Assembly: GCA_963808895.1 (NCBI GenBank)
Contig: CAWEHL010000001.1
Location: forward strand, 515,560 to 579,559
Source of the DNA: an uncultured Chloroflexia bacterium
GTDB lineage: Bacteria; Chloroflexota; Limnocylindria; Limnocylindrales; CSP1-4
Length of the DNA stretch: 64,000 nucleotides
Direction of reading: 5' to 3'
Positions 1 through 64,000 of this stretch are shown here, in pieces. The translations under genes were made by a program, and so were the position numbers. A model generated the notes under the pieces. It saw only the letters and a list, made by a program, of their open reading frames with translations. It did no database searches and had not been told where the DNA came from. Numbering within the stretch: position 1 is the first letter of the stretch; each line of letters starts with the position of its first letter.

Positions 1-993
1 TTCCACCGTGCCTGGTGGGACGCGTACGGCGACAACGCCCATGACGAGACGCTGGTGGTATGCGGCGAGGGCGCCTCGGCCGAGCCCATGGCGATCGTCC
101 CGTTGATGCATCGACACGAGGTCGAGCCGACGGATGCAGCGACGCGCACGACCATCCGGCACACCGACGACCTTGGCCTGACGGCCGTCGCCCCGACCGC
201 GAAGGCCATCCTGTTCGGTGCTTCCTACCACTCGGATTACGCCACGGTCCTCGGCGATCCCGCGATCCTCCCGGCCGTCGCGCGGGCCGTTGCCGCCTAC
301 GTCGCCGCGCCGGTCGGTGATGCGTGGGATGTCGTCGATCTGCGACGTCTTCGGTGTCAGGACCCCGCCGGCAACCAGCTCGCTCGTGCGCTCGCCGACC
401 AAGGACTCGGCGAGCTCACCGTCGAACGCGAGGACGTCTGTCCCGTCGTGACCTTCCCGCAGGGCGTCGATATCGAGGGCTACCTCTCGACGCTCGGGAA
501 GAAGGAACGCCATGAGATCCGGCGCAAGGTCCGCCGAGCCGAGGCGATCGGCGAGGTCCGTTTGACCGACTCGACCGATCCGCAGGCCGACCTCGAACTG
601 TTCATCGACCTGCATCAGAAGCGATGGGGCGAGAAGGGCCTGTTCCCCTCGACCAAAGGTGGCGACCAGAGCCGCGTCCTGGTCCGCCGCCTGTTCGAGC
701 TGTTCGGAACGGACGGCCCGTTCAAGCTGACGATCCTCAGCGTCGGCGACCGCCGCATCGGCGCGGGCCTCCATTTCGAGACCGGGTCCGATCTCCTCTA
801 CTACAACGCCGGCATCGACCCCGATGCTCGCGACCTATCGCCGGGCGTCCTGATGATCCACGCGTATGTCGCGCGAGCGCTCGAGCGCGGCATCCGCCGG
901 ATGGACTTCCTGCGCGGCGACGAGTCGTACAAATACGAATGGGGTGCGGTCGACGAGCCGATCCAGCGCGTCCTCTTGCGGCGAGACGGGTGA
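1..993 (+). CDS. GNAT-fold acyltransferase, CelD/BioF2-like (5' end outside window)
   Basis: Frame +1 is open from base 1 (FHRAWWDAYGDN...). The C-terminal block MDFLRGDESYKYEWGA is typical of CelD/Acetyltransf_6 proteins. TGATG stop/start overlap with the next gene. Confidence 0.7.
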   Translation, partial: FHRAWWDAYGDNAHDETLVVCGEGASAEPMAIVPLMHRHEVEPTDAATRTTIRHTDDLGLTAVAPTAKAILFGASYHSDYATVLGDPAILPAVARAVAAYVAAPVGDAWDVVDLRRLRCQDPAGNQLARALADQGLGELTVEREDVCPVVTFPQGVDIEGYLSTLGKKERHEIRRKVRRAEAIGEVRLTDSTDPQADLELFIDLHQKRWGEKGLFPSTKGGDQSRVLVRRLFELFGTDGPFKLTILSVGDRRIGAGLHFETGSDLLYYNAGIDPDARDLSPGVLMIHAYVARALERGIRRMDFLRGDESYKYEWGAVDEPIQRVLLRRDG

Positions 994-2207
994 TGGCCAC
1001 ACACCTCCGCCACGATCCCTGTCTCGAGATGGTCCCGCGGCCCCAGGTGGCGTCGGGCGATCGCATCCGCGTCGTCGAGGTCCTCGCCACCGGGACGAGT
1101 GGCGGCGCACAGGAGCACGTCCTCGGGCTGGTCAGCCGGATGGACCACGCCCGTTTCGACGTCTCGGTCGTGTCGCTGTCGCCGGGGAGTGCCGCTCGGA
1201 AGTTGGAGCGCGCGGGGTTCGAGGTCCTCGTGATCGACGAGCACGACGATGCGATCGCGACCGGCGCACTGGCGGCGCATCTGGTCGATGTGCGGCCGGA
1301 CGTCATCCACAACCACATGTACCGCGCGGAGCTCGTCGGTACGCGGGCGGCGATCGCGCTCGGCGAGGTCGGGCACCGGCGGCCGTACATCGTCTCGACC
1401 GTGCATTCGAGCCGTGTTCGGTCCGAGGAGGACCGCGAGATGCTCCGCGTCCTGACGCCGGCGATGGACCAGCTGATCGCGGTCTCGAAGATGATCGAGG
1501 ACAAGCTCGTCGCGGAAGGACGGACGACTGCCCCGATCACCAGGATCTACAACGGCGTCGATCTGTCCCGCTACGAACGCGTCGAGGCCTGCTGCACCCT
1601 CCCCGACGAGTACGGCATGGAGCCGGGTTCACAGATCGTCGGCGTGGTGGCGAGGCTCGAGCCCGAGAAGGGCCATCCGACGCTCCTCGAGGCGTGGCCG
1701 CCGGTCCTGCGGGCCGTTCCAGACGCGTACCTCCTCATCGTCGGCGAGGGGTCGCGACGCGAGGCGCTCGAGGCGCAGACCCGCGATCTCAGGATCGCCC
1801 ATCGGGTGGTGTTCACCGGTCGCCGCGACGACGTGCCTTCTGTTACCGCGGCCCTCGACGTCGCGGTCCTGCCGTCCTATCGCGAGGCCCAGGGGCTGTC
1901 GATCCTCGAAGCCCTCGCGTTGTCGCGGCCGGTGGTCGCCTCGAACGTCGGCGGTATCCCGGAGATGATCACGGACGGCGTGAACGGCATGCTCGTCCCG
2001 CCACACGACCCCGATGCGCTCGCCGCGGCGATCATCCGTCTGCTGCGAGATCACCCCTTCGCGGACACGCTCGGGCGTGCCGGCCACGACATGGTCCACG
2101 ACCGCTTCTGTATCGACCTCATGGTCGAATCGGTGCAGGCGATCTACGAGGAAGGCGCGCGCTCGGTCCGACCGTCGACGCTGCCCGAGGTCGCCGCCGC
2201 CGTCTGA
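993..2207 (+). CDS. Glycosyltransferase family 4 (GT-B, retaining type)
   Basis: Same frame as track ORF 624..2207; the ATG at 993 overlaps the upstream stop. Motifs EKGHPTLLEAW, GEGSRREALE, VLPSYREAQGLSILEALALSRPVVASNVGGIPEMITDGVNGMLVPP. Confidence 0.85.
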   Translation: MATHLRHDPCLEMVPRPQVASGDRIRVVEVLATGTSGGAQEHVLGLVSRMDHARFDVSVVSLSPGSAARKLERAGFEVLVIDEHDDAIATGALAAHLVDVRPDVIHNHMYRAELVGTRAAIALGEVGHRRPYIVSTVHSSRVRSEEDREMLRVLTPAMDQLIAVSKMIEDKLVAEGRTTAPITRIYNGVDLSRYERVEACCTLPDEYGMEPGSQIVGVVARLEPEKGHPTLLEAWPPVLRAVPDAYLLIVGEGSRREALEAQTRDLRIAHRVVFTGRRDDVPSVTAALDVAVLPSYREAQGLSILEALALSRPVVASNVGGIPEMITDGVNGMLVPPHDPDALAAAIIRLLRDHPFADTLGRAGHDMVHDRFCIDLMVESVQAIYEEGARSVRPSTLPEVAAAV

Positions 2208-2282
2208 CCGTCCCGTCCAACCCACGCGGGTGGGACCATCGGGGTGGTGCCATCTGACAACGGGCGGACATAGCATTCGGGC

Positions 2283-3692
2283 GTGTCGCTCCGCGCCCTT
2301 TGGTGGTTCCTCGCCATCTCGCTGCCGGTCCTCGCCTCCCTGATCGCGAAGATCTCGACAGTCGATCTCGCCTACCAACTCCGTGCTGGCGCAGAGATCC
2401 TGGCGACCGGCCGGATCCCGACGACCGACACCTGGACCTTCACCATGGCCGGCCAGCCGTGGGTCGACCAGCAATGGGCGGCCCAGATCGTCCTTCGGGC
2501 GATCGAGTCGGTCGGGGGCTGGGTCGGCCTCGCCGCCTTCCGCGCGGTGCTCGTCGGAGCGATCTTCGGCGGAACGTGCCTGATCGCCGTCCGTCGCGGC
2601 CTGGACGTGCGGACCGGCGCGATCCTTTCGCTTCTCGCGTTCGTGGTGGCGGCGCCGGCGCTCGCCCTGCGCCCGCAGCTCCTCGGGATGCTGTGTTTCG
2701 TCGGCGTCCTGCTGCTGGTGGTGGACCGGCGGGAGCATCCGCAGCGATTGTGGCTCGCGCCGGTCATCGTCGCGATCTGGGCGAACATCCACGGCTCGTT
2801 CTTCCTCGGCCCGCTCGTGCTCGGGCTCGCGTGGCTCGAGGACGTCCACGACCGACTCCCGGGTGCGACCCGGACCCTGGCCGTCGCGGGCGTCGCCGCG
2901 CTTGCGGCGTGCCTCACGCCGAGCGGCCCACTGGTCTGGCTCTATGCCGCCGGGCTGACCTCGAACGCCTCGGTGACGGCTCGGGTGACGGAATGGCAAC
3001 CGACCTCCATCCGGGACGTGCCGGGCCTGCTGTTCTTCGCGTCCGCCCTAGCGATCGTGACACTGATCGCCCGCTCGGGGCGGCGAGTGCCATGGCCGAC
3101 GCTCGCCTGGCTCGGTGTCTTCTTCCTGATCGGCGTGTACGCACAGCGAGGCGTCGCCTGGTGGCCGATCGCCGCCGTCACGGCGATCGCCGGCACGCTG
3201 GTGCCGGCGTTCCCCGGGAGGACGAGGGTCGAGACCCAGACGATGCGTCGCCTCAACGCCCTGGTCGCTGGCGTGCTCGTCCTTGCGATGTTCCTGGCCC
3301 TTCCCTCGAATCGCCCGGCCGTGCCCGGCGCCCTCGTGCCGGCGGACGCCGTCGCGCCGGCACCGGCTGGCATCACCGCGAGCCTTCGCGACCTGGCGGA
3401 TCCGGGGGCCCACGTCCTCGATCCGCAGACGTGGGGCTCGTGGTTCGAGTACGCGTTGCCGCAGCTCGAGATGGCCGTCGACTCTCGGATCGAGATGTTC
3501 AGGCCCGACGTCTGGCAAACGTACGAATCGATCGTCTCGGGACAGGACGGCTGGGAGCGCCAGATGGCCGAATGGGGCGTGACGCACGTCGTCGTCGAAG
3601 CCGATGCGACGGCGTTCCGCGACCGGCTCGTCCGTGCCGGTTGGGAGGTCGCGTACGAGGACGCGGACGGCGCGCTCCTGATCCGTCGGTGA
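2283..3692 (+). CDS. Polytopic membrane protein, GT-C-like or polymerase-like (unassigned)
   Basis: 469-aa ORF with about 11-12 hydrophobic spans. Early loop TDTWTFTMAGQPWVDQQW, ANIHGSFFLGP, soluble C-terminal ~110 aa. Function inferred from context only. Confidence 0.6.
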   Translation: MSLRALWWFLAISLPVLASLIAKISTVDLAYQLRAGAEILATGRIPTTDTWTFTMAGQPWVDQQWAAQIVLRAIESVGGWVGLAAFRAVLVGAIFGGTCLIAVRRGLDVRTGAILSLLAFVVAAPALALRPQLLGMLCFVGVLLLVVDRREHPQRLWLAPVIVAIWANIHGSFFLGPLVLGLAWLEDVHDRLPGATRTLAVAGVAALAACLTPSGPLVWLYAAGLTSNASVTARVTEWQPTSIRDVPGLLFFASALAIVTLIARSGRRVPWPTLAWLGVFFLIGVYAQRGVAWWPIAAVTAIAGTLVPAFPGRTRVETQTMRRLNALVAGVLVLAMFLALPSNRPAVPGALVPADAVAPAPAGITASLRDLADPGAHVLDPQTWGSWFEYALPQLEMAVDSRIEMFRPDVWQTYESIVSGQDGWERQMAEWGVTHVVVEADATAFRDRLVRAGWEVAYEDADGALLIRR

Positions 3693-3698
3693 GATGCC

Positions 3699-4442
3699 CT
3701 AGCCGTCCGACCAGAGGTGGAAGGTGTGGACGGCGTGGGTCGGCTCGAAACCGAGGCGGATCCAGACCTTCTGCGCGGGCATGTTCGAGACCTGGGTCGA
3801 CACCACGCAACGCGGGGCACGGAGCTGGGCAGCGTGCCGCAGCGCACCGATGACCAATGCGGGATAGAGGCCCCGTCCCTGGGCATCTGGACGGATCCCG
3901 TTGAGTACGATCTCGGTCTCGGTCTCGCGGCGCTCCGTGCTCAAGAAGCCAGCGATCGCACCGCCGTCCTCGATGACCAAGACGTCGCCGTCCGCCATCG
4001 ACCTGCGCGCCCAGTCGACATATCCGGCATCCGCGGCGGCACGATCGAGGCGGGGGTCGGCGTGGTAGTGACCTTGATACCCGGCGAACGCAGCCTCCGC
4101 GATCGCCGTGATCTCAGCGGTATCGTCCGGCCCAGCCGGACGCACGGGACGAGGCTGCTCGGGGATCGGCCGATCGAGCGCTCGGGCGTAGTGGACCAAC
4201 GTGTCACACAGGCGTCCACCGGCGTTCTCGAGCGCCTGCGCCACCGCCAGGTCGTTCGCGGGCGAGCGAACGATCACCATGGCGACGCCCGATGCCCGAG
4301 CATCCTTGGCGATCGCGGTGACGTCGACCACAGACGCTGCATAGGAGCGCGCGATCGGCACCCCGAACCTCGCCGAATCGACATCGGAGGTCGCCAACGC
4401 CGAGGTAGCGACCAGTCGGGTCGCGGACATGTGCGAAGTCAC
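3699..4442 (-). CDS. Two-domain GNAT N-acetyltransferase, WecD-like (dTDP-4-amino-4,6-dideoxyhexose acetyltransferase type)
   Basis: DSARFGVPIAR, AFAGYQGHYHADPRLD and the C-terminal VVSTQVSNMPAQKVWIRLGFEP..HLW line up by eye with E. coli WecD blocks (RVATQVGNTAALKRYIQSG..YWLY). Confidence 0.65.
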   Translation of the reverse strand: MTSHMSATRLVATSALATSDVDSARFGVPIARSYAASVVDVTAIAKDARASGVAMVIVRSPANDLAVAQALENAGGRLCDTLVHYARALDRPIPEQPRPVRPAGPDDTAEITAIAEAAFAGYQGHYHADPRLDRAAADAGYVDWARRSMADGDVLVIEDGGAIAGFLSTERRETETEIVLNGIRPDAQGRGLYPALVIGALRHAAQLRAPRCVVSTQVSNMPAQKVWIRLGFEPTHAVHTFHLWSDG

Positions 4443-4598
4443 CGCGGTCGACTCCCGTATCGGTGATCCAGGCGTGATCGCTGAGCGTTCGCAGCCTATC
4501 AGCCCTGGTCGTCCGCATAGGGATCGACCAAGCCCGAGGTCAGTGTCTTGTGCCGCGTACTAGGACGTTCGGCGCGGTGACTGGTCGCACCGCGTCAG

Positions 4599-4604
4599 TA
4601 GACT
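4599..4604 (+). promoter_or_regulatory. -10-like hexamer TAGACT, 7 nt upstream of the ATG at 4612 (leaderless-type arrangement)
   Basis: TAGACT cctgagc ATG. The same TAGACT-N7-ATG is seen at 35624. TAnnnT fits the actinobacterial -10 consensus. Confidence 0.4.
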
Positions 4605-4611
4605 CCTGAGC

Positions 4612-5817
4612 ATGACCCAGGAGACCCGCGATCTCGACGTCGTCGTCCTCGGTGGCGGTGGCCACGTCGGGCTGCCGCTCAGCCTCACGCTGGCCGATGC
4701 CGGCTTGTGTGTCGGCATCTACGACACGAGCCAGGCCACGCTGGACCGGATCGCCGCCGGCGACATGCCGTTCCTCGAGACCGGCGCCGACGAGCTGCTT
4801 CGGAAGGTCCTCACCACCGGGCGCCTCGAGCTCGGGACGGACGGCTCGATCATCGAACGCACCGAGACCCTGATCATCGTGGTCGGGACGCCGGTGGACG
4901 AGTTCCTCGGCCCATCGATGACGGTCTTCGAGCGCGTGGTCAACCAGGTCGCGCCGCATCTTCGCGACGGTGCCCTCGTCGTCCTCAGAAGCACGGTCTA
5001 CCCGGGCACGACCGAGTACGTCACCCAGCACCTGGCGGAGGCTGGGTGCCACGTCGATGTCGCCTTCTGCCCGGAGCGCATCGCCGAAGGTCATGCCCTG
5101 GAGGAGCTCCATACGCTCCCGCAGATCATCGGCGCGGATGACGATCGGGCCGCCGAGCGCGCGACGGCGTTGTTCCGAAACCTCGTCAGCAAGACGGTGC
5201 GCGTGTCGACGAAGGAAGCCGAGCTCGCGAAGCTCTTCACGAATACGTGGCGGTACATGAAGTTCGCGGTCGCGAACCAGTTCTTCATGATCGCCGACCA
5301 GGCGGGCGTGGACTACACGAACGTGCTGCGCGCCATCCGTGAGGACTACCCGCGAGCACAGGACCTTCCGGGTCCCGGATTCGCCGCCGGACCCTGCCTC
5401 TTCAAGGACGCGATGCAGCTCGCGGCATTCACGAGCGACCACTTCCCGATGGGTCAGGCCGCGATGCAGGTCAACGAAGGCCTACCCGCGTATATCGTCG
5501 CTGCCCTCGAGCGCCGCTACGGCGGGCTCAAGGACAAGACGATCGGGATCCTCGGCATGGCGTTCAAGGCCGAATCCGACGACACGCGCGCATCGCTCTC
5601 GTACAAGCTGCGCAAGCTCCTGTCGTGGTCGGGCGCCCGAGTGCTCGGCACCGATCCGTACGTCGATGACCCGAGGCTGGTCAGCCTTGAGTGCGTGCTC
5701 GAGGAGAGCGACGTCCTCGTCCTCGGGGCGCCGCACAAGGCGTACCGCGGTCTCCAGATCGGCGGCAAGGATGTCGTCGACGTGTGGGGAGCCCTGGGTG
5801 AAGGGATCCGTCTCTGA
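4612..5817 (+). CDS. Nucleotide-sugar 6-dehydrogenase (UDP-glucose/GDP-mannose dehydrogenase family)
   Basis: Rossmann VVVLGGGGHVGLP, catalytic Cys region GPGFAAGPCLFKD, GILGMAFKAESDDTR. Confidence 0.85.
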   Translation: MTQETRDLDVVVLGGGGHVGLPLSLTLADAGLCVGIYDTSQATLDRIAAGDMPFLETGADELLRKVLTTGRLELGTDGSIIERTETLIIVVGTPVDEFLGPSMTVFERVVNQVAPHLRDGALVVLRSTVYPGTTEYVTQHLAEAGCHVDVAFCPERIAEGHALEELHTLPQIIGADDDRAAERATALFRNLVSKTVRVSTKEAELAKLFTNTWRYMKFAVANQFFMIADQAGVDYTNVLRAIREDYPRAQDLPGPGFAAGPCLFKDAMQLAAFTSDHFPMGQAAMQVNEGLPAYIVAALERRYGGLKDKTIGILGMAFKAESDDTRASLSYKLRKLLSWSGARVLGTDPYVDDPRLVSLECVLEESDVLVLGAPHKAYRGLQIGGKDVVDVWGALGEGIRL

Positions 5818-5882
5818 CGGCGGCCGGGCGACCGAGCGACGACGTTCTCGACCCCGGCCGACCGTGGCGCATCGCGACCATC

Positions 5883-6773
5883 GTGGTCTTCGCCTTGTTT
5901 TCCGGCCTTCAGGCCGTCGAGGGTCTGATCCTGCCGCTGGCCGTGGGCTCGCACGCCGCGAACTACACCGCGGCCGCCGCGGCATGGCTGGCCGGCGGGG
6001 ACCCGTGGCAGGTCGGACCGCCGGCAGCGATCTACGCCGGTCCCCCGCCGATGCTCCTGCTATTCGTCCCGTTCGTCCCGCTACCCGTGGACCTGACACG
6101 CCTGGTGTGGGTCCTCGGGATGTTCCTCGTCGCGATCGGGGTGGTTCGGCGGCTCGGTCTGCCGGGCTACTGGGTCGCGTTCCCGCCGATGTTCCAGGCG
6201 ATCTTCCTCGGCCATCCCGAAGTCCTCGTCGTCGCGCTACTCGTCCTCGGTGGCCCGCTGAGCGGGGTCGCCGCGGTGATCAAGCCGTATGCGGCCGCGC
6301 CGTTGCTCGCGGAGAAGCGCTGGTCGGCATTCCTGGTAGCCATCGCGGTCGTCCTCATCACCGCGCCCTTCTTGCCATGGGCGACGTTCGCCGCGGACCT
6401 TCCAGCCATCGCCGCGAACCTCGTGCGCCAGAACCACGGCGACTCCACGTTCGGGAGTCCGGTCCTGATCGCCCTCGCCATCCTCGCGCTGGTGAGCCTC
6501 GGCGTGCGACGCGGCCTATGGTTGAGCGTCCCGTTGCTATGGCCACTGGCGCAGCCGATGTACAAGACCGTGTCGTTGCCCGCGTTGTCGCCTTTCCTCG
6601 CGATCGCCTGGTCGATCCCAGTCCCTGGTCTCACGCTCGTCGGCGTGGTGATCGAAGCGATCGTGCTGCGATGGGCGTCGCGACGGCCGCTTCCGGTCTG
6701 GCTCATCCATGGCTTCGAGCCCGCGTCGATCCGCGGACCGTTCGGCAGCCCCACCCCTGACCCCGGAGTCTGA
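5883..6773 (+). CDS. DUF2029-like polytopic membrane protein, paralog A (putative small GT-C-type transferase)
   Basis: About 8 hydrophobic spans. AAWLAGGDPW, RRLGLPGYWVAFPPM, ALLVLGGPLSG and ITAPFLPW are shared with the protein at 11488..12381. The frame stays open upstream to 5814, so the start is uncertain. Confidence 0.6.
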   Translation: MVFALFSGLQAVEGLILPLAVGSHAANYTAAAAAWLAGGDPWQVGPPAAIYAGPPPMLLLFVPFVPLPVDLTRLVWVLGMFLVAIGVVRRLGLPGYWVAFPPMFQAIFLGHPEVLVVALLVLGGPLSGVAAVIKPYAAAPLLAEKRWSAFLVAIAVVLITAPFLPWATFAADLPAIAANLVRQNHGDSTFGSPVLIALAILALVSLGVRRGLWLSVPLLWPLAQPMYKTVSLPALSPFLAIAWSIPVPGLTLVGVVIEAIVLRWASRRPLPVWLIHGFEPASIRGPFGSPTPDPGV

Positions 6774-6790
6774 GATGGAGAGAATCTGAC

Positions 6791-7813
6791 GTGCGGATCC
6801 TCGTCACCGGCGCGGCCGGCTTCATCAACGGGTATCTCGTCCCCGAGCTGCTCGAGGCCGGTCACGAGGTGATCGGTCTTGACGACTTCTCGAAGTACGG
6901 TCGCCTCGCCAAGTCGTACGACGCCCACCCCTGCTATCGGTTCGTCGAGGGCGACGCGAAGGACACGGCGTTGATGCGCGAGCTGGCCAGCGATGTCGAC
7001 CAGGTCGTCGCATCCGCCGCGATGATCGGCGGGATCAGCTACTTCCACGAGTTCGCCTACGACCTGATCGCCGAGAACGAGCGGATCCTGGCGTCGACCT
7101 TCGACGCGGCGATCGCCGCCCATCGCGACGGGCACCTGCAGCGGATCATCGTGATGTCGTCATCGATGGTCTACGAGTCCGCCACGGTGTTCCCAACGCC
7201 CGAGGGCGCACAGCTGAGCTCACCGCCGCCGATCTCGACGTATGGGTTCCAGAAGCTCGCATCGGAGTACTTCGCGAGCGGCGCCTGGGAGCAGTACCAG
7301 CTGCCGTACACGATCGTCCGACCGTTCAATTGCGTCGGGATCGGCGAGCGCCGAGCGCTTCGCGACACGGACATCATGTCCGGAAACGTGAAACTCGCCC
7401 TGTCCCACGTCGTGCCCGATCTGGCGCTGAAGGTGCTCAAGGGCCAGGATCCCCTGCACATCCTCGGTGACGGGTCGCAGGTTCGCCACTACACCTACGG
7501 CGGCGACCTCGCCCACGGGATCCGACTCGCGATGGAGTCGGAGCGGATGGTCAACGAGGACGTCAACCTGTCGACGGCGCGGTCGACGACGGTCCTCGAA
7601 CTGGCGCAGGCGATCTGGCGAAACATCCACGGCGCGGATCGGGAGTTTCGCTACGTATCCGACCCGCCATTCGAGCACGACGTCCAGATGCGTGTCCCCG
7701 ATGTCCGCAAGGCCAAGGATCTCCTCGATTTCGAGGCCACGACGACCCTCGACGAGATGCTCGACGAGGTCATCCCGTGGATCCGCGGCGAAGTGGAGGC
7801 CGGCCGGCTGTGA
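6791..7813 (+). CDS. NAD-dependent epimerase/dehydratase (extended SDR)
   Basis: GTG start 9 nt after GGAGAG. VTGAAGFINGYL, catalytic STYGFQK (YxxxK). Confidence 0.85.
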   Translation: MRILVTGAAGFINGYLVPELLEAGHEVIGLDDFSKYGRLAKSYDAHPCYRFVEGDAKDTALMRELASDVDQVVASAAMIGGISYFHEFAYDLIAENERILASTFDAAIAAHRDGHLQRIIVMSSSMVYESATVFPTPEGAQLSSPPPISTYGFQKLASEYFASGAWEQYQLPYTIVRPFNCVGIGERRALRDTDIMSGNVKLALSHVVPDLALKVLKGQDPLHILGDGSQVRHYTYGGDLAHGIRLAMESERMVNEDVNLSTARSTTVLELAQAIWRNIHGADREFRYVSDPPFEHDVQMRVPDVRKAKDLLDFEATTTLDEMLDEVIPWIRGEVEAGRL

Positions 7814-8811
7814 TCCAGGCCCCGTGGGAGCGACGACGCGCCCCGAGCCCGTGGGTACCGGAACCCGAGCTCGCGACGGGGATCTCGATCGTCGTCCCCG
7901 TGTACCGCTCCGCCGGGACCCTGCGCGAGTTGGTGCGCCGCCTCACGGAGACGCTCGGAGCGCTCGGCGAGCCGTACGAGATCGTTCTCGTGGAGGACGC
8001 CAGCCCCGACGGCTCGTGGTCGGTGATCGGCGACCTTGCGACCGACGACCAGCGCGTGCGCGGCATCCAGCTCAGTCGGAACTACGGACAACACAACGCG
8101 CTCCTGTGCGGGATCCGGGCTGCGCGGTTCGATCGCACGATCACGCTCGACGACGATCTGCAGAACCCGCCTGAAGAGATCCCCAAACTCCTGGCACGTC
8201 TCGTCGGAGACATCGATGTCGTCTACGGGACCCCGTTGTCCGAGCAACACGGATTGCTGCGAGACCTCGCGTCCAGGATCACCAAGCTCGCATTGCAGGA
8301 GGCGATGGGTGCCGACGTAGCGAGGAACGTCAGCGCCTTCCGTGCGTTCCGGACCCGGCTGCGCGACGCCTTCCCGGCCTATCGCGGGCCGTACGTGTCG
8401 GTGGACGTGCTTCTCACCTGGGGGACGACGCGTTTCGCGCACACGCCGGTCCAGCACGATGCCCGTCGCATCGGCACGTCGGGCTACACCGTTCGCAAAC
8501 TCGTGGCCCACGCGTTGAACATGGCGACCGGCTTCAGCACGCTGCCGCTCCAGCTCGCCAGCGTCGTGGGGTTCATGTTCACGGTCTTCGGATTGCTCGT
8601 CCTTGCGTACGTGATGATCAACTACATCTCGAACGGGCCGAACAACGTGCCCGGCTTCGCGTTCATCGCTTCGATGATCGCCATCTTCAGCGGTGCTCAG
8701 CTCTTCGCTCTCGGCATCATCGGGGAGTACCTCGCACGCATGCACTTCCGCGCGATGGATCGACCCACGTATCTGATCCGTGAACGGACCGATGACGAAC
8801 AGCCCGACTGA
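7810..8811 (+). CDS. GT2 polyprenyl-phosphate glycosyltransferase, GtrB/ArnC-like
   Basis: ISIVVPVYRS, VLVEDASPDGS, SRNYGQHNAL, LDDDLQNPPEEI, plus two C-terminal TM helices ending GIIGEYLARM. GTG 7810 gives a GTGA overlap with the upstream stop; the track ATG at 7777 is the alternative. Confidence 0.85.
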   Translation: MIQAPWERRRAPSPWVPEPELATGISIVVPVYRSAGTLRELVRRLTETLGALGEPYEIVLVEDASPDGSWSVIGDLATDDQRVRGIQLSRNYGQHNALLCGIRAARFDRTITLDDDLQNPPEEIPKLLARLVGDIDVVYGTPLSEQHGLLRDLASRITKLALQEAMGADVARNVSAFRAFRTRLRDAFPAYRGPYVSVDVLLTWGTTRFAHTPVQHDARRIGTSGYTVRKLVAHALNMATGFSTLPLQLASVVGFMFTVFGLLVLAYVMINYISNGPNNVPGFAFIASMIAIFSGAQLFALGIIGEYLARMHFRAMDRPTYLIRERTDDEQPD

Positions 8812-9982
8812 CACGAGGCGAGCGCGCCGCCACGTCCTGCGTGGTCGGGATCCTGGTGTCGTCGCGTTCAACAGGCCGTTCCTCACGGGACGCGAGCTCG
8901 AGTACATCAAGCGTGCGCACGCCAATGGACATCTCGCAGGCCAGGGTGAATTCGCGCGTCTGTCGGGACAGTGGCTCGAAGAGCAGTTCGGATCGGCGCG
9001 CGGTCTGCTGACCCATTCCTGCACGGCGGCGCTCGAGATGTCAGCGATCCTTGCCGACGTCGGGCCTGGCGACGAAGTGATCATGCCGTCGTTCACCTTC
9101 GTGTCGACTGCGAACGCGTTCGTGCTTCGCGGTGCGACCCCGGTGTTCGTCGATATCCGCCCCGACACGCTCAACCTCGACGAGCGGCTACTCGCCGAGG
9201 CGATCACCGACCGAACGAAGGCCGTCGTGCCCGTCCATTACGCCGGTGTGGCCTGCGAGATGGACGCGATCATGGAGGTCGCCCGAGACCGCGACCTGCT
9301 CGTCATCGAGGATGCGGCCCAGGCTGTCCTCTCGGGATACAAGGGGCGTCCTGTCGGCGGCATCGGGCATCTCGCCGCGCTCTCCTTCCACGAGACCAAG
9401 AACGTGATCTCGGGCGAGGGCGGAGCACTGCTGGTGAACGAGCCCGCGTTCGCGACTCGCGCCGAGGTCATCCTCGAGAAGGGGACGAACCGGTCACAGT
9501 TCTTCCGCGGCGAGGTCGACAAGTACACGTGGGTCGACATCGGGTCGTCATACCTGCCCGGCGAGATCGTCGCGGCGTTCCTGTTCGCCCAGCTCGAACA
9601 TGCGGAGGAGATCACGGCGCGGCGACTCGCCATCTGGGCGCGCTATCACGCGGCATTCGAAGCTGCCGAGCGGGAAGGCCTGCTGCGGCGGCCGATCGTG
9701 CCCGACGACCGCGAGCACAACGCCCACATGTACTACCTGCTCCTGCCCGATCTCGAGACGCGAACGATGCTGATCGACGCGCTGCGGACGAGACTCGTGC
9801 ATTCGGTCTTCCACTACGTGCCGCTGCACAGCTCCCCGCAGGGATCCAAGGTCGGCCGCGTGGCCGGCTCGATGGAGGTCACGGAGTCGGCCAGCGAGCG
9901 GCTCGTACGGTTGCCGTTGTGGCTGGGCGTCGAACCCGAACAGGATCGGGTGATCGAAGGCGTCCTCTCGGCGCTCGGATAG
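8780..9982 (+). CDS. wecE: dTDP-4-keto-6-deoxyhexose aminotransferase, WecE type (DegT/DnrJ/EryC1 family)
   Basis: Blocks EVIMPSFTFVSTANAFVLRGATPVFVDIRPDTLNLDE, VPVHYAGVACEMD, FHETKN, EKGTNRSQFFRGEVDKYTWVDIGSSYL, VFHYVPLH and SERLVRLPLW match E. coli WecE as I recall it. The start may be the ATG at 8792. Confidence 0.85.
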   Translation: MNGPMTNSPTDTRRARRHVLRGRDPGVVAFNRPFLTGRELEYIKRAHANGHLAGQGEFARLSGQWLEEQFGSARGLLTHSCTAALEMSAILADVGPGDEVIMPSFTFVSTANAFVLRGATPVFVDIRPDTLNLDERLLAEAITDRTKAVVPVHYAGVACEMDAIMEVARDRDLLVIEDAAQAVLSGYKGRPVGGIGHLAALSFHETKNVISGEGGALLVNEPAFATRAEVILEKGTNRSQFFRGEVDKYTWVDIGSSYLPGEIVAAFLFAQLEHAEEITARRLAIWARYHAAFEAAEREGLLRRPIVPDDREHNAHMYYLLLPDLETRTMLIDALRTRLVHSVFHYVPLHSSPQGSKVGRVAGSMEVTESASERLVRLPLWLGVEPEQDRVIEGVLSALG

Positions 9983-10082
9983 GACGTTCCTTCGTGACAC
10001 GCACCATCTGGCTGCCCGATCTTGCCGAGCGCGCTGCCTATCGTGCGCTCGGCATGGGTCGTCACCCGTGCGGAGGGCGACG

Positions 10083-10739
10083 GTGACACGCCTTCTGCCG
10101 GAGCTGTACGACGCACGCTTCGACGAGCGCGAGATCAGCCGCAAGGACGACGTGTGGCGGGAGATCGTCGCGTACCTGGAGCGGTACATCGACCCGGCCG
10201 GGCCTACCCTGGACGTGGCGTGCGACCGAGGCCATTTCATCCGGTTCGTGACGACTCCCGAGCGGTGGGCCACCGACATCCGAGACATGCGCGCCGCGCT
10301 CCCGACCGATATCCGCTTCGTCCAGGGCTCCGGGCTCGACCTTGCCAAGCTGCTCCCCAACGGCCACTTCGCCACCGTGTTCATGAGCAACTACCTCGAG
10401 CACCTCGAGTCGAGTGACGCCGTGATCGACCAATTGCGCGTCGTCCGCGCGCTGCTTCGCCCTGGCGGTCGGGTGATCGTCCTCCAGCCGAACATCAGGC
10501 TCGTCGGGCCGCGCTACTGGGACTTCATCGATCACCGGGTCGCCCTGACCGAGCGAAGCCTCCTCGAGGCCGCCGAGGTCGCGGGCCTGCGGACCGTTGA
10601 CCTGATCACTCGCTTCCTGCCGTATTCGACGAAGGGCCGTTTGCCCACGGACCAGCGGCTGGTGCGGATCTATCTCCGCCTCCGCCCTGCCTGGTGGGTC
10701 CTCGGGCGTCAGACCCTGTTCGTCGGGGAAGCGACGTGA
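10083..10739 (+). CDS. Class I SAM-dependent methyltransferase
   Basis: GTG 10083 lies 5 nt after GGAGGG (track start is 10068). TLDVACDRGHF (motif I-like), LLRPGGRVIVLQPN. Confidence 0.7.
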   Translation: MTRLLPELYDARFDEREISRKDDVWREIVAYLERYIDPAGPTLDVACDRGHFIRFVTTPERWATDIRDMRAALPTDIRFVQGSGLDLAKLLPNGHFATVFMSNYLEHLESSDAVIDQLRVVRALLRPGGRVIVLQPNIRLVGPRYWDFIDHRVALTERSLLEAAEVAGLRTVDLITRFLPYSTKGRLPTDQRLVRIYLRLRPAWWVLGRQTLFVGEAT

Positions 10740-11491
10740 TCGCGGACGCCGGCGTGGCCGACCGCGACGTGATCCTCTCGATCGTGATGCCCGTCTTCAA
10801 GGAGGGCGATGCCGTCGAGCCGGTGATCCGCGCCCTGACGACCGATGTCGTCACGCCGCACGAGATCCTGGTCGTATACGACTTCGACGAGGACCCGACC
10901 GTCCCGGTCATCGCGCGGCTCGGCGCCGAGCTCCCGGCGGTGCACGGGCTCCGGAACGACCTCGGTCGAGGGGTGTTGAACGCCATGAAGGCGGGCATAG
11001 CCGCCGCGCGGGGAGAGTTCGTCCTCATCACGATGTCCGACGGATCGGACCAGCCGCAGATCGTCGACGAGATGGTCGCCAAGGCGCGCGCCGGTGCCGA
11101 TGTCGTCGCCGCGTCCCGATATATGCGCGGCGGTCATCAGATCGGCGGACCTCGACTCAAGCGCCTGATGAGCCGGACCGCGGGCCTGACGCTCCACTGG
11201 TTCGCGGGCGTCCCGACCCACGATCCGACGAACAACTTCAAGCTCTACTCACGGCGCTTCCTCGAGACCGTGACGATCGACAGCACCGCCGGTTTCGAGT
11301 TGGCCCTCGAGCTGACGGTCAAAGCGACGCTCGACCATCGTCGCGTGGACGAGGTGCCCACGACGTGGCGTGACCGGACCGCGGGCGAGAGCAACTTCAA
11401 ACTCAGGAAGTGGCTGCCGCACTACCTCGATTGGTATCGGCGAGCATTCGTGGGACGCTGGCTTCGGCGACGGGACGCGGCGCCGTCGTGA
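10736..11491 (+). CDS. GT2 polyprenyl-phosphate mannose/glucose synthase, DPM1-like (soluble type)
   Basis: LSIVMPVFKEG, ILVVYDFDEDPT, ITMSDGSDQP, ASRYMRGG, THDPTNNFKLYSRRF. GTGA overlap with the upstream stop. Confidence 0.8.
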   Translation: MIADAGVADRDVILSIVMPVFKEGDAVEPVIRALTTDVVTPHEILVVYDFDEDPTVPVIARLGAELPAVHGLRNDLGRGVLNAMKAGIAAARGEFVLITMSDGSDQPQIVDEMVAKARAGADVVAASRYMRGGHQIGGPRLKRLMSRTAGLTLHWFAGVPTHDPTNNFKLYSRRFLETVTIDSTAGFELALELTVKATLDHRRVDEVPTTWRDRTAGESNFKLRKWLPHYLDWYRRAFVGRWLRRRDAAPS

Positions 11492-12381
11492 TCGGCCGTC
11501 TGCGCCTCGCGCTCGAACGGATCGGCCTGCCGGCCTGGTTCGTCGCGATCGATCTCCTCTGGATCGCGAAGGTCGATGTGCTCGCGATCGACGCGCGCCA
11601 CTACCAGCGCGCGACGAACGCATGGCTCGCGGGGGGCGACCCGTTCGCGGTGACCGAGGGCACGACGCCCTACGTGAGCGGTCCGCACACCCTGTTGTTC
11701 TATGCCCCGACCTCGATCCTCCCGGTGACGGTCGCCACATGGGTCTGGATGGCGCTCGGTGTGGCCGCGTCCGTTTGGCTCATACGTCGTCTCGACCTGC
11801 CGCTGTGGTGGATCCTGTTCCCACCCTTGGCGCACGCGATCTGGAACGGCAACCCGCAGACGATCGCCCTCGCGCTGCTCGTCCTCGGCGGTCCACTCGC
11901 TGCTGCCGCTGCCGTCGGCTTGAAGCTCTACACCGGTCTGGCGCTCGCGTTCCGCTGGCGGGACGCCCTCGTGGCCGGCCTGTTCCTGTTGATCACGTTG
12001 CCGTTCGTGCCGTGGCAGCTCTATCTCGAACACTCCGGGACGGTCGCCGCGCACGTGGCGACGTCATGGAACGGCAGCGCCTGGCGCCTGCCGATCCTGC
12101 TGCCGTTCGCCGCGATCGCCATCTGGATCCTCCGCAAGGAGGGCGGAGCCTGGCACGCGGTGGGGGCGTTGTGGCCGGGAACGCAGTTCTACTACAACTC
12201 GATGGCGCTCCCCGCGATCGCCCACAAGAAGGTCGTGACCGCCTTCCTGGCCGTGCCCGTGCCGTTGATGGCGCCGGTCGTCGTGATCGCGCTCGCAGCG
12301 AAGCACGTGATCGATGCCCGCCGGCAATCGACGAGCGAGCTGCGGGGAGAGCGCAGCCCTATGGCCGAGGCCAGCGGCTGA
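11488..12381 (+). CDS. DUF2029-like polytopic membrane protein, paralog B
   Basis: GTGA overlap with the upstream GT2. NAWLAGGDPF, RRLDLPLWWILFPPL, ALLVLGGPLAA and ITLPFVPW parallel 5883..6773. Confidence 0.6.
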   Translation: MIGRLRLALERIGLPAWFVAIDLLWIAKVDVLAIDARHYQRATNAWLAGGDPFAVTEGTTPYVSGPHTLLFYAPTSILPVTVATWVWMALGVAASVWLIRRLDLPLWWILFPPLAHAIWNGNPQTIALALLVLGGPLAAAAAVGLKLYTGLALAFRWRDALVAGLFLLITLPFVPWQLYLEHSGTVAAHVATSWNGSAWRLPILLPFAAIAIWILRKEGGAWHAVGALWPGTQFYYNSMALPAIAHKKVVTAFLAVPVPLMAPVVVIALAAKHVIDARRQSTSELRGERSPMAEASG

Positions 12382-13660
12382 GAAGCGGTCCGTCGGCCGC
12401 GTCCCTCCGGAGCCAGAGCAGCGAAAGCACGGACAGGGCGACCACCGCCACCGACCCGACGATCCCCAGCGCTCCGGCGACCGGCAGGGCGGCCTCGAGC
12501 CCCGGCGTCGCCGGCACGGCGGCGATGAGGTTCAAGGTGATGACGACCGCGAGGATCGCCGCGAACCAGCGGAGGGATCGGTCCGGGATAAGCAGGAGAA
12601 CGACGACGAGGGCGGCATAGGCGTACCGCTCGTGCATCTGCGTCATCCACGTGAAGATCGTGAGGACCGACGCCACGACCCCGAGCACGAACGTTCGCGG
12701 GCGGGGGTCACGGATGATCGCCAGCCCGATGAGCACGGACAGGATCGCCGTCACGAGGTATCCGAGGTGGCGGAACGTGAACGGGCCGATGATCGCGACA
12801 TCGTCGCGGATGAAGTCACCCCCCGCGGCCACGACCTGGAGGATCCACCACGGATTCCACGCCCGCAGCGACAGGACGTTGAAGATCTCGTTCTGGTACG
12901 TGCCCAGGTTGCGCAGGTACCCGAGCGGGCCGGTGGGCAGGAACGGGATCCACAGCACGGCTGCCGTGACCCCGCCCAGGACACCAGCCCGGATGACGCC
13001 TCGCCAGCCCCCCGTCGCCCAGAACCAGGCCGCGAATGGGATCACGAAGGCGATGGCTTGTGGCTTCGTCATCAGGGACACGGCGATCAGGATCGCGGCG
13101 AGGTCGTTCCGGCCCTTGATCGCCGCGACGACCGCTGCGATAGCCGACAGCGCGAAGATCGCCTCGTATTGGCCCCACCACGCGCTGACGTACCAGGTCG
13201 CCGGCACGAGCAGGACCACGGCCCCGCCGATGGCAGCCCACCGTGGACGATCCCGAAGGGCGTACACGACGAGTGCCGCGAGCCCGAGGTCCGCGATGCT
13301 TGCCGGCAGCTTCATGAGTGCACGGATCGCCGGGTCGCTCGCGTCGGTGACCGTGGCGAACGCAGGCTGGATCGCTGCGAGCAGCGCCCAGACGTACGCC
13401 ATGACCGGGCCGAACGTGACCGGTCCGGCGTCCGTTCCCTCGTACAGCGTCGACAGGCCCTGGGTCGCGATGTGATGGACCCACCCGACGAACTGGTCGA
13501 TATCACCTCGAAGACCTTCGGTCGGGAGGAGCCAGACCCGGATCGCGATCCCGGCGACGACCGCGGCAAGGAGGATCAGCTGGTCGGCACGGCTCCAGCC
13601 GGCCGAGGGTCGATCAGACGCGGCTCGTCCGCCAGTACCGTTCGGCCTGCCCGTCGACAT
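12359..13660 (-). CDS. GT-C family membrane glycosyltransferase (PMT_2/DUF2029-like)
   Basis: 433 aa with more than 10 TM spans. First-loop acidic motif GLRGDIDQFVGW, MKLPASIADLG, MTKPQAIAF. Convergent 23-nt overlap with 11488..12381. Confidence 0.7.
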   Translation of the reverse strand: MSTGRPNGTGGRAASDRPSAGWSRADQLILLAAVVAGIAIRVWLLPTEGLRGDIDQFVGWVHHIATQGLSTLYEGTDAGPVTFGPVMAYVWALLAAIQPAFATVTDASDPAIRALMKLPASIADLGLAALVVYALRDRPRWAAIGGAVVLLVPATWYVSAWWGQYEAIFALSAIAAVVAAIKGRNDLAAILIAVSLMTKPQAIAFVIPFAAWFWATGGWRGVIRAGVLGGVTAAVLWIPFLPTGPLGYLRNLGTYQNEIFNVLSLRAWNPWWILQVVAAGGDFIRDDVAIIGPFTFRHLGYLVTAILSVLIGLAIIRDPRPRTFVLGVVASVLTIFTWMTQMHERYAYAALVVVLLLIPDRSLRWFAAILAVVITLNLIAAVPATPGLEAALPVAGALGIVGSVAVVALSVLSLLWLRRDAADGPLLSRWPRP

Positions 13661-14693
13661 CGCCGACCGAGGCGAGCGCCGCGCCGTACGACCGAACGGC
13701 GTCGCCCATCTGGCGCGAGCCGTCGAACAGCCGCTCGACCTGGCTCTCGTAGATCGAGATGCCGGTGATCTTGCGCTCGATCTGGTCGGTGATGTCCGCG
13801 AACGCCGGGTAGACGCTCACGTCGGCAGGCAAGTCGGCGAATGCGTCCGGTCCGAGCTGATCGAGCGTTCGGAAGTCGTTCCACAGCGCGTAGGGGAAGT
13901 CCTCGTAGAAGACCACGGTCCCCGCGTATTCGGGACCGGGCATGACCCAGCCTTGCCCGAGGTTCAGCAGGTCGATCCCGACCTGGCGGCAGAGCCGATG
14001 ATCGACATGTCCACCGACGCCGAGCGGCAGGTACACCTTCTGCGGCTCGAGGCGCTCGATCTCGCGGCGGATGAGCTGGCCCAGCTGCAGGTCGTCCTCG
14101 CGCGGCGCGCCGAGCAGCTCGGCTTCGCCCTCGTATCCCCGGAAGACCGCGTCGGGCTGATCCAGGAAGACGATCGACGCCTCGGCGAAATAGCAGTAGC
14201 GCTCGTCTTCCATGCGACGACGTGCCGTGAGGTCGCCGGCACCGGCGGCTTCCATGATCTCGTCGGTCGCGACGGCGCCCTGCGTCGGCAGGTCGTCGAT
14301 CACGGGCTGCCCCGCGAGCGACTCGGCACGGATGCTCGCGCGTCGATACCACGACGACCGCTGCCAGAAGCGCTTCGCCGCGGCGTCTGCATCGGTCTGC
14401 GTCGCTTCGAGTTTGTCGTCCTCGGCGGCCCACGCCTGCCCGAGCGGGTAATCCGGCAGGATCGAGCTCCGGTTGTAGGCCTCACCGGACGGCCACACCG
14501 CCTTGCTGCCGACGCCCAGGACCTCGCGTCCGAAGTTCGGGACCCCGGCGACGCCCGCCATGCCGTCCACGTCCTCACCCGAGAAGACCGTGATGATCGC
14601 GACGTTCTGGCCGAGCTCGCGGAGACTCGCGATCAGCCCGCCGCAGGACAGGGCGACATCGTCGGGGTGAGGCGCGACGAAGACGTGGGTCAT
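13614..14693 (-). CDS. PIG-L/LmbE family N-acetylglucosaminyl deacetylase with C-terminal extension
   Basis: VFVAPHPDDVALSCGGLIA and GVGGHVDHRLC zinc-site motifs. Confidence 0.85.
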   Translation of the reverse strand: MTHVFVAPHPDDVALSCGGLIASLRELGQNVAIITVFSGEDVDGMAGVAGVPNFGREVLGVGSKAVWPSGEAYNRSSILPDYPLGQAWAAEDDKLEATQTDADAAAKRFWQRSSWYRRASIRAESLAGQPVIDDLPTQGAVATDEIMEAAGAGDLTARRRMEDERYCYFAEASIVFLDQPDAVFRGYEGEAELLGAPREDDLQLGQLIRREIERLEPQKVYLPLGVGGHVDHRLCRQVGIDLLNLGQGWVMPGPEYAGTVVFYEDFPYALWNDFRTLDQLGPDAFADLPADVSVYPAFADITDQIERKITGISIYESQVERLFDGSRQMGDAVRSYGAALASVGDVDGQAERYWRTSRV

Positions 14694-14729
14694 GGCCGCC
14701 CGAGTATATCGAGCGGTACCGGCCCGAAC

Positions 14730-15413
14730 TCAGAACCAGCGGCGCCAGCCATCGTCTCGCCGCTCACCCTCGTCGGGGAACCCGCCCTCGCCGATGAGCG
14801 GCACGAAGACGACGGCACCGTGCGGTGTCTCGCGCCACTCGTCGCCATCCCGTACGACGAGCGTCAGGACCTGGTGGTCGCGTGGGCCGACCGGGATCAC
14901 CAGGCGCCCACCATCGGCAAGCTGGCCCCGAAGCTCGTTCGGGATCGATGGGGCGGCCGCGGTCACGATGATGCCGTCCCAGGGGGCGCCCCCCGCGTCG
15001 CCGAGGCTGCCGTCGGTCGACCGGATCGTGACCGTACCGGGGAGCTCCAGGGCCGAGATCCGCTCCGCCGCTTGGGCGGCAAGGACGTCGTGGCGCTCGA
15101 GGCTCGTCACGTATGCGCCGAGAGCCGCCAGGATCGCTGCCTGATAGCCCGACCCCGTTCCGAGCTCGAGGACCCGTTCACCCGGCTGCGGTGCCAGCAA
15201 CTCCGTCATGCGAGCCACGACCCACGGCTGGCTGATGGTCTGACCGGCGGCGATCGGGACCGCTTCGTCGGCGTATGCGCGCCCTTGCTGATCGCGGTCG
15301 ACGAACAGCTCTCTCGGGACCGCGGCCATCGCCGTCAGCACCCGTTCGTCACGGATGCCCCTGGCCCGGAGTTGTTCCTGGACCATGCGCCGCCGATCGT
15401 CGTCAGCGCCCAT
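14730..15413 (-). CDS. pcm: Protein-L-isoaspartate O-methyltransferase
   Basis: GQTISQPWVVARMTELL, VLELGTGSGYQAAILA, RLVIPVG. Confidence 0.9.
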   Translation of the reverse strand: MGADDDRRRMVQEQLRARGIRDERVLTAMAAVPRELFVDRDQQGRAYADEAVPIAAGQTISQPWVVARMTELLAPQPGERVLELGTGSGYQAAILAALGAYVTSLERHDVLAAQAAERISALELPGTVTIRSTDGSLGDAGGAPWDGIIVTAAAPSIPNELRGQLADGGRLVIPVGPRDHQVLTLVVRDGDEWRETPHGAVVFVPLIGEGGFPDEGERRDDGWRRWF

Positions 15414-15449
15414 CGCCGAGAGAGTAGCCCGGGCCGACCGGGTCGAGCG

Positions 15450-16095
15450 TCAGGAAGCGCTCGGGGATGGAGCCGCGGTCGCGGACGCCGACGCCGACGC
15501 CGATGCGCTCGCCTCCGGGCTGGCGCCCGAGGCGCTCGGGCTCGCACTGACGCTCGGGCTCCCGCTCGGGCTCTCGGTCGGTGTCGGGGTCGGCGTCGGC
15601 AGGGGTCGGAACACGCCGCCCGTCCCGAGGAAGATCGCATTGAGAAGGATCACGATGTACACGGCGACGGCCGCGATCACGAACGCTCGCGACACGTTCT
15701 CGCGGACGTGGACGGCGACCTCTGAAGGCGACGGCGCTCGCGCGGCTTGCTTGGCCGGAGTGCGGCGCCGTGCCGCCGACGAGCGTCGTTCCGCGGCCGT
15801 CGCGGTCGCGGCCGGTGCCGCGTCTCCGGAGATCTCCCGTACCGCCGCCTCGTAGTCATCGATCTCCGCGTCGGCCGGCGTCGACTTCCTCGTCCCCGTC
15901 GATTCGCTCGTCGTCGATCGCGTCGACGCCCCCGTCATCGAGGTCATCGACATCGGTCTCGCGGTCGAGGTCAGCACGCTCGTCGTCGACACCCTCGTCG
16001 TCGATGTCGGCGTCGAGGTCGTCGTCGGGCGCGCGGTCACGGGGCTCGGTCACCGGTGTGTCATCGCTCCTGGAGCTCGATCGCGGGCCGGGCAT
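15450..16095 (-). pseudogene. Acidic N-terminus / single TM / Pro-Thr-Ser-rich tail protein; needs one frame correction near 15877 as assembled
   Basis: The Asp/Glu-rich ORF 15856..16095 runs into ADAEIDDYE..., a TM (FVIAAVAVYIVILLNAIFLG) and the PTPTPTESPSGSPS tail of ORF 15450..16040. The span is 646 nt (1 mod 3). The likely extra base is in GCCGGCC. Confidence 0.45.
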
Positions 16096-16134
16096 CCGGC
16101 GCCGCAGGCGGGCGACAGGATACCCGATAGGCGA

Positions 16135-18165
16135 TCACGCCTCGCGTACCGCTGGCACGAACCACCCGACCAGACCGGCTGCTGCGGTGACCAGCCCGAA
16201 GGCCGCGATCACCGTCGTCACCCCGACCGCTTCCGCGAGGACGCCACCGAGGCCGATCGCGAGCGTCATCGCCCCGAACACGAGAGAGAACCGGAATCCG
16301 ACGACCCGCCCGATCAGATTGCCGGGCGTCCGCTCCTGGAAGAGGGTCTGGCTCGGGATGATGAACAACATGTTCGCGATCCCGATCCCGAACGCGATCG
16401 ACAGGACGACGCCGAGGTTGCCGGACAGCGCCATGACCGTCGTCAGCAAGCCGAGCACGACGTAGCCCACGATGATCATCCGGCCCTTCGCGAGACGCAC
16501 GCCGACCAGCCCGATGACGAAGCCGCCGATCAGGTTGCCGGCACCCTGGCTGCCCTCGATGAAGCCGTAGACCGCGCGCCAGTCGAAGCCCTGCCCGCCG
16601 AAGACGTGCTCTGCGAACACCGCGGTCTGGCCGATCAGTACGCCGACGGTCAGCTGCGCCACGACGGCGAGGAGCGTGTTCGCGAGCAGCACAGGCTCGT
16701 TCCGGAGGAACCGCCAGCCCGTCAGGAGTTCCTCGCGGAACCCGGCCGCGTCGGCGTCGGATCGGGCACCCGTCGGCGCCTCGGACTGGACGGGACGCGG
16801 GATCAGCGTGCTGAGCAGCAGTGCCGAGGCGAGGTAGGTCGCCCCGTCGAACCAGAACGCGATCGACACCGCGTCGGCTACAACGGCGACGAACAGCCCG
16901 GCCAGTGGAAAGCCGATGACATCCGCCAAGGTCTCGCCGATCCACAACGCCGAGTTGGCGGTCAGCAGCTCGTCCTCTCGGACGAGGCGAGGCAGGATGG
17001 CGATGCGCGCCGGGCGGAAGAAGATCGAGATCGTCGTCAGCAGGAAGGCAAGCGGATAGACGAGCCAGATGTTGGCCGTGGCGGCGATCGGCATGATGAA
17101 CACGACCGCTGCGCGGAGGATGTCGCTGACGACGAGGACCTCGCGGTGGTCCCAGCGGTCGACGAGCGTCCCGGCGATCGGCCCGAACAGCAGGTTCGGC
17201 AGCGTCGCCGACACGAATACGAGCGCGACGGCGATCGGTGAACCCGTCAGCACGAAGACGATGGCTGCGATGGCGACCTGGTGGACGCGGTCGCCGAAGA
17301 GCGAGATCAGCTGGCCCGACCAGAGGGCGCTGAACGAGCCATTGAGCGCCAGCCGGACATACGGGTGGCGGCGAAGCCTCGCGAGGACGTCCGGTGACAG
17401 TCCGGGGATCGAGATCGGCCGGGTCGGCGGCGCTTCGACGACGAGAGCTGGCGTTGCGCCGGGGCCGGCCAGCCGTTGGCGATCGGCGCCGAGGACCGTC
17501 GGTCGTTGGAGCGATGCCGACTGCTCGAGGCCCGGAGCGAGGCCGGACGGTCGATAGCCGATCGCGCGGTCGGCAGCGAGGCGCCGCCGCAGGTCGGCGT
17601 CCTGCTGCTCCTCGGTCGGCGTCGGGACGCGGACCACGCCGGCGAACAGGAAGAAGGCGAGCCCGAGCCCCAGGAAGAGGTCGCCGAGGGAGTACACGTT
17701 CTGGATGAACGAGATCGGGACGGGGATGACGTCGCCGAGGATCAGCAGTCGCCCGAGGAAGTCCTGTGCGCTCGGGTCGACGATCACGTGGAACGAGCGC
17801 GTGACGTCGGCAGGCGTGAGCCCGGCGTACGCGAGCGCGGGCTCCCAGATCGGCATGTACCCGCCGTTGACCAGGATCACGAGCCCGTTCGAGAGCACGC
17901 CGAGGAAGGCGAGGCTCAGACCGGGGTAGGTCCGGTTGACCCAGAGAGGGATCAGCAGCACGCCAAAGGCGGCGACGAGCAGCGGGAGGCGCAACGCCTC
18001 GACGACGTCGATGCCCGCGTTGAGCGCGGCCTCAGTCGCGAAGCGGAGCACGAGCGCTGCGACGAGCAAGCCCGTCCAGCGAAGCTGGATCTCGGCGAGG
18101 TTGCGAAGGCGCCCGCCGGCGAGAAGCCCGAGGACGAGCCCGAGCAGGATCCCGCCGATCAGCAT
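16135..18165 (-). CDS. DUF5317-like membrane domain fused to an MFS transporter (MFS_3/EntS-like)
   Basis: The N-terminal ~190 aa (GRLRNLAEIQLRW..., NGLVILVNGGYMPIW, DVIPVP) resemble DUF5317. These are followed by about 12 TM MFS spans. Only 4 nt separate it from the upstream HD-GYP stop. Confidence 0.75.
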   Translation of the reverse strand: MLIGGILLGLVLGLLAGGRLRNLAEIQLRWTGLLVAALVLRFATEAALNAGIDVVEALRLPLLVAAFGVLLIPLWVNRTYPGLSLAFLGVLSNGLVILVNGGYMPIWEPALAYAGLTPADVTRSFHVIVDPSAQDFLGRLLILGDVIPVPISFIQNVYSLGDLFLGLGLAFFLFAGVVRVPTPTEEQQDADLRRRLAADRAIGYRPSGLAPGLEQSASLQRPTVLGADRQRLAGPGATPALVVEAPPTRPISIPGLSPDVLARLRRHPYVRLALNGSFSALWSGQLISLFGDRVHQVAIAAIVFVLTGSPIAVALVFVSATLPNLLFGPIAGTLVDRWDHREVLVVSDILRAAVVFIMPIAATANIWLVYPLAFLLTTISIFFRPARIAILPRLVREDELLTANSALWIGETLADVIGFPLAGLFVAVVADAVSIAFWFDGATYLASALLLSTLIPRPVQSEAPTGARSDADAAGFREELLTGWRFLRNEPVLLANTLLAVVAQLTVGVLIGQTAVFAEHVFGGQGFDWRAVYGFIEGSQGAGNLIGGFVIGLVGVRLAKGRMIIVGYVVLGLLTTVMALSGNLGVVLSIAFGIGIANMLFIIPSQTLFQERTPGNLIGRVVGFRFSLVFGAMTLAIGLGGVLAEAVGVTTVIAAFGLVTAAAGLVGWFVPAVREA

Positions 18166-18169
18166 CGCG

Positions 18170-19657
18170 TCATGATGCTGGAGCGGAAGCTCGTGGCGTC
18201 AGGCTTGTTCGGGGGCTTGCGAGGTGGCGGGGAGCGAGCTCGCCGAGACGGTCGCTGGACCAGTGCCGGTCGCCGGCTGGTTCGCTCAGGCGCGTCGCGG
18301 CAGCCTGACCAAGGATCGGGATCGGCCGAGGCTGGACCGTCCGGCCCGGGTCGGCGACACCCTCGACGTGGTGGGTCCTGACGAAGGCGTCGACGACCAC
18401 TGGATCGAACTGGATGCCGGCGAACTTGCGCAGCTCCGCCAGCGCCTGTTCGGCGGTCAGCGGGGTCATCCGGTAGGGGCGGGCGGCCGTCATGGCTTCG
18501 AAGGCATCGGCGACGTGGAGGACCCGGGCGAGCTTGGGGATCTCGTCACCGATCAGCCGGTCGGGGTAGCCGGAGCCGTTGTACCACTCGTGGTGGTGGC
18601 GGATGATCGGCAGCTCGGGGGCGAGCTTGGTGACCGGGGCGATGATCTGCGCACCCAGGACGGGATGCGCGTTCATGATCATCCGCTCCTCCTTGTTCAG
18701 GCGCTCCTGTTTGTTCAGCACCCGGTCCGGGACGCCGATCTTGCCGACGTCGTGGAGCAGGCCGCCCCACTCCAGCGCTTCGAGCTCGGCGTCGTTGACG
18801 TGCATGACCCGCCCGATATCGACCGCGATCTCCTTCACCCGATGGCTGTGCTTGGCCGTGAACGGGTCGCGCTTGTCGACGGCCTCGGCGAGCGCGCCGA
18901 TCGTCTGGGTGAACATCTCGCGCATCTCGATGAAGCGCGCGTAGGCCAGCCGGGTCGAATACAGCGGGACGGCGAATAGGGCGGTCGCCCACCACTGAAC
19001 GGCGTAGACGACCGTCATCAGCCAGGACAGGGGCGCCAGGGCAATCATGCTTCCGAGGATCCCGCGGGTGTCGGCGCGCAAAGCTTCGAGGACCGACTGG
19101 TTCGTTCGGAGGCTTAGCAGTACGAACGCGAGCCCGACGTTCAAGACTTGGAAGACGGCTGCCGCCACCATCGCGGAGGCGAAGTCAGTGAAAGGACCAA
19201 GAGCCGGCGCGAGCTCGAGCCCGGCTTCCCGAACGACTCCCGCGACGATGGCAGGGATTACCAAGCACGCGTGATTGGCAAGAGACCCGTACCAGGGGAT
19301 GCGTCCGCGAAGCTCGCGCAGCTCGGTTGTGCCGATTGCCGCGACCCAACCACCGACCGCGGGGCCTCCGAGCATAAAGGAGGCCATGATCGGTGCCACT
19401 GCTACACCAATCTGCGAGCCGCGTGGCTGTTGCACCGGCCAGGCGGAAGCCAGCAGAGTAATTGCTGTCCACGCGAGGATGCCAAGAGCGACCTCCAACG
19501 GATCGGTTCCCGGAAGGCCAATCTCGACGGCGATCCCCGGTTTGGGCGGAAAAAGAAAAGTCGCGGTCACCAGCGCCAATGCGCCAATGACCACGACAGT
19601 CGCGACGTAAAGCTTGAGAGACTTAGGCATCGTTCTGGGACCAGCCACCTCCCTCAC
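18170..19657 (-). CDS. Membrane-anchored HD-GYP domain protein (c-di-GMP phosphodiesterase family)
   Basis: About 6-7 N-terminal TM spans, then HSHRV, GGLLHDVGKIGVPD and HHHEWYNGSGYPDRL. Alternative starts at GTG 19648 or ATG 19630. Confidence 0.9.
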   Translation of the reverse strand: MREVAGPRTMPKSLKLYVATVVVIGALALVTATFLFPPKPGIAVEIGLPGTDPLEVALGILAWTAITLLASAWPVQQPRGSQIGVAVAPIMASFMLGGPAVGGWVAAIGTTELRELRGRIPWYGSLANHACLVIPAIVAGVVREAGLELAPALGPFTDFASAMVAAAVFQVLNVGLAFVLLSLRTNQSVLEALRADTRGILGSMIALAPLSWLMTVVYAVQWWATALFAVPLYSTRLAYARFIEMREMFTQTIGALAEAVDKRDPFTAKHSHRVKEIAVDIGRVMHVNDAELEALEWGGLLHDVGKIGVPDRVLNKQERLNKEERMIMNAHPVLGAQIIAPVTKLAPELPIIRHHHEWYNGSGYPDRLIGDEIPKLARVLHVADAFEAMTAARPYRMTPLTAEQALAELRKFAGIQFDPVVVDAFVRTHHVEGVADPGRTVQPRPIPILGQAAATRLSEPAGDRHWSSDRLGELAPRHLASPRTSLTPRASAPAS

Positions 19658-19698
19658 TCTACGGCCAGAGCCGAGCAGTGGGTAATGGGCCTTCCGTA

Positions 19699-19782
19699 CT
19701 AGAAGCCCCTAAGAGAAGCCCCTCCAGCGAGCGCGACCATCGCGACGCTCGAAAGCGTGACGATGATCCGCATAAGTCGCAT
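19699..19782 (-). CDS. Candidate 27-aa hydrophobic mini-protein (MRLMRIIVTLSSVAMVALAGGASLRGF)
   Basis: ATG..TAG ORF 41 nt upstream of the HD-GYP gene. Below the ORF-track size cut-off, with no clear SD. Confidence 0.15.
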   Translation of the reverse strand: MRLMRIIVTLSSVAMVALAGGASLRGF

Positions 19783-19798
19783 TTTCACCGGGCGGGTC

Positions 19799-19828
19799 CT
19801 ACCAGCCCTTGACCGATTCGGGAGCCAT
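19799..19828 (-). CDS. Candidate 9-codon leader ORF (MAPESVKGW) with a strong SD
   Basis: GAAGGAGGAA (19834..19843, minus strand), then 5 nt, then ATG. It lies immediately downstream of the terminator hairpin. Confidence 0.2.
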   Translation of the reverse strand: MAPESVKGW

Positions 19829-19861
19829 CGGGCTTCCTCCTTCTCGGCCCTCGTGCTCTGG

Positions 19862-19898
19862 GAACACGAAAACCGACCTGACTTAAAAGTCGGTCGGT
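19862..19898 (-). terminator. Intrinsic terminator/attenuator hairpin with U-rich tail
   Basis: Minus strand ACCGACCGACUUUUAAGUCAGGUCGGU (10 bp with one bulge) followed by UUUCGUGUU. Confidence 0.6.
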
Positions 19899-19978
19899 TG
19901 CACTAGTCGCTCCGTCCCACCCTAAGTGCCCAATTTCAGGTGGGGCATCGCCGCGTCCGAGCGTCTTGACGGTTCTTC

Positions 19979-19996
19979 CTAGTACTGGGGTACTAG
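19979..19996. promoter_or_regulatory. Perfect inverted repeat CTAGTAC-N4-GTACTAG (operator or 5' RNA hairpin)
   Basis: 7-bp arms; lies just downstream of the predicted -10 at 20008..20013. Confidence 0.45.
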
Positions 19997-20007
19997 CAAG
20001 TGGCCGG

Positions 20008-20037
20008 ACTGTAGGGATGCCTAACTAAGCCGGTCAA
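20008..20037 (-). promoter_or_regulatory. Putative promoter TTGACC-N18-TACAGT for the HD-GYP operon leader
   Basis: Minus strand reads gtaTTGACCggcttagttaggcatcccTACAGTcc, 21 nt downstream of the regulator's stop codon. Confidence 0.4.
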
Positions 20038-20057
20038 TACGGAACCTTACCTATCCG

Positions 20058-23000
20058 TCACAGTGCGTCGAGCGGCGGAGGCTCCACTCCTACCTCGTCA
20101 CGCATGACCGCGGCGTAGTGCGCGTATTGCTCGGCCGCGGCGGAATGCGCACCCGTTACCCGGTATAGACGGAGCAGGCAAATCTCGATCTGCTCTGCGG
20201 TCGGATCAGCGTCCAAGGCACGCCGTGCAATCGTGATGCCGCGGTCGTAATGACCTGTAGTGAAGTCGTCAAGGACGGACCGTTCGACGATCTCTAGGTA
20301 CGACGCATGGAGATTGTCTCGATAAGCCGCGGCCCATTCTTCGTACTCAAAATCCAGGGCGAATCTGCCCCGGTACAGGCCCGTAAGGCGGTCGACGTCA
20401 TCCGGAGAGGGCTTAGGGGGCAATTCCCGAATTAGCGCTTTGCAGGCTGCACTTCGACTCGACACTAGTTCGGGGTCGAGCCAGACGACGTCCGAGTCGT
20501 GATGGACGTACCCCGGCGTCAGATCGTCCGAATAGGCCTCCTCAAGGACTCGTCGGAGGAAGTAGATCGTCTGATTGAGTGAGTTCACGGCGACTTCTGG
20601 ATCCAGGTCCGGCCAGAGAGCATCGAGTACTTGGTCTCGCGTCGCCGACATCTGCGGCCGAGTGATAAGGAAGCAGAGCATCGCGAGCACTTTTCTTCGA
20701 ATCGCTGAACCGAGAACGCTTCGGGTCCCAATCTCCACCGTTACCCGGCCTTGATCCTCCACGTGGACCACGTCCGCAAGACGTCTTGCGATTGACCGGC
20801 CGAGGGTCATTGCATCGGGGCGGCGGCGAGAAGACCTAGCGAGCCGCCGCAGACGCGGGATGTCTGAGCGATCTCCGATCGCCTCGAGCATCCGCGCTGC
20901 GGGTATGTTCACGTCGGCCGCCTCCTTGTCGAGAACCAGCCGGAGAGCTGCTTTCCACCGCTCGGGATGGCGGTCTCCCGCTCTGTGCAGCGCGGCTACC
21001 GACCCCTCATAAAGTCGGGGCATGTGTGGGACCAGATCCTCGGCTAGAAAGGTCAGGTGCCAAGGCGCCGCACGTTCTATGAGGCAGATCGTGTCACTCA
21101 GGGTTTCAGGACTTCCCAACGTTGCCAGCAGAAGTTCGCCTAGGCGTCGGGTTGCAGTTGCGCCTTGGGATTTCGCTGCCTGTGTCGCTTTTCGCAGAAG
21201 TACCGGCGCCTGAAGGTCATCGCCGATTACAGCGAGATGGGCGACAGTCATGTCAAAGGACGCATGAGCGCCAATGACACTCGTGAGGCCGGGGACGAAT
21301 CCGCTCAGTGCCTTCTCAGCAGAGACAGCGTCTCGAACGCGGATCGCGATCCGAGCTTTGGCGATAGCCACGGCTCGGCGATCGGCGATTGTCTGGAGTG
21401 AGTCATCGCTAATCCGATCAAGCAGGGCTAGCGCCGTAAGGTGGGATTCATAAGCATCGAAGGCATCCGCGGCCTCAGCAACTGCTTCGTTCGGAACGTA
21501 TCGCGTTGATTCGGACGTCATCCGCGCCGCAAGACCGCGCGCATCGGCATCCATCCCGAGCCGCAACATGATCGCGGCTCTGACCGCACGCGCAGATGAA
21601 TGCTCGATGTCCCCGGTCGTGGACTCGAGGGCATCGATTGCCTCGTTAGCCTCGGCAAGGGCATCCTCGACGCGATCCTGAACAACCGAATTCATCGCCA
21701 AATTGAGCATGGTTACGCCGTAGTAGTGCGATGTAGATGCCCGCTGGACATCAGCCATCGCGCGGAGCCGCCGATTGATCGAGTCGACGTCGGCTTCTGA
21801 GCTTGCCGTCAGGATCGCTGCGCTAACGCCAGCTATAGATATGAGATTTGGGTCAAGGGTGATCCTCTCGAGGTGTCTTGCGAGCTCGAGCGCGCGCTCG
21901 CCGTTTCCGAAGTTGAAGTTCGCGGCCAACAGGTTCAGCAAGGCGTGATCCCGTTGGACGGCATCTGTGACGCCGGAGTCGAGGACCGCCTGGCTGGCAG
22001 CGATCGCGGCCTCGTAGTCGCCCTGCTGCATGTCGACGCGGCTCAGGATCAGGTCGAAGCCGGCCGGCCGGCGCTCGTGACTGATCGGTCCGATGAACGC
22101 CTCGGCGAGCGCGTATTGCCCGTCCCCCATGATCGTCGGGATGGCGCTCGCGACGACGCCGAGCATCGCCTCGGTATCCCCCGCCTCGCGATAGTGATGC
22201 GCGGCGGTCTTCCAGTCGGTACTCGCTGACGCGATCGCGGCTTGTCGATGCAGCGCCGCGACAGCGTCGGGACCATCCATCGACCGAAGGCGCGCCTCGA
22301 GGAAGCCTCGAACGAGCGGGTGGTACCGCTGGTGGGTCCGCGGCGCGCCGGACTGTCGGCTGAGCAAGGTCAGGCGCTCGGCGGCTGTGGTCAGCCGTGC
22401 GACGTCGGAACTTTCGCGACCCGAGACGACCTCGGCCAGTTCAGGCGTGACGACCTGGAGGATCGACGTTTCCATCAGGAATCGCTGCAACTCGTCATCG
22501 AGATCGCCCACGACTTCCTCGGCGAGATAGTCGTAGAGGTCGTGGTCGGCGCCGTTGAGCGTCCTGACGAACCGACGGATCTCGGTCGGCGACCGGTCGC
22601 GCAGCGCGGCTTGGACGAGCTGTAACGACGCGATCCAGCCCTCCGTCCGGACAGCGAGATCCTCCAGCACGTCCGGGTCGATCCGCCGACCGTAGGTCTC
22701 GGTGAACAGCTGGGCAGTCTCCGAAGCATCGAAGCGAAGGTCATCGGTGGCGAGTTCCGCGACTTCGCCGACGGACCGGAGCTTCGACAGCGGGATCGCA
22801 GGCGGTCTTCGGCTCGCGAAGACGACCGTCATGCGCTCCGGAGCGCGGACGACGAGCTCGCGTGCGATGACGCGCGCGTCCGGCGCGTCATCGACGAGGT
22901 GGAAGTCATCGAAGATGAGGACGGCGCCGGAGCCGGCGATGGCCGGCAACTCTTCGAGGAACGTCGAGAGCGCCGCCTCGCGAGTCGTCCCGGCGGTCCC

Positions 23001-23492
23001 GGCATCGGCCAGGACCGCGGCGGTCGCTGGTGCGAAGGCCGGGTCGTGCTCGCGGCCGGCAGCGACCAGGTGATGGAGCATCGTGACCCAGTCGCGGTCG
23101 TCAGGATCGAGTCGGTACCAGAGCGTCCGCATCCGCGTGCGCCGAGCGAAATCGGCGAGGAGTGTCGTCTTGCCATACCCGGCGTCAGCGAGGACGAGGA
23201 CGACGCGACCGTGGATCTTGGCACGCAGCCAGTCCAGCAGACGTGGTCGTTCGAGCGTCTCATCGCGGAGCGCTGGACGCTGGACCTTCGCGATCTGGAT
23301 CGGGTAGCCGCTGACTTCGTCGCTCAGGTGGGCACTCCTGGACGGCGTCACCCCGGCCATATCGTGGGTCCCTACCGGGATCTGCTGAGAGGTGACGAAC
23401 TCCTGCGGAGACCGGCGGGGATCGGGGGGCGCGAACGATATCGACCGCTCGCGCGCCGTGTCAACGGAGCCGAGGGAGGGGCGGTCGGGCAT
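20058..23492 (-). CDS. Large STAND-type regulator: MalT-like ATPase + helical repeats + C-terminal SARP module (OmpR-type wHTH + BTAD)
   Basis: Walker A LADAGYGKTTLL, Walker B VLIFDDFH, MalT-like WIASLQLV. C-terminus RKVLAMLCFLITRP...RDQVLDALWPD...LNQTIYFLRRVL then LYRGRFALDFEYEEWA...LLRLYRVTGAHSAAAEQY. Confidence 0.8.
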   Translation of the reverse strand: MPDRPSLGSVDTARERSISFAPPDPRRSPQEFVTSQQIPVGTHDMAGVTPSRSAHLSDEVSGYPIQIAKVQRPALRDETLERPRLLDWLRAKIHGRVVLVLADAGYGKTTLLADFARRTRMRTLWYRLDPDDRDWVTMLHHLVAAGREHDPAFAPATAAVLADAGTAGTTREAALSTFLEELPAIAGSGAVLIFDDFHLVDDAPDARVIARELVVRAPERMTVVFASRRPPAIPLSKLRSVGEVAELATDDLRFDASETAQLFTETYGRRIDPDVLEDLAVRTEGWIASLQLVQAALRDRSPTEIRRFVRTLNGADHDLYDYLAEEVVGDLDDELQRFLMETSILQVVTPELAEVVSGRESSDVARLTTAAERLTLLSRQSGAPRTHQRYHPLVRGFLEARLRSMDGPDAVAALHRQAAIASASTDWKTAAHHYREAGDTEAMLGVVASAIPTIMGDGQYALAEAFIGPISHERRPAGFDLILSRVDMQQGDYEAAIAASQAVLDSGVTDAVQRDHALLNLLAANFNFGNGERALELARHLERITLDPNLISIAGVSAAILTASSEADVDSINRRLRAMADVQRASTSHYYGVTMLNLAMNSVVQDRVEDALAEANEAIDALESTTGDIEHSSARAVRAAIMLRLGMDADARGLAARMTSESTRYVPNEAVAEAADAFDAYESHLTALALLDRISDDSLQTIADRRAVAIAKARIAIRVRDAVSAEKALSGFVPGLTSVIGAHASFDMTVAHLAVIGDDLQAPVLLRKATQAAKSQGATATRRLGELLLATLGSPETLSDTICLIERAAPWHLTFLAEDLVPHMPRLYEGSVAALHRAGDRHPERWKAALRLVLDKEAADVNIPAARMLEAIGDRSDIPRLRRLARSSRRRPDAMTLGRSIARRLADVVHVEDQGRVTVEIGTRSVLGSAIRRKVLAMLCFLITRPQMSATRDQVLDALWPDLDPEVAVNSLNQTIYFLRRVLEEAYSDDLTPGYVHHDSDVVWLDPELVSSRSAACKALIRELPPKPSPDDVDRLTGLYRGRFALDFEYEEWAAAYRDNLHASYLEIVERSVLDDFTTGHYDRGITIARRALDADPTAEQIEICLLRLYRVTGAHSAAAEQYAHYAAVMRDEVGVEPPPLDAL

Positions 23493-23569
23493 GGGGTCAT
23501 GGTGGCGTCAGGCGCTCAACCGGCGATTAGCTGCGACGACTCACCGAGGCGCATGACCGTCGGATAGCG

Positions 23570-23610
23570 CGAGGCCGATCCAAGTCCGGACGTCCGGCGG
23601 ATCGGCCTCG
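23570..23610 (-). terminator. GC-rich hairpin downstream of the zinc-ribbon gene (no U tract)
   Basis: 12-bp stem CGAGGCCGATCC/GGATCGGCCTCG enclosing the palindrome CCGGACGTCCGG, 19 nt after the stop. Confidence 0.4.
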
Positions 23611-23628
23611 AGGTCGCGGTGGGTACGT

Positions 23629-23934
23629 TCAGACGTGCGCAGGCGTCCCCAACGTGCCGGCCCGGACCTTATCGAAGCAAGAGCTGCAGTACACCGGTCG
23701 ATCGTTCCGTGGCGCGAACGGGACGACGGCCTGACCCCCGCAGGCGCCGCAGATCGCTGCATGGAACTCGCGCGGTCCCTCATTGTTCCGCGCGCGCTTG
23801 GCGGCCGCCCGACACGACGGGCACCGCTGCGGATCGTTCACCAGGCTCTTGCTGGCGAAGAACGCCTGCTCGCCTGCGGAGAAGGTGAACTCCTCCCCGC
23901 AGTCACGACAGGTCAAACTGCGATCCTGGTACAC
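23629..23934 (-). CDS. Double zinc-ribbon protein
   Basis: CRDCGEEF..CPSCR and CGACGGQ..CSSCF CxxC pairs. Confidence 0.75.
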   Translation of the reverse strand: MYQDRSLTCRDCGEEFTFSAGEQAFFASKSLVNDPQRCPSCRAAAKRARNNEGPREFHAAICGACGGQAVVPFAPRNDRPVYCSSCFDKVRAGTLGTPAHV

Positions 23935-24132
23935 GCTCTCCAGACCCTCCTACGCTGGGACGCCGTGGACGGCCCGGCGCGCGGTCCGCGCGGATCGGCG
24001 CTGGGGCGCGCGGGGCAGTAGGGGGACTGCGCGCCCGGTCCGGTCCGGGCGGAGCCCGGGTCTAGCCGAGAAGATACGCGTGACGTCAAGGGTAGTTGGC
24101 GTATCTCTGGGGTTGTTTCGGAACCGCGCCGA

Positions 24133-25086
24133 GTGAATCCGCGTCCGGCCGCCATGTCGAACCAACCGCGCCGTCTGGCGTCCATCGCCCTGACTCCGTT
24201 CCTCCTGGCATCGCTCGTCGCCTGCAGTAGCGGCGGCGGAGCCGTCGCAACGCCGAGCGCCGCGCCGTCCGCGGGTGCATCGGCGAGTCCTAGTGGGGCG
24301 CCCAGCCCGTCGGCGGCCGGCGGCATCGATCACAAGACGGGTGCGACCGACGTCCTCCTCCGGTACGACGAGGGCGGGGGCCTGATGATGGCCGGCTATA
24401 GCGCCGCCCAGGCGCCGATCTTCACCCTGTACGGCGACGGCACCGTGATCTTCCGCAACCCGTTGAAGGACCCGCCGGCCGCCCAGGGCTCGACCACACC
24501 GTTCAACCCGCTGCGTACGGCCAAGCTCAACGAGGACCAGGTCGTGGAGCTGCTCACCCTCGCGCTGGGCCAAGGCGGGCTGGCCGTGGCTCGCCCGAAC
24601 TACGACAACCCGATGGTCGCCGACGTCGGCACGACTGTCTTCACGATCGATGCGGGCGGGATCAAGAAGGCGGTCTCGATCATGGCGCTGGGGATGGATG
24701 TCGACGCGACCAATCCAGACGGGCCGGCGCGCGCCGGCTTCAAGAAGCTCGCCGATCGCCTCGCCGACTTCGATCAGGGCGGGTCGATCGAGACGGCGGT
24801 CTACGAACCGAAGGCGTACCGGGCGACGCTCGTCGACGGCGGCGGCATGGCGGCGCCCGACATGGTCGACTGGCCGTGGTCCGACCTCACGGTCAAGGAC
24901 TTCAAGCCCGACGCCGACCCGAACGGCCTCCAGTTCCCGCACGCGACCCTCACGCCGGAGCAGGTCGCCGCGCTCGGGATCACGGGTGTCGAAGGCGGCT
25001 TCTTCGGCACGCCGGTCAAGGGCTCGGACGGGAAGCCATACATCCTCGCGGTGCGACCGATCCTGCCCGACGATCCGGACGCGTAG
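24133..25086 (+). CDS. Lipoprotein of unknown function
   Basis: Signal peptide with lipobox LASLVAC-SSGG, followed by an Ala/Ser/Pro-rich linker. Confidence 0.7.
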   Translation: MNPRPAAMSNQPRRLASIALTPFLLASLVACSSGGGAVATPSAAPSAGASASPSGAPSPSAAGGIDHKTGATDVLLRYDEGGGLMMAGYSAAQAPIFTLYGDGTVIFRNPLKDPPAAQGSTTPFNPLRTAKLNEDQVVELLTLALGQGGLAVARPNYDNPMVADVGTTVFTIDAGGIKKAVSIMALGMDVDATNPDGPARAGFKKLADRLADFDQGGSIETAVYEPKAYRATLVDGGGMAAPDMVDWPWSDLTVKDFKPDADPNGLQFPHATLTPEQVAALGITGVEGGFFGTPVKGSDGKPYILAVRPILPDDPDA

Positions 25087-25208
25087 CGTCGCGCCACCTT
25101 CTTCACGATCGCGAGGCCGATACGCCGGATAGGTTCGAGCCCGGGTCGGCCTCGTGGCATGATGGCCGCTCCGTCGACGCGGGACGAGGGTAGACCTGGA
25201 GGTGCACG

Positions 25209-25412
25209 GTGGGCGTCATCATCATCCGCGAGATGGTCGGGACGAGCCCACGGTCGTGGAGTGACGCTGCCCGGCAGGCGGTCGCCACGGCGTCGAAGAC
25301 GGTGCGCAATATCCAGACGGTGGAGGTCGTGAAATCGTCGGCCACCGTCGAGGACGGCGAGATCGTCGAGTATCGGGTCGAGCTGAAGATCGGCTTCGAA
25401 TACGAGGGCTGA
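25209..25412 (+). CDS. Dodecin family protein
   Basis: 67 aa. EMVGTSPRSWSDAARQAV...VRNIQTVEVV...YRVELKIGFE matches the dodecin pattern. GTG start lies 4 nt after GGAGGTG. Confidence 0.75.
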   Translation: MGVIIIREMVGTSPRSWSDAARQAVATASKTVRNIQTVEVVKSSATVEDGEIVEYRVELKIGFEYEG

Positions 25413-25450
25413 CGACCCCGATCCTGCGGCCGTCACGGCCGGCGCTTCGC

Positions 25451-26800
25451 CTAGCTGACCTCCGCGAAGCGCTCACCGGCATATGACACGAACCGGGTCT
25501 GGCGCTTCTTGAACCAGAGCTGGACCTCGCCGGTCGGCCCGTTGCGGTGCTTGGCCAACTTGAGGTTCACGACTTCCCCGTCGGTATCCTGATCGTCTGA
25601 GCCGCGCTCCTTGTCGCGCCAGAGGAAGCACACCAGGTCGGCGTCCTGCTCGATCGCGCCCGACTCGCGCAGGTCGGAGAGACGTGGCTCCTTCGACTCT
25701 CGCATCTCCGGCTGCCGCGACAGCTGCGAGAGTGCGATGACCGGTACGGACAGCTCGCGGGCAAGCGCCTTCAATCCGCGCGAGATCTCCGACACCTCCT
25801 GGACACGGTTCGCATCCCTGTTGGTCGTCGTCGCCTGCATCAGCTGCAGGTAGTCGACCACGACGAGGTCGAGCCCGGACTCGGCTTGCAGCCGCCGAGC
25901 CTTCGTCCGTAGCTCCATCGCGCTGATGTTCGGTGTGTCGTCGATGTACATCGGCGCTTCCGAGAGCGAGTTCATGGCCGGGGCGATCCGCGTGAAGTCG
26001 AGCTCATCGAGGAACCCGGTCCGGAGCTTCTGCGAGTCGATGTTGGCGACGCTCGAGAGCAGGCGCAGGACGAGCTGCTCCTTGCTCATCTCGAGGCTGA
26101 ACACACCCACGCTCTTGCGCTCACGGACGGCGGCGTGCTCCGCGACGTTCAACGCGAACGACGTCTTGCCGACCGAAGGGCGGGCCGCGACGATGATCAG
26201 GTCGCTCGGCTGAAGGCCCGTCGTCAGGGTGTCGAGGTCGGTGAAGCCCGTCCGGACGCCGGAGATCTCACCACGGTGCGTGTGCAGGTAGTCGAGCCGG
26301 TCGTAGGCATCGTGGAGGAGCGACTTGAGCGGGCTGAAGCCGGCGTCGATGCGCTTCTGACTGACCGCGAACAGCTCGGCCTCTGCGCGGTCGATCGCCT
26401 CCTGGATCTCCGCGGGGTCCTCGTAACCGATGCCAGCGATCCGGCCGGCCGCGCCGATGAGGTTCCGGAGGACGGCCTTGCGCTCCACGATCCGCGCGTA
26501 CTGGGCCGCGTGGACGGCGGTCGGCGTCTCGTTGGAAAGGCTCGACAGGTACGCGCGACCCCCGACCGATTCGAGGTCCTCGCGCCGTTCGAGCGCCTCC
26601 GCGACGGTAACGATGTCGATGGGCTCGCGACGCTCGAAGAGGTCGAGGATGGCCGCGTAGATACGCCCATTCGCCTGGCGGTAGAAGTCCTCCGGTCGCA
26701 GGAATTCGGCGACCTCGACCACGGCGTCGCGATCGATGAGGATGGCGCCCAGCACCGATTGCTCGGCTTCAAGACTTTGCGGCGGAAGGCGGTCGATCAT
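25451..26800 (-). CDS. dnaB: Replicative DNA helicase DnaB (no intein)
   Basis: LPPQSLEAEQSVLGAIL, Walker A ARPSVGKTSFALN, VVDYLQLM, ALSQLSR. Confidence 0.95.
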   Translation of the reverse strand: MIDRLPPQSLEAEQSVLGAILIDRDAVVEVAEFLRPEDFYRQANGRIYAAILDLFERREPIDIVTVAEALERREDLESVGGRAYLSSLSNETPTAVHAAQYARIVERKAVLRNLIGAAGRIAGIGYEDPAEIQEAIDRAEAELFAVSQKRIDAGFSPLKSLLHDAYDRLDYLHTHRGEISGVRTGFTDLDTLTTGLQPSDLIIVAARPSVGKTSFALNVAEHAAVRERKSVGVFSLEMSKEQLVLRLLSSVANIDSQKLRTGFLDELDFTRIAPAMNSLSEAPMYIDDTPNISAMELRTKARRLQAESGLDLVVVDYLQLMQATTTNRDANRVQEVSEISRGLKALARELSVPVIALSQLSRQPEMRESKEPRLSDLRESGAIEQDADLVCFLWRDKERGSDDQDTDGEVVNLKLAKHRNGPTGEVQLWFKKRQTRFVSYAGERFAEVS

Positions 26801-26978
26801 CGTCCCCGAGACTGCGTGACGGTTGTGACAACTGACTGTCGTGGCCGGACCGCATGGCTGGGAAGGGGCTTATCCCCGAAGCGCATCCACGAACTGCGTC
26901 GCGCCCGTTAGTCGACTGTGGGCGGGCTGTGGACAGGTCCCAGAACCGAGTATCGGAGGCCCGGCGCGGCCTCCGCCC

Positions 26979-27629
26979 TTAGTCGAGTTTGCGGATGACG
27001 CCGATCAACTTTCCCTGGATCCGAACGTCGTCGTAGAACTGAGGCGGGTACTCAGGGTTCGCCGGCTGGAGGCGGATCTTGTCCTTCTCCTTGAAGAACC
27101 GCTTCAGGGTGACCGCGTTCTCCTCCACCTGGGCGACCACGATGTCCCCGTTCCGGGCGGTCGACTGCGGGCGGATCAGTACGAAGTCGCCGTCGGCGAT
27201 GTGGGCTTCGATCATCGAATCGCCGCGGACGCGAAGGACGTATGCATCGCCGCTCGGCGCCAGCATGTCAGGGACCGCGAGGGTCTCTGATGCGTCCTGG
27301 TAGGCCTCGATCGGTCCGCCCGCCGCGATCTCCCCGATGATCGGCACGACGCGCGAATCGGCGGTCGTCGCTTGCGGGACCAGCTCGCTCGAGAGTCCGA
27401 GACGGATCGCGGCTGTCGGGGTCAGCCTGATGGCGCGGCTCTGACCCTCGCCGCGCTCGAGATACCCCTCGCGGACCAGCATCTGGAGGTGATGGTGGAC
27501 GGCCGACGTCGAGGCGAGGCCCACCGCCTGCATGATCTCGCGCACCGACGGCGGATACCCGCGCGCCCGCAGCGTTGCGGCGATGAAGTCCAGGATCCTC
27601 AGTTTTCGTTCGGCGTCGTGCTTCGTCAC
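26979..27629 (-). CDS. lexA: LexA repressor
   Basis: wHTH VREIMQAVGLASTSAVHHHLQML, cleavage site AAG, catalytic VRGDSM and LKRF. GTG 27629 lies 5 nt after AAGGAGG. The track ATGs at 27650/27653 fall inside the -10 box. Confidence 0.92.
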   Translation of the reverse strand: MTKHDAERKLRILDFIAATLRARGYPPSVREIMQAVGLASTSAVHHHLQMLVREGYLERGEGQSRAIRLTPTAAIRLGLSSELVPQATTADSRVVPIIGEIAAGGPIEAYQDASETLAVPDMLAPSGDAYVLRVRGDSMIEAHIADGDFVLIRPQSTARNGDIVVAQVEENAVTLKRFFKEKDKIRLQPANPEYPPQFYDDVRIQGKLIGVIRKLD

Positions 27630-27648
27630 TCGCGCCTCCTTGACAGGC

Positions 27649-27676
27649 ATCATACCGAACGAACGTTCGATGTCAA
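27649..27676 (-). promoter_or_regulatory. lexA promoter TTGACA-N16-TATGAT with an SOS box (27655..27670) filling the spacer
   Basis: Minus strand reads TTGACA TCGAACGTTCGTTCGG TATGAT. TCGAAC-N4-GTTCGR is the actinobacterial LexA site. Confidence 0.8.
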
Positions 27677-27746
27677 GGATCCTCGTCGGAGCGCACGAAG
27701 CATCGCTGGTAGACTCCCGGTCCTTACGGACAAGGAGGTCGACAGC

Positions 27747-28244
27747 GTGGCGAGCAGGCGGGGCATCGGGCGAGCGAGCATCAGTCGGGTCGTGTCGCTG
27801 CTCGCGTTCCTGCCGGTCGCCAGTCGCGTCCCCGACTACGCCCGCCTCATCGGCGCCCTGGTGATCGATGACCGGATGCCGGCCGATCGCAAGCTCATGC
27901 TCGGTGCCGCTGCCGGGTACCTCGTCCTCGGCCGCGACCTGATCCCCGACACGATCCCGATCATCGGCGGGCTCGACGACCTCGTCGTGGTCGTGCTGGC
28001 CGTCGACGTCTTCCTCGATGGTGTCCCGCCCGAGCTCCTCCAGGAGAAGCTCGACGACCTCGCGATCGACCGCGTGGCCTTCGATCGCGACGTCGCCCAG
28101 ATCCGGCGCTTGACGCCCGGCCCTGTCCGTCGGACCATCCGCCGCGTCCCCGGCCTCATCTCGGCCGCCGGGCGCGCTATCGAACGATCCGGCGTCGTGC
28201 CTCGCACGCGCGCGTGGATCAACAAGGAGGAGCCCACTACTTGA
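27747..28244 (+). CDS. DUF1232 (YkvA-like) membrane protein
   Basis: GTG 8 nt after AAGGAGG. LIPDTIPIIGGLDDLVVVVLAVD motif. TAGACT -10-like hexamer at 27710..27715. Confidence 0.75.
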   Translation: MASRRGIGRASISRVVSLLAFLPVASRVPDYARLIGALVIDDRMPADRKLMLGAAAGYLVLGRDLIPDTIPIIGGLDDLVVVVLAVDVFLDGVPPELLQEKLDDLAIDRVAFDRDVAQIRRLTPGPVRRTIRRVPGLISAAGRAIERSGVVPRTRAWINKEEPTT

Positions 28245-28687
28245 AGGTCATCCTGACCAAGGACGTCGCCACGCTCGGTAAGAGCGGCGAGCTCAAGCAG
28301 GTCGCCGACGGCTACGCGACGAACTACCTCATCCCGCAATCGCTGGCCGTCCCGGCGGCGGGTGGCGCCTACCGCGCGTGGCAGCACGACATCGCCAGCC
28401 GCGAGGACAAGCGCAAGAAGGAGCGCGAAGAGGCCGAGATCGCGGCGACGCGTATCGGCTCGACGACCCTGACCATGGGCGTGAAGGTCGGCGAGGGCGG
28501 CAAGCTCTACGGCTCGATCACGTCGAAGGACATCGCCGACGCTCTGGCGCGGCGCGGCATCGACGTCGACCGCCACAAGATCGATCTCGAGGAGCCGCTC
28601 AAGTCGCTCGGCACGTACAAGGTCGCCGTCAAGGTGTACGCCGGGATGACGCCCGAGGTCACGATCGTCGTCGAGCCCAAGGGCTGA
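28241..28687 (+). CDS. rplI: 50S ribosomal protein L9
   Basis: TTG start 9 nt after AAGGAGGA. KVILTKDVATLGKSGELKQVADGYATNYLIPQSLAV. Confidence 0.9.
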   Translation: MKVILTKDVATLGKSGELKQVADGYATNYLIPQSLAVPAAGGAYRAWQHDIASREDKRKKEREEAEIAATRIGSTTLTMGVKVGEGGKLYGSITSKDIADALARRGIDVDRHKIDLEEPLKSLGTYKVAVKVYAGMTPEVTIVVEPKG

Positions 28688-28788
28688 GGAAGGCGTACCT
28701 CCAAGTCGCCTATCGGCGACCCACCGCGGTATACCATCCCCGCCATGCCGCAGCCGGCGTTCCGTGACGCACCGCCGGCCGTGACGCC

Positions 28789-30054
28789 GTGACATCGCCG
28801 GCTGTCGCCAGGCCATCGGCGGATACCACCGAAGCGTGGTGGCGCTCCATCCGGGACATCCGCCGCGACGACCGCGCGTTCGTCTTCATCCTCACGGTCC
28901 TGGCTGGCGTCATCTACTGGGCCACCAACCCCGCCCGCGTCGAGCTCGACGGCTTCGTGCCGCTCGCCGACGCGATGCTCCACGGGCGGCTCTACATCGG
29001 GCCGGAGTTCGGCTATCTGGAGCATGCGCCCGGCCCGAACGGTGGCGGCTACATGCCGTACCCGCCGGCTCCGGTGCTGTTCGTGCTCCCCGTCGTGGCC
29101 TTGTTCGGGCCGACCGTGGACCAGAGCGTCGCAGCGGCGATCATCGGGGCGGCGAACATCCTCCTGCTCTGGCTGGTGTTCGTAAAGCTCGATGTGGCGC
29201 CGGTGTCGCGTTGCTGGCTGCTCGCTGCGTTTGCGTTCGGCAGCGTCCACTGGTGGGCGGCTGGGGAGGGGACGGTCTGGCTGTTCGCCCATCTCTCCGC
29301 CGTGTTCTTCGCGTTGGCGGCGCTGTTGCTCGCGCTGCACGGGACGCGGCCGTTCCTTGCGGGGATCCTGCTCGGGCTCGGGGCCGCCTCGCGTGTCCCG
29401 GTCGGACTCACGATGCCGCTTTACCTCGCTCTCTACGCCCGCTGGCCGGTCCACTGGCCACCCAAGCTTTCATCGCGGTCGTTCCTGACGTTGATCCCAT
29501 TCTTCGCCGGCTTCGCGATACCCGTCCTCATCACGATGGGCTACAACGTCGCGCGGTTCGGCAATCCGGCGGAGTTCGGCTACAACCTCGTGCTCAACTC
29601 CGAAGGTCAGAGCGTCCTGACCGAGTCCTGGTACACGGACGGGATCAACTCGTTGTCGTACATCCCGCGGAACCTGAACGTGATGTTCCTCAAGACCTTC
29701 GACTTCGTCGAGGAATTCCCGTGGTTCCGACCGAACTGGATCGGCACGTCCTTGATCCTCACGACACCGATCTTCCTGTGGCTGATCAGGGCGCACGGGC
29801 GGAATCGCCTGCTCATCTATGGCTGGATCTCGGTCGTGACCGGGCTGGCGCTCGTCGTCACGCATGGCGGCATCGGCTGGACGCAGTTCGGCTATCGCCG
29901 CATCCTCGACGTCGCGCCGATCCTCTGGCCGATGCTCGGGTGGGTGTTCCGGCGCGGCATCTCGATCGAGGCCAAGGTGGCGATCGTCATCGGCATCCTG
30001 GTCAATGCGTATGGCATCTGGGCGATCGAGGTCCTCCACTTCGTGTCGTTCTAG
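28789..30054 (+). CDS. Polytopic membrane protein, GT-C/ArnT-PMT-like glycosyltransferase candidate
   Basis: 421 aa with about 11 TM spans. Periplasmic-loop-like ADAMLHGRLYIGPEFGYLEHAP, PYPPAPVLFVLP. Confidence 0.6.
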   Translation: MTSPAVARPSADTTEAWWRSIRDIRRDDRAFVFILTVLAGVIYWATNPARVELDGFVPLADAMLHGRLYIGPEFGYLEHAPGPNGGGYMPYPPAPVLFVLPVVALFGPTVDQSVAAAIIGAANILLLWLVFVKLDVAPVSRCWLLAAFAFGSVHWWAAGEGTVWLFAHLSAVFFALAALLLALHGTRPFLAGILLGLGAASRVPVGLTMPLYLALYARWPVHWPPKLSSRSFLTLIPFFAGFAIPVLITMGYNVARFGNPAEFGYNLVLNSEGQSVLTESWYTDGINSLSYIPRNLNVMFLKTFDFVEEFPWFRPNWIGTSLILTTPIFLWLIRAHGRNRLLIYGWISVVTGLALVVTHGGIGWTQFGYRRILDVAPILWPMLGWVFRRGISIEAKVAIVIGILVNAYGIWAIEVLHFVSF

Positions 30055-30085
30055 CTGGCGCGCCGTCGATCGACGATGATGGGCG

Positions 30086-31392
30086 ATGCGGACGATCCTC
30101 CACGTCGATCTGGACGCCTTCTTTGCCGCCGTCGAGCAACGCGACCGCCCCGAGCTGCGGGGCAAGCCGGTCATCGTCGGTGGCGTCCCGCCCGGCCGTG
30201 GTGTCGTCTCGGCGGCGTCCTATGAGGCACGTGCGTTCGGCGTCCATTCGGCGATGTCGGTGACCGAGGCCTATCGGCGTTGCCCGCACGGCGTCTTCCT
30301 GCCGGTCGACGGGCGTCGGTATCAGCAGGCGTCGCGCGACGTCATGGCCATCCTTCGGCGCTTCACGCCACAGGTCGAACCGATCTCGATCGACGAAGCG
30401 TTCCTCGACGTGACGGGTTCGCGGCCCCTGTTCGGCGAAGGACCCGAGATCGCGGCGTCGATCAAGAGTGGCGGTCCGCGCCGAGGTCGGCTTGACGGCG
30501 TCGGTGGGGGTCGCGACCACGAAGCTCGTAGCGAAGATCGCCTCCGACCTGCGCAAGCCCGACGGGCTCGTCGTCGTCGCGCCGGGGGACGAGGCGGCGT
30601 TCCTCGCGCCCTTGCCGATCGGGCGCCTGTGGGGCGTCGGCGAGAAGACGGCGACCGTCCTTGCCGAGTACGGCGTCAAGACCATCGGCGATCTCGCGGA
30701 CCTCTCGCCAGATCTCCTCGTCCGAAGGTTCGGCAAGCACGGCGCGTCGCTCGTCTCGCGTGCCGTCGGGCTGGACGACGACCCCGTCCACGAGGGTGAT
30801 CCAGCGAAGTCCGTCGGCCACGAGACGACGTTCGACGTCGATACGTCCGACCCCGACGTCATCGAACGGACCTTGCTTGCGCTCAGCGATGGCGTCGCCG
30901 GGCGCCTGCGGTCCGCGGGCGTGCGCGCATCCACGATCGCTGTCAAGGTCCGCGATTCCTCGTTCAGGACGGTGACCCGCCAGCGCACCCTTCCCGAGCC
31001 GACCGATCTGACCGAGCCGATCTACCGGGCTGCCTTGGAGCTGGCGCGTCCCCAGGTGCGCGGGATCCGGGTCCGGCTGCTCGGGGTGACCGCCTCGAAT
31101 CTCGGCGAGCGCGAGCAGATGACGATGTTCGCGGAGACCGAGCCACGCACGCCGGAAGGCGATCGAGGCCGCTGATGCGGTCCGTCGGCGCTACGGCTCC
31201 AAGGCCGTGACACGCGGCCGATTGGTCGGAGCGGGCCTTCCCGCGCCGTTCGAGCGTGATCCACGGAACCCGCTCGACCGGCGGGCTCGAGGCGTGCCGA
31301 CCGACGACGTCGATGCGGATCCGGACGCTCCGGACGGGCGTGACACCCTAGCTGACACAGCGCTCGACGACATTCCGCCCGACGACGCTTGA
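30086..31392 (+). pseudogene. dinB: DNA polymerase IV (DinB), two +1 frame disruptions as assembled (~30468 and ~31145)
   Basis: [15 protein letters not shown] and SIDEAFLDV (catalytic), then [19 protein letters not shown] in the next frame and AIEAADAVRRRYG in the third. The span is 1307 nt (2 mod 3). The 3' end is uncertain. Confidence 0.8.
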
Positions 31393-31441
31393 CATCGAAC
31401 GTCTGTTCGGTCTAGTGTCGCCACATCGAACAGATGTTCTG
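31389..31441 (+). promoter_or_regulatory. Promoter TTGACA..TAGTGT with two SOS boxes (31395..31410 TCGAACGTCTGTTCGG; 31426..31441 TCGAACAGATGTTCTG)
   Basis: The first 22 nt (TTGACATCGAACGTCTGTTCGG) differ at only 2 positions from the lexA promoter/operator. The second box lies just downstream of the -10. Confidence 0.75.
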
Positions 31442-31493
31442 TCGGCCGAGTGCTCCGGACGATGGGTCGAAGACGACGCCGAAGGAGGCCGAT

Positions 31494-31763
31494 ATGGCAT
31501 TCACCCGTGTCGAGCCGGTCGCGGTCCACGTCCGGACTGACTGGTTCAGCGGTCGTCCCCGGGAGATCACCTGGGGCGCCGAACGACTACCGATCACCCA
31601 CCTTGCCGCCATCCGTGAGGAAGCCGCGGCGTATCCGGTGATCACCGGGCCGCGGACCCTGTTCGAGGTGGAGACGCCTCGCGCGAGGGTGGCCCTTTCG
31701 TATCAGCACCGGTCCAAGCGCTGGACCGTCACGGCCCTCGACGAGGAACGTCGAGCGGCCTGA
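31494..31763 (+). CDS. 89-aa SOS-box-controlled protein of unknown function
   Basis: ATG 5 nt after GAAGGAGG. MAFTRVEPVAVHVRTDWFSGRPREITWGAERLPITHLAAIREE... I recognise no motif. Confidence 0.7.
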   Translation: MAFTRVEPVAVHVRTDWFSGRPREITWGAERLPITHLAAIREEAAAYPVITGPRTLFEVETPRARVALSYQHRSKRWTVTALDEERRAA

Positions 31764-32007
31764 CCACACAAGGCGAGCGGGACCTCCCTCCCGGCCCCCC
31801 GCTCGCGACTCGTCGAGGATCTGGGGCGGAGCCGCCGGTACCGGCTCCGCCCACTCGACGCGCCTCGCATCCATCGTCGCTGGCGGCGTCGTCGGCTCCG
31901 CGGGCTCCCTCACGCACCTCCAGTGCGCTCGGTCGCCTGCTCGCCTCCGCCTTGCCAGCGACGCGTCTGCGAGACGCGAGTCGGTACCGAGTAGGAACCG
32001 CCCGCGG

Positions 32008-32719
32008 ATGTTGCGGGTTGCAACCTACAATCGCGCGGTGCATCCCGACAGCAATGGAGGTCGGTTCCGCGACCTCACGATCGACCAGTTCGCGGCTCGG
32101 CTCGCGTCATCCGATCCTGTCCCCGGTGGGGGGAGCGCCTCCGCAGTAGCCGCTGCGCTCGGAGCCAGCCTTGTGACGATGGTCGCGTCGCTGACCACGG
32201 GTCGTCCGAAGTACGTGGACCACGAGCCGATGCTGGCGTGGGCACTCGAGATCGGTCCCAGGCTGTCGGAGCGCTTCCTGGCCCTCGCCGACGAGGACGC
32301 AGAGGCCTACGCGGGATACGCGGCGGCGCTTGAAACTGTCGCGCGAAACCGAGTCGGAGATCGAGGCGCGCAGACAGGCGATGCGGGCCGCTGCCCGCGC
32401 CGCATCCGAGGCGCCCTTGCGTTGCCTCGAAGCGTGCGTCGACCTGGTCGCGGCTGCGGAAGCCCTTGCCGGCCGCAGCAACCCCAACGCGGCGAGTGAC
32501 GTCGATGTCGCCGCCCTGCTCGGGGAGGCGGCAGCTCGCGGAGCCGCGGCCAATGTGCTGATCAACCTCCCATCGACGGGCGACCCCGAATACGAGGAAG
32601 CGACGACGGTACGTGTCACCGAGCTGCTATCGGCGATCGAGGATCTCGCGTCGCGTGCACACCAGGCGGTCGCCTCAGGGGAGCCGCGCGACCCGGTCGA
32701 GCCGGTCGGACGGGCGTGA
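32008..32719 (+). pseudogene. Formiminotetrahydrofolate cyclodeaminase family protein, one +1 frame disruption near 32328
   Basis: PVPGGGSASAVAAALGASLVTMVASLT in frame 1, then SEAPLRCLEACVDLV...NPNAASDVDVAALL in the next frame. The span is 712 nt (1 mod 3). The start may be 32038. Confidence 0.75.
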
Positions 32720-33591
32720 TCGACGCGTCGACCGGCACGGCCCGACTCCTCGAGGGTGGGCCGATCGCGACCGAGATCCGGGCCGCTGTGGCGGAAGACG
32801 TCGAGTCGTTCACGAAGGCGCACGGCAGACCGCCGGGCCTGGCGGTCGTGATCATCGGCCGAGACGCGCCGTCGACCGTGTATCTCGAGCAGATCCTCCG
32901 AGGTTGCGCCAAGGTCGGCATCGAGGCGCGCTTCGCGGAGCTCGAGGGTGAAGCGACGGAAGCCGCGGTCGTCGATGCGATCACGAGCCTCAATGCGGAT
33001 CCCGCGGTCGACGGGGTGATCGTCCAGATGCCGCTGCCGCCGACGATCCGTCTTCGAAGCATCATCGACGCCATCGACCCGGCCAAGGACATCGATGGGA
33101 TCCATCCGCTCAACGCGGGGCTCCTGCGCCTCGGGTACGACGGCTTCCTCCCCGCGACCGCGCACGCCGCGGTCGAGATCCTGCGCCGTTCGGGGATCGA
33201 GATCGCCGGCAAGGACGCGCTCGTGATCGGGCGCTCGGCGGTCGTCGGGATGCCGGCGGCGTTCCTGCTCGTGAAAGAGGACGCCACGGTCACCGTCGCC
33301 CATTCACGCACCCAAGACCTGCCGGGCAAGATCGGTCGCGCCGACATCGTCGTCGTCGCAGCCGGCCGTCCCGGGTTGGTGACGGGCGACATGCTCAAGA
33401 AGGGGGCGGTGGTCGTCGACGTGGGGATCAACGTCGTCGATGGACACATCCGCGGGGACGTCGACTTCGAATCGGCGCGGCGTGTTGCCGCCGCGATCAC
33501 GCCCGTGCCCGGCGGCGTCGGCCCCTTGACCAACGCCCTGTTGCTCACCCACCTCGTCCGCGCCGCGGAGCGTCAAGCCGCCGCCCACTGA
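32716..33591 (+). CDS. folD: Bifunctional methylenetetrahydrofolate dehydrogenase/methenyl-THF cyclohydrolase
   Basis: [65 protein letters not shown] overlap with the upstream gene. Confidence 0.92.
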
Positions 33592-33608
33592 TCGACCCTG
33601 GAGATCGA

Positions 33609-35315
33609 ATGAGCTTCCCATCGGACCTCGAGATCGCACGTTCTGTCACCCCGCGGCCGATCGTCGATATCGCGGCCGAACTCGGGATCCAGCCCGATGA
33701 GCTCGAGCTCTACGGTCCGACGAAGGCCAAGGTCCGGCTGGAAGCGATCACGCGCCTCGAAGCGGAGCGTCCGCGTGGGAAGTACGTCGTCGTCACGGCC
33801 ATAACACCGACACCGCTCGGCGAAGGCAAGTCGACGACCACCGTCGGTCTCGCCCAGGGCCTCAACCGGATCGGGCGCCGGGCCTCGGTCAACATCCGCC
33901 AACCGTCGCTCGGTCCGGTGTTCGGGATCAAAGGCGGCGCGGCTGGTGGTGGGTACAGCCAGGTCATCCCGATGGAGGATTTCAACCTTCACCTGACGGG
34001 CGATGTCCACGCCATCGGCGCTGCCCACAACCTCGCCGGGGCATTCATCGATAACAGCCTCCACCACAAGAATCCGCTCCGCATCGACCCGCACGGCATC
34101 CTCTGGCCGCGCGTGCTCGACATCAGCGACCGCGCGTTGCGTCACGTCGTGATCGGGCTCGGCGGTCGCGAGGACGGCGTCCCGCGGGAGACCGAGTTCG
34201 TCATCACCGTGGCGTCAGAGGTCATGGCGGTGCTCGCGCTCGCGACCGACCTCTTCGACCTGCGCGACCGGCTCGGGCGGATGGTCCTCGCGACCCGCGT
34301 CGATGGGTCGCCTGTCACCGCCGAGGATCTGGGCGTCGCGGGCGCCATGACCGTCTTGCTGCGTGACGCCATCAAGCCGAACCTGCTCCAGACGCTGGAG
34401 GGTGGCCCCGCGTTCGTCCACTGCGGCCCGTTCGGGAATATCGCCCACGGCAACAACTCGATCATCGCGGACCGGCTGGCGCTGGTCACGAACGAGATCG
34501 TCTGCACCGAGGCCGGCTTTGGCGCGGATATGGGTGCCGAGAAGTTCTTCGACATCAAGTGCCGGGCATCCGGCCTGGCCCCGGATGCAGCGGTCGTCGT
34601 CGCGACGGTCCGGGCACTCAAGATGCACGGCGGCGTCGGCAAGATCGTGGCGGGCAAGCCTCTCGATCCGGCACTCCTCGAGGAGAACGTCGAGGCCGTC
34701 CGGACCGGGTCGTCGAACCTTGCGGCGCACATCGGGACCGTCCGCAAGTTCGGCATCCCGGCGGTCGTCGCGATCAATGCATTCCCCACCGACACACCCG
34801 CGGAGGTCGAGGCGATCCGCGAGGTCGCGCTGGCCGCCGGAGCGCGAGACGCCGTCGTTGCGACGCATTTCACCGATGGAGGCGCCGGCGCGACCGATCT
34901 GGCGGAGGCCGTCTGGGCGGCAGCCGAGGACCCGTCGCGCTCGTTCCGCCTGCTCTACCCGGATGAGGCGCCGCTCGGCGAGAAGATCCTCACCATCGTC
35001 AAGGAGATCTACGGCGGCGACGGCATCGAGCTGACGCCCGCTGCGCAGAAGTCGCTGAAGCTCTACGAATTGATGGGATTCGGGAACCTGCCGATCTGCA
35101 TGGCGAAGACGCAGTACTCGATCTCCCACGATGCGGCGCTCAAGGGCGCACCGAAGGGATTCACCGTCCCGATCCGCGAGATCCGGCTGTCAGCCGGCGC
35201 CGGATTCGTGACGCCCCTGTGCGGCGAGATGCGCACCATGCCGGGACTGCCCTCGAAGCCGGGTGGCGAGAACATCGACATCGACGCCCAGGGGAACGTC
35301 GTCGGGCTCTTCTAG
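33609..35315 (+). CDS. fhs: Formate--tetrahydrofolate ligase
   Basis: [62 protein letters not shown]. Confidence 0.95.
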
Positions 35316-35358
35316 CTCCTCGCGGTCACGTCCGAGCTGGCCGAGGTCGAGGCGAGGG

Positions 35359-35583
35359 CTAGAGCATCCCCGTCGACGAGGCGAACGCCCAGACGACCGC
35401 CAGACCGAGGACGACGCCGAGGACCCCGGCGCCCCACGCGATCACATCGATCAGCCCGAGGGGCATCGAGTCGTCGTGCGCGTGATCGTCGTGCCCGTGG
35501 TCCGCGCCGTGGTCGTCGAGCGCGTGGTGGGCGATCGCCCCTTCGTGCCCGGGTACGTCGGAGTCGTGCGGCGAGGTCGTCAT
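35359..35583 (-). CDS. 74-aa His/Asp-rich protein with a single C-terminal TM
   Basis: HEGAIAHHALDDHGADHGHDDHAHDD followed by IAWGAGVLGVVLGLAVVWAF. Confidence 0.5.
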   Translation of the reverse strand: MTTSPHDSDVPGHEGAIAHHALDDHGADHGHDDHAHDDSMPLGLIDVIAWGAGVLGVVLGLAVVWAFASSTGML

Positions 35584-35623
35584 CGCAAAGCATTGTGGCA
35601 GACCGCCGGCAGGCGCCGGCTCC

Positions 35624-35629
35624 TAGACT
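35624..35629 (+). promoter_or_regulatory. -10-like TAGACT, 7 nt upstream of the ATG at 35637 (leaderless-type)
   Basis: TAGACT cgacacg ATG. Confidence 0.4.
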
Positions 35630-35636
35630 CGACACG

Positions 35637-36914
35637 ATGACCGCCGACCAGACAGACACTTCGCTTATCGCCAGCCTGCGCGGACTCGACCGCGATGGAC
35701 GGTGGCTGTTCGCGCTGCGGACGATCCGGATGTTCGGATACGGGTTCCTCGCGGTCGTGCTCGTGCTCTATCTCGCCGCGAGCGGCCTCGACCCCTTGGC
35801 GATCGGAGCCGTCCTGACGCTCACGCTCGTCGGTGACACGATCGTCTCGCTGTGGCTGACGACGCACGCCGATCGGCTCGGTCGGAAACGCGTGCTGATC
35901 GCCAGCAGCCTCCTCGTCGTGATCGCCGGGCTCGTCTTCTCGATCACCGACCTGCTGCCCATCTTGATCCTGGCCGGGATCGTCGGCGTCATCTCGCCCA
36001 CGGGGAACGAGGTGGGCCCGTTCCTTGCCATCGAGCAGGCATCGCTGACCCAGGTCGTGCCCGCGCGCCGACGGACCGCGACCTTCGCCTGGTACAACGT
36101 CGCGGGCTACATCGCGACGGCGACCGGAGCTCTGATGGCAGGACTCCTCAGCCAGGCCCTGATCTCGGCCGGGTGGCCGGACGTCGATGCCTACCGCGCC
36201 GTCGTCGTCGTGTACGCCGCGATCGGACTGGCGATGGCCGTGCTCGCCACTCGACTGACTCCGGGCATCGAGGTCCCGCCGTCCGAAGCGCCACCCGCCG
36301 ATGACGGCATCGCGCGCCGATTGGGACTCGGGCGCTCTCGCTCGGTCGTCCTCCGACTCTCCGCACTGTTCTCGCTCGACGCGTTCGCCGGCGGGTTCAT
36401 CCCGCAGAGCTTGATGGCGTACTGGTTCGCGCTGCACTTCGGCGTCAGCCCGGCGACCCTCGGCGCGATCTTCTTCGCCGCGAACCTCCTCGCGGCCGTG
36501 TCGTCGCTCTCCGCGGCGAGGATCGCTGCGCGTATCGGCCTGATCGAGACGATGGTCTTCACGCATTTGCCGTCGAACGTGCTGCTGATCCTCGTCCCGC
36601 TGATGCCCACACTGCCGCTCGCGGTCCTGATGCTGTTGCTGCGATTCAGCCTCAGCCAGATGGACGTGCCCACCCGGCAGTCCTACGTGATGGCAGTCGT
36701 CCAGCCCGACGAGCGGTCGGCGGCTGCCGGCGTGACCGGTATCGCCCGCACCATCGGGGCGGCGATCTCCCCGTCGTTCTCGAGCGTGCTCGTCGCCGGT
36801 GCCGCTACGGCCGCGATTCCGTTCTACCTCGCCGGTGGCTTGAAGATCCTCTACGACGTATTGATCTATCGCGACTTCCGGAAGGTGCGACCCGAGGAAG
36901 AGGTCGCCGCCTAG
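35637..36914 (+). CDS. MFS transporter
   Basis: 12 TM spans, LTTHADRLGRKRVL loop 2-3 motif. The track start 35595 (GTG) lies upstream of the -10-like box. Confidence 0.8.
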   Translation: MTADQTDTSLIASLRGLDRDGRWLFALRTIRMFGYGFLAVVLVLYLAASGLDPLAIGAVLTLTLVGDTIVSLWLTTHADRLGRKRVLIASSLLVVIAGLVFSITDLLPILILAGIVGVISPTGNEVGPFLAIEQASLTQVVPARRRTATFAWYNVAGYIATATGALMAGLLSQALISAGWPDVDAYRAVVVVYAAIGLAMAVLATRLTPGIEVPPSEAPPADDGIARRLGLGRSRSVVLRLSALFSLDAFAGGFIPQSLMAYWFALHFGVSPATLGAIFFAANLLAAVSSLSAARIAARIGLIETMVFTHLPSNVLLILVPLMPTLPLAVLMLLLRFSLSQMDVPTRQSYVMAVVQPDERSAAAGVTGIARTIGAAISPSFSSVLVAGAATAAIPFYLAGGLKILYDVLIYRDFRKVRPEEEVAA

Positions 36915-37573
36915 GCCTTTGCGCGGCCCGGTCGACCGGGCATCCCGAGCCGCCACCAGACGAACAGGACGACCGCGGCGACGACCGCGACCGCGATGGC
37001 CAGGTCGAAAGGCTGGAGCGCGTGGCGGATGTCCACCCAGTGGGCGCCGAGCTGGACGCCCGCGAACACCAGCAGGACCGACCAGACGAATGCGCCGAGC
37101 GTCGAATACACGACGAACGGGACGAGCGGCATCCGCGCGACGCCGGCTGGGAACGAGATGAATGTCCGGACGATCGGCAGCAGCCGGCCGATGAACACGG
37201 TGGCCGCTCCGTACTTCGCGAAGAACCGGTCGGCCGTCTCGATCTCGTGGGGCCTGATCAGCAGGTACCGACCGTATCGCTCGAGGAAGGGTCGGCCACC
37301 GTACGCACCGATCGCATACGCGATCAACGACCCGAGGGTGTTCCCGATGGTCGCCACGATCGCCACGATCCAGAACGACCAGGCGTTGCCGGTCAGTGGC
37401 TCGATCTGGCTCGTGTCGGACACCAGGAACCCGGCGTAGGGAAGGATCAGCTCCGATGGCAGCGGCACCATCGCCGACTCGATCGCCATGGCGAGCATCA
37501 CGCCCACATACCCGACAGCGCCGTACAGGCTGTTCAGGAACGGGATCACGATCTCGTCGATGAAGGCGAGCAC
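36911..37573 (-). CDS. DedA family membrane protein
   Basis: C-terminal 220 aa of track ORF 36911..38722. VPLPSELILPYAGFLV, GRPFLERYG, GRLLPIVRTFISFPAG. GTG at 37573. Confidence 0.8.
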   Translation of the reverse strand: MLAFIDEIVIPFLNSLYGAVGYVGVMLAMAIESAMVPLPSELILPYAGFLVSDTSQIEPLTGNAWSFWIVAIVATIGNTLGSLIAYAIGAYGGRPFLERYGRYLLIRPHEIETADRFFAKYGAATVFIGRLLPIVRTFISFPAGVARMPLVPFVVYSTLGAFVWSVLLVFAGVQLGAHWVDIRHALQPFDLAIAVAVVAAVVLFVWWRLGMPGRPGRAKA

Positions 37574-37606
37574 GCATACCTCGGGGTGACGAAAAAGGGG
37601 TCGGCG

Positions 37607-37636
37607 CGCCCGAGGATAGCCGACTATCCTCGGGCG
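37607..37636. promoter_or_regulatory. Perfect 13-bp inverted repeat CGCCCGAGGATAG-ccga-CTATCCTCGGGCG abutting the hutH start
   Basis: Occupies half of the 63-nt dedA/hutH divergent intergenic region and ends 1 nt before GTG 37637. Confidence 0.5.
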
Positions 37637-39286
37637 GTGAGTCCCCCACAGGTCCCAGGCGACGGGGCGGCCCGCGCGTCGGGCAGCGGTGACCCCCGCG
37701 TCGTCGTCCTGACGGGGGCGGATCTTTCCATCGATGACGTCGAAGCCGTCGCGCGACGCGGGGCGCTCGTGAGCCTCGACCACGACGCGCGTGGCCGTAT
37801 GCAGGAGGCGCGCGACGTCATCGAGGCCCTCGTCGATGGGGGCGAGGTCGTCTACGGGGTCACGACGGGGTTCGGTGATCTGGCGACGACCTTCATCGAG
37901 CCCGAGCAGGCCGGTCGACTCCAGCAGAACCTCCTCATGAGCCACGCGACCGGTGTGGGTGCGCCGTTCCCGCCCGAGATCGTCAGGGCGATGCTCCTCC
38001 TCCGCGCGAATACCCTCGCGCTGGGACACAGCGGTTGCAGGCCGATGCTGGTCGACCGGCTGCTCGAGTTCCTGAGCCGCGGCATCCACCCCGTCGTCCC
38101 GGAGCAGGGGAGCCTCGGGGCATCCGGTGACCTCGCTCCGCTCGCCCACCTGGCGTTGCCGTTGATCGGACGTGGCGAGGTCGAGCTCAGTGGGCGGATC
38201 ATGCCGGCCGCCGATGCCCTGTCGGAAGCTGGTCTCGAGCCGATGGAGCTCGAGGCGAAGGAAGGCCTCGCGCTCCTGAACGGGACCCAGATGATGGGCG
38301 CGCTCGCCGCACTCTTCCTGGGGGACGCGGATCGCCTGACGAAGACCGCGAGCGTCGCGGCGGCCATGTCGGTCGAGGCATTGCTCGGGACCGACGTCGC
38401 TTTCTCGGCCGCCTACCAGCTCGCGCGCCCGCATCCAGGCCAGGTCGCCGTGGCCGCCGAGATGCGCCACCTCCTCCGCGACAGCGGCCTCCAGCGCGCG
38501 CACCACAGATCGACCCACAAGGTGCAAGACCCGTACTCGCTCCGCTGCGTGCCGCAGGTCCATGGCGCGGTGCGGGACGCCCTCGACCAGCTCCGACGGG
38601 TGCTCGACATCGAGCTGAACTCGGCCACCGACAACCCGCTCGTCTTCCCCGGCGGCGGGGTGGCCGACGACGGGGCGATCGCCACGGGCGGAGGGCGGGT
38701 CATCAGCGGCGGCAACTTCCATGGGGAGCCACTCGCGCTGGCGCTCGATTACGCGAAGCTCGCCGTCGCCGAGCTCGGTTCCATCAGCGAACGTCGGATC
38801 GCGCTGCTCGTCGACCCGCGTCTCAACGGCGGGTTGTCACCGTTCCTCGCGGCGTCACCAGGCGTCGAGTCCGGGATGATGATCTACCAGTACACGGCGG
38901 CAGCCCTGGCCTCGGAGCACAAGGTGCTCGCCCATCCGGCATCCGTCGATTCGATCCCGACGTCCGCCAACCAGGAGGACCACGTGTCGATGGGCTCGAT
39001 CGCGGCTCGACACGCGCGGCTGGTCCTCGAAGGCGTGCAGCGGATCGTCTCCATCGAACTCATCGTTGCCGCACAGGCGCTCGATCTACGCCTGGCCTCG
39101 ATGGCCGAGGGTGGCGAGGCGCCCGGGCCGGGTGCCGGCGTGGCCGAGGCGCAGCGTCGGATCCGGAGCCACGTGGCCCACCTCGACCGAGACCGGGAGC
39201 CCGGCCCCGATCTTGCCGCCGCGTACGCGCTCGTCAGGGACGGCGCGCTCGTCGCGCTGGCCGAGGGCGCCGACCGCCCAGGCTGA
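37637..39286 (+). CDS. hutH: Histidine ammonia-lyase
   Basis: VYGVTTGFG, MIO triad in GSLGASGDLAPLAHL, NQEDHVSMG. The start is uncertain: the first in-frame GTG after the palindrome is used, and the track ORF 37022 is a long upstream extension. Confidence 0.9.
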   Translation: MSPPQVPGDGAARASGSGDPRVVVLTGADLSIDDVEAVARRGALVSLDHDARGRMQEARDVIEALVDGGEVVYGVTTGFGDLATTFIEPEQAGRLQQNLLMSHATGVGAPFPPEIVRAMLLLRANTLALGHSGCRPMLVDRLLEFLSRGIHPVVPEQGSLGASGDLAPLAHLALPLIGRGEVELSGRIMPAADALSEAGLEPMELEAKEGLALLNGTQMMGALAALFLGDADRLTKTASVAAAMSVEALLGTDVAFSAAYQLARPHPGQVAVAAEMRHLLRDSGLQRAHHRSTHKVQDPYSLRCVPQVHGAVRDALDQLRRVLDIELNSATDNPLVFPGGGVADDGAIATGGGRVISGGNFHGEPLALALDYAKLAVAELGSISERRIALLVDPRLNGGLSPFLAASPGVESGMMIYQYTAAALASEHKVLAHPASVDSIPTSANQEDHVSMGSIAARHARLVLEGVQRIVSIELIVAAQALDLRLASMAEGGEAPGPGAGVAEAQRRIRSHVAHLDRDREPGPDLAAAYALVRDGALVALAEGADRPG

Positions 39287-39301
39287 CCCTGCTGGATCGC
39301 G

Positions 39302-39781
39302 TCAGCGGTATTGGACGTCCCGACGCCAGGGCGGGGTCCGGTCGGACCCGGCCGTTCGCATCCCCATCCGGCTCAGCAGCGCGTTGATCTCGTCGCGATA
39401 GCGGGCGCCTTCGGGACGCTCCGCGAGCCACAGCAGATAGCCGGGATCGACCCGCGCGATCTCGCCGACCGACCAGCCCACATGGCGACCGAAGGGCAGG
39501 ACCGTGCCCGATGGATCGCCGGGCGGGTCGCCGGCGGCGCCGGTCCCATCGCGCGGTTTCGCGTCGCGCTGATCGCGCTCATAGGCGGCACGTCGTTCGG
39601 CGGTCTTGAGCGCATCGTATGCGGCGTTGATGCGGATCATCCGGCGACTCGCCGTTTCCCCAGCGACGTCGGGATGATGGCGCCGCGCCAGGCGGCGATG
39701 GGCACGCGCGACCGCCGCATCGTCGGCATCGCGCGAAAGACCCAGGACGACATAGGCGTCGCCCTCGACCTGTTCGAGCAT
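39302..39781 (-). CDS. J-domain protein with C-terminal PFGRHxGW...YLxWL module (DUF3820/ExoX-C-like)
   Basis: DAYVVLGLSRDADDAAVARAHRRLARRHHPD (HPD), then LPFGRHVGWSVGEIARVDPGYLLWLAE. Confidence 0.75.
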   Translation of the reverse strand: MLEQVEGDAYVVLGLSRDADDAAVARAHRRLARRHHPDVAGETASRRMIRINAAYDALKTAERRAAYERDQRDAKPRDGTGAAGDPPGDPSGTVLPFGRHVGWSVGEIARVDPGYLLWLAERPEGARYRDEINALLSRMGMRTAGSDRTPPWRRDVQYR

Positions 39782-39912
39782 GCTATGAGTCCCCGAGCCG
39801 GCAGCGCCCCGAGCACTGCGCCTGCCCGGACTCTAGCGTGGCGATCCGCCGCTTTGAAGAGGGTTCGGGGCCTCTGCGCAACGGGACTTTCGGAGCGCGC
39901 CGGGCCGCGGGG

Positions 39913-40395
39913 TCACGATCGGCCGAAGCGGCTCCAGGTCGCGTCAGCAGTGGCGTACGCCCGTCTCCGTGGGACGCCCATGCCGATCAGGATGTCGTCG
40001 ATCTCGTCCCGGTAGGTCTCGCCCTCGGCACGGTCCGCCAGCCACACGAGGTAACCCGGGTCGACACGCGCGATCTCGCCGAGCGACCAACCGATGTGCC
40101 GCCCGAAGTCGAGGACGCTGCCCGAGGGCCGGCCGGGTGGCGGACCGGCGCCGCCCGTCCCGTCACGCGGCGGCGGTGGCTTGCGCGCTGCGTCATATTC
40201 GGCCCGGGCAGGGGCGTTCCGGATCGCCTCGAACGCGGCATTGATGTGCATCATCCGGCGCGTCGCGGACTCGCCCGCGAGGTCCGGGTGATGGCGTCGC
40301 GCGAGCCGTCGGTGAGCGCGGGCGATCGACTCGTCATCCGAGTTCCGATCGACGCCGAGGATCGCGTAAGCGTCGCTGCTGCCGGTGTCGGGCAC
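39913..40395 (-). CDS. J-domain protein, tandem paralog of 39302..39781
   Basis: DAYAILGVDRNSDDESIARAHRRLARRHHPD, then LDFGRHIGWSLGEIARVDPGYLVWLAD. Confidence 0.75.
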   Translation of the reverse strand: MPDTGSSDAYAILGVDRNSDDESIARAHRRLARRHHPDLAGESATRRMMHINAAFEAIRNAPARAEYDAARKPPPPRDGTGGAGPPPGRPSGSVLDFGRHIGWSLGEIARVDPGYLVWLADRAEGETYRDEIDDILIGMGVPRRRAYATADATWSRFGRS

Positions 40396-40515
40396 GCCTA
40401 TGGGTCAGCTCCCCCTCCGCGATGGTGCGGCGCGGCTCGGACCGCACCGGCTTCCTGACCGCACTCTACCGGGCTCTCGCGCGGGTTGCAGGCCGTCCGG
40501 GCACCGTAGACTCGG

Positions 40516-41315
40516 GTGGTCATGGTCTTCGATCCAGAGCGCGTCACGATCGTCGACGTCACCGACGAAGTCGACGTTCGGTCTGATCCCGCCGTGCGCC
40601 GACCCCTCGTTCGACCATCGATCGTGCGACTACTGGGAGGACGCCGACCGGGGGTCGAAGGCGATCCGCCTCGACGTGGCTCGAGCCGCGACGGCCCGAT
40701 CCCGAAAAAGCCGTCCGACCGACCGACGCCCGCCAACCCGTTCCTCGCCGACCTCGAGGAGCGCAGCGCCAACCCGTTCGCTCGGCCGGGCACGGGCGCG
40801 GGAGCATTCAACCCGTTCCTCGATGACGACGACGCCGCCGACGACAACCCGTTCGCGCCCCGGCCGCCGGCCCGACCGACCGTCGGCGACACGGCCTATC
40901 CGAAGCTCCGGCTGCTCGGCCGCGGGCTGGCGGTCGCGGGGAGCTATGCCAAGGTCCTGCTCGTCGACGACGTGCCGGCCGCCTACTGCCAGTTCGGCCC
41001 GCTGACGGCGTACCCGCGGGCACAGCGGACGCGCGACCTGTATCCGGCGCTGCCCGATTCGCCGCTGCCGGCCGTCATCACCTGCATCGCGTCGACGGCC
41101 GACGCGCGCGATGCGCGGCCTGGCGCGGACGCTCGTCGAGGACGTCTGCGCCGACCTCGGACGGCGCGGGTTCGCGGCCGTCGAGACCTATCCGGAGATC
41201 GGCGCGAGGCCCGATGCCACCAGCGCCGCGACGCCCGGCGTTCTGGGAGTCGGTCGGGTTCGTCGTCGCCGCGCCGGACGAGCGGTTCCCGGTCATGCGC
41301 CGCGAGCTGGCGTGA
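40516..41315 (+). pseudogene. GNAT-type acetyltransferase with internal NPF-repeat acidic linker; about 5 frame disruptions (+1) as assembled
   Basis: Pieces in rotating frames: FDPERVTIVDV, PPCADPSFDHRSCDYWEDADRGSKA, WLEP, ANPFLADLEERSANPF..AFNPFLDDDDAADDNPF, YCQFGPLTAYPRA, GLARTLVEDVCADLGRRGFAAVETYPE, AFWESVGFVVAAPDERFPVMRREL. The span is 800 nt (2 mod 3). TAGACT at 40507. Confidence 0.65.
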
Positions 41316-41970
41316 GCCGGCGGATCCGCGGCGCGACGGTCGGCGGCGGTCGCACTGGTCGCCCTGGTCGTCGTCGCCGGTTGCATCCCGCCGCGGCCCT
41401 CGCCGAGCCCGCACGCCGCGACGCCCCCATCGACGGCGCCGCCACCGAGCCCGACGGCGAGCGCCGGCGCCGCGTCCTCCGGGACGGGTGCGCCGTCCGC
41501 CGGCGTCGTCGGTGGATCCGTCGCTGCTCGGCCGTCCTGCCCGACGCGGTCGGCGGCGTGCCGCTCCAACCTGACCAGGCGACGGCCGCTGAGATCGCGC
41601 GGCGAGCCGTCGATCGCACCGTTCGTGTCGGCTCGCTCGCGCTCGCGGCTGCCTTCGGACCGCCGGCAGTCGACACGCGGCCGGTGACTACGTCGTCGTC
41701 ACCGTCGCGCGGCTGAAGCCCGGCCTCTTCGGCGACCTCTTCTTCCGGGGTTGGCGCGACACCTTCGACGCGGCCGTCTGCGAGCAGGCCGGCGGCGTCG
41801 CAGGGCGCGCCGAGGCCACGATCGGCGGCCGGCAGACATTCATCGGGACGTGCGCCGGCGGGGTCCACACCTACCACGTCCACCTGCCCCGACCGGGACC
41901 TCATCGTCTCGATGCAGGGTGGCGGCGCGAGGCGGTTCGGAGAGCGCGTCGTCGAGGGTCTGAACGAGTA
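41312..41970 (+). pseudogene. Lipoprotein of unknown function; at least 4 frame disruptions as assembled
   Basis: LVALVVVAGC lipobox, then LPDAVGGVPLQPDQATAAEIA, GDYVVVTVARLKPGLFGDLFFRGWRDTFDAAVCEQAGG and RDLIVSMQGGGARRFGERVVEGLNE in successive frames. Confidence 0.5.
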
Positions 41971-41980
41971 GCCTTCCGGC

Positions 41981-43656
<1,676 letters not shown>

Positions 43657-43657
43657 C

Positions 43658-44665
43658 GTGCTGGTCGAATCGGTCCCGAACGTCTCCGAGGGCCGGCGGC
43701 TCGATGTCGTCGACCGGCTCGCGGACGCGATCACCGCGGTCCCGGGCGTGTTCCTGCTCGACCGGACCAGCGATGCGAGCCACAACCGGTCGGTGTTCAC
43801 GATGGCCGGCGAGCACGACGCCGTCAGCGACGCGCTCGAACGGCTCGTCGCCGCGGCGATCCACGAGATCGACATGGACGCGCATGAAGGGCGAGCACCC
43901 GCGCATCGGCGCGGTCGATGTCATCCCGTTCATCCCGCTCGGCTCCACCTCGATCGACGAGGTCATCGACCTCGCGCGCGCCTTCGGTGAGCGGCATGGC
44001 GACCCGCTTCGGCCTGCCGGTGTACCTCTACGCGCGAGCCGCCCTGCGGCCCGACCGCGAGCGCCTCGCCGACGTCCGCCGGGGGCAGTACGAGGGCCTC
44101 AAGGTCGAGATCGAGCAGAACGGCCGCGAGCCGGACTTCGGACCGCATCGGATGCATCCGTCCGCAGGCGCCGTAGCGGTCGGTGCTCGCCCGTTCCTGA
44201 TCGCCTACAACATCAACCTCGATGCCGATGACGTCGACCTCGCGAAGCGGATCGCCCGCCGCGTCCGCGAGTCGGGCGGCGGGCTGCCGAAGCTGCAGGC
44301 GAACGGGTTCGAGGTCCGTGAGCCCGAGCGTGGTCATCCGCTTGCGGGCACAGGTCTCGATGAACCTGCTCGACTTCGCGGTCACACCGCTCTGGCTGGT
44401 CTGGGACGCCGTGCGCGATCTCGCCGCCGAGGATGGCGTCCTTCTCGCCGAGTCCGAGCTGATCGGGCTGGCGCCGCAGGCATCCTTCGAGGCGATCGCC
44501 GACCACACGGGTGCGACCGGTGGGTCGCTCGACGCTCGGCTCGCGGCCGCAGCCGACTACATCCGCCTGCGCGACTACTCACCGATGCAGATCCTCGAAC
44601 GTCGGCTCGAGGCGGCCAGGCACAGCGCCGATCCGGCCTCCGCAGACGCGCGGCCCGAGACATGA
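43658..44665 (+). pseudogene. Glutamate formimidoyltransferase (FTCD N-terminal type); 3 frame disruptions (+1) as assembled
   Basis: VESVPNVSEGRR, HPRIGAVDVIPFIP, GLPVYLYA, RPFLIAYNINL and LLAESELIGL in successive frames. The span is 1008 nt. Confidence 0.8.
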
Positions 44666-46027
44666 CCGGCGGCCCGTTCCGCGTCATCGAAGGCGGGCGG
44701 ACCGGCGAACCCACGCCCGGGCTCCTCATCGTCGGCGCCAGCGAGATCGTCACGCTCGCCGGCGGCGTCCGGCGCGGGCCCCGCCAGGGCGGACCTGGCC
44801 CGGCTGGTCGCGGACGAACCAGGTAGCGCCTCGTCACCGGTCGTGGCGGTGTGGGAGGGAAGGATCGCGGGCGTCGGTGAGCGGGCCGCGGTCGAGGCCG
44901 AGCTCGAGGCCGACGGGCTCCCCCTGGCACGCTTCGCTAGGATCGATGCGGCCGGTGGCTCGGTCACGCCGGGTCTGATCGACCCGCACACCCACCTGCT
45001 GTTCGCAGGCTCGCGCGAGGACGAGCTCGTCCTCCGCCAGGAGGGCGCCTCGTACCTGGACATCCTTGCGGCCGGCGGCGGGATCCTCTCGACGGTCGCG
45101 GCGACCCGTGCGGCATCCGAGGCGGACCTGTTGACCCATGGCCGGCGCTGGCTCGACGAGATGCTGACCCACGGCGTCACGACGATCGAGGCGAAGTCCG
45201 GCTACGGGCTCGACCTCGAGACCGAGCTCCGGCTCGTCGAGGTCGCCTACCGGCTCGGCCGCGAAGGGCCGATCGACGTCGTGCCGACGTGGCTCGGCGC
45301 GCACGCGGTCCCGGCGGAGTTCCGGTCGCGACCGGACAGCGTCGAGGCGTACGTCCGCCACCTGCTCGATGAGCAGCTGCCCGGGATCGCCGCCCACGGC
45401 CGTGCCCGATTCGCCGACGTCTTCTGCGAGGAGGGCGTGTTCAGCGCCGACCAGTCGAGGCGGATCCTCGAGGCGGCCCGGTCGTATGGCCTGCTTCCCC
45501 GGCTCCACGCCGATGAGCTGGCCCCTTCCGGCGGAGCGGAGCTCGCCGCCGAGATCGGGGCATCGTCAGCCGACCACCTCGCCACGCCGTCGCTCGACGG
45601 GATCGCCGCGATGGGCGCCGCGGCCGACGCCGACGATCCGGTCGTCGCGACGCTCCTGCCCGTGACGACGTGGTTCCTCATGAAGGACCACCACGCCCCG
45701 GCGCGCGCGTTCATCCAGGCGGGCGTGCCGGTCGCGATCGGCACGGACTTCAATCCCGGGACGTCGCCGACACCGAACCTCACGCTGGCGATGTCGTTCG
45801 CGGTCATCAACCTGCGGATGACGCCGGACGAGGCCCTCGCCGCCGTGACGATCAACGCCGCTCGTGCGCTCGATCTCGAGGACGAGATCGGTTCGCTCGA
45901 GCCTGGCAAGGCCGCGGATCTCGTGATCTGGCGCGTCCCGACGACCGCGCGGATCCCGTATCACCCGGGTGCGGACCTCGTTCGCACCGTCATCAAGCGC
46001 GGGCGTGTGGTGCTGGATCGGCCCTGA
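44662..46027 (+). pseudogene. hutI: Imidazolonepropionase; one +1 frame disruption near 44800
   Basis: ATGA overlap with the upstream gene. LLIVGASEIVTLAGG then GLIDPHTHLLFAGSR, GVTTIEAKSGYGL, LHADEL, IGTDFNPGTSP. The span is 1366 nt (1 mod 3). Confidence 0.85.
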
Positions 46028-46057
46028 CGGGACTCGCGGACGAGCTCGGGCGGGCTG

Positions 46058-46738
46058 TTAGGCCTGCTTGCCGCGTGACTCCAGGAGGACCGTGATCGTC
46101 TCGGCAGGCAGGCTGGACGACGTCACCGAGAGCTTCGGCTGGGTCACCGGCTCAGCGCCCATCTCGTGGAAGAACTTCGCCAGCGCCTCGGCGCAGTCGC
46201 CGTCGTCGTCGCAGAGCGTCATCGGGACGACGATCTTCGGGTCCAGCTGGGCCATCAACGAGGCGGCTTTCGTCGGGCTGAGGGTGCCGCCGATCGGGAC
46301 ACAGGCGATGTCGATCTCTCCGATGTCGGCGAGCTTCTCCTCCGACAGCAGATGGCCGATCTCGCCGAGGTGGATCGTATGGACGCCGTCGACCTCGACG
46401 ACGAACGACACGCCCTTCCCGTGCTCGGCGCCTTTCGCGTCGTCGCGGTACGTGCGGACGCCCGTCACGAGCACCTCCTTCACCTCGTACTCGCCCGGTC
46501 CGTCGAGGACGAACGCTGCGTCGAGGCTGGAGGGGATCAGGGTCGTCCCGTCCCGGGACAGCTTCCCTTTCGGCTTGCCACGGGCGACCGGGGCGTCGTC
46601 CGGGTGGCTGAACGTGATGATGTCGCCGGTGATCCCGCGACCGGTGGGACCAACGACCGACTGATAGGGATCCGCCACGACCACGGCATCCTTGCCACGC
46701 AACCGGACGCAGGTCCGGCCGTACCACGTCATCTCCAT
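46058..46738 (-). CDS. MBL-fold protein (Lactamase_B_3/UPF0173-like) with degenerate HxHxDH motif
   Basis: MEMTWYGRTCVRLRGKD..., FSHPDD in place of HxHxDH, HLGEIGH, ACVPIGG. The start was chosen by family-typical N-terminus; the track start 46837 is upstream. Confidence 0.65.
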   Translation of the reverse strand: MEMTWYGRTCVRLRGKDAVVVADPYQSVVGPTGRGITGDIITFSHPDDAPVARGKPKGKLSRDGTTLIPSSLDAAFVLDGPGEYEVKEVLVTGVRTYRDDAKGAEHGKGVSFVVEVDGVHTIHLGEIGHLLSEEKLADIGEIDIACVPIGGTLSPTKAASLMAQLDPKIVVPMTLCDDDGDCAEALAKFFHEMGAEPVTQPKLSVTSSSLPAETITVLLESRGKQA

Positions 46739-46803
46739 CAGCGACGATTCTGACATAGCGCCCTGCACGGCCGCTTTGCGTCCGCTCGCGTTCTGACGCG
46801 CCA

Positions 46804-46852
46804 CGGAAAAACGGAAAGACCGGGAGCGCCTGCCCAATCGGCGCTCCCGGTC
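46804..46852 (-). terminator. Strong intrinsic-terminator-like hairpin in the leader of the MBL gene
   Basis: Minus strand has a 13-bp perfect stem GACCGGGAGCGCC/GGCGCUCCCGGUC with a 9-nt loop, followed by UUUCCGUUUUUCC. Confidence 0.55.
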
Positions 46853-46980
46853 GGAGGGAGGGAGGATGGAACCCTAAGGGTTCGTCCGATCGCTACGCTA
46901 CGGCGCCCTGATTGCGGGTCGAGACGGCATCCGATTAAGAAAGCGACACCGATCCATCAGCTGGGCCGGATCGGCATCGC

Positions 46981-48279
46981 GTGTACGATCGGGCCATGGA
47001 TCGACCCCTGATGCGACCGGTCGCGACCGCCGCGATCGTCGCCCTTCTCGCGGCCGCATGCGGCTCGCCCGCCCCGTCGGCCAGTCCCTCCGCGGCGGCC
47101 TCGCCGTCACCGTCCTCGAGCGCCCCGGTCGCCTCTCCGAGCGCGTCGGGCTCTGGGGGCGACGAGGCCGTCTACGCCGCGATCAACGAGCAGGTCCGGG
47201 CGATCCGCGGCCTGCAGGAGAAGACGCCCGTCGAGCCGACCATCGTGTCGCCCGACGAGATGACCCAGGTCCTCAAGGACTCGTTCAGCGAGGACTACCC
47301 GCCCGACCAGGTCGCCGCCGACGAGCAGCTGTACCACGGCCTCGGGCTGCTTCCGAAGGACGACAAGCTGGCCGACCTCTACATCGACCTCCTGTCGAGC
47401 CAGGTGGCCGGCCTGTACGACCCGATCAAGAAGAAGCTGTACGTCGTCTCCAAGCAGGGCGGCATCGGCGCGGTGGAGAAGGTCTACTACTCGCACGAGT
47501 ACGACCATGTCCTGCAGGACCAGAACTTCGACCTCCAGAAGATGCAGGACGGTCTCGATGACAAGACCGACGAGGCCCTCGCCCGTCAGTCGCTGGTGGA
47601 GGGCGACGCCTACCTCACGATGTCGTACTGGTTGCAGCAGAACCTGACACCCGAGGAGATCGGCGAGGTCATCCAGGCTTCGAACGACCCGACCGCGCAG
47701 CAGGCGCTCAACCGGATCCCGGCCATCGTCCAAGCGCAGATCACCTTCTCCGCCATCCAGGGCACCCAATTCGTCACGTCCATGCAGCTGGGCGGTGGCT
47801 GGGAAGCCGTCAACAGCGGGTTCGCCGATCCGCCCACCTCGACCGAGCAGATCCTTCACCCGGAGAAGTACACCGCGCATGAAGCGCCGGTCGCCGTGGA
47901 GCTCCCGGCGGACCTCGCGAAGCGGATGGGGTCGGGCTGGTCGACCGTGATGAGTGACACGATGGGCGAGCACCAGACGGCGATATGGCTCGGCTCCGGG
48001 ACCGTTGCCGCGGCGACGGACGCATCAGCCGGCTGGGGCGGCGACCGGATCACCTACCTGAGCGGCCCGAACGGGGGCTGGGCGATCGCATGGCACACGG
48101 TCTGGGACACCAAGGAGGACGCAGCCGAATTCGACGTGACCGCGAAGACGGCCGTCGAAAAGGCGGGTGGTCCCGGCCAGGTGCTCCCCGGCGCGGGCGG
48201 GACGACCCGGTGGGTCGTCATCGGCAGCGACGACGCCGCGCTCCAGAAGGTGGCGAACGTCCTCGGGCTGGCGGGCTGA
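46981..48279 (+). CDS. Lipoprotein with HExxH zinc-peptidase-like motif
   Basis: Lipobox ALLAAC-GS, Ser/Pro/Ala linker, YYSHEYDHVLQDQNF (HExxH), downstream LVEGDAYL. The start may be ATG 46996 or 47011. Confidence 0.7.
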   Translation: MYDRAMDRPLMRPVATAAIVALLAAACGSPAPSASPSAAASPSPSSSAPVASPSASGSGGDEAVYAAINEQVRAIRGLQEKTPVEPTIVSPDEMTQVLKDSFSEDYPPDQVAADEQLYHGLGLLPKDDKLADLYIDLLSSQVAGLYDPIKKKLYVVSKQGGIGAVEKVYYSHEYDHVLQDQNFDLQKMQDGLDDKTDEALARQSLVEGDAYLTMSYWLQQNLTPEEIGEVIQASNDPTAQQALNRIPAIVQAQITFSAIQGTQFVTSMQLGGGWEAVNSGFADPPTSTEQILHPEKYTAHEAPVAVELPADLAKRMGSGWSTVMSDTMGEHQTAIWLGSGTVAAATDASAGWGGDRITYLSGPNGGWAIAWHTVWDTKEDAAEFDVTAKTAVEKAGGPGQVLPGAGGTTRWVVIGSDDAALQKVANVLGLAG

Positions 48280-48338
48280 CCGCTCCGGGACCCGGCCGCG
48301 AGGCCGCCGGCCGCGGGCCGCAGCGGGCCCGCCGCGAC

Positions 48339-50021
48339 CTACATCGACTCGGGCGCTGAGATCCCGAGCAGCCCGAGCGTCCTCGCGAGCGTGACCTGCG
48401 TCGCCCGGGCGAGGGCGAGGCGTGAGGCCGACCGGCCCGGATCGTCCGGATCGACGACACGGGCGTCGCGATAGAACGCATGGAACGCGGTCGCGAGCTG
48501 CGTCGCATACGTCGTGATGCCGTGGGTCTCTTCCGCGATGACCGCGTCCTCGACGACTTCCGGTAGGCGAACGACCTCCCGCGCGAGGGCGGCCTCCGGG
48601 CCGTCGGCGAGCGTCCCGGCGACCGTCGATGCCGGCTCGAGCCCGACCTCCGTCGCCTTGCGCAGGATCGACGCGATCCTTGCGTGGGCGTACTGCACGT
48701 AGTAGACGGGGTTCTCGTTGGACTGTTTCTTCGCGAGCTCGATGTCGAAGTCGATCGACGACGTGGCCCCGCGCGAGGCGAAGAACCAGCGAGCCGCGTC
48801 GACGCCCACCTCGGCCAGCAGTTCGTCGAGCGTGATGAACTCGCCGGCGCGCTTGGACATCGAGATCTCGACGCCGTCGCGAACGAACCGGACCCAGGAG
48901 TAGAGCAGCATCTGCACCGCGTCGATGTCATAGCCCATCGCCTTCGCGGCATTCCTGACGCGCGCCACCGTCCCGTGGTGGTCGGCTCCCCAGATATAGA
49001 TCAGGTGGTCGAAGCCCCGGCTGAACTTCTCCGTGACGTAGCCGATATCGGCAGCGAAGTAGGTCGGCTGTCCGTTCGAGCGGTAGATGACGCGGTCCTT
49101 GTCGTCGCCGAGGTCGGTGCTCCGGAACCAGATGGCGCCGTCCTGCTCGTAGACGTATCCCCGCTCGCGCAGGCGCTCGACCGCTCGGGCGACCCATCCC
49201 TCCTCGTGGAGGGAGCGCTCCGTCGTCCAGACGTCGAAGTGGACGCCAAGGCGCTCGAGGCTGGCCTCGATGCCGCTGCGCACCTGGGCCGCCGCCCAGC
49301 GGCCGAGGACGTTCGACGTGTCCGCCTCAGGCGACGTCGCCTCCGCCCAGACCTCCGCCGGGACGGCCGACGCGAGGTCGTCGACGTAGTCGCCGCGATA
49401 GCCGTCGTCCGGAACGGGCTCACCGCGTCGGAGCGCCGCCACCGACGCGCCGAGCTGGTCGATCTGCCCACCCGAGTCGTTGAAGTAGTACTCCCGCGTG
49501 ACCTCCTGGCCGCCGGCCTCGAGGACCCGGCTGAGCAGGTCGCCGATGAACGCGCCGCGCGCGTTGCCGATGGTCAGCGGCCCGGTCGGGTTCGCCGACA
49601 CGAACTCGACGTTCACGCGCCGCGCGGAGATCGGCTCGACGCGACCCCATCGGTCGGGGTCGCTCAGGATCCCGTCGACGATCGCCTCGAGGGCGGTCGC
49701 CTTCAGCCGGACGTTGAGGAAGCCCGGCGGCGCCACCTCGGCTGCCTCGACCGGGGAGGCGTTCTGCGCTGAGCTCGCGTCGCGTACGAGCTTCGCGGCA
49801 AGCAGGGTGGCGAGCTCGAGCGGTGGCCGTCGGTACGGGCGTGCGAGCTTCATCGCGAGATTGGTCGAGAAGTCTCCGTGATCCGCGTCGGTCGGTCGCT
49901 CCACCTCGATCGCCGGGCGTGCATCGGCCTCGAGGGCTGCGAGCGAGCCGTCCTCGATCGCGAGCGCCCACGCCCGTTCGACGGCATGGCGTACCTGGGT
50001 GCGCAGAGGGGCCGGGGTCAC
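48339..50021 (-). CDS. argS: Arginine--tRNA ligase
   Basis: C-terminal 560 aa of track ORF 48339..51395. SANPTGPLTIGNARGA, YIWGADHHG, MSKRAGEF. GTG at 50021. Confidence 0.92.
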   Translation of the reverse strand: MTPAPLRTQVRHAVERAWALAIEDGSLAALEADARPAIEVERPTDADHGDFSTNLAMKLARPYRRPPLELATLLAAKLVRDASSAQNASPVEAAEVAPPGFLNVRLKATALEAIVDGILSDPDRWGRVEPISARRVNVEFVSANPTGPLTIGNARGAFIGDLLSRVLEAGGQEVTREYYFNDSGGQIDQLGASVAALRRGEPVPDDGYRGDYVDDLASAVPAEVWAEATSPEADTSNVLGRWAAAQVRSGIEASLERLGVHFDVWTTERSLHEEGWVARAVERLRERGYVYEQDGAIWFRSTDLGDDKDRVIYRSNGQPTYFAADIGYVTEKFSRGFDHLIYIWGADHHGTVARVRNAAKAMGYDIDAVQMLLYSWVRFVRDGVEISMSKRAGEFITLDELLAEVGVDAARWFFASRGATSSIDFDIELAKKQSNENPVYYVQYAHARIASILRKATEVGLEPASTVAGTLADGPEAALAREVVRLPEVVEDAVIAEETHGITTYATQLATAFHAFYRDARVVDPDDPGRSASRLALARATQVTLARTLGLLGISAPESM

Positions 50022-50315
50022 CGCGGCATCGTACCGGCGGAGGCAGGGGGACGTCGGTACCGGTGTGGGTCCTGGGCCGTCGGTCCGGGGGTCCTGGGTG
50101 ACCCTTCGTTGCTGGGCGTCAACGAAATCATGGCCGCCTGGGCGGTGGTGGTGGGACTGGTGTAGTCGCCGGTCGCCAGAGGTACTAGACCGGCCAGTAC
50201 CCGCGTGTGAATATCCGGCCCTCGTTCGGTGCACGGACACCCCGACAGGGGACAAGCGGCCGAAACGGGGGGACCACTCAACCAGAGGCTTCGGCCTCAG
50301 CTCGGGGACCGTCAC

Positions 50316-51125
50316 ATGTCGAGAACTCATTCCGGCGCACGATCGCGCCTCGCCCGCCGCCTGTCGTGGCTGGGCGTCGTCTCCATGATCGCGGTGGCGT
50401 TGCTCGCCCCGTCGACCTCGCCCGCGCTCGCGGCTGCGCCTGGCAACAACGCCACGGTGAAGATCGAGGATTCGGTCAACCCGAAGCCCGAGCCCGCGAA
50501 CGATCCGCACGTCTGCCAGTTCGACATCAAGTTCTACTTCGCGGACCCCGGGCAGGCCGGTGACTGGCACATCCAGTCGTGGCCTCCGACGGGCGACAAG
50601 ACGACCGTCCTCGAGGGGACGTACGACACCAACAGCCAGGGCTTCGATCGTCAGCCGACGAGCGGCTACTACTCGCTGCCGGACGGCCACTACAAGCTGT
50701 TCTGGAAGGGCGACGAGGAGAAGCTCTGGAAGCACAAGGTCTTCTGGGTCGAGTGCCAGCCGGCGCCGACCGAGACGCCCAAGCCCACCGAGACGGTGAA
50801 GCCGACCGAGACGCCCACGCCGACCGAGACGCCCAAGCCGACGAAGACGCCGTGCCCGCCCTCGGAGACGCCCAAGCCGACCGAAAAGCCCAAGCCGACC
50901 GAGACGACGCGGGTCGATCCCACGCCGAAGCCCACCGGTGACGTCGGGCCCTCGAGCGGAAAGACCAACCCGCCGCACGCGACCCTGCCCCCGACGGACA
51001 CGCTCGACGGTGCCTCCTCGGCGCCGGCGAGCGACAGCTGGCGGATCATCCTCCTCGCGATGGCCGGTCTGCTGACCGCCGCCCTGATGCTGACTCCGGC
51101 CCGCGCGGCCCGGAAGCAGGACTAG
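50316..51125 (+). CDS. Secreted protein: signal peptide, ~110-aa domain, Pro-Thr-Glu-Lys linker, C-terminal TLPxT..DxWR-TM-basic tail
   Basis: MSRTHSGARSRLARRLSWLGVVSMIAVALLAP..ALA-AAPG, HVCQFDIKFYF, KHKVFWVEC, PTETPKPTE repeats, TLPPTDTLDG..SDSWRIILLAMAGLLTAALMLTPARAARKQD. Confidence 0.8.
   Translation: MSRTHSGARSRLARRLSWLGVVSMIAVALLAPSTSPALAAAPGNNATVKIEDSVNPKPEPANDPHVCQFDIKFYFADPGQAGDWHIQSWPPTGDKTTVLEGTYDTNSQGFDRQPTSGYYSLPDGHYKLFWKGDEEKLWKHKVFWVECQPAPTETPKPTETVKPTETPTPTETPKPTKTPCPPSETPKPTEKPKPTETTRVDPTPKPTGDVGPSSGKTNPPHATLPPTDTLDGASSAPASDSWRIILLAMAGLLTAALMLTPARAARKQD
50764..50908 (+). repeat. Coding tandem repeats (about 18-nt units, PTETPK-type linker)
   Basis: ccgaccgagacgcccaag-like units are reiterated about 7 times. 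Confidence 0.8.
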
Positions 51126-51159
51126 CGTTCGCCGACCCGAGCGCCCGATAGCCTCGGTA

Positions 51160-51207
51160 TCCGAGCAGCCGACGACCGCCGCCCTCACCCGGCGGCGGTC
51201 GTCGTCC
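51160..51207 (+). repeat. 48-nt hairpin module, copy 1 (also a terminator candidate for 50316..51125)
   Basis: TCCGAGCAGCC + 13-bp stem GACGACCGCCGCC/GGCGGCGGTCGTC + GTCC, 35 nt after the stop. Confidence 0.7.
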
Positions 51208-51307
51208 ATCCGATTTCCCAGCTCGTGACGCGATCGTCGTGATCGCACCCCTGCGACCGCGCAGGAACGCCAGCGCTCGATGACCCGGAGTGTCCGAGCC
51301 GCTCTGG

Positions 51308-51354
51308 TCCGAGCAGCCGACGACCGTCGCCCTTCCCGGCGGCGGTCGTCGTCC
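51308..51354 (+). repeat. 47-nt hairpin module, copy 2
   Basis: Same flank TCCGAGCAGCC and same stem, with one substitution (a G-U pair in RNA) and a loop 1 nt shorter. Confidence 0.7.
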
Positions 51355-51547
51355 GTCTGCCAGGTGCACGAAATCGGTGCGTGACGGCACCGCAAGTGTC
51401 AACGGTTTGACGCTCGCGGTGACCCGAAAGTACTAGACGTGGACCCGGGACCATGGGACCATGCGCGGCCTCGGCTCCACGAGTGGGGGCTCTAGGCCGA
51501 GCCGTCATGCCCGAGGCGCACGCCTCACCTCTTGGGGACCGTATCGA

Positions 51548-52459
51548 ATGACTGCCCAAAAGCGTTCTCGAGCGAGCCGACGACTCGGCTGGCTCGTCGT
51601 CGTCGGTCTCGCGTTGTCCGCGCTCCTCTGGCCGGCGACCGCGGTCGCAGCGACCGGCGCGATCTGGACGTCGCTCTCGAATGGCGCGACGGTGAACGCG
51701 AACATCTATGACGCGAAATCAGACGTCTACCTGAACGGCGGACCGCAGAACTGCGGCAACGGTGGCGGCCTGCCCGACGGCCTGTACTACTTCCAGGTGA
51801 CGGATCCGAGCGGTGCGACGCTCCTCTCGAGCGATGCGCTCAAGTTCCGGATGGTCAGCGTGAGCGGCGGCGTCATCGCCGGTACCGGCGGCACGGGCAA
51901 CCACAACGAGGGCACGGGTGGCTGCAACGGTGGTACGCCGGTCCAGCTGATGCCGTACGACGACACGCCGAACAACGGTGGCGAGTACAGCGTGGACATG
52001 GCGCCCCAGGCGGACGTGGAGGACTGCGCCGGCTTCAGTGCGAATTCGACGTCATTCAACTTCCTTGACTGCACCACTTCGAAGAACGACAACTTCAAGG
52101 TGAAGCTCGCGGCGACGCCGACCCCGACGCCGGCACCGACCGCGACACCCACCCCGGCACCGACCGCGACTCCGACCCCGGCACCGACCGCGACTCCGAC
52201 CCCCGCACCGACCGGCAGCGTCGAGCCGACGCAGACCGTGAATCCGACCGCGACGCCGGCACCGACCGGGAGCGTCGAGGCCGCGACGGCGACGCCCGCT
52301 CGGACCTTGCCCTCGACGAGCACGATCGACGGGTCGGGCAACGGCCCGATGAACGATGGTTGGCGCGTCGTCCTGCTCGCGCTGGCGGGCGTCCTCGCGA
52401 CCGCACTGCTGCTGACGCCGGCGACGGCCGTGATCCGAAAGGACGATCGGCGCCGCTGA
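51548..52459 (+). CDS. Secreted protein, paralogous in architecture to 50316..51125
   Basis: MTAQKRSRASRRLGWLVVVGLALSALLWP..AVA-ATG, GLPDGLYYFQVTDPSGATLL, TPTPAPTA x4 linker, TLPSTSTIDG..NDGWRVVLLALAGVLATALLLTPATAVIRKDDRRR. Confidence 0.8.
   Translation: MTAQKRSRASRRLGWLVVVGLALSALLWPATAVAATGAIWTSLSNGATVNANIYDAKSDVYLNGGPQNCGNGGGLPDGLYYFQVTDPSGATLLSSDALKFRMVSVSGGVIAGTGGTGNHNEGTGGCNGGTPVQLMPYDDTPNNGGEYSVDMAPQADVEDCAGFSANSTSFNFLDCTTSKNDNFKVKLAATPTPTPAPTATPTPAPTATPTPAPTATPTPAPTGSVEPTQTVNPTATPAPTGSVEAATATPARTLPSTSTIDGSGNGPMNDGWRVVLLALAGVLATALLLTPATAVIRKDDRRR
52111..52214 (+). repeat. Coding tandem repeats (24-nt units, TPTPAPTA linker)
   Basis: About four near-identical 24-nt units. Confidence 0.8.
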
Positions 52460-52578
52460 CCGTCAGGCGAACATAGGGGTCCCCGAGACCCGGGCGGAGC
52501 GCCGCGCTGTCCGTGTGGTGCTCCGCCCACGTCTCCCGCGCTGGAACGGGATAGGCGCTCGGCCGCGGGCCGAGCGGG

Positions 52579-53361
52579 TCAGATCGTGAAGGTCGACCCC
52601 GGATGCACGAGCTCGACGGGGCCGTCGTAGACGGCACGCACGGACGCGACCGTCGCGTCCGGGTCGAAGCCCATCTGGAGATGCGTCAGGAGCACCCGGC
52701 CGACGCCTGATCGCGCGGCGAGATCGCCGACGGCGGGACCGTCGAGATGGAGGGCGTCAGCGGCGACCGGGCCGGGTCCGAACGACACTTCCGAGAGGAG
52801 CCAGTCCCCGGGCACGACCAGCGGCTGGAGGTCGCTCGCTCGACCGCAATCCCCCGAATAGACGAGACCTGGGCCGTCCCCGACCGAGACGCGGAACGCG
52901 TGGCTATCGGCCGTATGGGTCACACGGATCGCCCTGATGTGGAATGGCCCGACCGTGATCTCGCTCGGGATCGGTTCGACGTCGAGCGTCGCCGCGGTGA
53001 ACCCGGGCTCGTCATGGAGTGCGTCGATGCGCCCGGCCAGGCCGGTCGGCGCGACCACACGAACGTGGCGTTCGGGGTCGAATTGCCAGCGCAGGTAATG
53101 ACGCATCGCGACGAGGTCGATGAAATGGTCGGGATGCAGGTGGCTGATGAATACGGCATCGACCGTGCTCGGTTCGAGGGTCGCGGCGAGTCTCGGAAAG
53201 GACCCCTGGCCGAGATCGAGGACGATCGCCGTCGAGTCGGCACGGAGCAGGTAGGAGGCGCCGGCGGCCCCGAGTCGATCGGTGTAGGCCGGTCCGGCCC
53301 CGAGCACGTCGAGACTCATCTGCGCGGACGTGACGGCATCCACGCCGTGAGCGTAGCCCAC
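52579..53361 (-). CDS. MBL-fold metallo-hydrolase
   Basis: FISHLHPDHFIDL (HxHxDH), YSGDCG, LLTHL. The start may be at MSLDVLG (53319). Confidence 0.8.
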   Translation of the reverse strand: MGYAHGVDAVTSAQMSLDVLGAGPAYTDRLGAAGASYLLRADSTAIVLDLGQGSFPRLAATLEPSTVDAVFISHLHPDHFIDLVAMRHYLRWQFDPERHVRVVAPTGLAGRIDALHDEPGFTAATLDVEPIPSEITVGPFHIRAIRVTHTADSHAFRVSVGDGPGLVYSGDCGRASDLQPLVVPGDWLLSEVSFGPGPVAADALHLDGPAVGDLAARSGVGRVLLTHLQMGFDPDATVASVRAVYDGPVELVHPGSTFTI

Positions 53362-53375
53362 CCGGGCGTCGGGTT

Positions 53376-54348
53376 TCAGTCCTGTCGGTCGGGTGGACCG
53401 CCAGGGGACTGGTCGTTCGGCTTCGGCGTCTTCGTCGGCTTGGGAGTCGGGGCCGGGTGCTCGGTCGCCGCCGGCTTGCCCGTGGCCTCGGGCCGCTCTG
53501 GAGCCGCCTTGGTCGGCTTCGGCGTGGCCTGCTGACCGTTCGCCCCGGCGCCAGCTGCGCCGCCATCGCCAGCCTGCGAGCCGCCGCCGTTGCCGCCCTG
53601 GTCGCTACCTGTCGGGCCGTGGCCAGCGGCGCCACCGGCCGGGCTCGGCCGATCGACCGCACCCACGGTGTCGATCGCCCCCGCACTCCGTGCGATCGCG
53701 CGCGCGACAGCGCCGCTGATGGCTGCCGCCGCGCGTGGCGGCACGTGACCGACCAGCGCTTCGAGCACCTCGACGTTGCGTCCGAGGCCGGTCTCGAGCG
53801 CTGCGGCGGCCACGGGATCGCCAGCGGCGAGAACGTCTTTGGACGCCTCGATCATGATCCGCTCGTACGCCCCGAGCGCAGCGGCCGCCGCAGCGTCATC
53901 GCCGTTTCGAGCCGCGGCCTCGGCCTCCCGGAGCCGGTCCGCCAGGCGATCCAGTTCGGCGACCGCACGGGCGGAGGGATCGGACGGCAACGACGCGTCC
54001 TCGATCCACAGTCGCGCCTCGTACAAGGCTCCACCAGGACCCGATGACGCCGCCGCCGCACCGACCATCGCGCCGACGAGGATGGCCGCCGCGATGAGTG
54101 CGACAGCGGCTCGCCGGCCGCCACGACGCCCTCGTTCGATCGACGCGCGGGAGGCGATGTCCGGAACGATGGTCAGCGCCGCGTCCGCTCGCGCCAGATC
54201 CGCGCGTCGGTGGGCATGCGCGAGAACGCGTGCCCGCATCCGTGACGTCGCCGTGAGCTCGGGCGTCAGGCGAACGTCGGCGTACGCCTCGAGGCGTCGC
54301 CGAAGACGTACATCCCCCGCCGTCGAGATCGATCATGTCGTTGCTCAT
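53376..54348 (-). pseudogene. Anti-sigma-factor-like membrane protein (DUF5667-like) with Pro-Thr-Lys tail; one extra base in a G5 run near 54314
   Basis: MSNDMIDLDGG then DVRLRRRLEAYADVRLTPE...RMRARVLAHA in the next frame. TM AAVALIAAAILVGAMVGAAAA. The span is 973 nt (1 mod 3). ATGA overlap with the sigma gene. Confidence 0.6.
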
Positions 54349-54987
54349 CGACCGATCCGTCCATCGTTCGCGGCGTCGTCGCCGCGTTCGGTGTCGGGCT
54401 CGTCGATCCGGAGCTGCCGCCGCAAGCGCGGCGATCGCCCGGAACTGGAGCCCGCGGATCGTCCCTTCCTGCTTGCCCATCACCTCGGCGGCTTCGCGGG
54501 CCGACAGGCCGGCGAAGAAGCGCAGCGCGATGGCGTCTCGTTGTTCGTCCGTCAGCGCCGCGAGCGCGGCCGCGACCTCGTCGAGCTCCTGGCGCGCGAC
54601 CGTGACCTCGTCCGGGCCTGCATCGGCGCCGGGCTGGTCGACTGGCCGACGTCGAGGTCGACGTGGTCGTGCCGCGTCCGGACGTGATCGATGACCGCGT
54701 TCCTGGCCAGCCGGAAGAGCCAGCCCCCGAACGGGATGCCCCGCGCCTCGTAGCGCGGCAGCGCTTCCAGGGCCTTGACGAAGACGAGCTGCGTCAGGTC
54801 CTCCGCGTCCGACGGGCGGTGGACGCGGCTGGCGATGTAGCGATAGACCGGCAGGTGGTAGTGATCGAACAGGAGTCCGAACGCCCAGGCGTCCCCCGAC
54901 TCGGGCCTCCTGCACCAGCCGCTCGATCGCGGCGTCGTCGAGGGTCACAACGAACGTCCCGCCGACCGCGTTAGGCGTGGTGGCCAT
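54345..54987 (-). pseudogene. ECF (group 4) sigma-70 factor; at least 3 frame disruptions as assembled
   Basis: Region 2 DAWAFGLLFDHYHLPVYRYIASRV...DLTQLVFVKALEAL...GWLFRLARNAVIDH lies in one frame. Region 4 LTDEQRDAIALRFFAGLSAREAAEVMGKQEGTIRGLQFRAI lies in another. Confidence 0.7.
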
Positions 54988-55813
54988 CGGCACCACCACC
55001 GAGTCGTCGCCTCGCCGGAAGGTGAGTCGGCTCGAAACCGGCGGCTGCCGCGACCCGGTAGCCGTCGTCGAGCGCCCACGCGAAGGTGTCGGCGCGGTGC
55101 GCATCGGAGCCGATCGTGATCCGCTCGCCGCCGAGCTCCCGGAAGCGCGCCACGATACGGGCGGGCGGGTAGATCTCCCTGGCCTCCTGGCGGAGCCCGC
55201 TCGTGTTGATCTCGAGCGCCGTGCCGGTCTCGACCAGGGCGTGGAGCAGCGGCTCGTACAGCTCCGGCGCCGCGGCGAGGTCGGCGGCGGTCACGTGCGG
55301 CGCCAGGTAGCGCTTGACGACGTCGAGATGGCCGATCGCATCGAACAGGCCGGCTGCGGATCGCCCGTCCGACCTCTGCGAAGTACGGCTCCACGACCTC
55401 GCTGAGCGACCGTCCGGCGACCCAGTCGCGACGTTCGACGCCTCGTACGGCGAGCCGCGATAGACGTGGACCGACCCGATCGTGAAGTCGTAGGCGTGAT
55501 CGCGCAGGTGGTCGCGGATATCGTCGGCCCACCGACGATCCCAGGTGATCTCGACACCGAACCGGATGGCCAGGCCGCGATCGGCCCAGCGCTCGGCCGC
55601 TTCCCGGACGATGCGCTCGCGATCGGCGAACGACACGTACCGATACGCCGGCGCGCCGGGCTCGAAGTCGACGTGGTCGGTGATCGCGATCTCGGGGATG
55701 CCGCGCTCGACGGCCTGCGACGCGAAGACGTCGATCGGCACCTCGCTGTCGGGCGACAGGTCGGTGTGCAGATGCGCATCGAGCGGCAGGTCGCGCGCCT
55801 GGCGATCGCTCAT
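54971..55813 (-). pseudogene. PHP-domain histidinol-phosphatase family protein; internal and C-terminal frame disruptions
   Basis: LDAHLHTDLSPDS, EIAITDHVDF, GSVHV. DWVAGRSLSEVVEPYFAEV lies in another frame, then FDAIGHLDVVKRY and ITIGSDAH. The 3' end is unresolved. Confidence 0.65.
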
Positions 55814-55835
55814 CGCCCTTCCCCCGGCGGCTGGC

Positions 55836-57062
55836 TCATCCCGAGATCACACCCAGCTCGCGGCCGACCGTCGAGAACGCCTCGAGCGCTCGGTCCAACT
55901 GCTCGTCTGTATGGGCGGCCGTCACGATCGTGCGGATCCGCGCCTGGTCGAGCGCGACGGTCGGGTACACCACCGGCTGGGCGAACACGCCCTCGCCCAT
56001 CAGCTGGTCGCTGAAGCGCATCGCCGTCTCAGGGTCGCCCATCATCACCGGCGTGATCGGTGTCTCCGATCGGCCGGTGTCGAAGCCGAGACGTCCGAGC
56101 TCCGCCTTGAACCGACGTGTGTTCGCCCACAGCCGCTCGAGCAGCTCGGGCTCCTCCTGCATCACCTTGATGGCCTCGCGGCAGGCCGCGACGACCGCCG
56201 GCGGATGGGAGGTCGAGAACAGGAACGGGCGCGCCCGCTGGGTGAGGATCTCGCGCAGCGACACGCTCCCCGCGACGTAGCCGCCCAGCGCGCCGACCGC
56301 CTTGCTCAACGTCCCGACCTGGATGGCGACGCGGCCATGCAGGCCGAAATGATCGACGCTGCCGCGACCGTCCCGCCCGAGCACGCCCGACGCGTGTGCG
56401 TCATCGACGAATACGGCCGCGCCGGCCGCCTCCGCCGCCTCGACGATCCCGGGCAGTGGCGCGATGTCGCCGTCCATCGAGAAGACGCCGTCGGTGACGA
56501 CGAGGATCGACCGATACGGTTCGCCACTCCCCTCGCGGCCGTTCTCGACCGCTTCCGCGAGGACGCCCTTCAGCGCTTCGACGTCAGCGTGCGCGTAGAC
56601 CTTCCGCGGAGCCTTCGAGAGCCGCATCCCGTCGATGATCGACGCGTGGTTGAGGCTGTCGCTGACGATGAGGTCGGTCTCGCCGGTGATGGTCGGGATG
56701 ACACCGGTGTTGGCGGTGAACCCCGACTGGAACGTCAATACGGCGGGGGTGCCCTTGAACTCGGCGAGCTCGGCCTCGAGGGCCTCGTGCATCGACATCG
56801 TCCCGGCGATCGTCCGGACCGCCCCTGACCCGACGCCGAAGTCACGGACGGCCGCGAGGGCGGCGTCGCGCAGCCTCGGGTGGTGGGTCAGGCCGAGGTA
56901 GTCGTTCGAGGACAGGCTGATCAGGCGCTTGTCGTCGACCGAGACGATCGGGCCCTGCGCAGAGGACATGACCCGGAGCGCTCGATAGAGGTGGCGTTCC
57001 TTGAGCGCGGCCACCTCGTCGTCGAGGTAGGCGAGTGGGTCCTTGCGTGGCGTGGTCGTCAT
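55836..57062 (-). CDS. kbl: Glycine C-acetyltransferase (2-amino-3-ketobutyrate CoA ligase)
   Basis: SSNDYLGL, GSGAVRTIAGT, SDSLNHASIIDG, TLSKAVG. Adjacent to tdh. Confidence 0.88.
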   Translation of the reverse strand: MTTTPRKDPLAYLDDEVAALKERHLYRALRVMSSAQGPIVSVDDKRLISLSSNDYLGLTHHPRLRDAALAAVRDFGVGSGAVRTIAGTMSMHEALEAELAEFKGTPAVLTFQSGFTANTGVIPTITGETDLIVSDSLNHASIIDGMRLSKAPRKVYAHADVEALKGVLAEAVENGREGSGEPYRSILVVTDGVFSMDGDIAPLPGIVEAAEAAGAAVFVDDAHASGVLGRDGRGSVDHFGLHGRVAIQVGTLSKAVGALGGYVAGSVSLREILTQRARPFLFSTSHPPAVVAACREAIKVMQEEPELLERLWANTRRFKAELGRLGFDTGRSETPITPVMMGDPETAMRFSDQLMGEGVFAQPVVYPTVALDQARIRTIVTAAHTDEQLDRALEAFSTVGRELGVISG

Positions 57063-57107
57063 CTCGTCGTTCGTCCCGGGGTGGAGGGAGGCCGCATCGT
57101 CGTCATG

Positions 57108-58136
57108 TCAGCTGGTCCAGTCCATCACCACTTTGCCGGAGGACCCGGTACGTGCGGCCGTGAAGGCTGCCTCATGGTCGCGATAGTCGAAGCGGTGCGT
57201 GATGACGGGGCTGATGTCGAGCCCCGACTTGAGCATCACCGACATCTTGTACCAGGTCTCATACATCTCACGACCGTAGATGCCGTGAAGGCGTAACTGG
57301 TCGAAGACGACGTGGCCGACATCGATGGCGATCTCCTCGGTCGGGATGCCCAGGATGGCCATGCCGGCGCCATGCGCCATATTCGCGAGCGCGTCGCGCA
57401 GCGCGCCGGCGTTGCCGGACATCTCGAAGACCACGTCGAAGCCCTCGACCATCCCGAGCTCGCGTTGCGCATCCTTGGGGCTGCGTTCGCGCGGGTCGAC
57501 GACGAGCGTCGCACCCATGGTCATCGCGAGACCGCGCCGGACGTCGTTCGGTTCGCTGACGACGATGAACCTCGCGCCGGCGTGCCTCGCGACGGCGATC
57601 GCCATCAGGCCGATCGGCCCGGCACCCACGACGAGGACGTCCTCGCCGAGCACGGGGAACTCGAGCGCCGTGTGGACCGCGTTGCCGAACGGGTCGAAGA
57701 TCGCGGCGACCTCCTCGGGGATACCCGGCCAGTGATGCCACACGTTCGTGACCGGCAGGACGACCTGCTCGGCGAACGCGCCATCGCGCTGGACGCCGAG
57801 ACCGACCGTGTTCGCGCAGAGATGCCAGCGCCCGGCCCGACAATGACGGCAACGCCCGCATACGACGTGGCCCTCGCCGCTGACGAGGTCGCCGGGCGCG
57901 AGATCGCCGACGTTGCTGCCGACCTCGAGCACCTCCCCGACGAACTCGTGTCCGACGATGAGCGGCGGATGGATGGTCTTCTGTGCCCACGGATCCCAGT
58001 CGGCGATGTGCAGGTCGGTCCCGCAGATGCCCGTCTTGTGCACGCGGATACGGACGTCGTTGATCGACATCTCCGGTTCCGGGACATCCCGAAGTTCCAG
58101 GCCGGGGCCGGCCGTCGACTTGACGAGCGCCTGCAT
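57108..58136 (-). CDS. tdh: L-threonine 3-dehydrogenase
   Basis: MQALVKS..., [47 protein letters not shown]. The ATG is residue 90 of the track ORF. Confidence 0.9.
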
Positions 58137-58203
58137 CACCCGAGCGTACAGCGACGGTCCGGTGGCGGGCGGTGCGGTGGGAGGTAGTGGTGCGCCCTCG
58201 CCC

Positions 58204-59031
58204 CTAGTTCGCGTCCGACCAGTCGACGACCGGGTTCTCGACCGAGCCGATGCCCTCGACCTCGCACCGGACGCGATCACCCGGTTCCAGGAAGATCGGC
58301 GGGTCGCGGAAGACACCGACACCTGACGGGGTGCCGGTCGCGATGAGGTCACCCGCCTCAAGCGTGATCGCCGAGGAGATGAACGCGATGAGGGCAGGCA
58401 CATCCCAGATCATGTCCGCGGTCGAGCCGTCCTGCATCAGGTGGGCTTCGCCGTCCGGGGTGATCCGCCAGCTGCGGAGCCGCAGACCGGCGCCCGGGTC
58501 GATCTCATCGGCGGTCACGAAGAACGGCCCGATCGGCAGGAACGTGTCGCTGCCCTTGGCGCGCAGCCACTGACCGTCGCCCGTCTCGCCCTCGCGGAGG
58601 GCGGCCGGTACGCCCTGCCAGTCACGTGCGCTCACGTCGTTCACCACGACATAGCCGGCGACATGCTCGAGCGCCTCGGCCGCCGTCACACGGCGGGCCT
58701 GCTTCGAGATCACCACGCCGAGCTCGACCTCGAGGTCGAGCGCATCCGTGCCTTCGGGTCGGACGATGGATTCGCCATCGGCGATCACGGCGTTCGCGAA
58801 CTTTGAGAAGAGCAGCGGGCGATCCGGTCCCGGCCGCCCTCCCTCCGTGACGTGGTCCGCGTAGTTCAGTCCGACACAGACGATCTTCCCGGGTCTCGCG
58901 ATCGCCGGGGCCGGCGTCAGCTCCGCGGGATCCCTCGAGACACCATCCACGATGACGTGGCCGTCGTGATCGATGGCACCCTGGACGACCTCCTCGCCCA
59001 GCGGGCCGGATCGATAGGCAAATAGCCGCAT
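58204..59031 (-). CDS. Fumarylacetoacetate hydrolase (FAH) family protein
   Basis: [35 protein letters not shown]. Confidence 0.85.
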
Positions 59032-59045
59032 CCTGTCCGGCCCGA

Positions 59046-59954
59046 TCAGCTCGGCGAGGCAGAAGCGGCCGGCGACTCGCTCGGCGCGGCCGTCGGGCTG
59101 GCGCTATCGGACGGGATCGGGCTCGCGGCTTCCGACCCGGATGCGCTGGGGACGACCGACGGACTCGCCGACGCGTTGCACAGCTTCTCCGGGTTCGTCC
59201 GCTCGCCGTAGCGGGCGTAGAAGTCGAGCACCGCCGCCTGGTCGAGCGTCTGCATCGGCAGGACGCGGTCCCAGACGAGTGCGGCATACGGCCACGCCAT
59301 GTCGTCGAACCGGACCACGACAGGGCCGGGCGAGTTGCCGCCAGGCTGGAATCCGCAGACCGGGCTCACCGGCACGGCGTCGTACAGCGCGCGCAGGGCC
59401 GTCTGATCCGCATCGGTCCCCTTGTACAGGATCACGAGCCCACCGTGTTCGAGGTTGTGGACCCAGCCCTCGGGGATCACCGTGTCGTTCGGGCCATACG
59501 GGCGGGCGGGGATCGGTCCCTGACCTGAGGCGAAGTAGTGGCGGCCCGACGCAGGCGGGCAGTACGTGTACTTCACGACCGTGCCGACGGCGACGTGGGT
59601 GTTGCCCATGTCGGGCTGGACGTAGCCAGGCTGCGGTGACGCATCAGCGGCCGGGCTGGCGGTCGGATCCGGGGTCCAGATGTTGGAGCAGGCGAACGCC
59701 GGCTGGGTCGCCGATGCGAACACGCCCGCTCCGACCACGGCGACGACGGCGACGACGGCCGCCCCGAGCAGCCAGCGGCGGTAACGCTGAAGGAACGACT
59801 GGCGGACGGCCGGACGCGATCGCTCGCGGCGGCCTGCGCGTTGGCGTTCCGGTCGGGCTGCTCGATCGTCGACGTTCGCTTCCCGATGCCACGGGATGGA
59901 CGGTCGATGCCGCCGCCGATGCGCCGGTCGACCCGGCTGTGGGTCGTCGATCAT
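59046..59954 (-). CDS. DUF3105 domain membrane-anchored protein with Ser/Pro-rich tail
   Basis: TM LLGAAVVAVVAVVGAGVF, GWVHNLEHGGLVILY. A basic N-terminus (SKESRRRQRTAGQ, TTG 60021) lies one frame step upstream, so the true start may be 60021 with one extra base. Confidence 0.7.
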   Translation of the reverse strand: MIDDPQPGRPAHRRRHRPSIPWHREANVDDRAARPERQRAGRRERSRPAVRQSFLQRYRRWLLGAAVVAVVAVVGAGVFASATQPAFACSNIWTPDPTASPAADASPQPGYVQPDMGNTHVAVGTVVKYTYCPPASGRHYFASGQGPIPARPYGPNDTVIPEGWVHNLEHGGLVILYKGTDADQTALRALYDAVPVSPVCGFQPGGNSPGPVVVRFDDMAWPYAALVWDRVLPMQTLDQAAVLDFYARYGERTNPEKLCNASASPSVVPSASGSEAASPIPSDSASPTAAPSESPAASASPS

Positions 59955-60149
59955 TCGCGCCGGGAGCGCTCCCCGACGCCTGGCCGGCCGTGCGCTGACG
60001 CCGGCGGGATTCCTTGCTCAATGGGTGTCGCCTCTATGCGGTCGATGGGTCGCCGGGTGTGATGGGCCCCCGGCGGCGACGTGGGCCGCGTGCCCGCAGA
60101 GGGTACCCGGCCCGGTCGCTTCACGTGTCGCGCGCCCTGATGCCGGTGT

Positions 60150-60584
60150 TCACGCCTCGGACAGGTACGTACGGACCTCCGGCCGGAGGAGCCCGCGGAA
60201 CAGCAGCAGGCCGAAGGCCGCGAGGAAGAACGGTGTCGCCGGATGCACCGGGCTGATGGCCAGGAGCAACACGCCGGGGATGACGAGGCTCGCCAACACG
60301 AGCGCGAGCCCGAAGCCTGCCTGCTTGCGCTGGATCACGAGCGTCATCGTGAAGATCGTGTACGCGAGCAGGATCATGACGACGACGCCGATCGGGCTGA
60401 TCGGCATGGTCGCTGCCTGGTCGACGACGGTCCGCATGCTCAGGGCGATCCCGACGAGGATCAGCGCTCCGTAGGCGAGGAACAGCCGGATCCCCAACGG
60501 CATCCGGGGGCGGCTGCCGTCGGTCGGGCGCGCCGTGCTGGGCGGCTCGTCGGGTGCGGTCACATGTTCGAGCTGCTCGGTCAC
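60150..60584 (-). CDS. Small membrane protein (3-4 TM), unknown function
   Basis: C-terminal part of track ORF 60150..61067. LFLAYGALILVGIAL, VVVMILLAYTIFTMTLVI, LALVLASLVIPGVLLLAI. The start is uncertain. Confidence 0.5.
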   Translation of the reverse strand: MTEQLEHVTAPDEPPSTARPTDGSRPRMPLGIRLFLAYGALILVGIALSMRTVVDQAATMPISPIGVVVMILLAYTIFTMTLVIQRKQAGFGLALVLASLVIPGVLLLAISPVHPATPFFLAAFGLLLFRGLLRPEVRTYLSEA

Positions 60585-60673
60585 GGCCGGTCGATGGTAC
60601 GACCGATCGGCGGAGCGTTCACTGCGGCCGCATCTGTCGTTGACGGTGACCGAGTGCCACCCATAGAGTCGCG

Positions 60674-60699
60674 TAAACCGGTTTGCTAAACCGGTTTGC
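60674..60699. promoter_or_regulatory. Two tandem copies of TAAACCGGTTTGC (palindromic core AAACCGGTTT): LacI-family operator candidates
   Basis: They lie directly after a TAGAGT -10-like hexamer (60664..60669) and overlap the start region of the LacI-type gene. Confidence 0.6.
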
Positions 60700-61810
60700 C
60701 CGCGATGGGCAGCGCCGTCCCGAGGCCGCGTGACGCACACGGGAGTCGAACGCCGGTGGAGCCGAGGACCCAGCGACCGCGCATCGCCGATGTCGCGCGC
60801 GAGGCCGGCGTCAGCAAGACGGCCGTGTCCTTCGCGTTCAACGCCCCTGACCGGCTCGCGCCCGAGACCACGGAGCGGATCCGCGGGGTCGCGCAGCGCT
60901 TGGGCTACACGCCGCATCCGGTGGCTCGGATGCTCACCCAGCGACGGACGGGCACCATCGGCGTGTTGACGCCGCAGGCCCTCAGCGTCGTCTTCGGGAA
61001 CCCGTTCTTCGGCGCTTTCAGTGCCGGGGTCGCGCGCGTCGCCGAGGAGCACGGCTACGGGCTCCATTTCATCTCACCGTTCCAGGGCAGCCTCGTCGGG
61101 GCGATGACCAGGGCGACGGTCGACGGCGTGGTGGCGGTCGGTCTGAGCGAGGATCACCCCGAGATCGAGGACATCCGCCGAGCCGGACTTCCGCTCGTGC
61201 TCGTCGACTCGCAGGCGCTCCCGGAGCACGGATCGGTCGAAGTCGACGATGTGGGCGGTGCCCGCGAGGCGGCCACCTATCTCGCGCAGCTGGGCCATCG
61301 CGAGGTGCTCGTGCTCGGCGTCGAGCCACCCTCGCCCGGCGGGGCGGATCCGGACGGCGTCACCGCCCGGCGACTGCACGGCTATCGCGAAGGGTTCGGC
61401 GCCGTAGGGCGTCGATCTAGCGGCAAGCACGATGATCGCCGGCCCCGCGACGATCGACGGCGGCGCGGCGGCGATCCGCGAAGCGTGGGAGGACGGGGCG
61501 GCGGCCGACCGCGATCCTGGCCATGTCCGACGCCATCGCCATCGGCGCGATGCAGGCGCTGCGGCAGCTCGGTCTCCACGTTCCCGATGACGTGAGCGTC
61601 GTGGGTTTCGACGACATCGATCTCGCGTCGCACGTCGATCCGCCGCTCACGACCGTGCATCAGCCGATCGACCGCAAGGGCGAGGAGGCAGTCCGTGCGC
61701 TCCTCGCTGTCATCGAAGGAGCAGGGGCGGTACGCGTCGAGCATCGCCGGCTCGACACGCGGTTGGTCGTCCGCGGATCCACGGGACCGGCCCCGCACCG
61801 AGGTCGCCGC

Positions 61811-61814
<4 letters not shown>
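60696..61814 (+). pseudogene. LacI-family transcriptional regulator; about 3 frame disruptions (+1) as assembled
   Basis: HTH RIADVAREAGVSKTAVSFAFN, VDGVVAVG, then [20 protein letters not shown], then [35 protein letters not shown] in successive frames. Confidence 0.75.
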
Positions 61815-63374
<1,560 letters not shown>

Positions 63375-63382
<8 letters not shown>

Positions 63383-63992
63383 TCTCCCCTTCGAACTGGG
63401 GACCGGGCTCGACGAACAACTGGCCCGGGTCCTCGATGTCGAGGGCAAGATCCCGCGGGCGATCGAGGCGCTGGGTCCGGTGGAGGGGCGAGACGTCGTC
63501 GTCGTCGATGCATCCGCCGGACTGCGCGCTCGGCAACTGGAATCATCTCGGCGCCCGCGTCACCGTCGTCGACTCGAGCGGACCGACGCCGTTCGCCGCG
63601 CCCGATGCGTCGGCGGACGTCGTCGTCGGCCTCTGGTCGGCGTTCCGCGGCGCCGTCGCCGACGAGATCGCGCAGGCGTCGCGGGTCCTCCGCCCGGGCG
63701 GACGGCTGCTCGCGGTCCACGACTACGGCCGCGACGACGTCGCCGAGCTGCGTGGACCGCAGCCCGAGTACGGGCCGTGGACGCGCCGGGACGGACCGTT
63801 CCTGGGTGATGGCTTCAAGATCCGCGTCCTTCACTGCTGGTGGACGTTCGCATCGATCGGACGAGGCCCGGACGTTCCTCGAGGCGGCGTTCGGTGATGC
63901 CGGCCGGGCGGTCGCGGAGCGGCTGACCCGGCCGCGGCTGTCCTACAACGTCGCGGTCTACCATCGGACCCTCGGACGAGGAGCCCGCATGA
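63375..63992 (+). pseudogene. SAM-dependent methyltransferase-like protein; at least 2 frame disruptions
   Basis: GRDVVVVDASAG, ADVVVGLWSAF, VLRPGGRLLAVHDYGRDD and RLSYNVAVYHR in successive frames. ATGA overlap with a further gene starting at 63989. Confidence 0.45.
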
Positions 63993-64000
63993 CCGACCGC

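Follow-up and report, generated by a model that had tools for sequence, protein, structure and literature searches.

The soil Chloroflexota bacterium (Limnocylindrales) from which this DNA derives carries a probable envelope-glycan gene island of about 31 kb. The window, that is, the whole 64,000-nt stretch that was analyzed, begins within this island, and its first 14.7 kb form the island's right half. The original prediction had the locus beginning at base 1; the upstream DNA in fact continues the island for a further ~16 kb, to about −16.7 kb. That upstream half, absent from the original prediction, holds up to six additional GT-C-like genes, which would give the island as many as ten in all. 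The 14 genes in the window's part of the island are as follows.

1..993, plus strand: CelD/FemAB-like acyltransferase, C-terminal 330 aa of 407 (Pfam Acetyltransf_6, 106 bits); core
990..2207, plus strand: GT4 (GT-B) cytoplasmic glycosyltransferase (Pfam Glyco_trans_1_4, 146 bits; Glycos_transf_1, 138 bits); core
2283..3692, plus strand: 469-aa membrane glycosyltransferase of GT-C_A fold (GT-C469), about 10 TM (AF2 model and Foldseek); core
3699..4442, minus strand: WecD-like two-domain GNAT N-acetyltransferase (NF008212, 45 bits over positions 13-221 of 232, cut-off 219); accessory cassette
4612..5817, plus strand: nucleotide-sugar 6-dehydrogenase, WecC/Cap5O/CalS8-like (TIGR03026, 278 bits, above cut-off); core
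5883..6773, plus strand: 296-aa minimal GT87/PimE-like GT-C, "Ser-His" variant (Pfam GT87, 19.7 bits, below cut-off)
6791..7813, plus strand: extended SDR of epimerase or decarboxylase type (Pfam Epimerase, 132 bits); core, paired with the dehydrogenase
7810..8811, plus strand: ArnC-like polyprenyl-phosphate sugar synthase, GT2 with a C-terminal TM pair (NF007986, 178 bits, cut-off 529); accessory cassette
8780..9982, plus strand: WecE-type dTDP-4-keto-6-deoxyglucose 4-aminotransferase (NF008687, 582 bits, cut-off 375); accessory cassette
10068..10739, plus strand: SAM-dependent methyltransferase (Pfam Methyltransf_23, 37 bits); core
10736..11491, plus strand: soluble DPM1/AglJ/PpgS-like GT2, putative second polyprenyl-phosphate sugar synthase (Pfam Glycos_transf_2, 60 bits); core
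11488..12381, plus strand: 297-aa minimal GT87/PimE-like GT-C, GT-C_B fold (AF2 and Foldseek); core
12359..13660, minus strand: 433-aa ALG6/ALG8-like GT-C (GT-C433), roughly 13 TM (Pfam ALG6_ALG8, 21.6 bits, and GT87, 16.7 bits, both sub-threshold); core
13614..14693, minus strand: PIG-L/LmbE-family de-N-acetylase (Pfam PIG-L, 60.6 bits, cut-off 28.2); core, right-hand end of the island

The earlier description of 14 tightly packed genes with 4-nt overlaps was borne out. Third-position GC (0.80-0.89 in the chosen frames) supports all 14, and GTGA overlaps join four gene pairs, at 990-993, 7810-7813, 10736-10739 and 11488-11491. The family assignments made at that time were all reproduced in Pfam and NCBIfam searches.

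Synteny across 24 same-genus genomes revealed that the island is a mosaic of a lineage-specific core and an inserted three-gene accessory cassette. The gene set had been expected to be conserved as a unit; this holds for the core operon, found in 17-18 of the 24 genomes, and not for the WecE/ArnC part, found in three. The mosaic structure was not part of the original prediction. The core runs in the order CelD-like acyltransferase, GT4, GT-C469, dehydrogenase, SDR, methyltransferase, DPM1-like GT2 and small PimE-like GT-C, with a convergent unit in which PIG-L is the first gene and GT-C433 lies downstream. Three genomes that lack the cassette (G024, G015 and G023) keep every core gene, from CelD to the small GT-C plus GT-C433 and PIG-L, next to the same pcm/MFS/HD-GYP flank. 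PIG-L adjoins pcm in these three and also in G021 and G003.

The full open reading frame of the CelD/FemAB-like gene (−230..993, 407 aa) starts 230 nt 5' of the window, and orthologs occur in G021 and the three cassette-less genomes. The GT4 gene, which starts at 990 or 993 in the GTGA overlap with the CelD-like gene, encodes a protein 75-86% identical to those of relatives. The dehydrogenase, whose best PDB match is UDP-ManNAcA dehydrogenase (164 bits), is 80-89% identical to its counterparts in the cassette-less relatives; for the SDR the figure is 86-93%. PDB matches of the SDR are a mixture of GalE-type epimerases and UDP-GlcA decarboxylases (88-93 bits). Assignment of the SDR as RmlB was rejected, as TIGR01181 gives 77 bits against a cut-off of 365. 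In the cassette-less relatives the methyltransferase gene lies directly 3' of the SDR gene, and SDR, methyltransferase and GT2 genes are contiguous. The DPM1-like GT2, in which a TM search found none, matches the NCBIfam AglJ, PgfS, Dol-P-hexose transferase and PpgS models at 36-44 bits.

Judged from sequence, the transaminase is a true WecE-clade enzyme, above the NCBIfam equivalog cut-off, and the GNAT a distant two-domain WecD-like protein. The former also scores 567 bits with TIGR02379 and 456 bits with E. coli WecE (4piw) and conserves the PLP-lysine motif SFHETKN, so that the earlier WecE assignment stands. Both GT2 proteins were likewise found closest to lipid-phosphate sugar synthases, as had been proposed: the ArnC-like one matches ArnC structures over its full length (165 bits; GtrB, 121 bits), and the closest solved relative of the DPM1-like one is the P. 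furiosus Dol-P-Man synthase (DPMS, 59 bits). Within the genus, orthologs of the ArnC-like gene are confined to G003, G010 and G021, and WecE has orthologs in exactly these three of the 24 genomes, a perfect co-variation. The cassette-less genomes have no WecD-like GNAT at the corresponding position; in the island, this gene is displaced and on the opposite strand.

Beyond the genus, ArnC-like homologs are 57-73% identical in many other phyla and 89% identical in a near-identical Limnocylindrales MAG. Of 80 surveyed loci whose ArnC-like gene is 57-89% identical, 60 also contain a WecE-like gene, which lies within 3 kb in 58 and on the same strand in 55 (median gap, 816 nt). The gap is usually filled by a WecD-like GNAT (41 ORFs), and eight loci have a formyltransferase there instead. 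In other phyla, GNAT homologs 24-45% identical to the island's are located immediately after an ArnC-like gene, with WecE on their other side, which agrees with the earlier WecD-like label. Because the three genes form a cassette across many phyla, the amino sugar can be tied to a lipid-carrier loader. The conserved partner of WecE/WecD is the ArnC-like loader, not a cytoplasmic transferase of the type used for enterobacterial common antigen (ECA), a pairing that the original prediction had not drawn. A family of 660-690-aa polytopic proteins flanks the cassette in G003, G010, G021 and L020. Since this family has no homolog in the 3.54-Mb assembly, no specific GT-C is assigned here to the product of the ArnC-like enzyme.

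All four membrane proteins read as GT-C glycosyltransferases, in line with the original prediction, and the evidence is of unequal strength; none of them resembles a transporter or Wzy-type polymerase. GT-C469, present in 18 of the 24 genus genomes, has no Pfam family match. Its AF2 model (pLDDT 85.4, pTM 0.86) has a C-terminal extracytoplasmic alpha/beta domain, and its top 13 Foldseek PDB matches are all GT-C enzymes (STT3, DPY19, AftD, ArnT, AftA; probability 1.0, E 1e-5 to 1e-2, TMq 0.43-0.59), whereas transporters appear only at E ≥0.09 with TM-scores near 0.1. Residues D28, D49 and D62-Q-Q-W, after TM1, are invariant. The gene for the 297-aa protein is translationally coupled to that for the DPM1-like GT2. 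The best Foldseek matches of the 297-aa model (pLDDT 94, pTM 0.89) are PimE structures 9dm7 and 9dm5 (probability 1.0, TMq 0.55-0.59), followed at much lower probability by ArnT and PglB, and then by ALG3 and PIG-M. Pfam GT87 matches 8 of the 63 members of its family of small GT-Cs (270-300 aa), which among 301 Chloroflexota is confined to the window's own family (11/15). The 296-aa protein is a paralog (38% identical, E 3e-35) in which the near-invariant Asp35 is replaced by His, as it is in the G003 and G314 orthologs; a further 268-aa relative lies upstream in the island (hhalign probability 95%). For GT-C433, present in 17 of the 24 genomes, the case comes from homologs, most of which, among the close ones, carry PF03155 (ALG6_ALG8). 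JGI annotations label such proteins "Gpi18-like mannosyltransferase", and in a profile search against the PDB the top match, a weak one, is ALG6 (E 0.058).

GtrA, Wzx, Wzy_C, ABC-2, Bac_transf and MraY/WecA-type families have no match in the window or within 45 kb of it, which confirms for these families the earlier statement that no flippase, exporter or priming transferase is visible. Priming transferase, Wzx, Wzy and ABC-2 genes occur at other loci of the genome, on contigs C3 and C4, and its only GtrA-family gene is also on another contig. Inspection of the DNA upstream of base 1 for rmlA/rmlB and a priming transferase had been recommended. An rmlA/rmlB-like pair, a possible source of substrate, does exist in the genome, 268 kb away (C1:783640-785395; the middle third of the rmlB-like gene is in another frame), while no priming transferase was found nearby. 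Absences in this genome are weak evidence because the MAG is 71% complete.

The most likely role of the island is assembly of a surface glycan on the outer side of the membrane, with lipid-linked sugars as donors. The best explanation, to which we give a probability of about 0.6, is a "lipid-phosphate sugar plus GT-C" island consisting of the core and a cassette-borne acetamido-dideoxyhexose donor. Sugars would be activated in the cytoplasm, loaded by the GT2 synthases onto a predicted polyprenyl phosphate carrier, flipped across the membrane by a carrier, for which no candidate was recognized in the island, and handed by GT-C enzymes to a presumed acceptor on the extracytoplasmic side. The earlier proposal that lipid-linked sugars are made inside the cell and spent outside the membrane is supported by the GT2 families and the GT-C folds. 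In the core, the dehydrogenase and SDR would give a uronic acid, an epimer of it or a pentose, which the DPM1-like enzyme would probably load and the small GT-C spend. In the cassette, WecE would convert dTDP-4-keto-6-deoxyglucose, supplied by the rmlA/rmlB-like pair, to dTDP-4-amino-4,6-dideoxyhexose, the GNAT would N-acetylate this, and the ArnC-like enzyme would make polyprenyl-P-4-acetamido-4,6-dideoxyhexose (Fuc4NAc or Qui4NAc type), an additional donor for use outside the membrane. The sugars named for the two loaders are guesses, since both proteins fall far below any equivalog cut-off, and the pairing of GT-Cs with donors is likewise putative.

Two readings concern the acceptor. It is possible, if doubtful, that this is a membrane-anchored lipoglycan resembling mycobacterial PIM/LM/LAM or GPI anchors. 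The GT4 would add GlcNAc to a membrane lipid, PIG-L would de-acetylate it, and the CelD/FemAB-like enzyme would re-acylate the amine or acylate the anchor; after flipping, the many GT-Cs would lengthen the chain from polyprenyl-P sugars. A GT4 and a PIG-L protein are the priming pair in the GPI, mycothiol and bacillithiol pathways, and the island has both, with GT4 matches to the BshA, MshA and GlcNAc-PG synthase models. PIG-V (PF04188), GT87/PimE, ALG6/8-like and PIG-M-like folds are all present, and a lipid-primed pathway would account for the missing priming phosphoglycosyltransferase and exporter. However, the GT4 and PIG-L genes are 11 kb apart, their matches are all far below equivalog cut-offs, and ethanolamine-phosphate transferase, inositol and PI-synthase genes were not seen. 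Less probable are protein acceptors, secreted or at the cell surface (S-layer, Tad/Flp pilins, or Pro/Thr/Ser-rich proteins), which the GT-Cs would glycosylate as in actinobacterial Pmt/Ppm1 or pilin glycosylation. PMT_2-type GT-Cs in the upstream half of the island and a Tad pilus gene set 21-27 kb upstream are consistent with this, but a pilin or S-layer gene was not recognized within the island, and a simple protein modification would hardly need as many as ten GT-C-like genes.

Other readings change the pathway itself. In enterobacteria, WecE and WecD feed the cytoplasmic transferase WecF. By this precedent, dTDP-Fuc4NAc could go to a soluble Leloir transferase such as the island's GT4 for a repeat unit, as in ECA or O-antigen, with the ArnC-like enzyme loading an unrelated sugar. 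This is unlikely: the GT4 belongs to the core and occurs in genomes that have no WecE, searches in and around the island gave no WecA/PGT, WecF-like, Wzx or Wzy gene, and the ArnC-like and WecE genes co-vary and adjoin each other as described above. A literal Arn-type pathway is more improbable still. Here the dehydrogenase and a decarboxylating SDR would yield an NDP-4-keto-pentose and the transaminase a 4-amino-pentose; the GNAT would acylate this and the ArnC-like enzyme load it; PIG-L, in the role of ArnD, would de-acylate the lipid-linked sugar, and a GT-C would transfer the cationic sugar to lipid A or another anionic lipid. The order dehydrogenase, SDR, ArnC-like, transaminase recalls the arn operon, the SDR matches UDP-GlcA decarboxylases (88 bits), the dehydrogenase matches CalS8 (145 bits), and a deacetylase is present. 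Yet the transaminase, with its 582 bits as WecE, scores 191 bits on the ArnB model (cut-off 631) and, in the PDB, 157 bits with ArnB against 456 with WecE. The pathway is unlikely because the genes for PIG-L, dehydrogenase and SDR are core genes, found in the cassette-less genomes where ArnC-like and WecE genes are missing; of the 80 loci surveyed, only 2, both from close relatives, have a PIG-L homolog with the cassette. Moreover, a search of 41 related genomes, of which 15 are of high quality, gave no LpxC. Least credible is that the polytopic proteins are transporters, Wzy-type polymerases or O-antigen ligases. While three of the four have no significant Pfam match of their own, Foldseek favors GT-C over transporters for the 469-aa model, with the same pattern for the 297-aa model, and largely refutes the idea for these two proteins; the Wzy_C and Wzx matches are elsewhere in the genome.

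The preferred reading, lipid-phosphate donors spent by GT-Cs, has parallels in several known systems. As in the Arn system for lipid A aminoarabinose (PmrHFIJKLM; ArnB, ArnA, ArnC, ArnD, ArnE/F, ArnT), a 4-aminotransferase, an N-acylating enzyme and an ArnC-type GT2, of which ArnC is the closest solved relative, occur together, with later transfer outside the membrane by a GT-C; the formyltransferase in some cassettes of other phyla is a further likeness. Unlike Arn, the island has a WecE-type transaminase (dTDP-6-deoxyhexose) rather than ArnB, the acyl group is probably acetyl, neither an ArnD-type or cassette-linked deacylase nor ArnE/F was found, and an ArnT ortholog is absent. Since LpxC was not found, no lipid A acceptor is expected in the lineage. 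The ECA branch that makes dTDP-Fuc4NAc shares WecE and an accompanying two-domain WecD-like GNAT, but wecA, wecB/C, wecF, wecG, wzxE and wzyE are absent here; because the conserved neighbor is a lipid-phosphate loader, the donor is probably a lipid-monophosphate sugar outside the membrane, not the dTDP-sugar inside.

Mycobacterial and corynebacterial assembly (Ppm1, PimE, MptA-C, Emb/Aft; PpgS and Rv3779 for GalN on arabinogalactan) likewise combines several polyprenyl-P sugar synthases and many GT-Cs with PimE-like (GT87) folds and, for the cytoplasmic steps, GT4 enzymes and an acyltransferase. The island differs in its phylum, Chloroflexota, in the distinct family formed by its small GT87-like proteins, and in that none of its proteins proved orthologous at the sequence level to a mycobacterial enzyme. 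In Rhizobium, RgtE and RgtA-D use Und-P-GalA donors for GT-C transfer of galacturonic acid to LPS. This offers no more than a lead, as the island's dehydrogenase and SDR beside a DPM1-like GT2 and a GT-C would fit a core donor in which a uronic acid, or a sugar derived from one, is linked to a lipid, although the Rhizobium acceptor is LPS, which this lineage apparently lacks. Gtr-type and Gram-positive three-component glycosylation systems (GtrB/GtrA/Gtr*; CsbB/GtcA/YfhO), as defined in PMC11127046, also pair a GT2 polyprenyl-P sugar synthase with GT-C transferases acting outside the membrane. In contrast to these, the island has no GtrA, SMR or MATE flippase gene, its predicted donor is an acetamido-dideoxyhexose rather than Glc or GlcNAc, and it has many GT-Cs where they have one. 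The island is an uncharacterized variant of a known scheme, and the mechanism itself is not new.

The source metagenome-assembled genome comprises 3.54 Mb in 8 contigs, with 69.5% GC and an estimated completeness of 71%. Since all reading frames are open, genes were selected by their GC content at third codon positions, which is 0.80-0.89 in the frames retained, and confirmed with Pfam and NCBIfam. The original prediction had placed 14 tightly packed genes in positions 1..14693 and read them as an envelope-glycan locus whose lipid-linked sugars are made inside the cell and spent outside the membrane. All 14 genes are present, with the same coordinates or coordinates a few codons off, the family assignments were obtained again, and the interpretation as a whole is supported. 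Intergenic gaps are at most 170 nt throughout, and GTGA overlaps join the CelD-like gene to GT4, the SDR to the ArnC-like gene, the methyltransferase to the soluble GT2, and that GT2 to the small GT-C.

Genes of the window discussed here, by window position
First gene, start codon 230 nt before the window: CelD/FemAB-like protein (Acetyltransf_6)
Start at 990 or 993: GT4
2283..3692: 469-aa membrane protein
3699..4442: WecD-like two-domain GNAT
5883..6773: 296-aa membrane protein
7810..8811: ArnC-like GT2
8780..9982: WecE
10068..10739: methyltransferase
10736..11491: soluble DPM1-like GT2
11488..12381: 297-aa membrane protein
12359..13660, convergent: 433-aa membrane protein

The locus also encodes a nucleotide-sugar dehydrogenase (278 bits, NCBIfam), an extended SDR, and a PIG-L/LmbE de-N-acetylase that exceeds the Pfam gathering score (PF02585, 60.6 bits vs 28.2). 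The last is not a bacillithiol enzyme, because it scores 35 bits against the BshB1 model, where the cut-off is 182.

Comparison with same-genus genomes separates a core from a cassette. Three genomes that lack the cassette (G024, G015 and G023) carry, in this order, CelD, GT4, the 469-aa GT-C, dehydrogenase, SDR, methyltransferase, DPM1-like GT2 and a small GT-C, with the 433-aa GT-C and PIG-L on the opposite strand. Three insertions distinguish the window from this core: the GNAT, a second small GT-C (296 aa), and the ArnC-like and WecE genes together. A near-identical Limnocylindrales MAG is arranged like the window. Of the 24 genomes compared from the same GTDB genus, 18 have the 469-aa protein and 17 have the 433-aa protein; orthologs of WecE (55-71% identity) and of the ArnC-like GT2 (69-72%) occur in an identical set of three (G003, G010 and G021). 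The flank at 14730-19657 contains pcm, an acidic single-TM protein, a DUF5317::MFS fusion and an HD-GYP phosphodiesterase, and lies beside PIG-L in G021, G003, G024 and G015; pcm, DUF5317::MFS and HD-GYP also bound the core in all three cassette-less genomes. This conserved pcm/HD-GYP flank marks a fixed chromosomal site for the variable island. The methyltransferase at 10068..10739 was considered as a cassette gene and rejected, because it adjoins the SDR and GT2 in genomes without the cassette; the cassette of G021 has a methyltransferase of its own.

Among the cassette enzymes, WecE scores above both curated cut-offs (582 vs 375 bits for NF008687 and 567 vs 435 for TIGR02379, with residues 28-396 covered), and its PLP-lysine motif, SFHETKN, is identical to that of the E. 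coli enzyme (4piw, 456 bits). The GNAT falls under the WecD equivalog cut-offs (45 vs 219 bits for NF008212 and 32 vs 195 for TIGR02382), and a sequence search of the PDB gave no WecD match. It has a two-domain WecD-like architecture with a C-terminal GNAT domain, aligns to positions 13-221 of 232 in NF008212, and its homologs in G021 and in other phyla are flanked by ArnC-like and WecE genes. The ArnC-like GT2 scores below the cut-off of the ArnC equivalog model NF007986 (178 vs 529 bits), which places it in an ArnC-like clade rather than with ArnC itself. Its residues 24-325 align end to end with ArnC 9-312 (165 bits) and GtrB 27-328, the closest solved relatives, and it has a DDDLQNPP acidic motif and two C-terminal TM helices. 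For the soluble GT2, the catalytic domain alone matches DPMS (59 bits). The ArnC-like and WecE genes lie in the lowest-GC part of the island (0.653 for positions 8001-10000 vs 0.67-0.70), which, together with the strong match of WecE to the E. coli enzyme, is consistent with horizontal acquisition of the cassette.

Additional evidence on the cassette came from a scan of one genome per species, which gave at least 590 relatives of the ArnC-like protein; the best 80 (57-89% identity) were analysed. These best 80 loci are from Acidobacteriota, Proteobacteria, Verrucomicrobiota, Myxococcota, Planctomycetota, Gemmatimonadota, Armatimonadota, Anaerolineae and others. A WecE-like gene is found in 60 of them, within 3 kb in 58 and on the same strand in 55; where at least 3.5 kb of flank was available on both sides, it lies within 3 kb in 41 of 52 loci. 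The median gap between the two genes in the best 80 is 816 nt, and the gene lying there is most often homologous to the GNAT of the window (41 ORFs, with full-length identities of 24-45%). Formyltransferases take this place in 8 of the 80 loci, and methyltransferases are frequent; the canonical order, as in G021, is ArnC-like, GNAT, methyltransferase, WecE. Mainly because of this co-variation and adjacency, we propose that the ArnC-like enzyme would load the WecE/WecD product onto polyprenyl phosphate. No description of the cassette, or of Limnocylindria envelope glycans, was found in the literature.

In G003, G010, G021 and a further relative's locus (L020), the cassette stands beside a family of 660-690-aa polytopic proteins, present in one to three tandem copies with 40-67% mutual identity and matching no Pfam or NCBIfam model.

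Positions of the 660-690-aa family in the retrieved loci of relatives
L016:353-6320 (G021)
L018:9812-11884 (G003)
L017:7215-11268 (G010)

This family is probably the cassette's own transferase. Since it has no homolog in the assembly under study, the window's cassette appears to be a compact form without the usual presumed transferase. Similarly large polytopic proteins of no assigned family flank the cassette in 49 of the 80 best loci, in other phyla; practically none of these has a Pfam assignment, and none has BLAST similarity to this genome.

The original prediction regarded four membrane proteins as GT-C-like transferases. Fold comparisons bear this view out for the 469-aa and 297-aa proteins; for the 433-aa and 296-aa proteins it is likely, from homolog annotation and paralogy, respectively. 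A hydropathy scan gave about 7-13 hydrophobic segments in each of the four, partly overlapping. Soil metagenomes contain more than 1,400 homologs of the 469-aa protein, all of them lacking Pfam domains. The AlphaFold2 model of this protein, built from 42 sequences (pLDDT 85, pTM 0.86), retrieved GT-C enzymes as all of the top 13 Foldseek matches (STT3, DPY19, AftD, ArnT and AftA; probability 1.0, TMq 0.43-0.59, and 0.45-0.59 for STT3, DPY19, ArnT and AftD), whereas transporters matched with E-values of 0.09 or worse and TM-scores of about 0.1. It has invariant acidic residues after TM1 and a C-terminal alpha/beta domain. Neither it nor the 433-aa protein matched the PDB in a plain sequence search. 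With hhalign, the upstream 594-aa and 407-aa proteins and the 660-aa protein of G021 all showed no relation to the 469-aa family profile, and the comparison labelled A2 vs A3 gave no relation. Homologs of the 433-aa protein mostly belong to PF03155 (ALG6_ALG8) and carry the JGI name "Gpi18-like mannosyltransferase"; ALG6 ranked first, weakly, in a PDB profile search.

About 520 clusters at 50% identity make up the family of the 297-aa protein. The model of this protein (pLDDT 94) is best matched by PimE (probability 1.0, TMq 0.55-0.59), followed by ALG3 and PIG-M. GT87 (PF09594) is matched by 8 of 63 family members (best E-value 2.5e-9); of the two window proteins, the 296-aa protein scores 19.7 bits, below the gathering score of 25, and the 297-aa protein gives no match. 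The two are paralogs (38% identity, E-value 3e-35), and a 268-aa upstream protein is related to them (hhalign probability 95%). Among 301 Chloroflexota genomes sampled, members of this small GT-C family were detected in 11 of the 15 that belong to the window's own family, and elsewhere there were only three borderline matches. The catalytic Asp of PimE lies in the first extracytoplasmic segment. A candidate counterpart, Asp35 in a GxDARxY motif, is present in at least 90% of the 297-aa family, including the window's protein. In the 296-aa protein, Ser-His (GSHAANY) replaces x-Asp, a substitution kept in the orthologs of G003 and of G314, another relative. The variant gene always lies between the dehydrogenase and SDR genes in these three genomes, including the cassette-less G314, which argues that it is a distinct subfamily and not part of the cassette. 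It may use a different catalytic base or be a non-catalytic subunit. Its candidacy as the cassette's dedicated GT-C is weakened by G314, where the His-variant lies between dehydrogenase and SDR and the DPM1-like GT2 comes immediately after the SDR, without ArnC-like or WecE genes.

The substrate of WecE is dTDP-4-keto-6-deoxyglucose. An rmlA-like gene followed by an rmlB-like gene lies on the same contig (C1:783640-785395), about 268 kb downstream of the window start. The rmlB-like match has model positions 202-289 in another frame than 1-186 and 290-320, reflecting either two compensating frameshifts or long-read assembly errors. The island's SDR was rejected as a local RmlB (77 bits vs 365); it is equally like epimerases and UDP-GlcA decarboxylases, and the dehydrogenase most resembles enzymes of the UDP-ManNAcA, UDP-Glc and CalS8 types. 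The dehydrogenase, SDR, methyltransferase, DPM1-like GT2 and small GT-C genes form one tight core operon, which probably provides a further, uronic-acid-derived donor on a lipid carrier. An ArnC-like GT2 in the company of these genes raises the alternative of a literal Arn pathway. This is unlikely because the transaminase is WecE rather than ArnB, because the dehydrogenase, SDR and PIG-L are found without the cassette, and because no LpxC was found in 41 relatives. PIG-L was also rejected as an ArnD-like deacylase of the lipid-linked amino sugar, since it is a core gene in cassette-less genomes and accompanies the cassette in 2 of the 80 loci.

The island extends upstream of base 1 to a total of about 31 kb. 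Its GT-C-like genes number up to ten, and its DPM1/ArnC-type GT2 domains up to four.

Upstream genes of the island (negative values are window positions; L001 is a retrieved upstream stretch)
L001:8965-10965 (-11035..-9035): 666-aa fusion of a 10-TM PIG-V/PMT_2-type GT-C domain and a C-terminal Dol-P-hexose-transferase-like GT2
-9299..-7935: true GT87 (84 bits)
L001:15327-17444: second NF037959 gene, three ORFs here
L001:18200-19759: 519-aa "fused MFS/spermidine synthase" (NF037959)
Upstream of base 1: 407-aa 8-TM protein
Upstream of base 1: 268-aa small GT-C relative
Upstream of base 1: GT2
Upstream half of the island: methyltransferase, PMT_2 protein, and 594-aa protein of no assigned family

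By its domain composition, the 666-aa fusion would thus combine a donor synthase and a lipid-sugar-using transferase in a single polypeptide. The split NF037959 gene is a single ORF of 749-769 aa in G021 and G015, and reflects either assembly indels or a pseudogene. Past about -17 kb lie a two-component system (LuxR-type) and Tad pilus genes. The Tad/Flp set (L002:3104-8889, at -26.9 to -21.1 kb) includes two TadB/C-like T2SSF proteins, a CpaF-type ATPase, a response-regulator::ParA-like protein and RcpC/CpaB.

Our best guess for the product is a lipid-primed lipoglycan. In its favour are the trio of GT4, PIG-L and acyltransferase, the lack of any priming phosphotransferase, and folds resembling PIG-V, PIG-M and PimE; a wall polysaccharide or a glycoprotein is a possible acceptor. 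A more far-reaching reading, which we consider rather unlikely as a whole, draws on the counts of GT-C-like genes and GT2 domains together with GT4, PIG-L and the FemAB/CelD-like acyltransferase. On this view the core would be an assembly line specific to the family, its product a membrane-anchored lipoglycan or a wall glycan polymerised outside the membrane, and would represent in Chloroflexota an independent equivalent of mycobacterial LM/LAM/arabinogalactan or GPI-core synthesis; the PimE-like proteins of 270-300 aa would constitute a novel minimal family of GT-Cs, and the mobile cassette a strain-variable "serotype" decoration.

Limnocylindria are abundant uncultured Chloroflexota of soil and freshwater, and we know of no information on their envelope chemistry. 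The island predicts a surface glycan that enzymes belonging to no Pfam family assemble outside the membrane, with several lipid-phosphate sugars as donors, and the travelling amino-sugar cassette predicts strain-level surface variation. The cassette spans Acidobacteriota to Planctomycetota, and one biochemical characterisation would provide annotation for hundreds of genomes. The minimal PimE-like proteins of about 300 aa would be convenient models of GT-C_B catalysis. We see no consequence for health or for applications.

The original prediction saw no flippase, exporter or priming transferase in the window, and the conventional PGT, Wzx, Wzy and ABC genes indeed lie on two other contigs. GtrA, Bac_transf, Wzy_C, Wzx, ABC-2 and further DegT aminotransferases are found there in two conventional polysaccharide loci (C3:265-345 kb and C4:1.05-1.06 Mb), indicating that the genome has separate Wzx/Wzy-type glycan pathways. 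The island shares WecE with the enterobacterial common antigen cluster, but wecA-type priming (MraY/WecA) and wzxE/wzyE-type (Wzx, Wzy_C) matches were not found within 45 kb. In the general scheme of extracytoplasmic lipid-phosphate-sugar glycosylation, a GT2 synthase, a flippase and a GT-C act together (PMC11127046). A dedicated GtrA flippase had no match on the window's contig, the sole GtrA being at C3:265140. The other two components are present in the island: the polyprenyl-phosphate sugar synthase type by sequence, and a GT-C-fold transferase by structural model. The island, with its uncharacterised sugars, GT-C families and acceptor, is read as using this known mechanism, in which glycosylation outside the cytoplasm depends on lipid-phosphate sugars.

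Follow-up and report, generated by a model that had tools for sequence, protein, structure and literature searches.

A MalT-type STAND regulator with a C-terminal SARP unit, linked to a c-di-GMP-II riboswitch and an HD-GYP gene in a conserved low-GC block of Limnocylindria

The locus lies in a 64,000 nt stretch of DNA, hereafter the window, to which all coordinates refer. As the longest open reading frame, the regulator gene occupies 20058..23492 (-); it is intact and encodes a MalT-type STAND regulator of 1144 aa with a C-terminal SARP unit. On the same strand it is followed by a promoter, a 5' hairpin, a riboswitch with its terminator and the HD-GYP operon. In brief, the HD-GYP gene, 18170..19657 (-), encodes a membrane-anchored phosphodiesterase with HD and GYP motifs (HD_5, 135.8 bits), and probably starts at ATG 19630. 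A DUF5317-MFS fusion gene (16135-18165) is located 4 nt after it. Together with dnaB and lexA, which lie upstream of the regulator, this downstream gene forms a neighborhood of core genes. Limnocylindria are known here solely from uncultured metagenome-assembled genomes.

From N- to C-terminus, the regulator consists of an NTPase/oligomerisation module, a winged-helix arm, a helical sensor and the SARP unit. The MalT-like nucleotide-binding oligomerisation module (NOD) comprises residues 68-450, encoded at 22143..23291 (-). The NCBIfam MalT model PRK04841 aligned to residues 68-540 with 197 bits, below its equivalog cut-off of 537, and Pfam AAA_16 matched residues 84-206. In a PDB profile search the MalT NOD, 8bob, was found at profile positions 69-450 (E 4.6e-40), and 8bob was also the best Foldseek structural match (E 1.7e-12). 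The module is homologous to the MalT NOD in its NTPase, helical arm and winged helix. Both motifs quoted in the earlier note for this 1144-aa protein were recovered, GYGKTTLL as residues 105-112 and VLIFDDFH as residues 191-198. Walker A GYGKTT (105-110, 23163-23180 (-)) and Walker B IFDD (193-196, with its DD at 22905-22910 (-)) are invariant among 27 homologs, and agree with the P-loop patterns GxxGxGK[ST] and hhhhDD of MalT-clade STAND NTPases.

Residues 451-895, encoded at 20808..22142 (-), form a TPR/SUPR-like sensor with helices only in the predicted model, in line with the long helical-repeat region described earlier. The sensor resembles MalT domain III, 1hz4 (TMt 0.61, E 1.9e-4), and LapB TPR matches extend across residues 451-716 in the PDB profile search. 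A superhelical repeat sensor C-terminal to the NOD is a trait of the MalT clade. The sensor is the most rapidly evolving part of the regulator, with dN 3-4 times the NOD value. An exchange of the sensor among close relatives by recombination was considered and rejected, as the identity profiles are alike against every relative and fit steady rate differences.

The SARP unit is encoded at 20061..20807 (-) and comprises residues ~896-1144. An OmpR-type winged helix (about 20457-20780 (-)) is directly followed by a BTAD (about 20073-20408 (-)), the arrangement that characterizes the SARP family. The earlier note had predicted these two domains at the C-terminus, and Pfam, an AfsR alignment and fold matches all support them. 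BTAD matched residues 1029-1140 with 48 bits, above its cut-off of 22.1. In this sequence, Trans_reg_C (933-986) is borderline, with 26.1 bits against 26.2. It is above the cut-off in two short relatives that were scanned (31.5 and 34.1 bits) and is among the precomputed Pfam matches of many orthologs. The precomputed annotations also include PF25873. In an alignment of the last 250 aa (E 5e-6), the unit is colinear with the SARP unit of AfsR, over AfsR residues 50-253. A fold search with the whole protein was dominated by TPR proteins and missed the SARP end; hence, the last 250 aa were modelled alone. This model (pLDDT 91.7) gave significant PDB matches to AfsR and to EmbR of Mycobacterium tuberculosis only, with E 4e-9 to 3e-7 and TM 0.55-0.61. 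We did not find a LuxR/GerE helix-turn-helix in the regulator (Pfam, E <= 0.1). Thus, the terminal LuxR helix-turn-helix of the MalT layout is swapped for a complete SARP unit.

SARPs and MalT/LAL regulators are well studied, with the SARP unit N-terminal in the cases studied. With MalT, the regulator shares a homologous NOD, a sensor fold akin to domain III and the order of NTPase/oligomerisation module, helical sensor and DNA-binding end. It differs from MalT in its ~250-aa SARP unit in place of the LuxR/GerE helix-turn-helix, in its score far from the equivalog cut-off and in its longer sensor of about 445 aa. No maltose genes were present among the neighboring genes scanned at the regulator locus. 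A 2024 review places the SARP unit at the N-terminus in small, medium, large and SARP-LAL types alike (PMC10972967). The order NTPase, sensor, winged helix and BTAD, which the earlier note had called the reverse of the AfsR type, is therefore at odds with every class in that review; here, the unit normally found at the N-terminus comprises the last residues of the protein. The Streptomyces SARP-LALs PimR, SanG and FilR likewise combine a SARP unit with a LAL/MalT-type ATP-binding half and lack a LuxR helix-turn-helix (PMC10972967), but in the opposite order. In Actinomycetota, they activate the antibiotic genes of the cluster in which they are situated, whereas the regulator belongs to a c-di-GMP locus in Chloroflexota. 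AfsR is an ATP-activated SARP controlled by its NOD and TPR (PMC10936776); its order is SARP, NB-ARC-type NOD and TPR, in contrast to MalT-type NOD, sensor and SARP in the regulator. A literature search for a SARP unit at the C-terminus gave no relevant paper. A large SARP of classical order (C4:96232, 1068 aa), only 27% identical in the SARP part, is encoded in the same genome.

The regulator probably starts downstream of the ORF start, at ATG 23360 (M45) or at the conserved in-frame CTG 23327 (L56), since pLDDT stays below 50 up to residue 60 and homologs align only from residues 57-65 onwards. Its own promoter, TTGACA-N18-TATCGT at 23435..23464 (-), falls within the 5' end of the ORF as annotated and has 10/12 consensus matches. 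Both hexamers are kept at the DNA level in 20 loci, with a variable spacer between them and non-3n indels after them. What appeared to be a conserved peptide at the ORF 5' end, 'VDT..SxSF', is in fact this promoter. A second conserved block (23488-23537) is located just upstream of it.

The NOD, sensor and SARP segments have dN/dS of 0.04-0.25, with one outlier pair at 0.28-0.44, and purifying selection acts on the regulator along its whole length. The protein is a functional-looking STAND transcription factor with a layout like that of MalT and LAL regulators.

The regulator is the sole full-length copy in this genome, and is found in 20 of 24 same-genus genomes. About 90 of the best 150 representatives at 50% identity are colinear and near full length, down to 31% identity. 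In a phylum sample it was present in 13/15 genomes of its own family and 11/15 of a second Limnocylindria family, and in none of about 270 genomes of other families (E <= 1e-60). A sister family with small genomes had neither a full-length regulator match nor the riboswitch (0/16 genomes). The regulator is inherited vertically in Limnocylindria, a class of soil Chloroflexota, with the finds in the phylum sample limited to two families. The earlier note had allowed that the architecture could turn out to be a common annotated family. The family is indeed large, but its names are generic automatic annotations only, it is unstudied, and it belongs to one class in the phylum sample. A literature search on Limnocylindria and c-di-GMP found nothing relevant.

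The synteny of STAND gene, riboswitch and HD-GYP gene is conserved in 63/64 loci, and the aptamer core is located ~128 nt past the regulator stop codon in the same proportion. The HD-GYP gene is found 405-590 nt downstream of the regulator in nearly every locus with enough flank. This linkage is kept in all five loci in which the regulator is merely 27-34% identical. One locus, L044, is frameshifted and was left out of alignment A4.

The leader between the two genes starts with the promoter of the HD-GYP operon at 20008..20055 (-), 3 nt past the regulator stop codon. It consists of an upstream block, GATAGGTAAGGTtCCGTA, followed by TTGACC-N18-TACAGT, and is a candidate target of the SARP unit. 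The promoter is conserved in 14 same-genus loci; its upstream block is kept throughout its own family, whereas the second Limnocylindria family lacks this conservation. Downstream of the promoter, the leader transcript carries at its 5' end a perfect palindrome, CTAGTAC-CCCA-GTACTAG, at 19979..19996 (-). The earlier note had named it as a possible target of the regulator. Its stem is extended by paired insertions in distant loci, more in keeping with an RNA hairpin than with an operator of fixed spacing, and it behaves like a 5' RNA hairpin and not a SARP site.

c-di-GMP riboswitches often precede GGDEF, EAL or HD-GYP genes. Here, a c-di-GMP-II aptamer (RF01786) is located at 19884..19967 (-), scoring 64.1 bits, above the gathering score of 53.5. 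The match is full-length (model positions 1-84) and the only copy in the genome. It was overlooked in the first reading of the sequence. The riboswitch is present in 13/13 related loci with 58-69 bits, and all 17 above-threshold RF01786 matches in the genus adjoin the regulator gene. A conserved intrinsic terminator hairpin with a U tail is found at 19861..19895 (-); the 3' strand of aptamer stem P1 doubles as its left arm, so that stem and terminator share bases and their pairings are mutually exclusive. Judging only from these pairings, the riboswitch would be ON with c-di-GMP. With its aptamer above the Rfam gathering threshold and its terminator-type expression platform, it resembles known c-di-GMP-II riboswitches by c-di-GMP turnover genes. 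In contrast to these, the one described here is invariably coupled to the gene of a dedicated STAND-SARP regulator, and also to a Trp-terminated mini-ORF of 9-12 codons that is conserved in the leader.

We suggest, with fair confidence, that the regulator acts as an activator of the neighboring HD-GYP promoter, with the riboswitch as an additional c-di-GMP-ON gate. ATP, together with a signal perceived through the fast-evolving helical sensor, would lead to release or oligomerisation of the regulator, as in MalT and AfsR. The SARP units would then bind at or beside the -35 element of the promoter that begins just past the regulator's own stop codon, and recruit RNA polymerase. c-di-GMP would stabilise stem P1, so that the terminator cannot form and transcription reads through; otherwise there would be no read-through. 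HD-GYP synthesis would thus depend on two conditions, the regulator signal and a high level of c-di-GMP, and the resulting negative feedback on c-di-GMP would be gated.

It is possible, if rather unlikely, that the regulator does not control the HD-GYP promoter and instead autoregulates or controls distant genes. In that case, the two genes would be neighbors owing to co-transcription or to a common theme, for example a sensor that reads c-di-GMP or its breakdown product. The second conserved block upstream of the regulator's own promoter leaves room for autoregulation or another target, and we saw no terminator between the regulator stop codon and the leader. The same-strand adjacency could also stem from read-through transcription. 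In SARP target promoters, direct repeats are spaced by 11 or 22 bp, and 8 bp separate the 3' repeat from the -10 element (PMC10936776). At 20008-20055 we found a weak pattern, xGGTA/CCGTA/CCGgT, with a period of ~10 nt and no clear 11- or 22-bp repeats. The -35 element TTGACC is near-consensus, unlike the poor -35 of the AfsR-dependent afsS promoter (PMC10936776). On the other side, a conserved block adjoins the -35 of the HD-GYP promoter, and this promoter block is a single site in the genome of 3.54 Mb. A regulon search gave no further copies of the block or the palindrome, one site each in the genome, and neither conserved block has another copy that could define a distant regulon. Moreover, the regulator and the riboswitch-HD-GYP unit are jointly present and jointly absent across the families searched.

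An anti-phage role as an Avs/NLR-like STAND protein, with a variable sensor that recognises a phage protein, is suggested by the NTPase and the fast-evolving repeat sensor but is highly improbable: PADLOC matched 0 families, the output is a transcription-activator module and not a nuclease or killing domain, the gene occupies a conserved core position and has no second full-length copy in this genome, and the sensor dN/dS (0.08-0.25, one pair 0.44) gives no sign of diversifying selection.

The locus coincides with a patch of low GC, which had been noticed from hand counts of single lines. Those for the lines at 20161, 21661 and 19441 were exact (58.3, 53.3 and 60.0%), and the patch extends, as claimed, from the 3' half of the regulator gene across the leader into the 5' part of the HD-GYP gene. 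The region 18600-22200 averages 62.1% GC, whereas the genome mean is 69.7% (sd 1.9, 3.6-kb windows). This is 7.6 points under the mean and beyond normal variance (z = -3.9), placing it in the lowest 0.23% of genome windows. Two regions are lower in GC than the patch, one of them the site of the 16S rRNA gene. Lines of 60 nt with less than 60% GC make up 32% of the patch versus 4% elsewhere in the window. The conserved low-GC3 block itself covers 18982..21920, beginning at STAND codon ~525, crossing the leader and ending at HD-GYP codon ~225, and its edges ignore gene boundaries. GC1 and GC2 are flat across it and GC3 alone drops, excluding amino-acid composition as the cause. A/T-ending codons are enriched, with ATT at 23-38% vs 1% and AAA at 67% vs 6%; the shift is broad, and codon use is similar to that of a ~60% GC genome.

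The dip is found at the same offset in 13/13 same-genus loci, in five more distant loci of the class and in the GC3 mean of 59 orthologs. By NG86, which is biased by skewed codon use and saturated in many pairs, the three least-saturated pairs show dS raised 1.2-2.2 times in the block, the conserved SARP domain included. The patch thus consists of fewer G/C-ending codons and faster synonymous change over ~3 kb, across an intergenic promoter. Because the dip has a shared offset across loci and dN/dS is low, it is an old conserved property of the locus, neither imported DNA nor protein decay. Relaxed constraint, which the earlier note had considered, holds for the synonymous sites with their raised dS, but not for the protein, where dN/dS is as low as given above.

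Several simple causes were rejected. An overlapping gene is not indicated, as other frames at 20058-21873 contain no ORF of at least 100 aa. Protein divergence does not account for the low GC3, which extends to the well-conserved SARP domain and HD-GYP residues 76-150. Nor is it a general trait of SARP genes, since the others in this genome have GC3 of 0.72-0.93. Apart from these, we saw no clean skew switch that would place a replication origin beside dnaB. Control of a bldA-like kind through rare TTA codons was also rejected: there is a single TTA (codon 290, outside the block), and all A/T-ending codons are shifted.

Most likely, the low GC3 would come from a locally weaker GC-favoring force, for example a reduction in biased gene conversion linked to recombination, or weaker selection on codons. 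Less probable, though not negligible, is that selection on the DNA or mRNA itself holds the block AT-richer. Possible causes would be a silencing nucleoid protein that acts until an activator does, promoter melting, or slowed translation of the sensor/SARP half and the membrane domain. This would fit the strong enrichment of rare A/T-ending codons, the retention of the block across the class and its extent over an intergenic promoter and a well-conserved SARP domain besides variable ones. Selection on the sequence predicts the opposite of the raised dS, which is what relaxed synonymous pressure predicts; in addition, no particular rare codon is prominent and no conserved DNA motif is present within the coding part.

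The foreign origin hinted at by the earlier note, as a horizontally acquired cassette of the regulator 3' half, leader and HD-GYP 5' part from a lower-GC donor, would agree with the GC deficit, the codon use and the edges that cross gene boundaries. It is nevertheless very improbable: the dip is conserved to loci with regulators only 27-50% identical, time enough for amelioration, synteny is conserved among core-gene neighbors, and the N- and C-terminal parts of the regulator are colinear with one family throughout. The earlier note had stated that integrases and att-like repeats are missing; in line with this, none of six neighboring ORFs scanned (two without a Pfam match) gave an integrase domain hit, and we found no att-like or flanking repeats and no tRNA gene at 8-34 kb.

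More tentatively, and with some doubt, the weaker GC-favoring force and the control of HD-GYP synthesis can be combined. The locus would then be a two-key circuit without a described counterpart, in which the ATP-driven STAND-SARP protein, its SARP unit at the unusual end, fires the adjacent promoter, a c-di-GMP-ON riboswitch gates the HD-GYP gene, and the cassette sits in a stable local mutation/recombination regime. The sensor of the regulator and the membrane sensor of the enzyme would be the fast-evolving parts of one cassette, the Trp-terminated leader ORF may give a third input, and the class-wide low GC3 and raised dS would mark the locally different regime.

Structures of AfsR have the downstream NOD/TPR restraining the N-terminal SARP. 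A natural protein of the opposite order tests whether the logic of autoinhibition and oligomerisation depends on domain order. The patch shows that a sharp GC dip across gene boundaries can be ancient and vertically inherited, which calls for caution in naming such dips islands. With raised dS and strong protein constraint, the block is a possible test case for the forces that maintain GC and, if the two-key reading is true, would be an unusually clean natural case to test biased gene conversion in bacteria. For Limnocylindria, the locus of regulator, riboswitch and HD-GYP gene is a testable entry to c-di-GMP control.

The regulator is a STAND protein encoded by an intact reading frame of 1144 codons (20058-23492, minus strand). 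In the Pfam search the protein matched an AAA_16-type P-loop (residues 84-206), a Trans_reg_C winged helix (residues 933-986; 26.1 bits, cut-off 26.2) and a BTAD domain (residues 1029-1140; 48 bits), and no LuxR HTH was found. The NCBIfam MalT model aligned with residues 68-540 at 197 bits, far under its equivalog cut-off of 537. A profile built from 27 homologs matched the solved nucleotide-binding oligomerisation module (NOD) of MalT, 8bob, at E 4.6e-40, and TPR proteins over residues 451-716. Across the regulator homologs (n=27), Walker A (GYGKTT) and Walker B (DD) do not vary. In the AlphaFold model (pLDDT 83) residues 392-895 form helices only; after them come strands and helices arranged as in an OmpR-type winged helix, and then helices again. 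The top structural matches of the whole model were the MalT NOD, an archaeal STAND-TPR protein and MalT domain III. The C-terminal 250 residues are colinear with the SARP unit of AfsR (E 5e-6), and when modelled separately (pLDDT 91.7) their only significant PDB matches were AfsR and EmbR. Based on these domain, profile and structure matches, the earlier note was correct in reading the protein as a MalT-type NTPase with a helical-repeat region and a C-terminal winged helix plus BTAD. In the regulator a MalT/LAL chassis, which is a MalT-type ATP switch, carries a complete SARP unit as its output.

A 2024 review of SARPs lists arrangements with the SARP unit at the N-terminus only, SARP-LALs included (PMC10972967). 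The SARP-LALs have the same two modules as the regulator in the opposite order (PMC10972967). The regulator is their mirror image, a new arrangement of known kinds of module, and no paper about a C-terminal SARP came up in text searches of the literature. A large SARP of the classical order (wHTH-BTAD, AAA, TPR; 1068 aa) is encoded elsewhere in the same genome (contig C4, 96232-99438, plus strand), so both domain orders coexist there.

The regulator family is large but unstudied, and turned up in just one class of the phylum sample. Among the best 120 of 982 matches in a library of proteins clustered at 90%, nearly all are 1040-1165 aa long, with a handful of shorter fragments, and BTAD is listed for almost all; their names include "BTAD domain-containing putative transcriptional regulator" and "MalT / SARP family activator". 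Of the top 150 representatives in a 50%-clustered library, about 90 are colinear and almost full-length, with identities down to 31%. Relatives are encoded in at least 579 reference-genome stretches, and nearly all of the best 80 carry a Chloroflexota label, in most cases Limnocylindria or Limnocylindrales. We searched an even sample of Chloroflexota genomes at E <= 1e-60 and found the gene in 13 of 15 genomes of the organism's own family, in 11 of 15 from a second family in the same class, and in none of about 270 genomes from other families. A sister family with genomes of 1.0-1.4 Mb has only a short version (575-644 aa), which pairs a STAND-like NTPase with Trans_reg_C plus BTAD at the C-terminus and lacks the long sensor. 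Two such genes (L119, 2836-4770; L120, 4538-6265) lie beside genes for a DsbA-like thioredoxin and a nucleoside hydrolase, with neither a riboswitch nor an HD-GYP gene next to them. In many related loci from MAGs with low contig numbers (L029, L030, L032-L036 and others) the regulator and HD-GYP genes contain multiple frame changes, which are most simply explained as indels of long-read assembly and not as decay.

Downstream of the regulator is an HD-GYP gene (18170-19657, minus strand), encoding a predicted c-di-GMP phosphodiesterase. In the intervening leader, described here on the minus strand, the regulator stop codon (20060-20058) is followed by a conserved block, GATAGGTAAGGTtCCGTA (20055-20038), directly against the -35 hexamer of a predicted promoter, TTGACC-N18-TACAGT (20037-20008). 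A palindrome, CTAGTAC-CCCA-GTACTAG, follows at 19996-19979. A genome search gave one occurrence each of the promoter block and the palindrome. The palindrome fits better with an RNA hairpin than with an operator, as its predicted stem is lengthened through paired insertions in distant loci.

Between the regulator stop codon and the HD-GYP gene we found a c-di-GMP-II riboswitch aptamer (19967-19884, minus strand; Rfam score 64.1 bits, gathering score 53.5), overlooked in the earlier note. It is the only copy in the genome. Each of the 13 same-genus loci has the riboswitch, and all 17 above-threshold matches in the genus adjoin a regulator gene; the 16 genomes searched from the small-genome sister family gave none. 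The linkage of the regulator to the promoter-riboswitch-HD-GYP unit is invariable. In 63 of the 64 reference loci with enough flanking sequence, the aptamer core is located approximately 128 nt past the regulator stop codon. The one exception, L061 (7405 onward), is the only reference locus that lacks the riboswitch and the HD-GYP gene. Its sequence diverges exactly at the -35 hexamer into unrelated coding DNA of 76% GC, and the position of this break suggests a rearrangement or misassembly.

A terminator (19895-19861, minus strand) uses the 3' strand of aptamer stem P1 as its left arm, and therefore ligand-stabilised P1 should prevent termination. Just past the terminator lies a mini-ORF with a strong Shine-Dalgarno sequence, MAPESVKGW* (19799-19828, minus strand). 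Of the 90 aptamer sites in the retrieved loci, 63 are followed by a mini-ORF of 9-12 codons that fits the pattern M(A/S/N)PExxxK(G/A/S)W-stop; these include the version MARQVIKGW* of the distant family. The mini-ORF could encode a regulatory leader peptide that ends in Trp. The leader also contains a second small ORF (19699-19782, minus strand), which encodes a hydrophobic peptide of 27 aa, MRLMRIIVTLSSVAMVALAGGASLRGF*. A DUF5317-MFS fusion gene (16135-18165, minus strand) begins 4 nt past the HD-GYP stop codon, and owing to this short gap it probably belongs to the same predicted riboswitch-controlled operon.

The 5' end of the regulator ORF is probably over-called. What appears as a conserved peptide at residues 11-21 is in reality a conserved promoter, the predicted own promoter of the regulator (TTGACA-N18-TATCGT; 23464-23435, minus strand), which is conserved at the DNA level. 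Downstream of it the sequence is hypervariable and carries indels whose lengths are not divisible by three. Coding conservation begins at an in-frame CTG (23327), widely conserved among relatives. Residues 1-60 have pLDDT below 50, and alignments to distant homologs start at residues 57-65. The annotated first 44-55 codons (23327-23492, minus strand) are thus probably 5' UTR. A conserved AGGAG (23339-23335, minus strand) lies 7 nt before the CTG, which suggests this codon, or ATG 23360 in this genome, as a possible start. Upstream of the regulator's own promoter is a conserved non-coding block, CGCAGCTAATCG-N4-GgTGAGCGCC-N5-CACCATG-N6-ATGCC (23488-23537, minus strand), kept in about 20 loci, that may be an operator or autoregulation site.

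The low-GC patch across these genes is real, and the three line counts on which the earlier note based it were exact on recount. GC is 62.1% at 18600-22200 against a genome mean of 69.7% (z = -3.9, lowest 0.23% of 3.6-kb windows). Two regions of the genome have a GC content below that of the patch, one of them containing a 16S rRNA gene. Among 3.6-kb regions of the genome, the lowest GC (52-55%) is reached around 1,355,700-1,360,500 of contig C4, near the contig end. The lower GC in the patch is restricted to third codon positions, GC1 and GC2 being flat, and affects every A/T-ending codon. GC3 in the regulator is about 0.83 at codons 1-500 and 0.59-0.68 at codons 500-1144; in the HD-GYP gene it is 0.68 over the first 150 codons and then 0.87-0.94. 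Other SARP genes of the genome have normal GC3.

The suggestion that the patch is of foreign origin is rejected. Measured from the gene start, the GC dip recurs at an equal offset (1.5-4.5 kb) in 13 orthologous same-genus loci, and likewise in five loci of the second family, where regulator identity is just 27-34%. Over 59 intact orthologs, mean regulator GC3 is 0.83-0.88 at residues 50-500 and 0.66-0.73 at residues 525-1144, a stretch that includes the well-conserved SARP domain, and mean HD-GYP GC3 is 0.68-0.72 at residues 1-225 and 0.84-0.89 beyond. The locus also neighbours dnaB and lexA. No integrase domain was matched among the neighbour genes scanned, and no tRNA gene or flanking repeat was found by the patch. 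Relaxed constraint, the other explanation proposed, applies to synonymous sites only. By pairwise Nei-Gojobori estimates, dS in the block segments (sensor and SARP) exceeds that of the NOD. For NOD, sensor and SARP, respectively, it is 0.090, 0.157 and 0.124 in the closest pair (L045-L046), 0.48, 0.75 and 0.57 for L094-L107, and 0.65, 1.42 and 0.99 for this locus and its nearest relative, L038. The proteins are under purifying selection, with dN/dS of 0.04-0.25 throughout, except for one pair at 0.28-0.44. Protein constraint is thus firm, and the force that keeps G/C at synonymous sites is relaxed. As the cause we favour a locally weaker GC-favouring force, e.g. less recombination-linked gene conversion.

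We consider it about an even chance that the adjacent promoter is the target of the regulator. A repeat rule for SARP target promoters has been described (PMC10936776), and the candidate promoter does not clearly obey it. The second conserved block, upstream of the regulator's own promoter, also counts against an adjacent target. That the regulator is instead a defence-type STAND is unlikely, since it has no PADLOC match, its output is an activator unit, its gene is in a core position and the dN/dS of its sensor is low. With the adjacent promoter as target, we suggest that the regulator would be activated by ATP and a signal sensed through its fast-evolving sensor, and that its SARP units would then bind at this promoter, bringing in RNA polymerase. 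Only at high c-di-GMP would the riboswitch let the transcript through. Synthesis of the phosphodiesterase would thus need both conditions, and would in turn lower c-di-GMP.

Follow-up and report, generated by a model that had tools for sequence, protein, structure and literature searches.

Very probably, the leader of the HD-GYP operon described here is a riboswitch of c-di-GMP class II that acts through transcription termination and most likely serves as an ON switch. It lies on the minus strand of a 64,000-nucleotide stretch of DNA (the window), whose host is a soil Limnocylindria (Chloroflexota) MAG with 69.6% GC and a genome of 3.5 Mb. The original prediction of a conditional read-through element responsive to a cyclic dinucleotide is supported by a full-length match to RF01786 and by conservation of the leader. 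The features on which the argument draws, with the evidence for each in brackets, are as follows.

20038..20056, minus strand: box GGATAGGTAAGGTTCCGTA, adjoining the -35 element on its upstream side (near-invariant in genus relatives)
20008..20037, minus strand: promoter P1, TTGACC-N18-TACAGT (consensus scan and conservation)
19975..20000, minus strand: 5'-terminal stem-loop H0 (MFE fold and pair counts in homologues)
19884..19967, minus strand: c-di-GMP-II riboswitch aptamer, with stems P1, P2 and P3 and pseudoknot P4 (RF01786 match)
19890..19903, minus strand: aptamer 3' segment GUGCAACCGACCGA (invariant or nearly so in 73 sequences)
19871..19899, minus strand: intrinsic-terminator hairpin T, 12 bp plus bulge (consensus scan, fold and alignment)
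19863..19872, minus strand: U-rich tail UUUUCGUGUU (consensus scan)
19850..19870, minus strand: hairpin H4 (fold and compensatory changes)
19834..19843, minus strand: Shine-Dalgarno (SD) sequence GAAGGAGGAA of ORF1 (scripted SD search, 73 loci)
19799..19828, minus strand: mini-ORF1, MAPESVKGW-stop (conservation in relatives)
19699..19788, minus strand: ORF2, 29 aa, (V/M)KMRLMRIIVTLSSVAMVALAGGASLRGF-stop (coding signature and conservation)
19653..19702, minus strand: spacer elements and candidate second promoter P2 (alignment, 73 loci)
18170..19630, minus strand: gene for a membrane-anchored HD-GYP c-di-GMP phosphodiesterase (Pfam HD_5, 1.6e-39)
16135..18165, minus strand: DUF5317::MFS fusion gene (Pfam DUF5317, MFS_1 and MFS_3)

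The class of the riboswitch emerges from an Rfam scan, a check proposed along with the original prediction, in which all 4227 families were run over 19300..20300 at a permissive E ≤ 10. RF01786 (c-di-GMP-II) matches the minus strand at 19884..19967 above its gathering score (64.1 bits versus 53.5; E 8e-14), and the match spans the whole model, positions 1-84 of 84. This site is both the single Rfam match in the whole window, within which no tRNA or tmRNA was found, and the single RF01786 match in the whole 3.5-Mb genome. The loose resemblance to GEMM-I (RF01051) that had been remarked upon earlier did not survive: the all-family scan at E ≤ 10 reported no GEMM-I match in the leader, which is class II instead, and a GEMM-I search of the host's own genome returned two sites only, both on a different contig (C3), and we therefore reject that assignment. 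Also rejected were two variant families, the GAG variant RF03169, which scores 44.5 bits at the aptamer site, ∼20 below canonical RF01786, and the GCG variant RF03170, which gives no match there.

In the c-di-GMP-II fold, the ligand sits between stem P1 and pseudoknot P4, where A69, A70 and G73 in the 3' strand recognise it (PMC13715770). By our own mapping, these nucleotides of PDB 3Q3Z would correspond to the CAACCG segment here, and AACCG is invariant in 73 of 73 aligned leaders. The segment GUGCAACCGACCGA contains, in addition to these pocket nucleotides, the P4 3' strand GUGC and the P1 3' strand CCGA. Stem P1 has only 4 bp and a few weak pairs besides; the Rfam P1 is mismatched in its outer half, and some positions in the P3 loop and in J2/3 deviate from the Rfam consensus. 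By homology, the ligand would be c-di-GMP. The aptamer RNA itself is ordinary, a standard class II RNA that adds a further member to a known riboswitch family.

How widely is this leader kept? Its absence upstream of orthologous operons had been named beforehand as grounds for refutation; of 80 orthologous HD-GYP genes, 74 have the aptamer signature ∼270-390 nt upstream, in a set of loci gathered via the HD-GYP protein in which at least three of the six without the signature are cut off and in which the relatives compared are not independent samples. The order of riboswitch, ORFs and HD-GYP gene recurs in another Limnocylindria family, f3, whose flag reads 'same class' rather than 'same order'. 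Within the genus, 27 of 36 genomes contain RF01786. The element is also common in the sample of the phylum, where 26 of 151 Chloroflexota genomes have a match above cut-off. What is conserved in the leaders extends from the -35 and -10 elements through the 5' hairpin, the aptamer, the terminator and a further hairpin to the SD sequence and both mini-ORFs.

Structural support comes from a MAFFT alignment of 73 distinct leaders, in which the aptamer pairs are 92.9% formed, versus ∼30% when the partners are slid. The covariation in homologous leaders that had been sought is seen as paired changes in P3, in the outer stem of H0 and in H4. For example, P3 shows exchanges among CG, UA and GC at two positions, and seven of its eight pairs have changed on both sides, while the compensatory changes in H4 run from CGUG/CACG to CAUG/CAUG, UGUG/CACA and CGCG/CGCG. 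Stems P1 and P2 are 96-99% paired yet nearly invariant, and so carry no covariation signal; the same is true of pseudoknot P4, whose complementary GCAC and GUGC strands do not vary in any of the 73 leaders, making pairing possible with covariation absent. RNAalifold on the 73 leaders recovers only P3, the H0 core and H4, and it places P1 in a different register because CCGA is duplicated. Compared with shuffled sequences, the 171-nt leader folds better (-72.2 kcal/mol; z = -3.96).

The predicted promoter, TTGACC-N18-TACAGT, is present at 20037..20008 on the minus strand, and in a consensus scan it is the sole sigma-70-like site in 19300..20400. The window contains two matches to TTGAC-N18-20-TANAGT, where 0.01 would be expected by chance; the -35 of promoter P1 is kept in 25 genus leaders, and its -10, TA.AGT, is near-invariant across 73 loci. 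The position of these elements suggests a transcription start at about 20000 (∼20001..19999). The box GGATAGGTAAGGTTCCGTA lies just past the stop of a STAND/SARP-like gene and is a candidate UP element or activator site.

At the start of the transcript lies H0, whose CUAGUAC-CCCA-GUACUAG pairing extends to 11 positions with one mismatch. The original prediction had a hairpin or operator at about +5; the hairpin stands, at 19975..20000, and the operator does not fare as well. The GUAC/GUAC core is invariant, the outer stem and loop are variable, and in one clade the complementary arms of the outer stem are swapped (CUU.C/G.AAG to GCAC/GUGC), with the loop differing in sequence and length among relatives. 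Since the outer stem covaries, H0 behaves as a 5'-terminal RNA stem-loop of the transcript, a reading that the comparison favours over a fixed DNA operator; a protein might still bind the invariant GTAC core. H0, the first structure made from promoter P1, probably stabilises the mRNA.

The heart of the proposed switch is an overlap between aptamer and terminator. A consensus scan places a terminator-like hairpin at 19895..19871, and the full hairpin reads AACCGACCGACU-UUUA-AGUC-A-GGUCGGUU, with 12 bp and one bulged A (-16.1 kcal/mol); the terminator hairpin and tail described earlier are thus present, with 12 bp and a bulge in place of 10 bp. Its 5' arm, AACCGACCGACU at 19899..19888, contains AACCG of the pocket together with CCGA, the 3' strand of P1 (19899..19890), and for this reason aptamer and terminator are mutually exclusive. 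It follows that a ligand-bound aptamer excludes the terminator, with no separate anti-terminator needed. The unconstrained MFE fold (-49.5 kcal/mol) includes the terminator and the aptamer-forced fold reaches -39.5 kcal/mol; in other words, forcing the aptamer costs ∼10 kcal/mol, with tertiary and ligand energy uncounted. Because the MFE fold contains the terminator, the default state would be termination (OFF). Across the 73 loci, the terminator cells are 95% paired, with a median hairpin energy of -15 kcal/mol; the terminator is conserved in 70, and 62 have at least six U in the 10-nt tail. The U-tract of the window's own leader is interrupted and imperfect. In three related loci (L062, L083 and L089), the terminator is absent and there is no U-tract, a different hairpin standing beside the SD sequence, and the terminator platform is thus not universal among related loci.

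We propose that transcription starts at promoter P1 near 20000 and yields H0 first and the aptamer next. Without ligand, AACCGACCGACU would pair with the downstream GUC-A-GGUCGGUU, and the resulting hairpin, followed by UUUUCGUGUU, would cause RNA polymerase to terminate. With c-di-GMP bound, AACCGACCGACU would instead be tied up within the aptamer: in the AACCG pocket, in the pseudoknot and in P1 (CCGA). Polymerase would then read through, allowing expression of ORF1, ORF2, the membrane HD-GYP phosphodiesterase and the DUF5317-MFS gene. The overlap of aptamer and terminator points to an ON switch, in which c-di-GMP would prevent termination; in Clostridioides difficile, each of the four class II riboswitches tested behaves as an ON switch (PMC6200980). 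Since the operon codes for a membrane HD-GYP phosphodiesterase, high c-di-GMP would induce this enzyme and with it the degradation of c-di-GMP itself, a proposed negative feedback. In hairpin H4, the U-tract is the 5' arm and pairs with the downstream CACGAG; H4 can form only after read-through and therefore has no part in the termination decision; in the model it would organise the read-through mRNA ahead of the SD sequence.

Beyond the terminator, the near-perfect SD sequence and the MAPESVKGW frame are where they had been predicted, and the comparison with relatives makes clear that ORF1 and ORF2 are real conserved coding genes, not incidental ORFs. ORF1 has 9-10 codons, mostly a GTG start, and the consensus MxP[ED]xxxK[GAPS][WFY]-stop; a GGAGG-type SD sequence lies a few nt (mostly 6-7) before it in 70 of 73 loci by scripted search and in the other three by eye. 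Its last three residues are kept via varied codons (AAG GGC TGG, AAG CCC TGG, AAG GGC TTC, AAG GGC TAC and others), and therefore selection acts on the peptide. The ES.K.W unit is duplicated in frame, with diverged codons, in two loci (L005 and L020) and triplicated in a third (L084). The stops of ORF1 in 63 loci are TAG in 56, TAA in 7 and TGA in none, while TGA accounts for 72% of long-ORF stops in this 69.6% GC genome. In family f3, ORF1 reads MARKVIKGW-stop.

ORF2, previously described as a 27-codon hydrophobic frame, is present with its ATG at 19782; relatives indicate instead a GTG start at 19788, giving 29 aa and a stop at 19701..19699. It has a basic N-terminus, one hydrophobic helix that is probably membrane-spanning, and the tail AGGASL[RK]GF-stop. 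Its coding character is evident in the entropies of codon positions 1, 2 and 3 (0.92, 0.56 and 1.63) and in its codon differences, 47% of which are synonymous in frame versus 5-9% in the other frames. ORF2 is found in 73 of 75 loci, the GGAS motif having been used to find it, so that invariance of this motif is circular. Many lineages have a GGAGGA SD sequence of its own before ORF2; in the window's lineage, ORF2 starts 10 nt past the ORF1 stop. In the phylum sample it was found only in Limnocylindria, and, leaving aside the genome of the window itself, seven of the eight genomes of the class have it no more than ∼200 nt downstream of an RF01786 match. In f3 it ends ...AGGASFKGW-stop, and ORF1 and ORF2 share a basic-small-aromatic C-terminus ([KR]-small-aromatic). 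Searches with ORF2 against Pfam (E up to 10) and NCBIfam (E up to 1) gave no match; ORF1 and ORF2 match no known family, and the peptides are new.

Small peptides also accompany other c-di-GMP riboswitches of this lineage. Of the genome's two GEMM-I riboswitches, one (L003) is followed by an SD sequence and two tandem small ORFs, VKARLLRFTWALTLLAAMALTIGAGMRWD-stop and MRVYVRGQSIRLVIALLTLASSAYVIEAGQRWH-stop, each with one hydrophobic stretch, and past these by a GC-rich hairpin and then a membrane GAF-GGDEF cyclase. Among genus relatives, 14 of 31 GEMM-I loci have a 34-aa ORF with one hydrophobic stretch (MEVQxSPRxR...LLAAAANFxG-stop) that begins 11-16 nt after the aptamer. Small peptides are thus a recurrent cargo of the lineage's c-di-GMP riboswitches. 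Homology of ORF2 to these peptides is unsupported, an ORF2-only HMM reaching the first L003 peptide at E = 1.4, and we regard the likeness as resemblance only; significant matches from a joint HMM are circular, as both peptides are in that model. No similarity was detectable between the N-terminal membrane domains of the HD-GYP and GGDEF proteins. We offer as a tentative idea, one that may well prove wrong, that ORF1 and ORF2 form a new class of c-di-GMP-riboswitch-controlled micro-peptides and that small membrane peptides are a general output of c-di-GMP riboswitches in Limnocylindria. If so, ORF1 would be a free 9-10-mer and ORF2 a predicted membrane-anchored 29-aa peptide, in parallel with a small-protein family recently found in C. 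difficile. The peptides might affect the HD-GYP protein via its membrane sensor domain, be handled by the DUF5317-MFS protein, or stall termination at RF1-read stops.

Alignment of the loci puts the start of the HD-GYP gene at ATG 19630, not at the GTG 19657 of a mechanical ORF list. The best NCBIfam match of its product is a c-di-GMP phosphodiesterase family, at 140.7 bits, well below the cut-off of 400. The DUF5317::MFS gene starts 4 nt past the HD-GYP stop and hence belongs to the same operon; a literature search gave no paper about DUF5317, nor any that links c-di-GMP-II to Chloroflexi. The spacer between ORF2 and the HD-GYP gene has three elements that are conserved across the 73 loci: AGUAC coincides with the ORF2 stop, and beyond it come a CATTACC-like box and, at 19661..19656, TAGAGT, the last of these ∼30 nt before the HD-GYP ATG and ∼18 nt downstream of the CATTACC-like box. 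Family f3 has TAGACT at this position. TAGAGT and the spacer boxes may constitute a second promoter, P2, for the HD-GYP gene, and its activity would provide basal, riboswitch-independent HD-GYP expression.

Could an RNA with the c-di-GMP-II fold be sensing something else, for example another cyclic dinucleotide? One altered nucleotide can be enough to shift the specificity of a c-di-GMP-II aptamer to isomers of cGAMP (PMC13715770), Rfam contains variant families of the fold, and some P3-loop and J2/3 positions here differ from the Rfam consensus. We nevertheless think a different ligand very improbable: the AACCG that we map onto A69, A70 and G73 is invariant, the canonical model stands ∼20 bits above the variant model, and the cargo is a c-di-GMP phosphodiesterase. 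Similar care is due to the direction and level of control. Class I c-di-GMP riboswitches are mostly OFF (PMC6200980), the U-tract here is imperfect, H4 and H0 add further structures to the leader, and the platform of L062, L083 and L089 adjoins the SD sequence and lacks a U-tract, all of which would suit an OFF switch or an aptamer acting through translation or mRNA stability and not through termination. Such modes of action are improbable, however, for a terminator arm that overlaps the pocket and P1 with no anti-terminator between them, which is the geometry of an ON switch; moreover, the ORF1 SD sequence lies 28 nt past the hairpin and is unpaired with the aptamer in every fold, and the known class II examples are ON. 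ORF1 itself, being very short, with a perfect SD sequence and a conserved C-terminal motif, resembles a regulatory leader peptide, and one might imagine that its translation decides termination and that the riboswitch-family match is incidental. We find ribosome-mediated attenuation of this kind barely credible against an Rfam match at E 8e-14 and an ORF1 start 35 nt downstream of the U-tract, and we reject it because translation of an ORF that begins downstream of the U-tract cannot influence the terminator.

A more substantial question is which genes the riboswitch mainly serves. It is possible, if doubtful, that it chiefly controls the mini-ORFs, that the HD-GYP and DUF5317-MFS genes are expressed largely from promoter P2, and that feedback on the phosphodiesterase is not its primary purpose. 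TAGAGT and the CATTACC-like box are conserved in the 73 loci, with TAGACT in f3; TAGAGT resembles the -10 of promoter P1 (TA.AGTC); and the GEMM-I riboswitch of the same genome has just two small peptides under its control, with a hairpin behind them and the GGDEF gene only after that. Against this, the stretch from ORF2 to the HD-GYP gene shows no obvious terminator-like hairpin, as judged by eye only, the -35 of promoter P2 is weak (3 of 6), and the class-wide order of riboswitch, ORFs and HD-GYP gene suggests co-transcription. Moreover, such a division is compatible with the read-through switch that we prefer, as basal expression from P2 could be combined with induction by read-through.

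Taken as a c-di-GMP-II riboswitch in control of a c-di-GMP phosphodiesterase, this leader would provide a class-wide example of a homeostatic loop in uncultured soil Chloroflexota. We consider the peptide cargo, two unannotated micro-ORFs kept across two Limnocylindria families, a more useful lead than the riboswitch itself. Should the peptides modulate membrane cyclases and phosphodiesterases, they would represent a hidden layer of second-messenger control overlooked by gene callers.

Among known systems, GEMM-I (c-di-GMP-I, RF01051) shares the ligand and the same kind of gene associations and differs in fold. As in the crystallised aptamer of PDB 3Q3Z (PMC13715770), a junction of P1, P2 and P4 bridged by P3 is predicted here, and CAACCG is present and invariant; the RNA in the window has a short P1 and a few deviations in the P3 loop and J2/3. 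In C. difficile, the class II riboswitches Cdi-2-1 to Cdi-2-4, found for instance upstream of pilA1 (PMC6200980), are likewise RF01786 members in 5' leaders. ON behaviour was shown there, whereas here it is deduced from the overlap of terminator and aptamer; the cargo there is adhesins or pili, and here it is a c-di-GMP phosphodiesterase and two mini-ORFs in a 70% GC Chloroflexota (Limnocylindria) soil bacterium, behind a leader that adds a conserved 5' stem-loop and a post-terminator hairpin.

The closest parallel for the peptides is the CD1980.2 family of C. difficile, described in 2026 (PMC13724677), for which the authors report no homologues outside that species. That riboswitch is class I and OFF, and its proteins have 58 aa and are linked to sporulation; compared by description only, the peptides here have 9-10 and ∼29 residues, carry a [KR]-small-aromatic C-terminus, precede a phosphodiesterase and follow a class II riboswitch that is predicted to be ON. 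The CD1980.2 proteins are membrane-associated (PMC13724677), as is predicted here, and in C. difficile, as we propose for this operon, a c-di-GMP riboswitch controls unannotated small proteins via premature termination.

Two conserved, possibly promoter-related elements lie around the c-di-GMP-II riboswitch leader that precedes the HD-GYP phosphodiesterase gene.

Window 20038-20056, minus strand: near-invariant box GGATAGGTAAGGTGCCGTA, adjoining the -35 element of the promoter P1
Window 19653-19702, minus strand: conserved AGUAC at the stop codon of ORF2 (the 29-aa peptide with a single hydrophobic stretch) and TAGAGT box

The GGATAGGTAAGGTGCCGTA box comes after the stop codon of the gene for a 1144-aa STAND/SARP-like regulator (20058..23492), and it could be an UP element or a site for this regulator. 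The TAGAGT box, ~30 nt upstream of the HD-GYP start, is a candidate second promoter, and the AGUAC is reminiscent of the GUAC core in the leader's 5' hairpin. Apart from P1 itself, the window has only one exact match to the P1 promoter pattern, TTGACG-N18-TAGAGT at 60640-60669 (+).

The stop codon (window 19799-19801) of the mini-ORF ORF1 is biased; among 63 distinct sequences from the window and relatives, TAG is used in 56, TAA in 7 and TGA in 0, and TGA is the stop codon of 72% of long ORFs in the source genome. At loci L005, L020 and L084, ORF1 contains two or three in-frame copies of its peptide unit (ES.K.W or SSVTKGF), with codon-level divergence between the two copies in L005 and L020.

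Loci L062, L083 and L089 carry the aptamer and ORFs as in the window leader, and in place of the U-tract terminator there is a different hairpin beside the SD, which may be a translational platform. In L103 the aptamer signature GTGCAACCG occurs twice: besides the HD-GYP-linked copy there is one at position 1246, 1.4 kb farther upstream. Divergent class-II-like aptamers are present in L029-L032 and, 12 kb to the left of the window, at G000:C1:503459-503544 (-). They do not reach the cut-off (39.5 bits against 40 for the GAG variant model); those in relatives lie immediately 5' of secreted proteins, with an SD and without a terminator.

Small ORFs also accompany some of the GEMM-I riboswitches. 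A conserved 34-aa ORF (MEVQxSPRxR...LLAAAANFxG*), with a single hydrophobic stretch, starts 11-16 nt 3' of the aptamer in 14 of the 31 GEMM-I loci of genus relatives (L125-L134, L136-L138, L140) and is a further riboswitch-linked micro-protein family. The other GEMM-I type (L002, L142-L146) lies upstream of a secreted Pro/Thr-rich protein with the N-terminus MRNIAxADRKDW. The source genome itself contains the following locus.

L003 1501-1810 (G000:C3:371638-371950, outside the window): GEMM-I riboswitch (53.5 bits) and small ORFs

Downstream of this riboswitch come an SD and then two small ORFs in tandem (29 and 33 aa), which have one hydrophobic stretch apiece and are similar in appearance to ORF2. 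Farther 3' lie a GC-rich hairpin and the gene for a membrane GAF-GGDEF cyclase (L113 571-2763).

Follow-up and report, generated by a model that had tools for sequence, protein, structure and literature searches.

A conserved small gene behind dinB in Limnocylindria with two predicted LexA operators and a probable ImuB-C-like product

Small proteins that resemble the C-terminal domain of ImuB (ImuB-C) have been predicted to act as partners of Y-family polymerases since 2013 (PMC3765255). They are known as stand-alone, GSU0042-like proteins from lexA-imuB-C-polY operons in Geobacter and its relatives, and they form part of a predicted PolY-[ImuB-C]-RecA module (PMC3765255; PMC6511836; PMC12926913). 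The features that define them are a small, beta-rich domain, a conserved C-terminal tryptophan, at least two conserved basic residues and a neighbourhood with dinB and lexA, and GSU0042-like proteins were linked to ImuB-C by HMM comparisons with E-values of about 1e-4 to 1e-5 (PMC3765255). The founder of the superfamily is the domain at the C-terminus of ImuB, where it is attached to an inactive polymerase and acts together with DnaE2 and ImuA, neither of which is seen at the locus described here; this domain is reported to be a novel beta-barrel for subunit contacts that has no PDB relatives and lacks the SH3-like core of the UmuD'/YolD group, and AlphaFold models give it the role of a protein-protein interface with DnaE2 and with ImuA (PMC12926913). 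For the polymerases, the concept of a RecA-NT motif in the C-termini of Y-family members has been put forward (PMC6511836). We found no experimentally defined function for stand-alone ImuB-C proteins in the literature, nor did we find the term DUF6504, the name of the Pfam family that the proteins discussed below approach.

Here we describe a small gene in a stretch of 64,000 nucleotides (the window) whose product is most likely an accessory subunit for the DinB-type polymerase encoded beside it, and a divergent protein of the stand-alone ImuB-C-like kind (Table 1). With such an identity it would be a lineage-specific version of a predicted module and therefore not wholly new.

Table 1. Features of the lexA-dinB-small gene region, in window coordinates
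Feature	Position	Strand	Remarks
lexA	26979..27629	-	probable start GTG at 27629
lexA promoter/operator TTGACA-TCGAACGTTCGTTCGG-TATGAT	27649..27676	-	perfect box before lexA in 53 related loci
dinB, DinB-type Y-family polymerase	30086..31392	+	broken by 1-nt insertions at two places, near 30467 and near 31149
beta-clamp-binding-type motif of DinB	31116..31130	+	QMTMF here; EREQLxLF in relatives
RecA-NT-like motif, DinB C-terminal extension (AIEAADAVRRRYGSKAVTRGRLVG)	31159..31230	+
conserved DinB tail LPAPFERDPRNPLDRRARGV (tail motif LPAPFERDPRNPLDRR), then acidic end	31237..31296	+	columns at least 80% conserved
-35 hexamer TTGACA, small gene promoter	31389..31394	+	same as lexA -35
predicted LexA operator 1 TCGAACGTCTGTTCGG	31395..31410	+	core GAAC-N4-GTTC 31397-31408
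probable -10 TAGTGT (TANNNT type)	31413..31418	+	18 nt from -35; inferred from position
predicted LexA operator 2 TCGAACAGATGTTCTG	31426..31441	+	core 31428-31439; 15 nt past box 1
conserved 5'-UTR motif TGTCGGnCGAGTGCCCCGGACGAC, possibly weak hairpin	31440..31465	+
Shine-Dalgarno GAAGGAGG	31481..31488	+	ahead of ATG 31494
CDS, 89-aa basic all-beta protein (ImuB-C/DUF6504-like), C-terminal -RAA	31494..31763	+

The small open reading frame, which ends with a stop codon at 31761-31763, is a real and strongly conserved protein-coding gene of Limnocylindria. Purifying selection acts on it (dN/dS about 0.14), its codon entropy is 1.06 at the third position versus 0.26-0.32 at positions 1 and 2, and it is intact, with 86-95 codons, in 81 of 82 related loci, all 81 of which carry a Shine-Dalgarno-like motif no more than 20 nt from the start. 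The ORF is thus conserved along with the boxes described below. Searches returned 606 to 1371 homologues of the 89-aa protein, and the family is confined to the class Limnocylindria (Chloroflexota); a third homologue search likewise yielded Limnocylindria proteins only. The conserved motif in the 5' UTR has no Rfam match and shows no covariation, and in the stem that we drew by hand (GTCGnCC/GGnCGAC) the pair counts favour neither side. No terminator was found by the scanner 3' of the ORF, where the hairpin does not exceed shuffled sequences in stability.

The promoter of this gene is a near-copy of the lexA promoter, the two 22-mers differing at two positions that both fall within the N4 spacer of the box. 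As at lexA, operator 1 starts directly 3' of TTGACA, and with the -10 placed at 31413-31418 it therefore occupies the -35/-10 spacer. The TTGACA hexamer, in which the stop codon TGA of dinB (31390-31392) is embedded, does not vary across the 82 related loci, and a TANNNT hexamer is found at the equivalent -10 position in most relatives; the -10 is a poor one by the standards of E. coli, and for this reason a generic sigma-70 scanner passed the promoter over. Operator 2 spans about +1 to +15 relative to the predicted transcription start. A preliminary description of this DNA had recognised the promoter copy and the second box (TCGAACAGATGTTCTG, 15 nt downstream) and had read the Shine-Dalgarno sequence, the ATG and the translated 89-aa frame, all of which we could reproduce exactly; it had also laid box 2 over the -10 and +1, and here the overlap with +1 stands, while that with the -10 has to be dropped.

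GAAC-N4-GTTC is the LexA motif of the Gram-positive type (PMC3323433). Perfect copies occur exactly three times in the 64-kb window (0.79 expected), once before lexA and twice before the small gene. A non-redundant set of 82 related loci, 972 kb in total, contains 220 perfect boxes, 165 of them before the small gene, 53 before lexA and two elsewhere. The conservation of the double box had been proposed for survey, and two boxes 30-36 nt apart precede the small gene in all 82 species-level relatives; the layout is retained in subfamilies of just 33-41% identity, and CTTGACATCGAAC-N4-GTTCG shows no variation among the 82 loci. With such a range of spacing the two operators do not keep a fixed helical phase, and cooperative binding of LexA is therefore not implied. 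Palindromes that lie over promoter elements and are kept in orthologues, as is typical of LexA regulons of the Gram-positive/Chloroflexi type, are what we find at this gene, and judging from the sequence LexA probably binds both predicted operators and the gene is probably induced by DNA damage. Where a sigma/anti-sigma pair has been inserted after dinB, the promoter remains with the small gene.

The order dinB, small gene, FTCD_C-folD-fhs recurs in nearly all of the 82 loci, with lexA 2.6-6.5 kb upstream. The position directly 3' of dinB, noted in the preliminary description for the window, where dinB ends at 31392, is thus shared by nearly all loci including those of distant subfamilies; FTCD_C follows the small gene at a distance that varies between about 50 nt and about 1550 nt. 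In subfamily P0200 (locus L089) the gene adjoins rplI on a short contig without dinB. Because synteny is kept region-wide in the class, a place next to dinB is in itself a weak argument for a functional link, and since no perfect LexA box was found at dinB in any relative examined, it does not imply joint regulation either. Since the ATGs further upstream fall within the -10, GTG 27629 is the probable start of lexA; the protein has 217 aa in the related locus L091. A DUF1232 membrane protein is encoded divergently from lexA, and there is no dnaE in the window.

In this assembly dinB and FTCD_C carry apparent frameshifts, whereas the small gene has an intact frame; DinB is intact in relatives, with about 443 aa, and the motifs of its tail were read from the consensus of 67 intact DinB tails. 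QMTMF, or EREQLxLF in the relatives, we take to be the clamp motif by its likeness to established QLxLF clamp motifs. The RecA-NT-like motif in the C-terminal extension bears a weak resemblance to residues 9-29 of E. coli RecA (hhalign score 16.2, null 9.1 +/- 2.3, 3 of 150 shuffles reaching 16.2); the DinB tail and the N-terminus of RecA could not be aligned by BLASTP, and Pfam DUF4113 was not matched in the tail. The last 45 aa of DinB have a net charge of -7. By analogy with the tails of UmuC and YqjW (PMC6511836), the DinB tail is a candidate docking site for the small protein.

The window protein itself has no match in Pfam, NCBIfam or PHROGs. However, several members of its family approach one, and only one, of 24,736 Pfam models, PF20114 (DUF6504). 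Four of 33 members give sub-threshold matches, all below the gathering score of 24.2 bits: P0143 reaches 22.3 bits (E 1.7e-4), with its residues 18-80 on profile positions 24-100 of 103, and three further members have E-values of 0.011-0.14. The same model is met from a second group of proteins. The small protein of the lexA-small-polY operon of Geobacter anodireducens (84 aa) is itself without a Pfam match, and for three of its homologues DUF6504 is the sole Pfam match (E 0.007-0.05). A direct hhalign comparison of our 61-sequence family profile with a 4-sequence Geobacter-type profile gave an E-value of 2.3e-4 at a probability of 44%, with 62 collinear columns and a score of 26.8, which none of 150 column shuffles reached (10.4 +/- 2.35, maximum 18.4); in a second comparison, with a single sequence, 0 of 200 shuffles reached the observed score. 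In the alignment W77 falls on the conserved tryptophan of the Geobacter proteins.

The protein has further properties of an ImuB-C domain. Two AlphaFold2 runs, on alignments of 33 and 61 sequences, gave the same all-beta model of seven strands (pLDDT 81), a size and composition in line with the roughly 80-100 aa, mainly beta-stranded ImuB-C domain. Five residues (R41, E43, P53, R54, W77) do not vary among 61 diverse members, and the conservation of R76 is 90% or higher, so that a C-terminal tryptophan is found together with at least two conserved basic residues (R41, R54), and the neighbourhood holds a Y-family polymerase and lexA. The protein is basic (pI 10.2; family median 10.5). Foldseek against the PDB returned no relative (best E 0.31, TM at most 0.41), and sequence searches of the PDB, whether started from the protein alone or from the family profile, gave nothing meaningful; as a consistency check only, the empty structural search agrees with the novel fold reported for ImuB-C (PMC12926913). 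The best match in BFVD is one uncharacterised phage protein (E 0.03). The tie of the family to the ImuB-C superfamily is weak, drawn from three weak but convergent lines of sequence comparison, and the link to ImuB's own C-terminal domain would run through the published connection (PMC3765255). The protein, which had been taken to lack relatives, would nevertheless have a place at the margin of a superfamily reported in 2013, and the short DUF proteins that the preliminary description mentioned beside Y-family polymerase genes correspond to the stand-alone ImuB-C/DUF6504-like class (PMC3765255; PMC6511836); the Pfam search it advised found no match for the window protein. A translesion synthesis accessory factor is the best fit of the three functions that it had offered.

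The C-terminus points to a short lifetime of the product. An -AA ending is present in 308 of 334 members (92%), whereas the preceding residues and the lengths vary, and residues 87-89 are disordered in the AlphaFold2 model (pLDDT below 50). Sequence and model together thus give the exposed Ala-Ala-COOH of an ssrA-like degron (ClpX C-motif 1), and we infer that the small protein is removed by proteolysis via this end, presumably by ClpXP. In E. coli, recN has several SOS boxes, and tight repression is usual for SOS genes with multiple operators. ClpXP is reported to control how much RecN, an SOS protein with toxic effects when overexpressed, is present, and a ClpXP proteomics study reports instability across the SOS regulon (PMC10165496). 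The likeness to recN is a regulatory analogy only, that of an SOS gene with a ClpXP-limited product, as proteins and functions are unrelated.

Compared with the Geobacter-type ImuB-C proteins, those of Limnocylindria share a size of about 85-90 aa, an all-beta make-up, the C-terminal tryptophan, the basic residues and the absence of a PDB relative; both adjoin an active DinB-type polymerase near lexA under SOS control (predicted here), and both match DUF6504 weakly and align collinearly. In contrast to Geobacter, where the gene lies between lexA and polY in one operon, the Limnocylindria gene lies 3' of the polymerase behind its own two-operator promoter, and the polymerase has no perfect LexA box. 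The Geobacter proteins lack the C-terminal -AA that nearly all Limnocylindria members carry, identity between the two groups is about 19%, the Limnocylindria family is restricted to its class, and its members, the window protein included, mostly lack the DUF6504 match seen in P0143. The pairing of a Y-family polymerase gene with that of a small, SOS-induced subunit is also seen in UmuD'-UmuC (Pol V) and in YolD/YqjX-YqjW/UvrX, and polymerases of the UmuC/YqjW type resemble that of Limnocylindria in having a RecA-NT-like motif and a conserved tail at the C-terminus. The small subunit UmuD/UmuD' is under proteolytic control. Unlike the similarity in arrangement, a sequence relationship to UmuD' or YolD/YqjX is missing: homology to YolD (PF08863) was rejected, with no match at E <= 1 among 33 members and an hhalign probability of 0.2% against SPbeta YolD (YolD scores 97 bits on its own model), and an identity as a UmuD/LexA-like S24 peptidase found no support, PF00717 not being matched (115.6 bits for the window LexA as a control).

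We therefore favour, at somewhat better than even odds (about 0.55), a reading in which the small protein is a LexA-gated, short-lived small subunit of a variant PolY-RecA mutasome. In undamaged cells the promoter would be shut by two LexA dimers, of which the one at box 1, in the -35/-10 spacer, would block binding of RNA polymerase, while the one at box 2, over +1, would block initiation or serve as a roadblock. With this double block, it is proposed, the gene would be expressed only upon strong or lasting RecA activation, and its induction is probably late. Once made, the basic protein would join the adjacent DinB-type polymerase with its clamp motif, RecA-NT-like motif, conserved tail and acidic end, binding to DinB or RecA being likely, and the three would form a PolY-[ImuB-C]-RecA mutasome variant, with the small subunit as the damage-licensed component in the way that UmuD' is for UmuC. 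The exposed -AA would then act as an ssrA-like degron, presumably for ClpXP, and clear the protein once LexA repression is back. More tentatively, it may be that Limnocylindria have wired the mutagenic switch via the small subunit alone, as a minimal Pol V-like system in which DinB is made without LexA control and possibly becomes a RecA-dependent mutasome only with the doubly repressed, ClpXP-timed ImuB-C-like protein. If true, two operators and a degron on the accessory subunit with none on the polymerase would be a logic unlike that of every described mutasome, and stand-alone ImuB-C would gain its first defined role.

A basic beta-barrel could also sit on single-stranded or lesion DNA and recruit or shield repair factors, the small protein being made in the SOS response to sense or bind damaged DNA independently of DinB and owing its place beside dinB to inherited synteny. 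The high pI and the invariant arginines and tryptophan suit such a role, Aravind et al. suggested that ImuB-C binds DNA and gave examples of polymerase-free contexts (PMC3765255), and the lack of a perfect LexA box at dinB, its frameshifts in the window and the P0200 locus without dinB point the same way. We nonetheless consider it unlikely, as the gene keeps its place directly 3' of dinB in nearly all loci, distant subfamilies included, the tail architecture of DinB is that tied to multi-subunit mutasomes (PMC6511836), and ImuB-C has been modelled as a protein-protein interface (PMC12926913). Somewhat less probable still is an orphan SOS family of Limnocylindria unrelated to ImuB-C, for example a RecA/LexA modulator or a toxin, in which the similarities would be due to chance or convergence. 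Every profile match is below threshold, the hhalign probability is modest, no PDB or BFVD relative has a known function and the family is restricted to one class; but two independent groups meet at a single Pfam model, no shuffle reached the hhalign scores, and the Pro/Trp positions, the size, the beta content and the lexA/polY context are all shared.

A harmful product would fit the double operator and the degron-like -AA as well, and a small, lineage-specific, stand-alone gene in a lexA neighbourhood without a recognisable SulA or YneA homologue might encode an SOS checkpoint effector, i.e., a cytoplasmic inhibitor of division or replication like SulA, toxic and hence doubly repressed and proteolysed. 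YneA, SosA, DivS and ChiZ are membrane inhibitors of the Gram-positive type and are usually encoded divergently from lexA. This slot is taken here by the DUF1232 membrane protein, and an identity as a known SOS division inhibitor (SulA; YneA/SosA/DivS/ChiZ) found no support, with no match to SulA, LysM or any other division-inhibitor family in Pfam, no TM segment or hydrophobic helix in what the model presents as a soluble beta protein, as had been noticed before, and a position that is not divergent from lexA. Since the convergent similarity to ImuB-C/DUF6504 also speaks against such an effector, we hold a checkpoint role to be improbable; the division inhibitor or toxin of the preliminary description, which has no TM segment, partner gene or family match behind it, is not favoured. 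Finally, the boxes might serve to regulate an sRNA, or else FTCD_C-folD-fhs further downstream, with the ORF not being the product, for which one could invoke the conserved 5'-UTR motif, the folate genes that always follow and the lack of a canonical terminator 3' of the ORF. This is very improbable and largely refuted by the coding signal (dN/dS, the intact frames and their Shine-Dalgarno motifs), and the variable distance to FTCD_C and the absence of an Rfam match and of covariation also stand against it.

The family adds to the stand-alone ImuB-C-like proteins an abundant soil class, Limnocylindria, in which Pfam and NCBIfam leave the gene hypothetical. It comes with clean regulatory features, namely a copy of the lexA promoter, an operator over +1 and a terminal -AA, and these, together with the motifs of the DinB tail, lead to testable claims on a damage-licensed subunit, its lifetime and its docking site. 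If the preferred reading of a LexA-gated mutasome subunit is confirmed, induced mutagenesis would be controllable via the accessory subunit rather than the polymerase, and there would be grounds for extending the DUF6504/ImuB-C models to Chloroflexota.

Apparent Rosetta-stone fusions of the small protein (P0188, P0153, P0168, P0234) were rejected as frameshift or gene-call chimeras or repeat proteins. Searches of plasmids by tblastn with P0224 and P0143 gave no usable match, and a metagenome scan for Geobacter-type ImuB-C yielded three loci, one of which is frameshifted.

Two conserved LexA-type operators lie on a lexA-like promoter in front of the small gene, the 89-codon ORF that follows dinB. 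As the preliminary description had noted, the segment starting at 31389 is a near-copy of the lexA promoter (the two 22-mers differ at 2 positions, both within the N4 spacer of the palindrome), and a second box follows 15 nt after the first. The same description placed box 2 over the -10/+1 region, of which only the +1 part holds: with the best -10 candidate, TAGTGT, lying before box 2, box 1 occupies the -35/-10 spacer, the arrangement also seen at lexA, and box 2 spans approximately +1 to +15. Perfect GAAC-N4-GTTC sites occur only three times in the window (0.79 expected), once at lexA and twice at the small gene, whose promoter was left uncalled by a generic E. coli-type scanner. Among Chloroflexi this palindrome is also a valid LexA motif in Dehalococcoides. 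In Firmicutes and Actinobacteria, LexA recognises the same palindrome (PMC3323433). The 5' UTR of the small gene further carries a motif, TGTCGGnCGAGTGCCCCGGACGAC (31440-31465, at the same position in loci L001-L085), that is kept in the main subfamily, though not in distant ones; covariation support for a GTCGnCC/GGnCGAC hairpin in this UTR is marginal, and the GUGCC of the motif could alternatively pair with the AUGGCA start region.

Features of the small gene, the lexA promoter and the DinB C-terminal extension (positions within the window)
Feature	Position	Strand	Remark
-35, TTGACA	31389-31394	+	sequence; directly adjoins box 1
Box 1, TCGAACGTCTGTTCGG	31395-31410	+	sequence
Best -10 candidate, TAGTGT	31413-31418	+	18 nt from -35; TANNNT fits there in most relatives
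Box 2, TCGAACAGATGTTCTG	31426-31441	+
Shine-Dalgarno, GAAGGAGG	31481-31488	+	sequence
Small-gene ORF, 89 residues	31494 (ATG)-31763	+	translation
lexA promoter, TTGACA-TCGAACGTTCGTTCGG-TATGAT	27676..27649	-	sequence
DinB extension, EREQLxLF			clamp-type motif
DinB extension, AIEAADAVRRRYGxxAVTRxRLVG			hhalign to RecA residues 9-29 (RecA-NT helix and strand)
DinB extension, LPAPFERDPRNPLDRRARGV			strongly conserved tail
DinB extension, acidic end			net charge -7

Relatives are encoded in 179 stretches of GTDB species representatives, 80 of which were studied, and conservation was counted on 82 non-redundant loci. Within the locus, conservation is highest at the operators: the double box, whose survey had been proposed from the sequence, is present in perfect form before the small gene in 82/82 loci, and CTTGACATCGAAC-N4-GTTCG is invariant in all of them. 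The two boxes lie 30-36 nt apart, most often 34 nt, with 31 nt in the window. Since this spacing varies, box 2 is placed with respect to the transcription start, without constant helical phasing to box 1. Of 220 perfect boxes in 972 kb of locus sequence, 165 precede the small gene, 53 precede lexA and 2 lie elsewhere. The -35/box/-10/box layout recurs in the distant subfamilies L086, L087 and L088, and in L089, where the small gene lies beside rplI on a short contig without dinB. No perfect LexA box precedes dinB in any locus examined; in one sub-clade of 12 loci (including L036, L038, L041-L043, L046, L047, L054, L059, L062, L069 and L070) a one-mismatch LexA-like site, GAACATCCGGTC, lies ~60 nt (about 51-71 nt) upstream of dinB, and the window, whose clade is without this site, has nothing comparable there.

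The Shine-Dalgarno motif, the ATG and the residues quoted in the preliminary description agree with the sequence. The ORF is intact (86-95 codons) in 81 of the 82 loci, with an SD-like motif in all intact ones, entropies of 0.32, 0.26 and 1.06 at codon positions 1, 2 and 3, and a median dN/dS of 0.14, which together show that the product under selection is the protein. The situation envisaged earlier, conserved boxes over an unconserved ORF, does not apply; this coding signal excludes an sRNA-only reading for practical purposes and makes it highly improbable that the boxes serve a non-coding target or a downstream operon. Among 5.8 billion proteins searched there were 606 homologues, the best 120 of which are 79-98% identical, ~89 aa long and named only hypothetical proteins (Candidatus Limnocylindrales or Chloroflexota). 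When 1.8 billion cluster representatives were searched exhaustively with HMMER, only 134 clusters emerged, many of them frameshifted fragments and none from outside the Limnocylindria lineage. A second subfamily, sharing 33-37% identity with the window protein, also belongs to this lineage.

The product is a constrained, basic beta protein (pI 10.2; family median 10.5) with invariant R41, E43, P53, R54 and W77 and a GPR(T) motif. Two AlphaFold2 runs agree on an all-beta model of seven strands (pLDDT 81, last three residues disordered), for which Foldseek found no relative in the PDB (best E 0.31) and only one uncharacterised phage protein in BFVD (E 0.03). It has no transmembrane segment, as already seen from the sequence, and the suggested Pfam check, extended to NCBIfam and PHROGs, returned no match for the window protein. 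We consider a cytoplasmic checkpoint inhibitor, akin to the division inhibitor proposed earlier, improbable; the family shows no S24, SulA or LysM signals. Y-family polymerases have one other known small partner, YolD; homology to it was rejected (hhalign probability 0.2%, no Pfam match).

Three independent weak signals converge on ImuB-C, a superfamily of small beta-barrel proteins accompanying Y-family polymerases. PF20114 (DUF6504) gives sub-threshold matches in 4 of 33 diverse members, the best (P0143; E 1.7e-4, 22.3 bits, the cut-off being 24.2) over nearly the full protein length. Stand-alone ImuB-C proteins are described as small and beta-rich, with conservation of a C-terminal Trp and of two basic residues, and as encoded mostly beside dinB, in operons often with lexA (PMC3765255); they reportedly adopt a novel beta-barrel fold without PDB relatives (PMC12926913). 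The plasmid pSD of Geobacter anodireducens has an operon of lexA, an 84-aa ORF and polY; the 84-aa protein has no Pfam match, and DUF6504 is the sole Pfam match of each of three homologues (E 0.007-0.05). Profile comparison by hhalign (61 family sequences against 4 of the Geobacter type) gave E 2.3e-4 at a probability of only 44%, with 62 collinear columns (family residues 21-86, Geobacter-type 22-83) in which the invariant Pro and Trp are matched. The score of 26.8 was reached by 0/150 column shuffles (10.4 +/- 2.35, maximum 18.4), and that of a single-sequence comparison by 0/200. Because of the 44% probability, and because the comparison is with the Geobacter type in place of ImuB itself, we grade membership in ImuB-C as likely only; an orphan SOS protein unrelated to ImuB-C, with which the missing database matches would agree, is held to be improbable. 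The Geobacter-type proteins themselves (L094 2341-2595, L098 2495-2764) have no above-threshold Pfam match, and a Pelobacter pPRO1 homologue is unannotated and adjoins an IHF gene, with neither lexA nor polY as a neighbour.

The position of the small gene, next after a DinB-type polymerase whose tail carries several motifs, is conserved. The order dnaB - lexA - DUF1232 - rplI - ... - dinB - small gene - FTCD_C - folD - fhs is found nearly everywhere. A few loci have an ECF sigma/anti-sigma pair between dinB and the small gene, and there the two-box promoter remains with the small gene; in L043 (3464-5217), L054, L062 and L075 the pair consists of a sigma factor of ECF type and an anti-sigma-like gene with NHL repeats. 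As the whole region is syntenic in the class, adjacency to dinB is suggestive, not decisive. A C-terminal extension with the elements listed in the table is common to 67 intact DinB proteins of Limnocylindria; its RecA-NT-like alignment is weak (3/150 shuffles reach the score), and DUF4113 has no match in it. Timinskas and Venclovas tied such an architecture to polymerases binding RecA and a small subunit, and PolY-[ImuB-C]-RecA modules have been predicted (PMC6511836). A DinB-independent binder of damaged DNA would suit the basic charge; given this tail, we hold it to be unlikely, if less so than the orphan protein or the checkpoint inhibitor.

ClpX recognises the ssrA tag chiefly by its Ala-Ala-COOH end. 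The family ends in -AA in 308/334 members, while preceding residues and linker length vary, the pattern that a terminal recognition signal would produce. ClpXP limits the level of RecN, an SOS protein toxic when overexpressed (PMC10165496). We favour, at a probability of about 0.55, a LexA-gated, ClpXP-cleared small subunit of a DinB-RecA mutasome variant: LexA on both sites would give tight repression and late induction, the induced protein would join DinB and RecA as a damage-licensed small subunit, and ClpXP would clear it through the -AA tail once the SOS response ends. Modules of this kind have already been predicted by comparative genomics. New are a divergent, class-specific family missed by current models, the near-universal terminal -AA, and a wiring that differs from known stand-alone ImuB-C modules in that the accessory gene has its own promoter with two operators and the polymerase has none.

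In the window, dinB is broken into three frames by single-base insertions near 30467 and 31149, and FTCD_C (cyclodeaminase) into two by one near 32330, with the small gene intact between them. Both genes are intact in relatives (DinB ~443 aa), and L003, a contig of the same long-read collection, has similar breaks; they are probably long-read assembly errors, although real decay (pseudogenisation) may be involved. Two further ORFs (both -) may be over-extended, or fusions from the same sequence errors: 48339-51395, where arginyl-tRNA synthetase domains begin only at residue 475 of 1017, and 16135-18165, in which DUF5317 is fused with an MFS transporter. For lexA (-), the longest ORF begins at ATG 27653, inside the TATGAT -10 hexamer; the true start is probably GTG 27629, preceded by AAGGAGG (216 aa). 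Typical Limnocylindria loci in MAGs labelled Patescibacteria, Saccharimonadales, Methylomirabilota and Verrucomicrobiia (L011, L025, L055, L058) probably reflect binning or labelling errors. In the distant subfamily locus L091 the order is lexA - alkZ-like - dinB - small gene, with the AlkZ-like gene (interstrand-crosslink glycosylase family) at 6106-6684. A DUF1232 membrane-protein gene (~27728-28225, +; 2235-2732 in L001), followed by rplI, lies divergent from lexA, ~60 nt from its operator; this is the position of SOS division inhibitors in Firmicutes and Actinobacteria, which makes the gene a candidate for LexA control.
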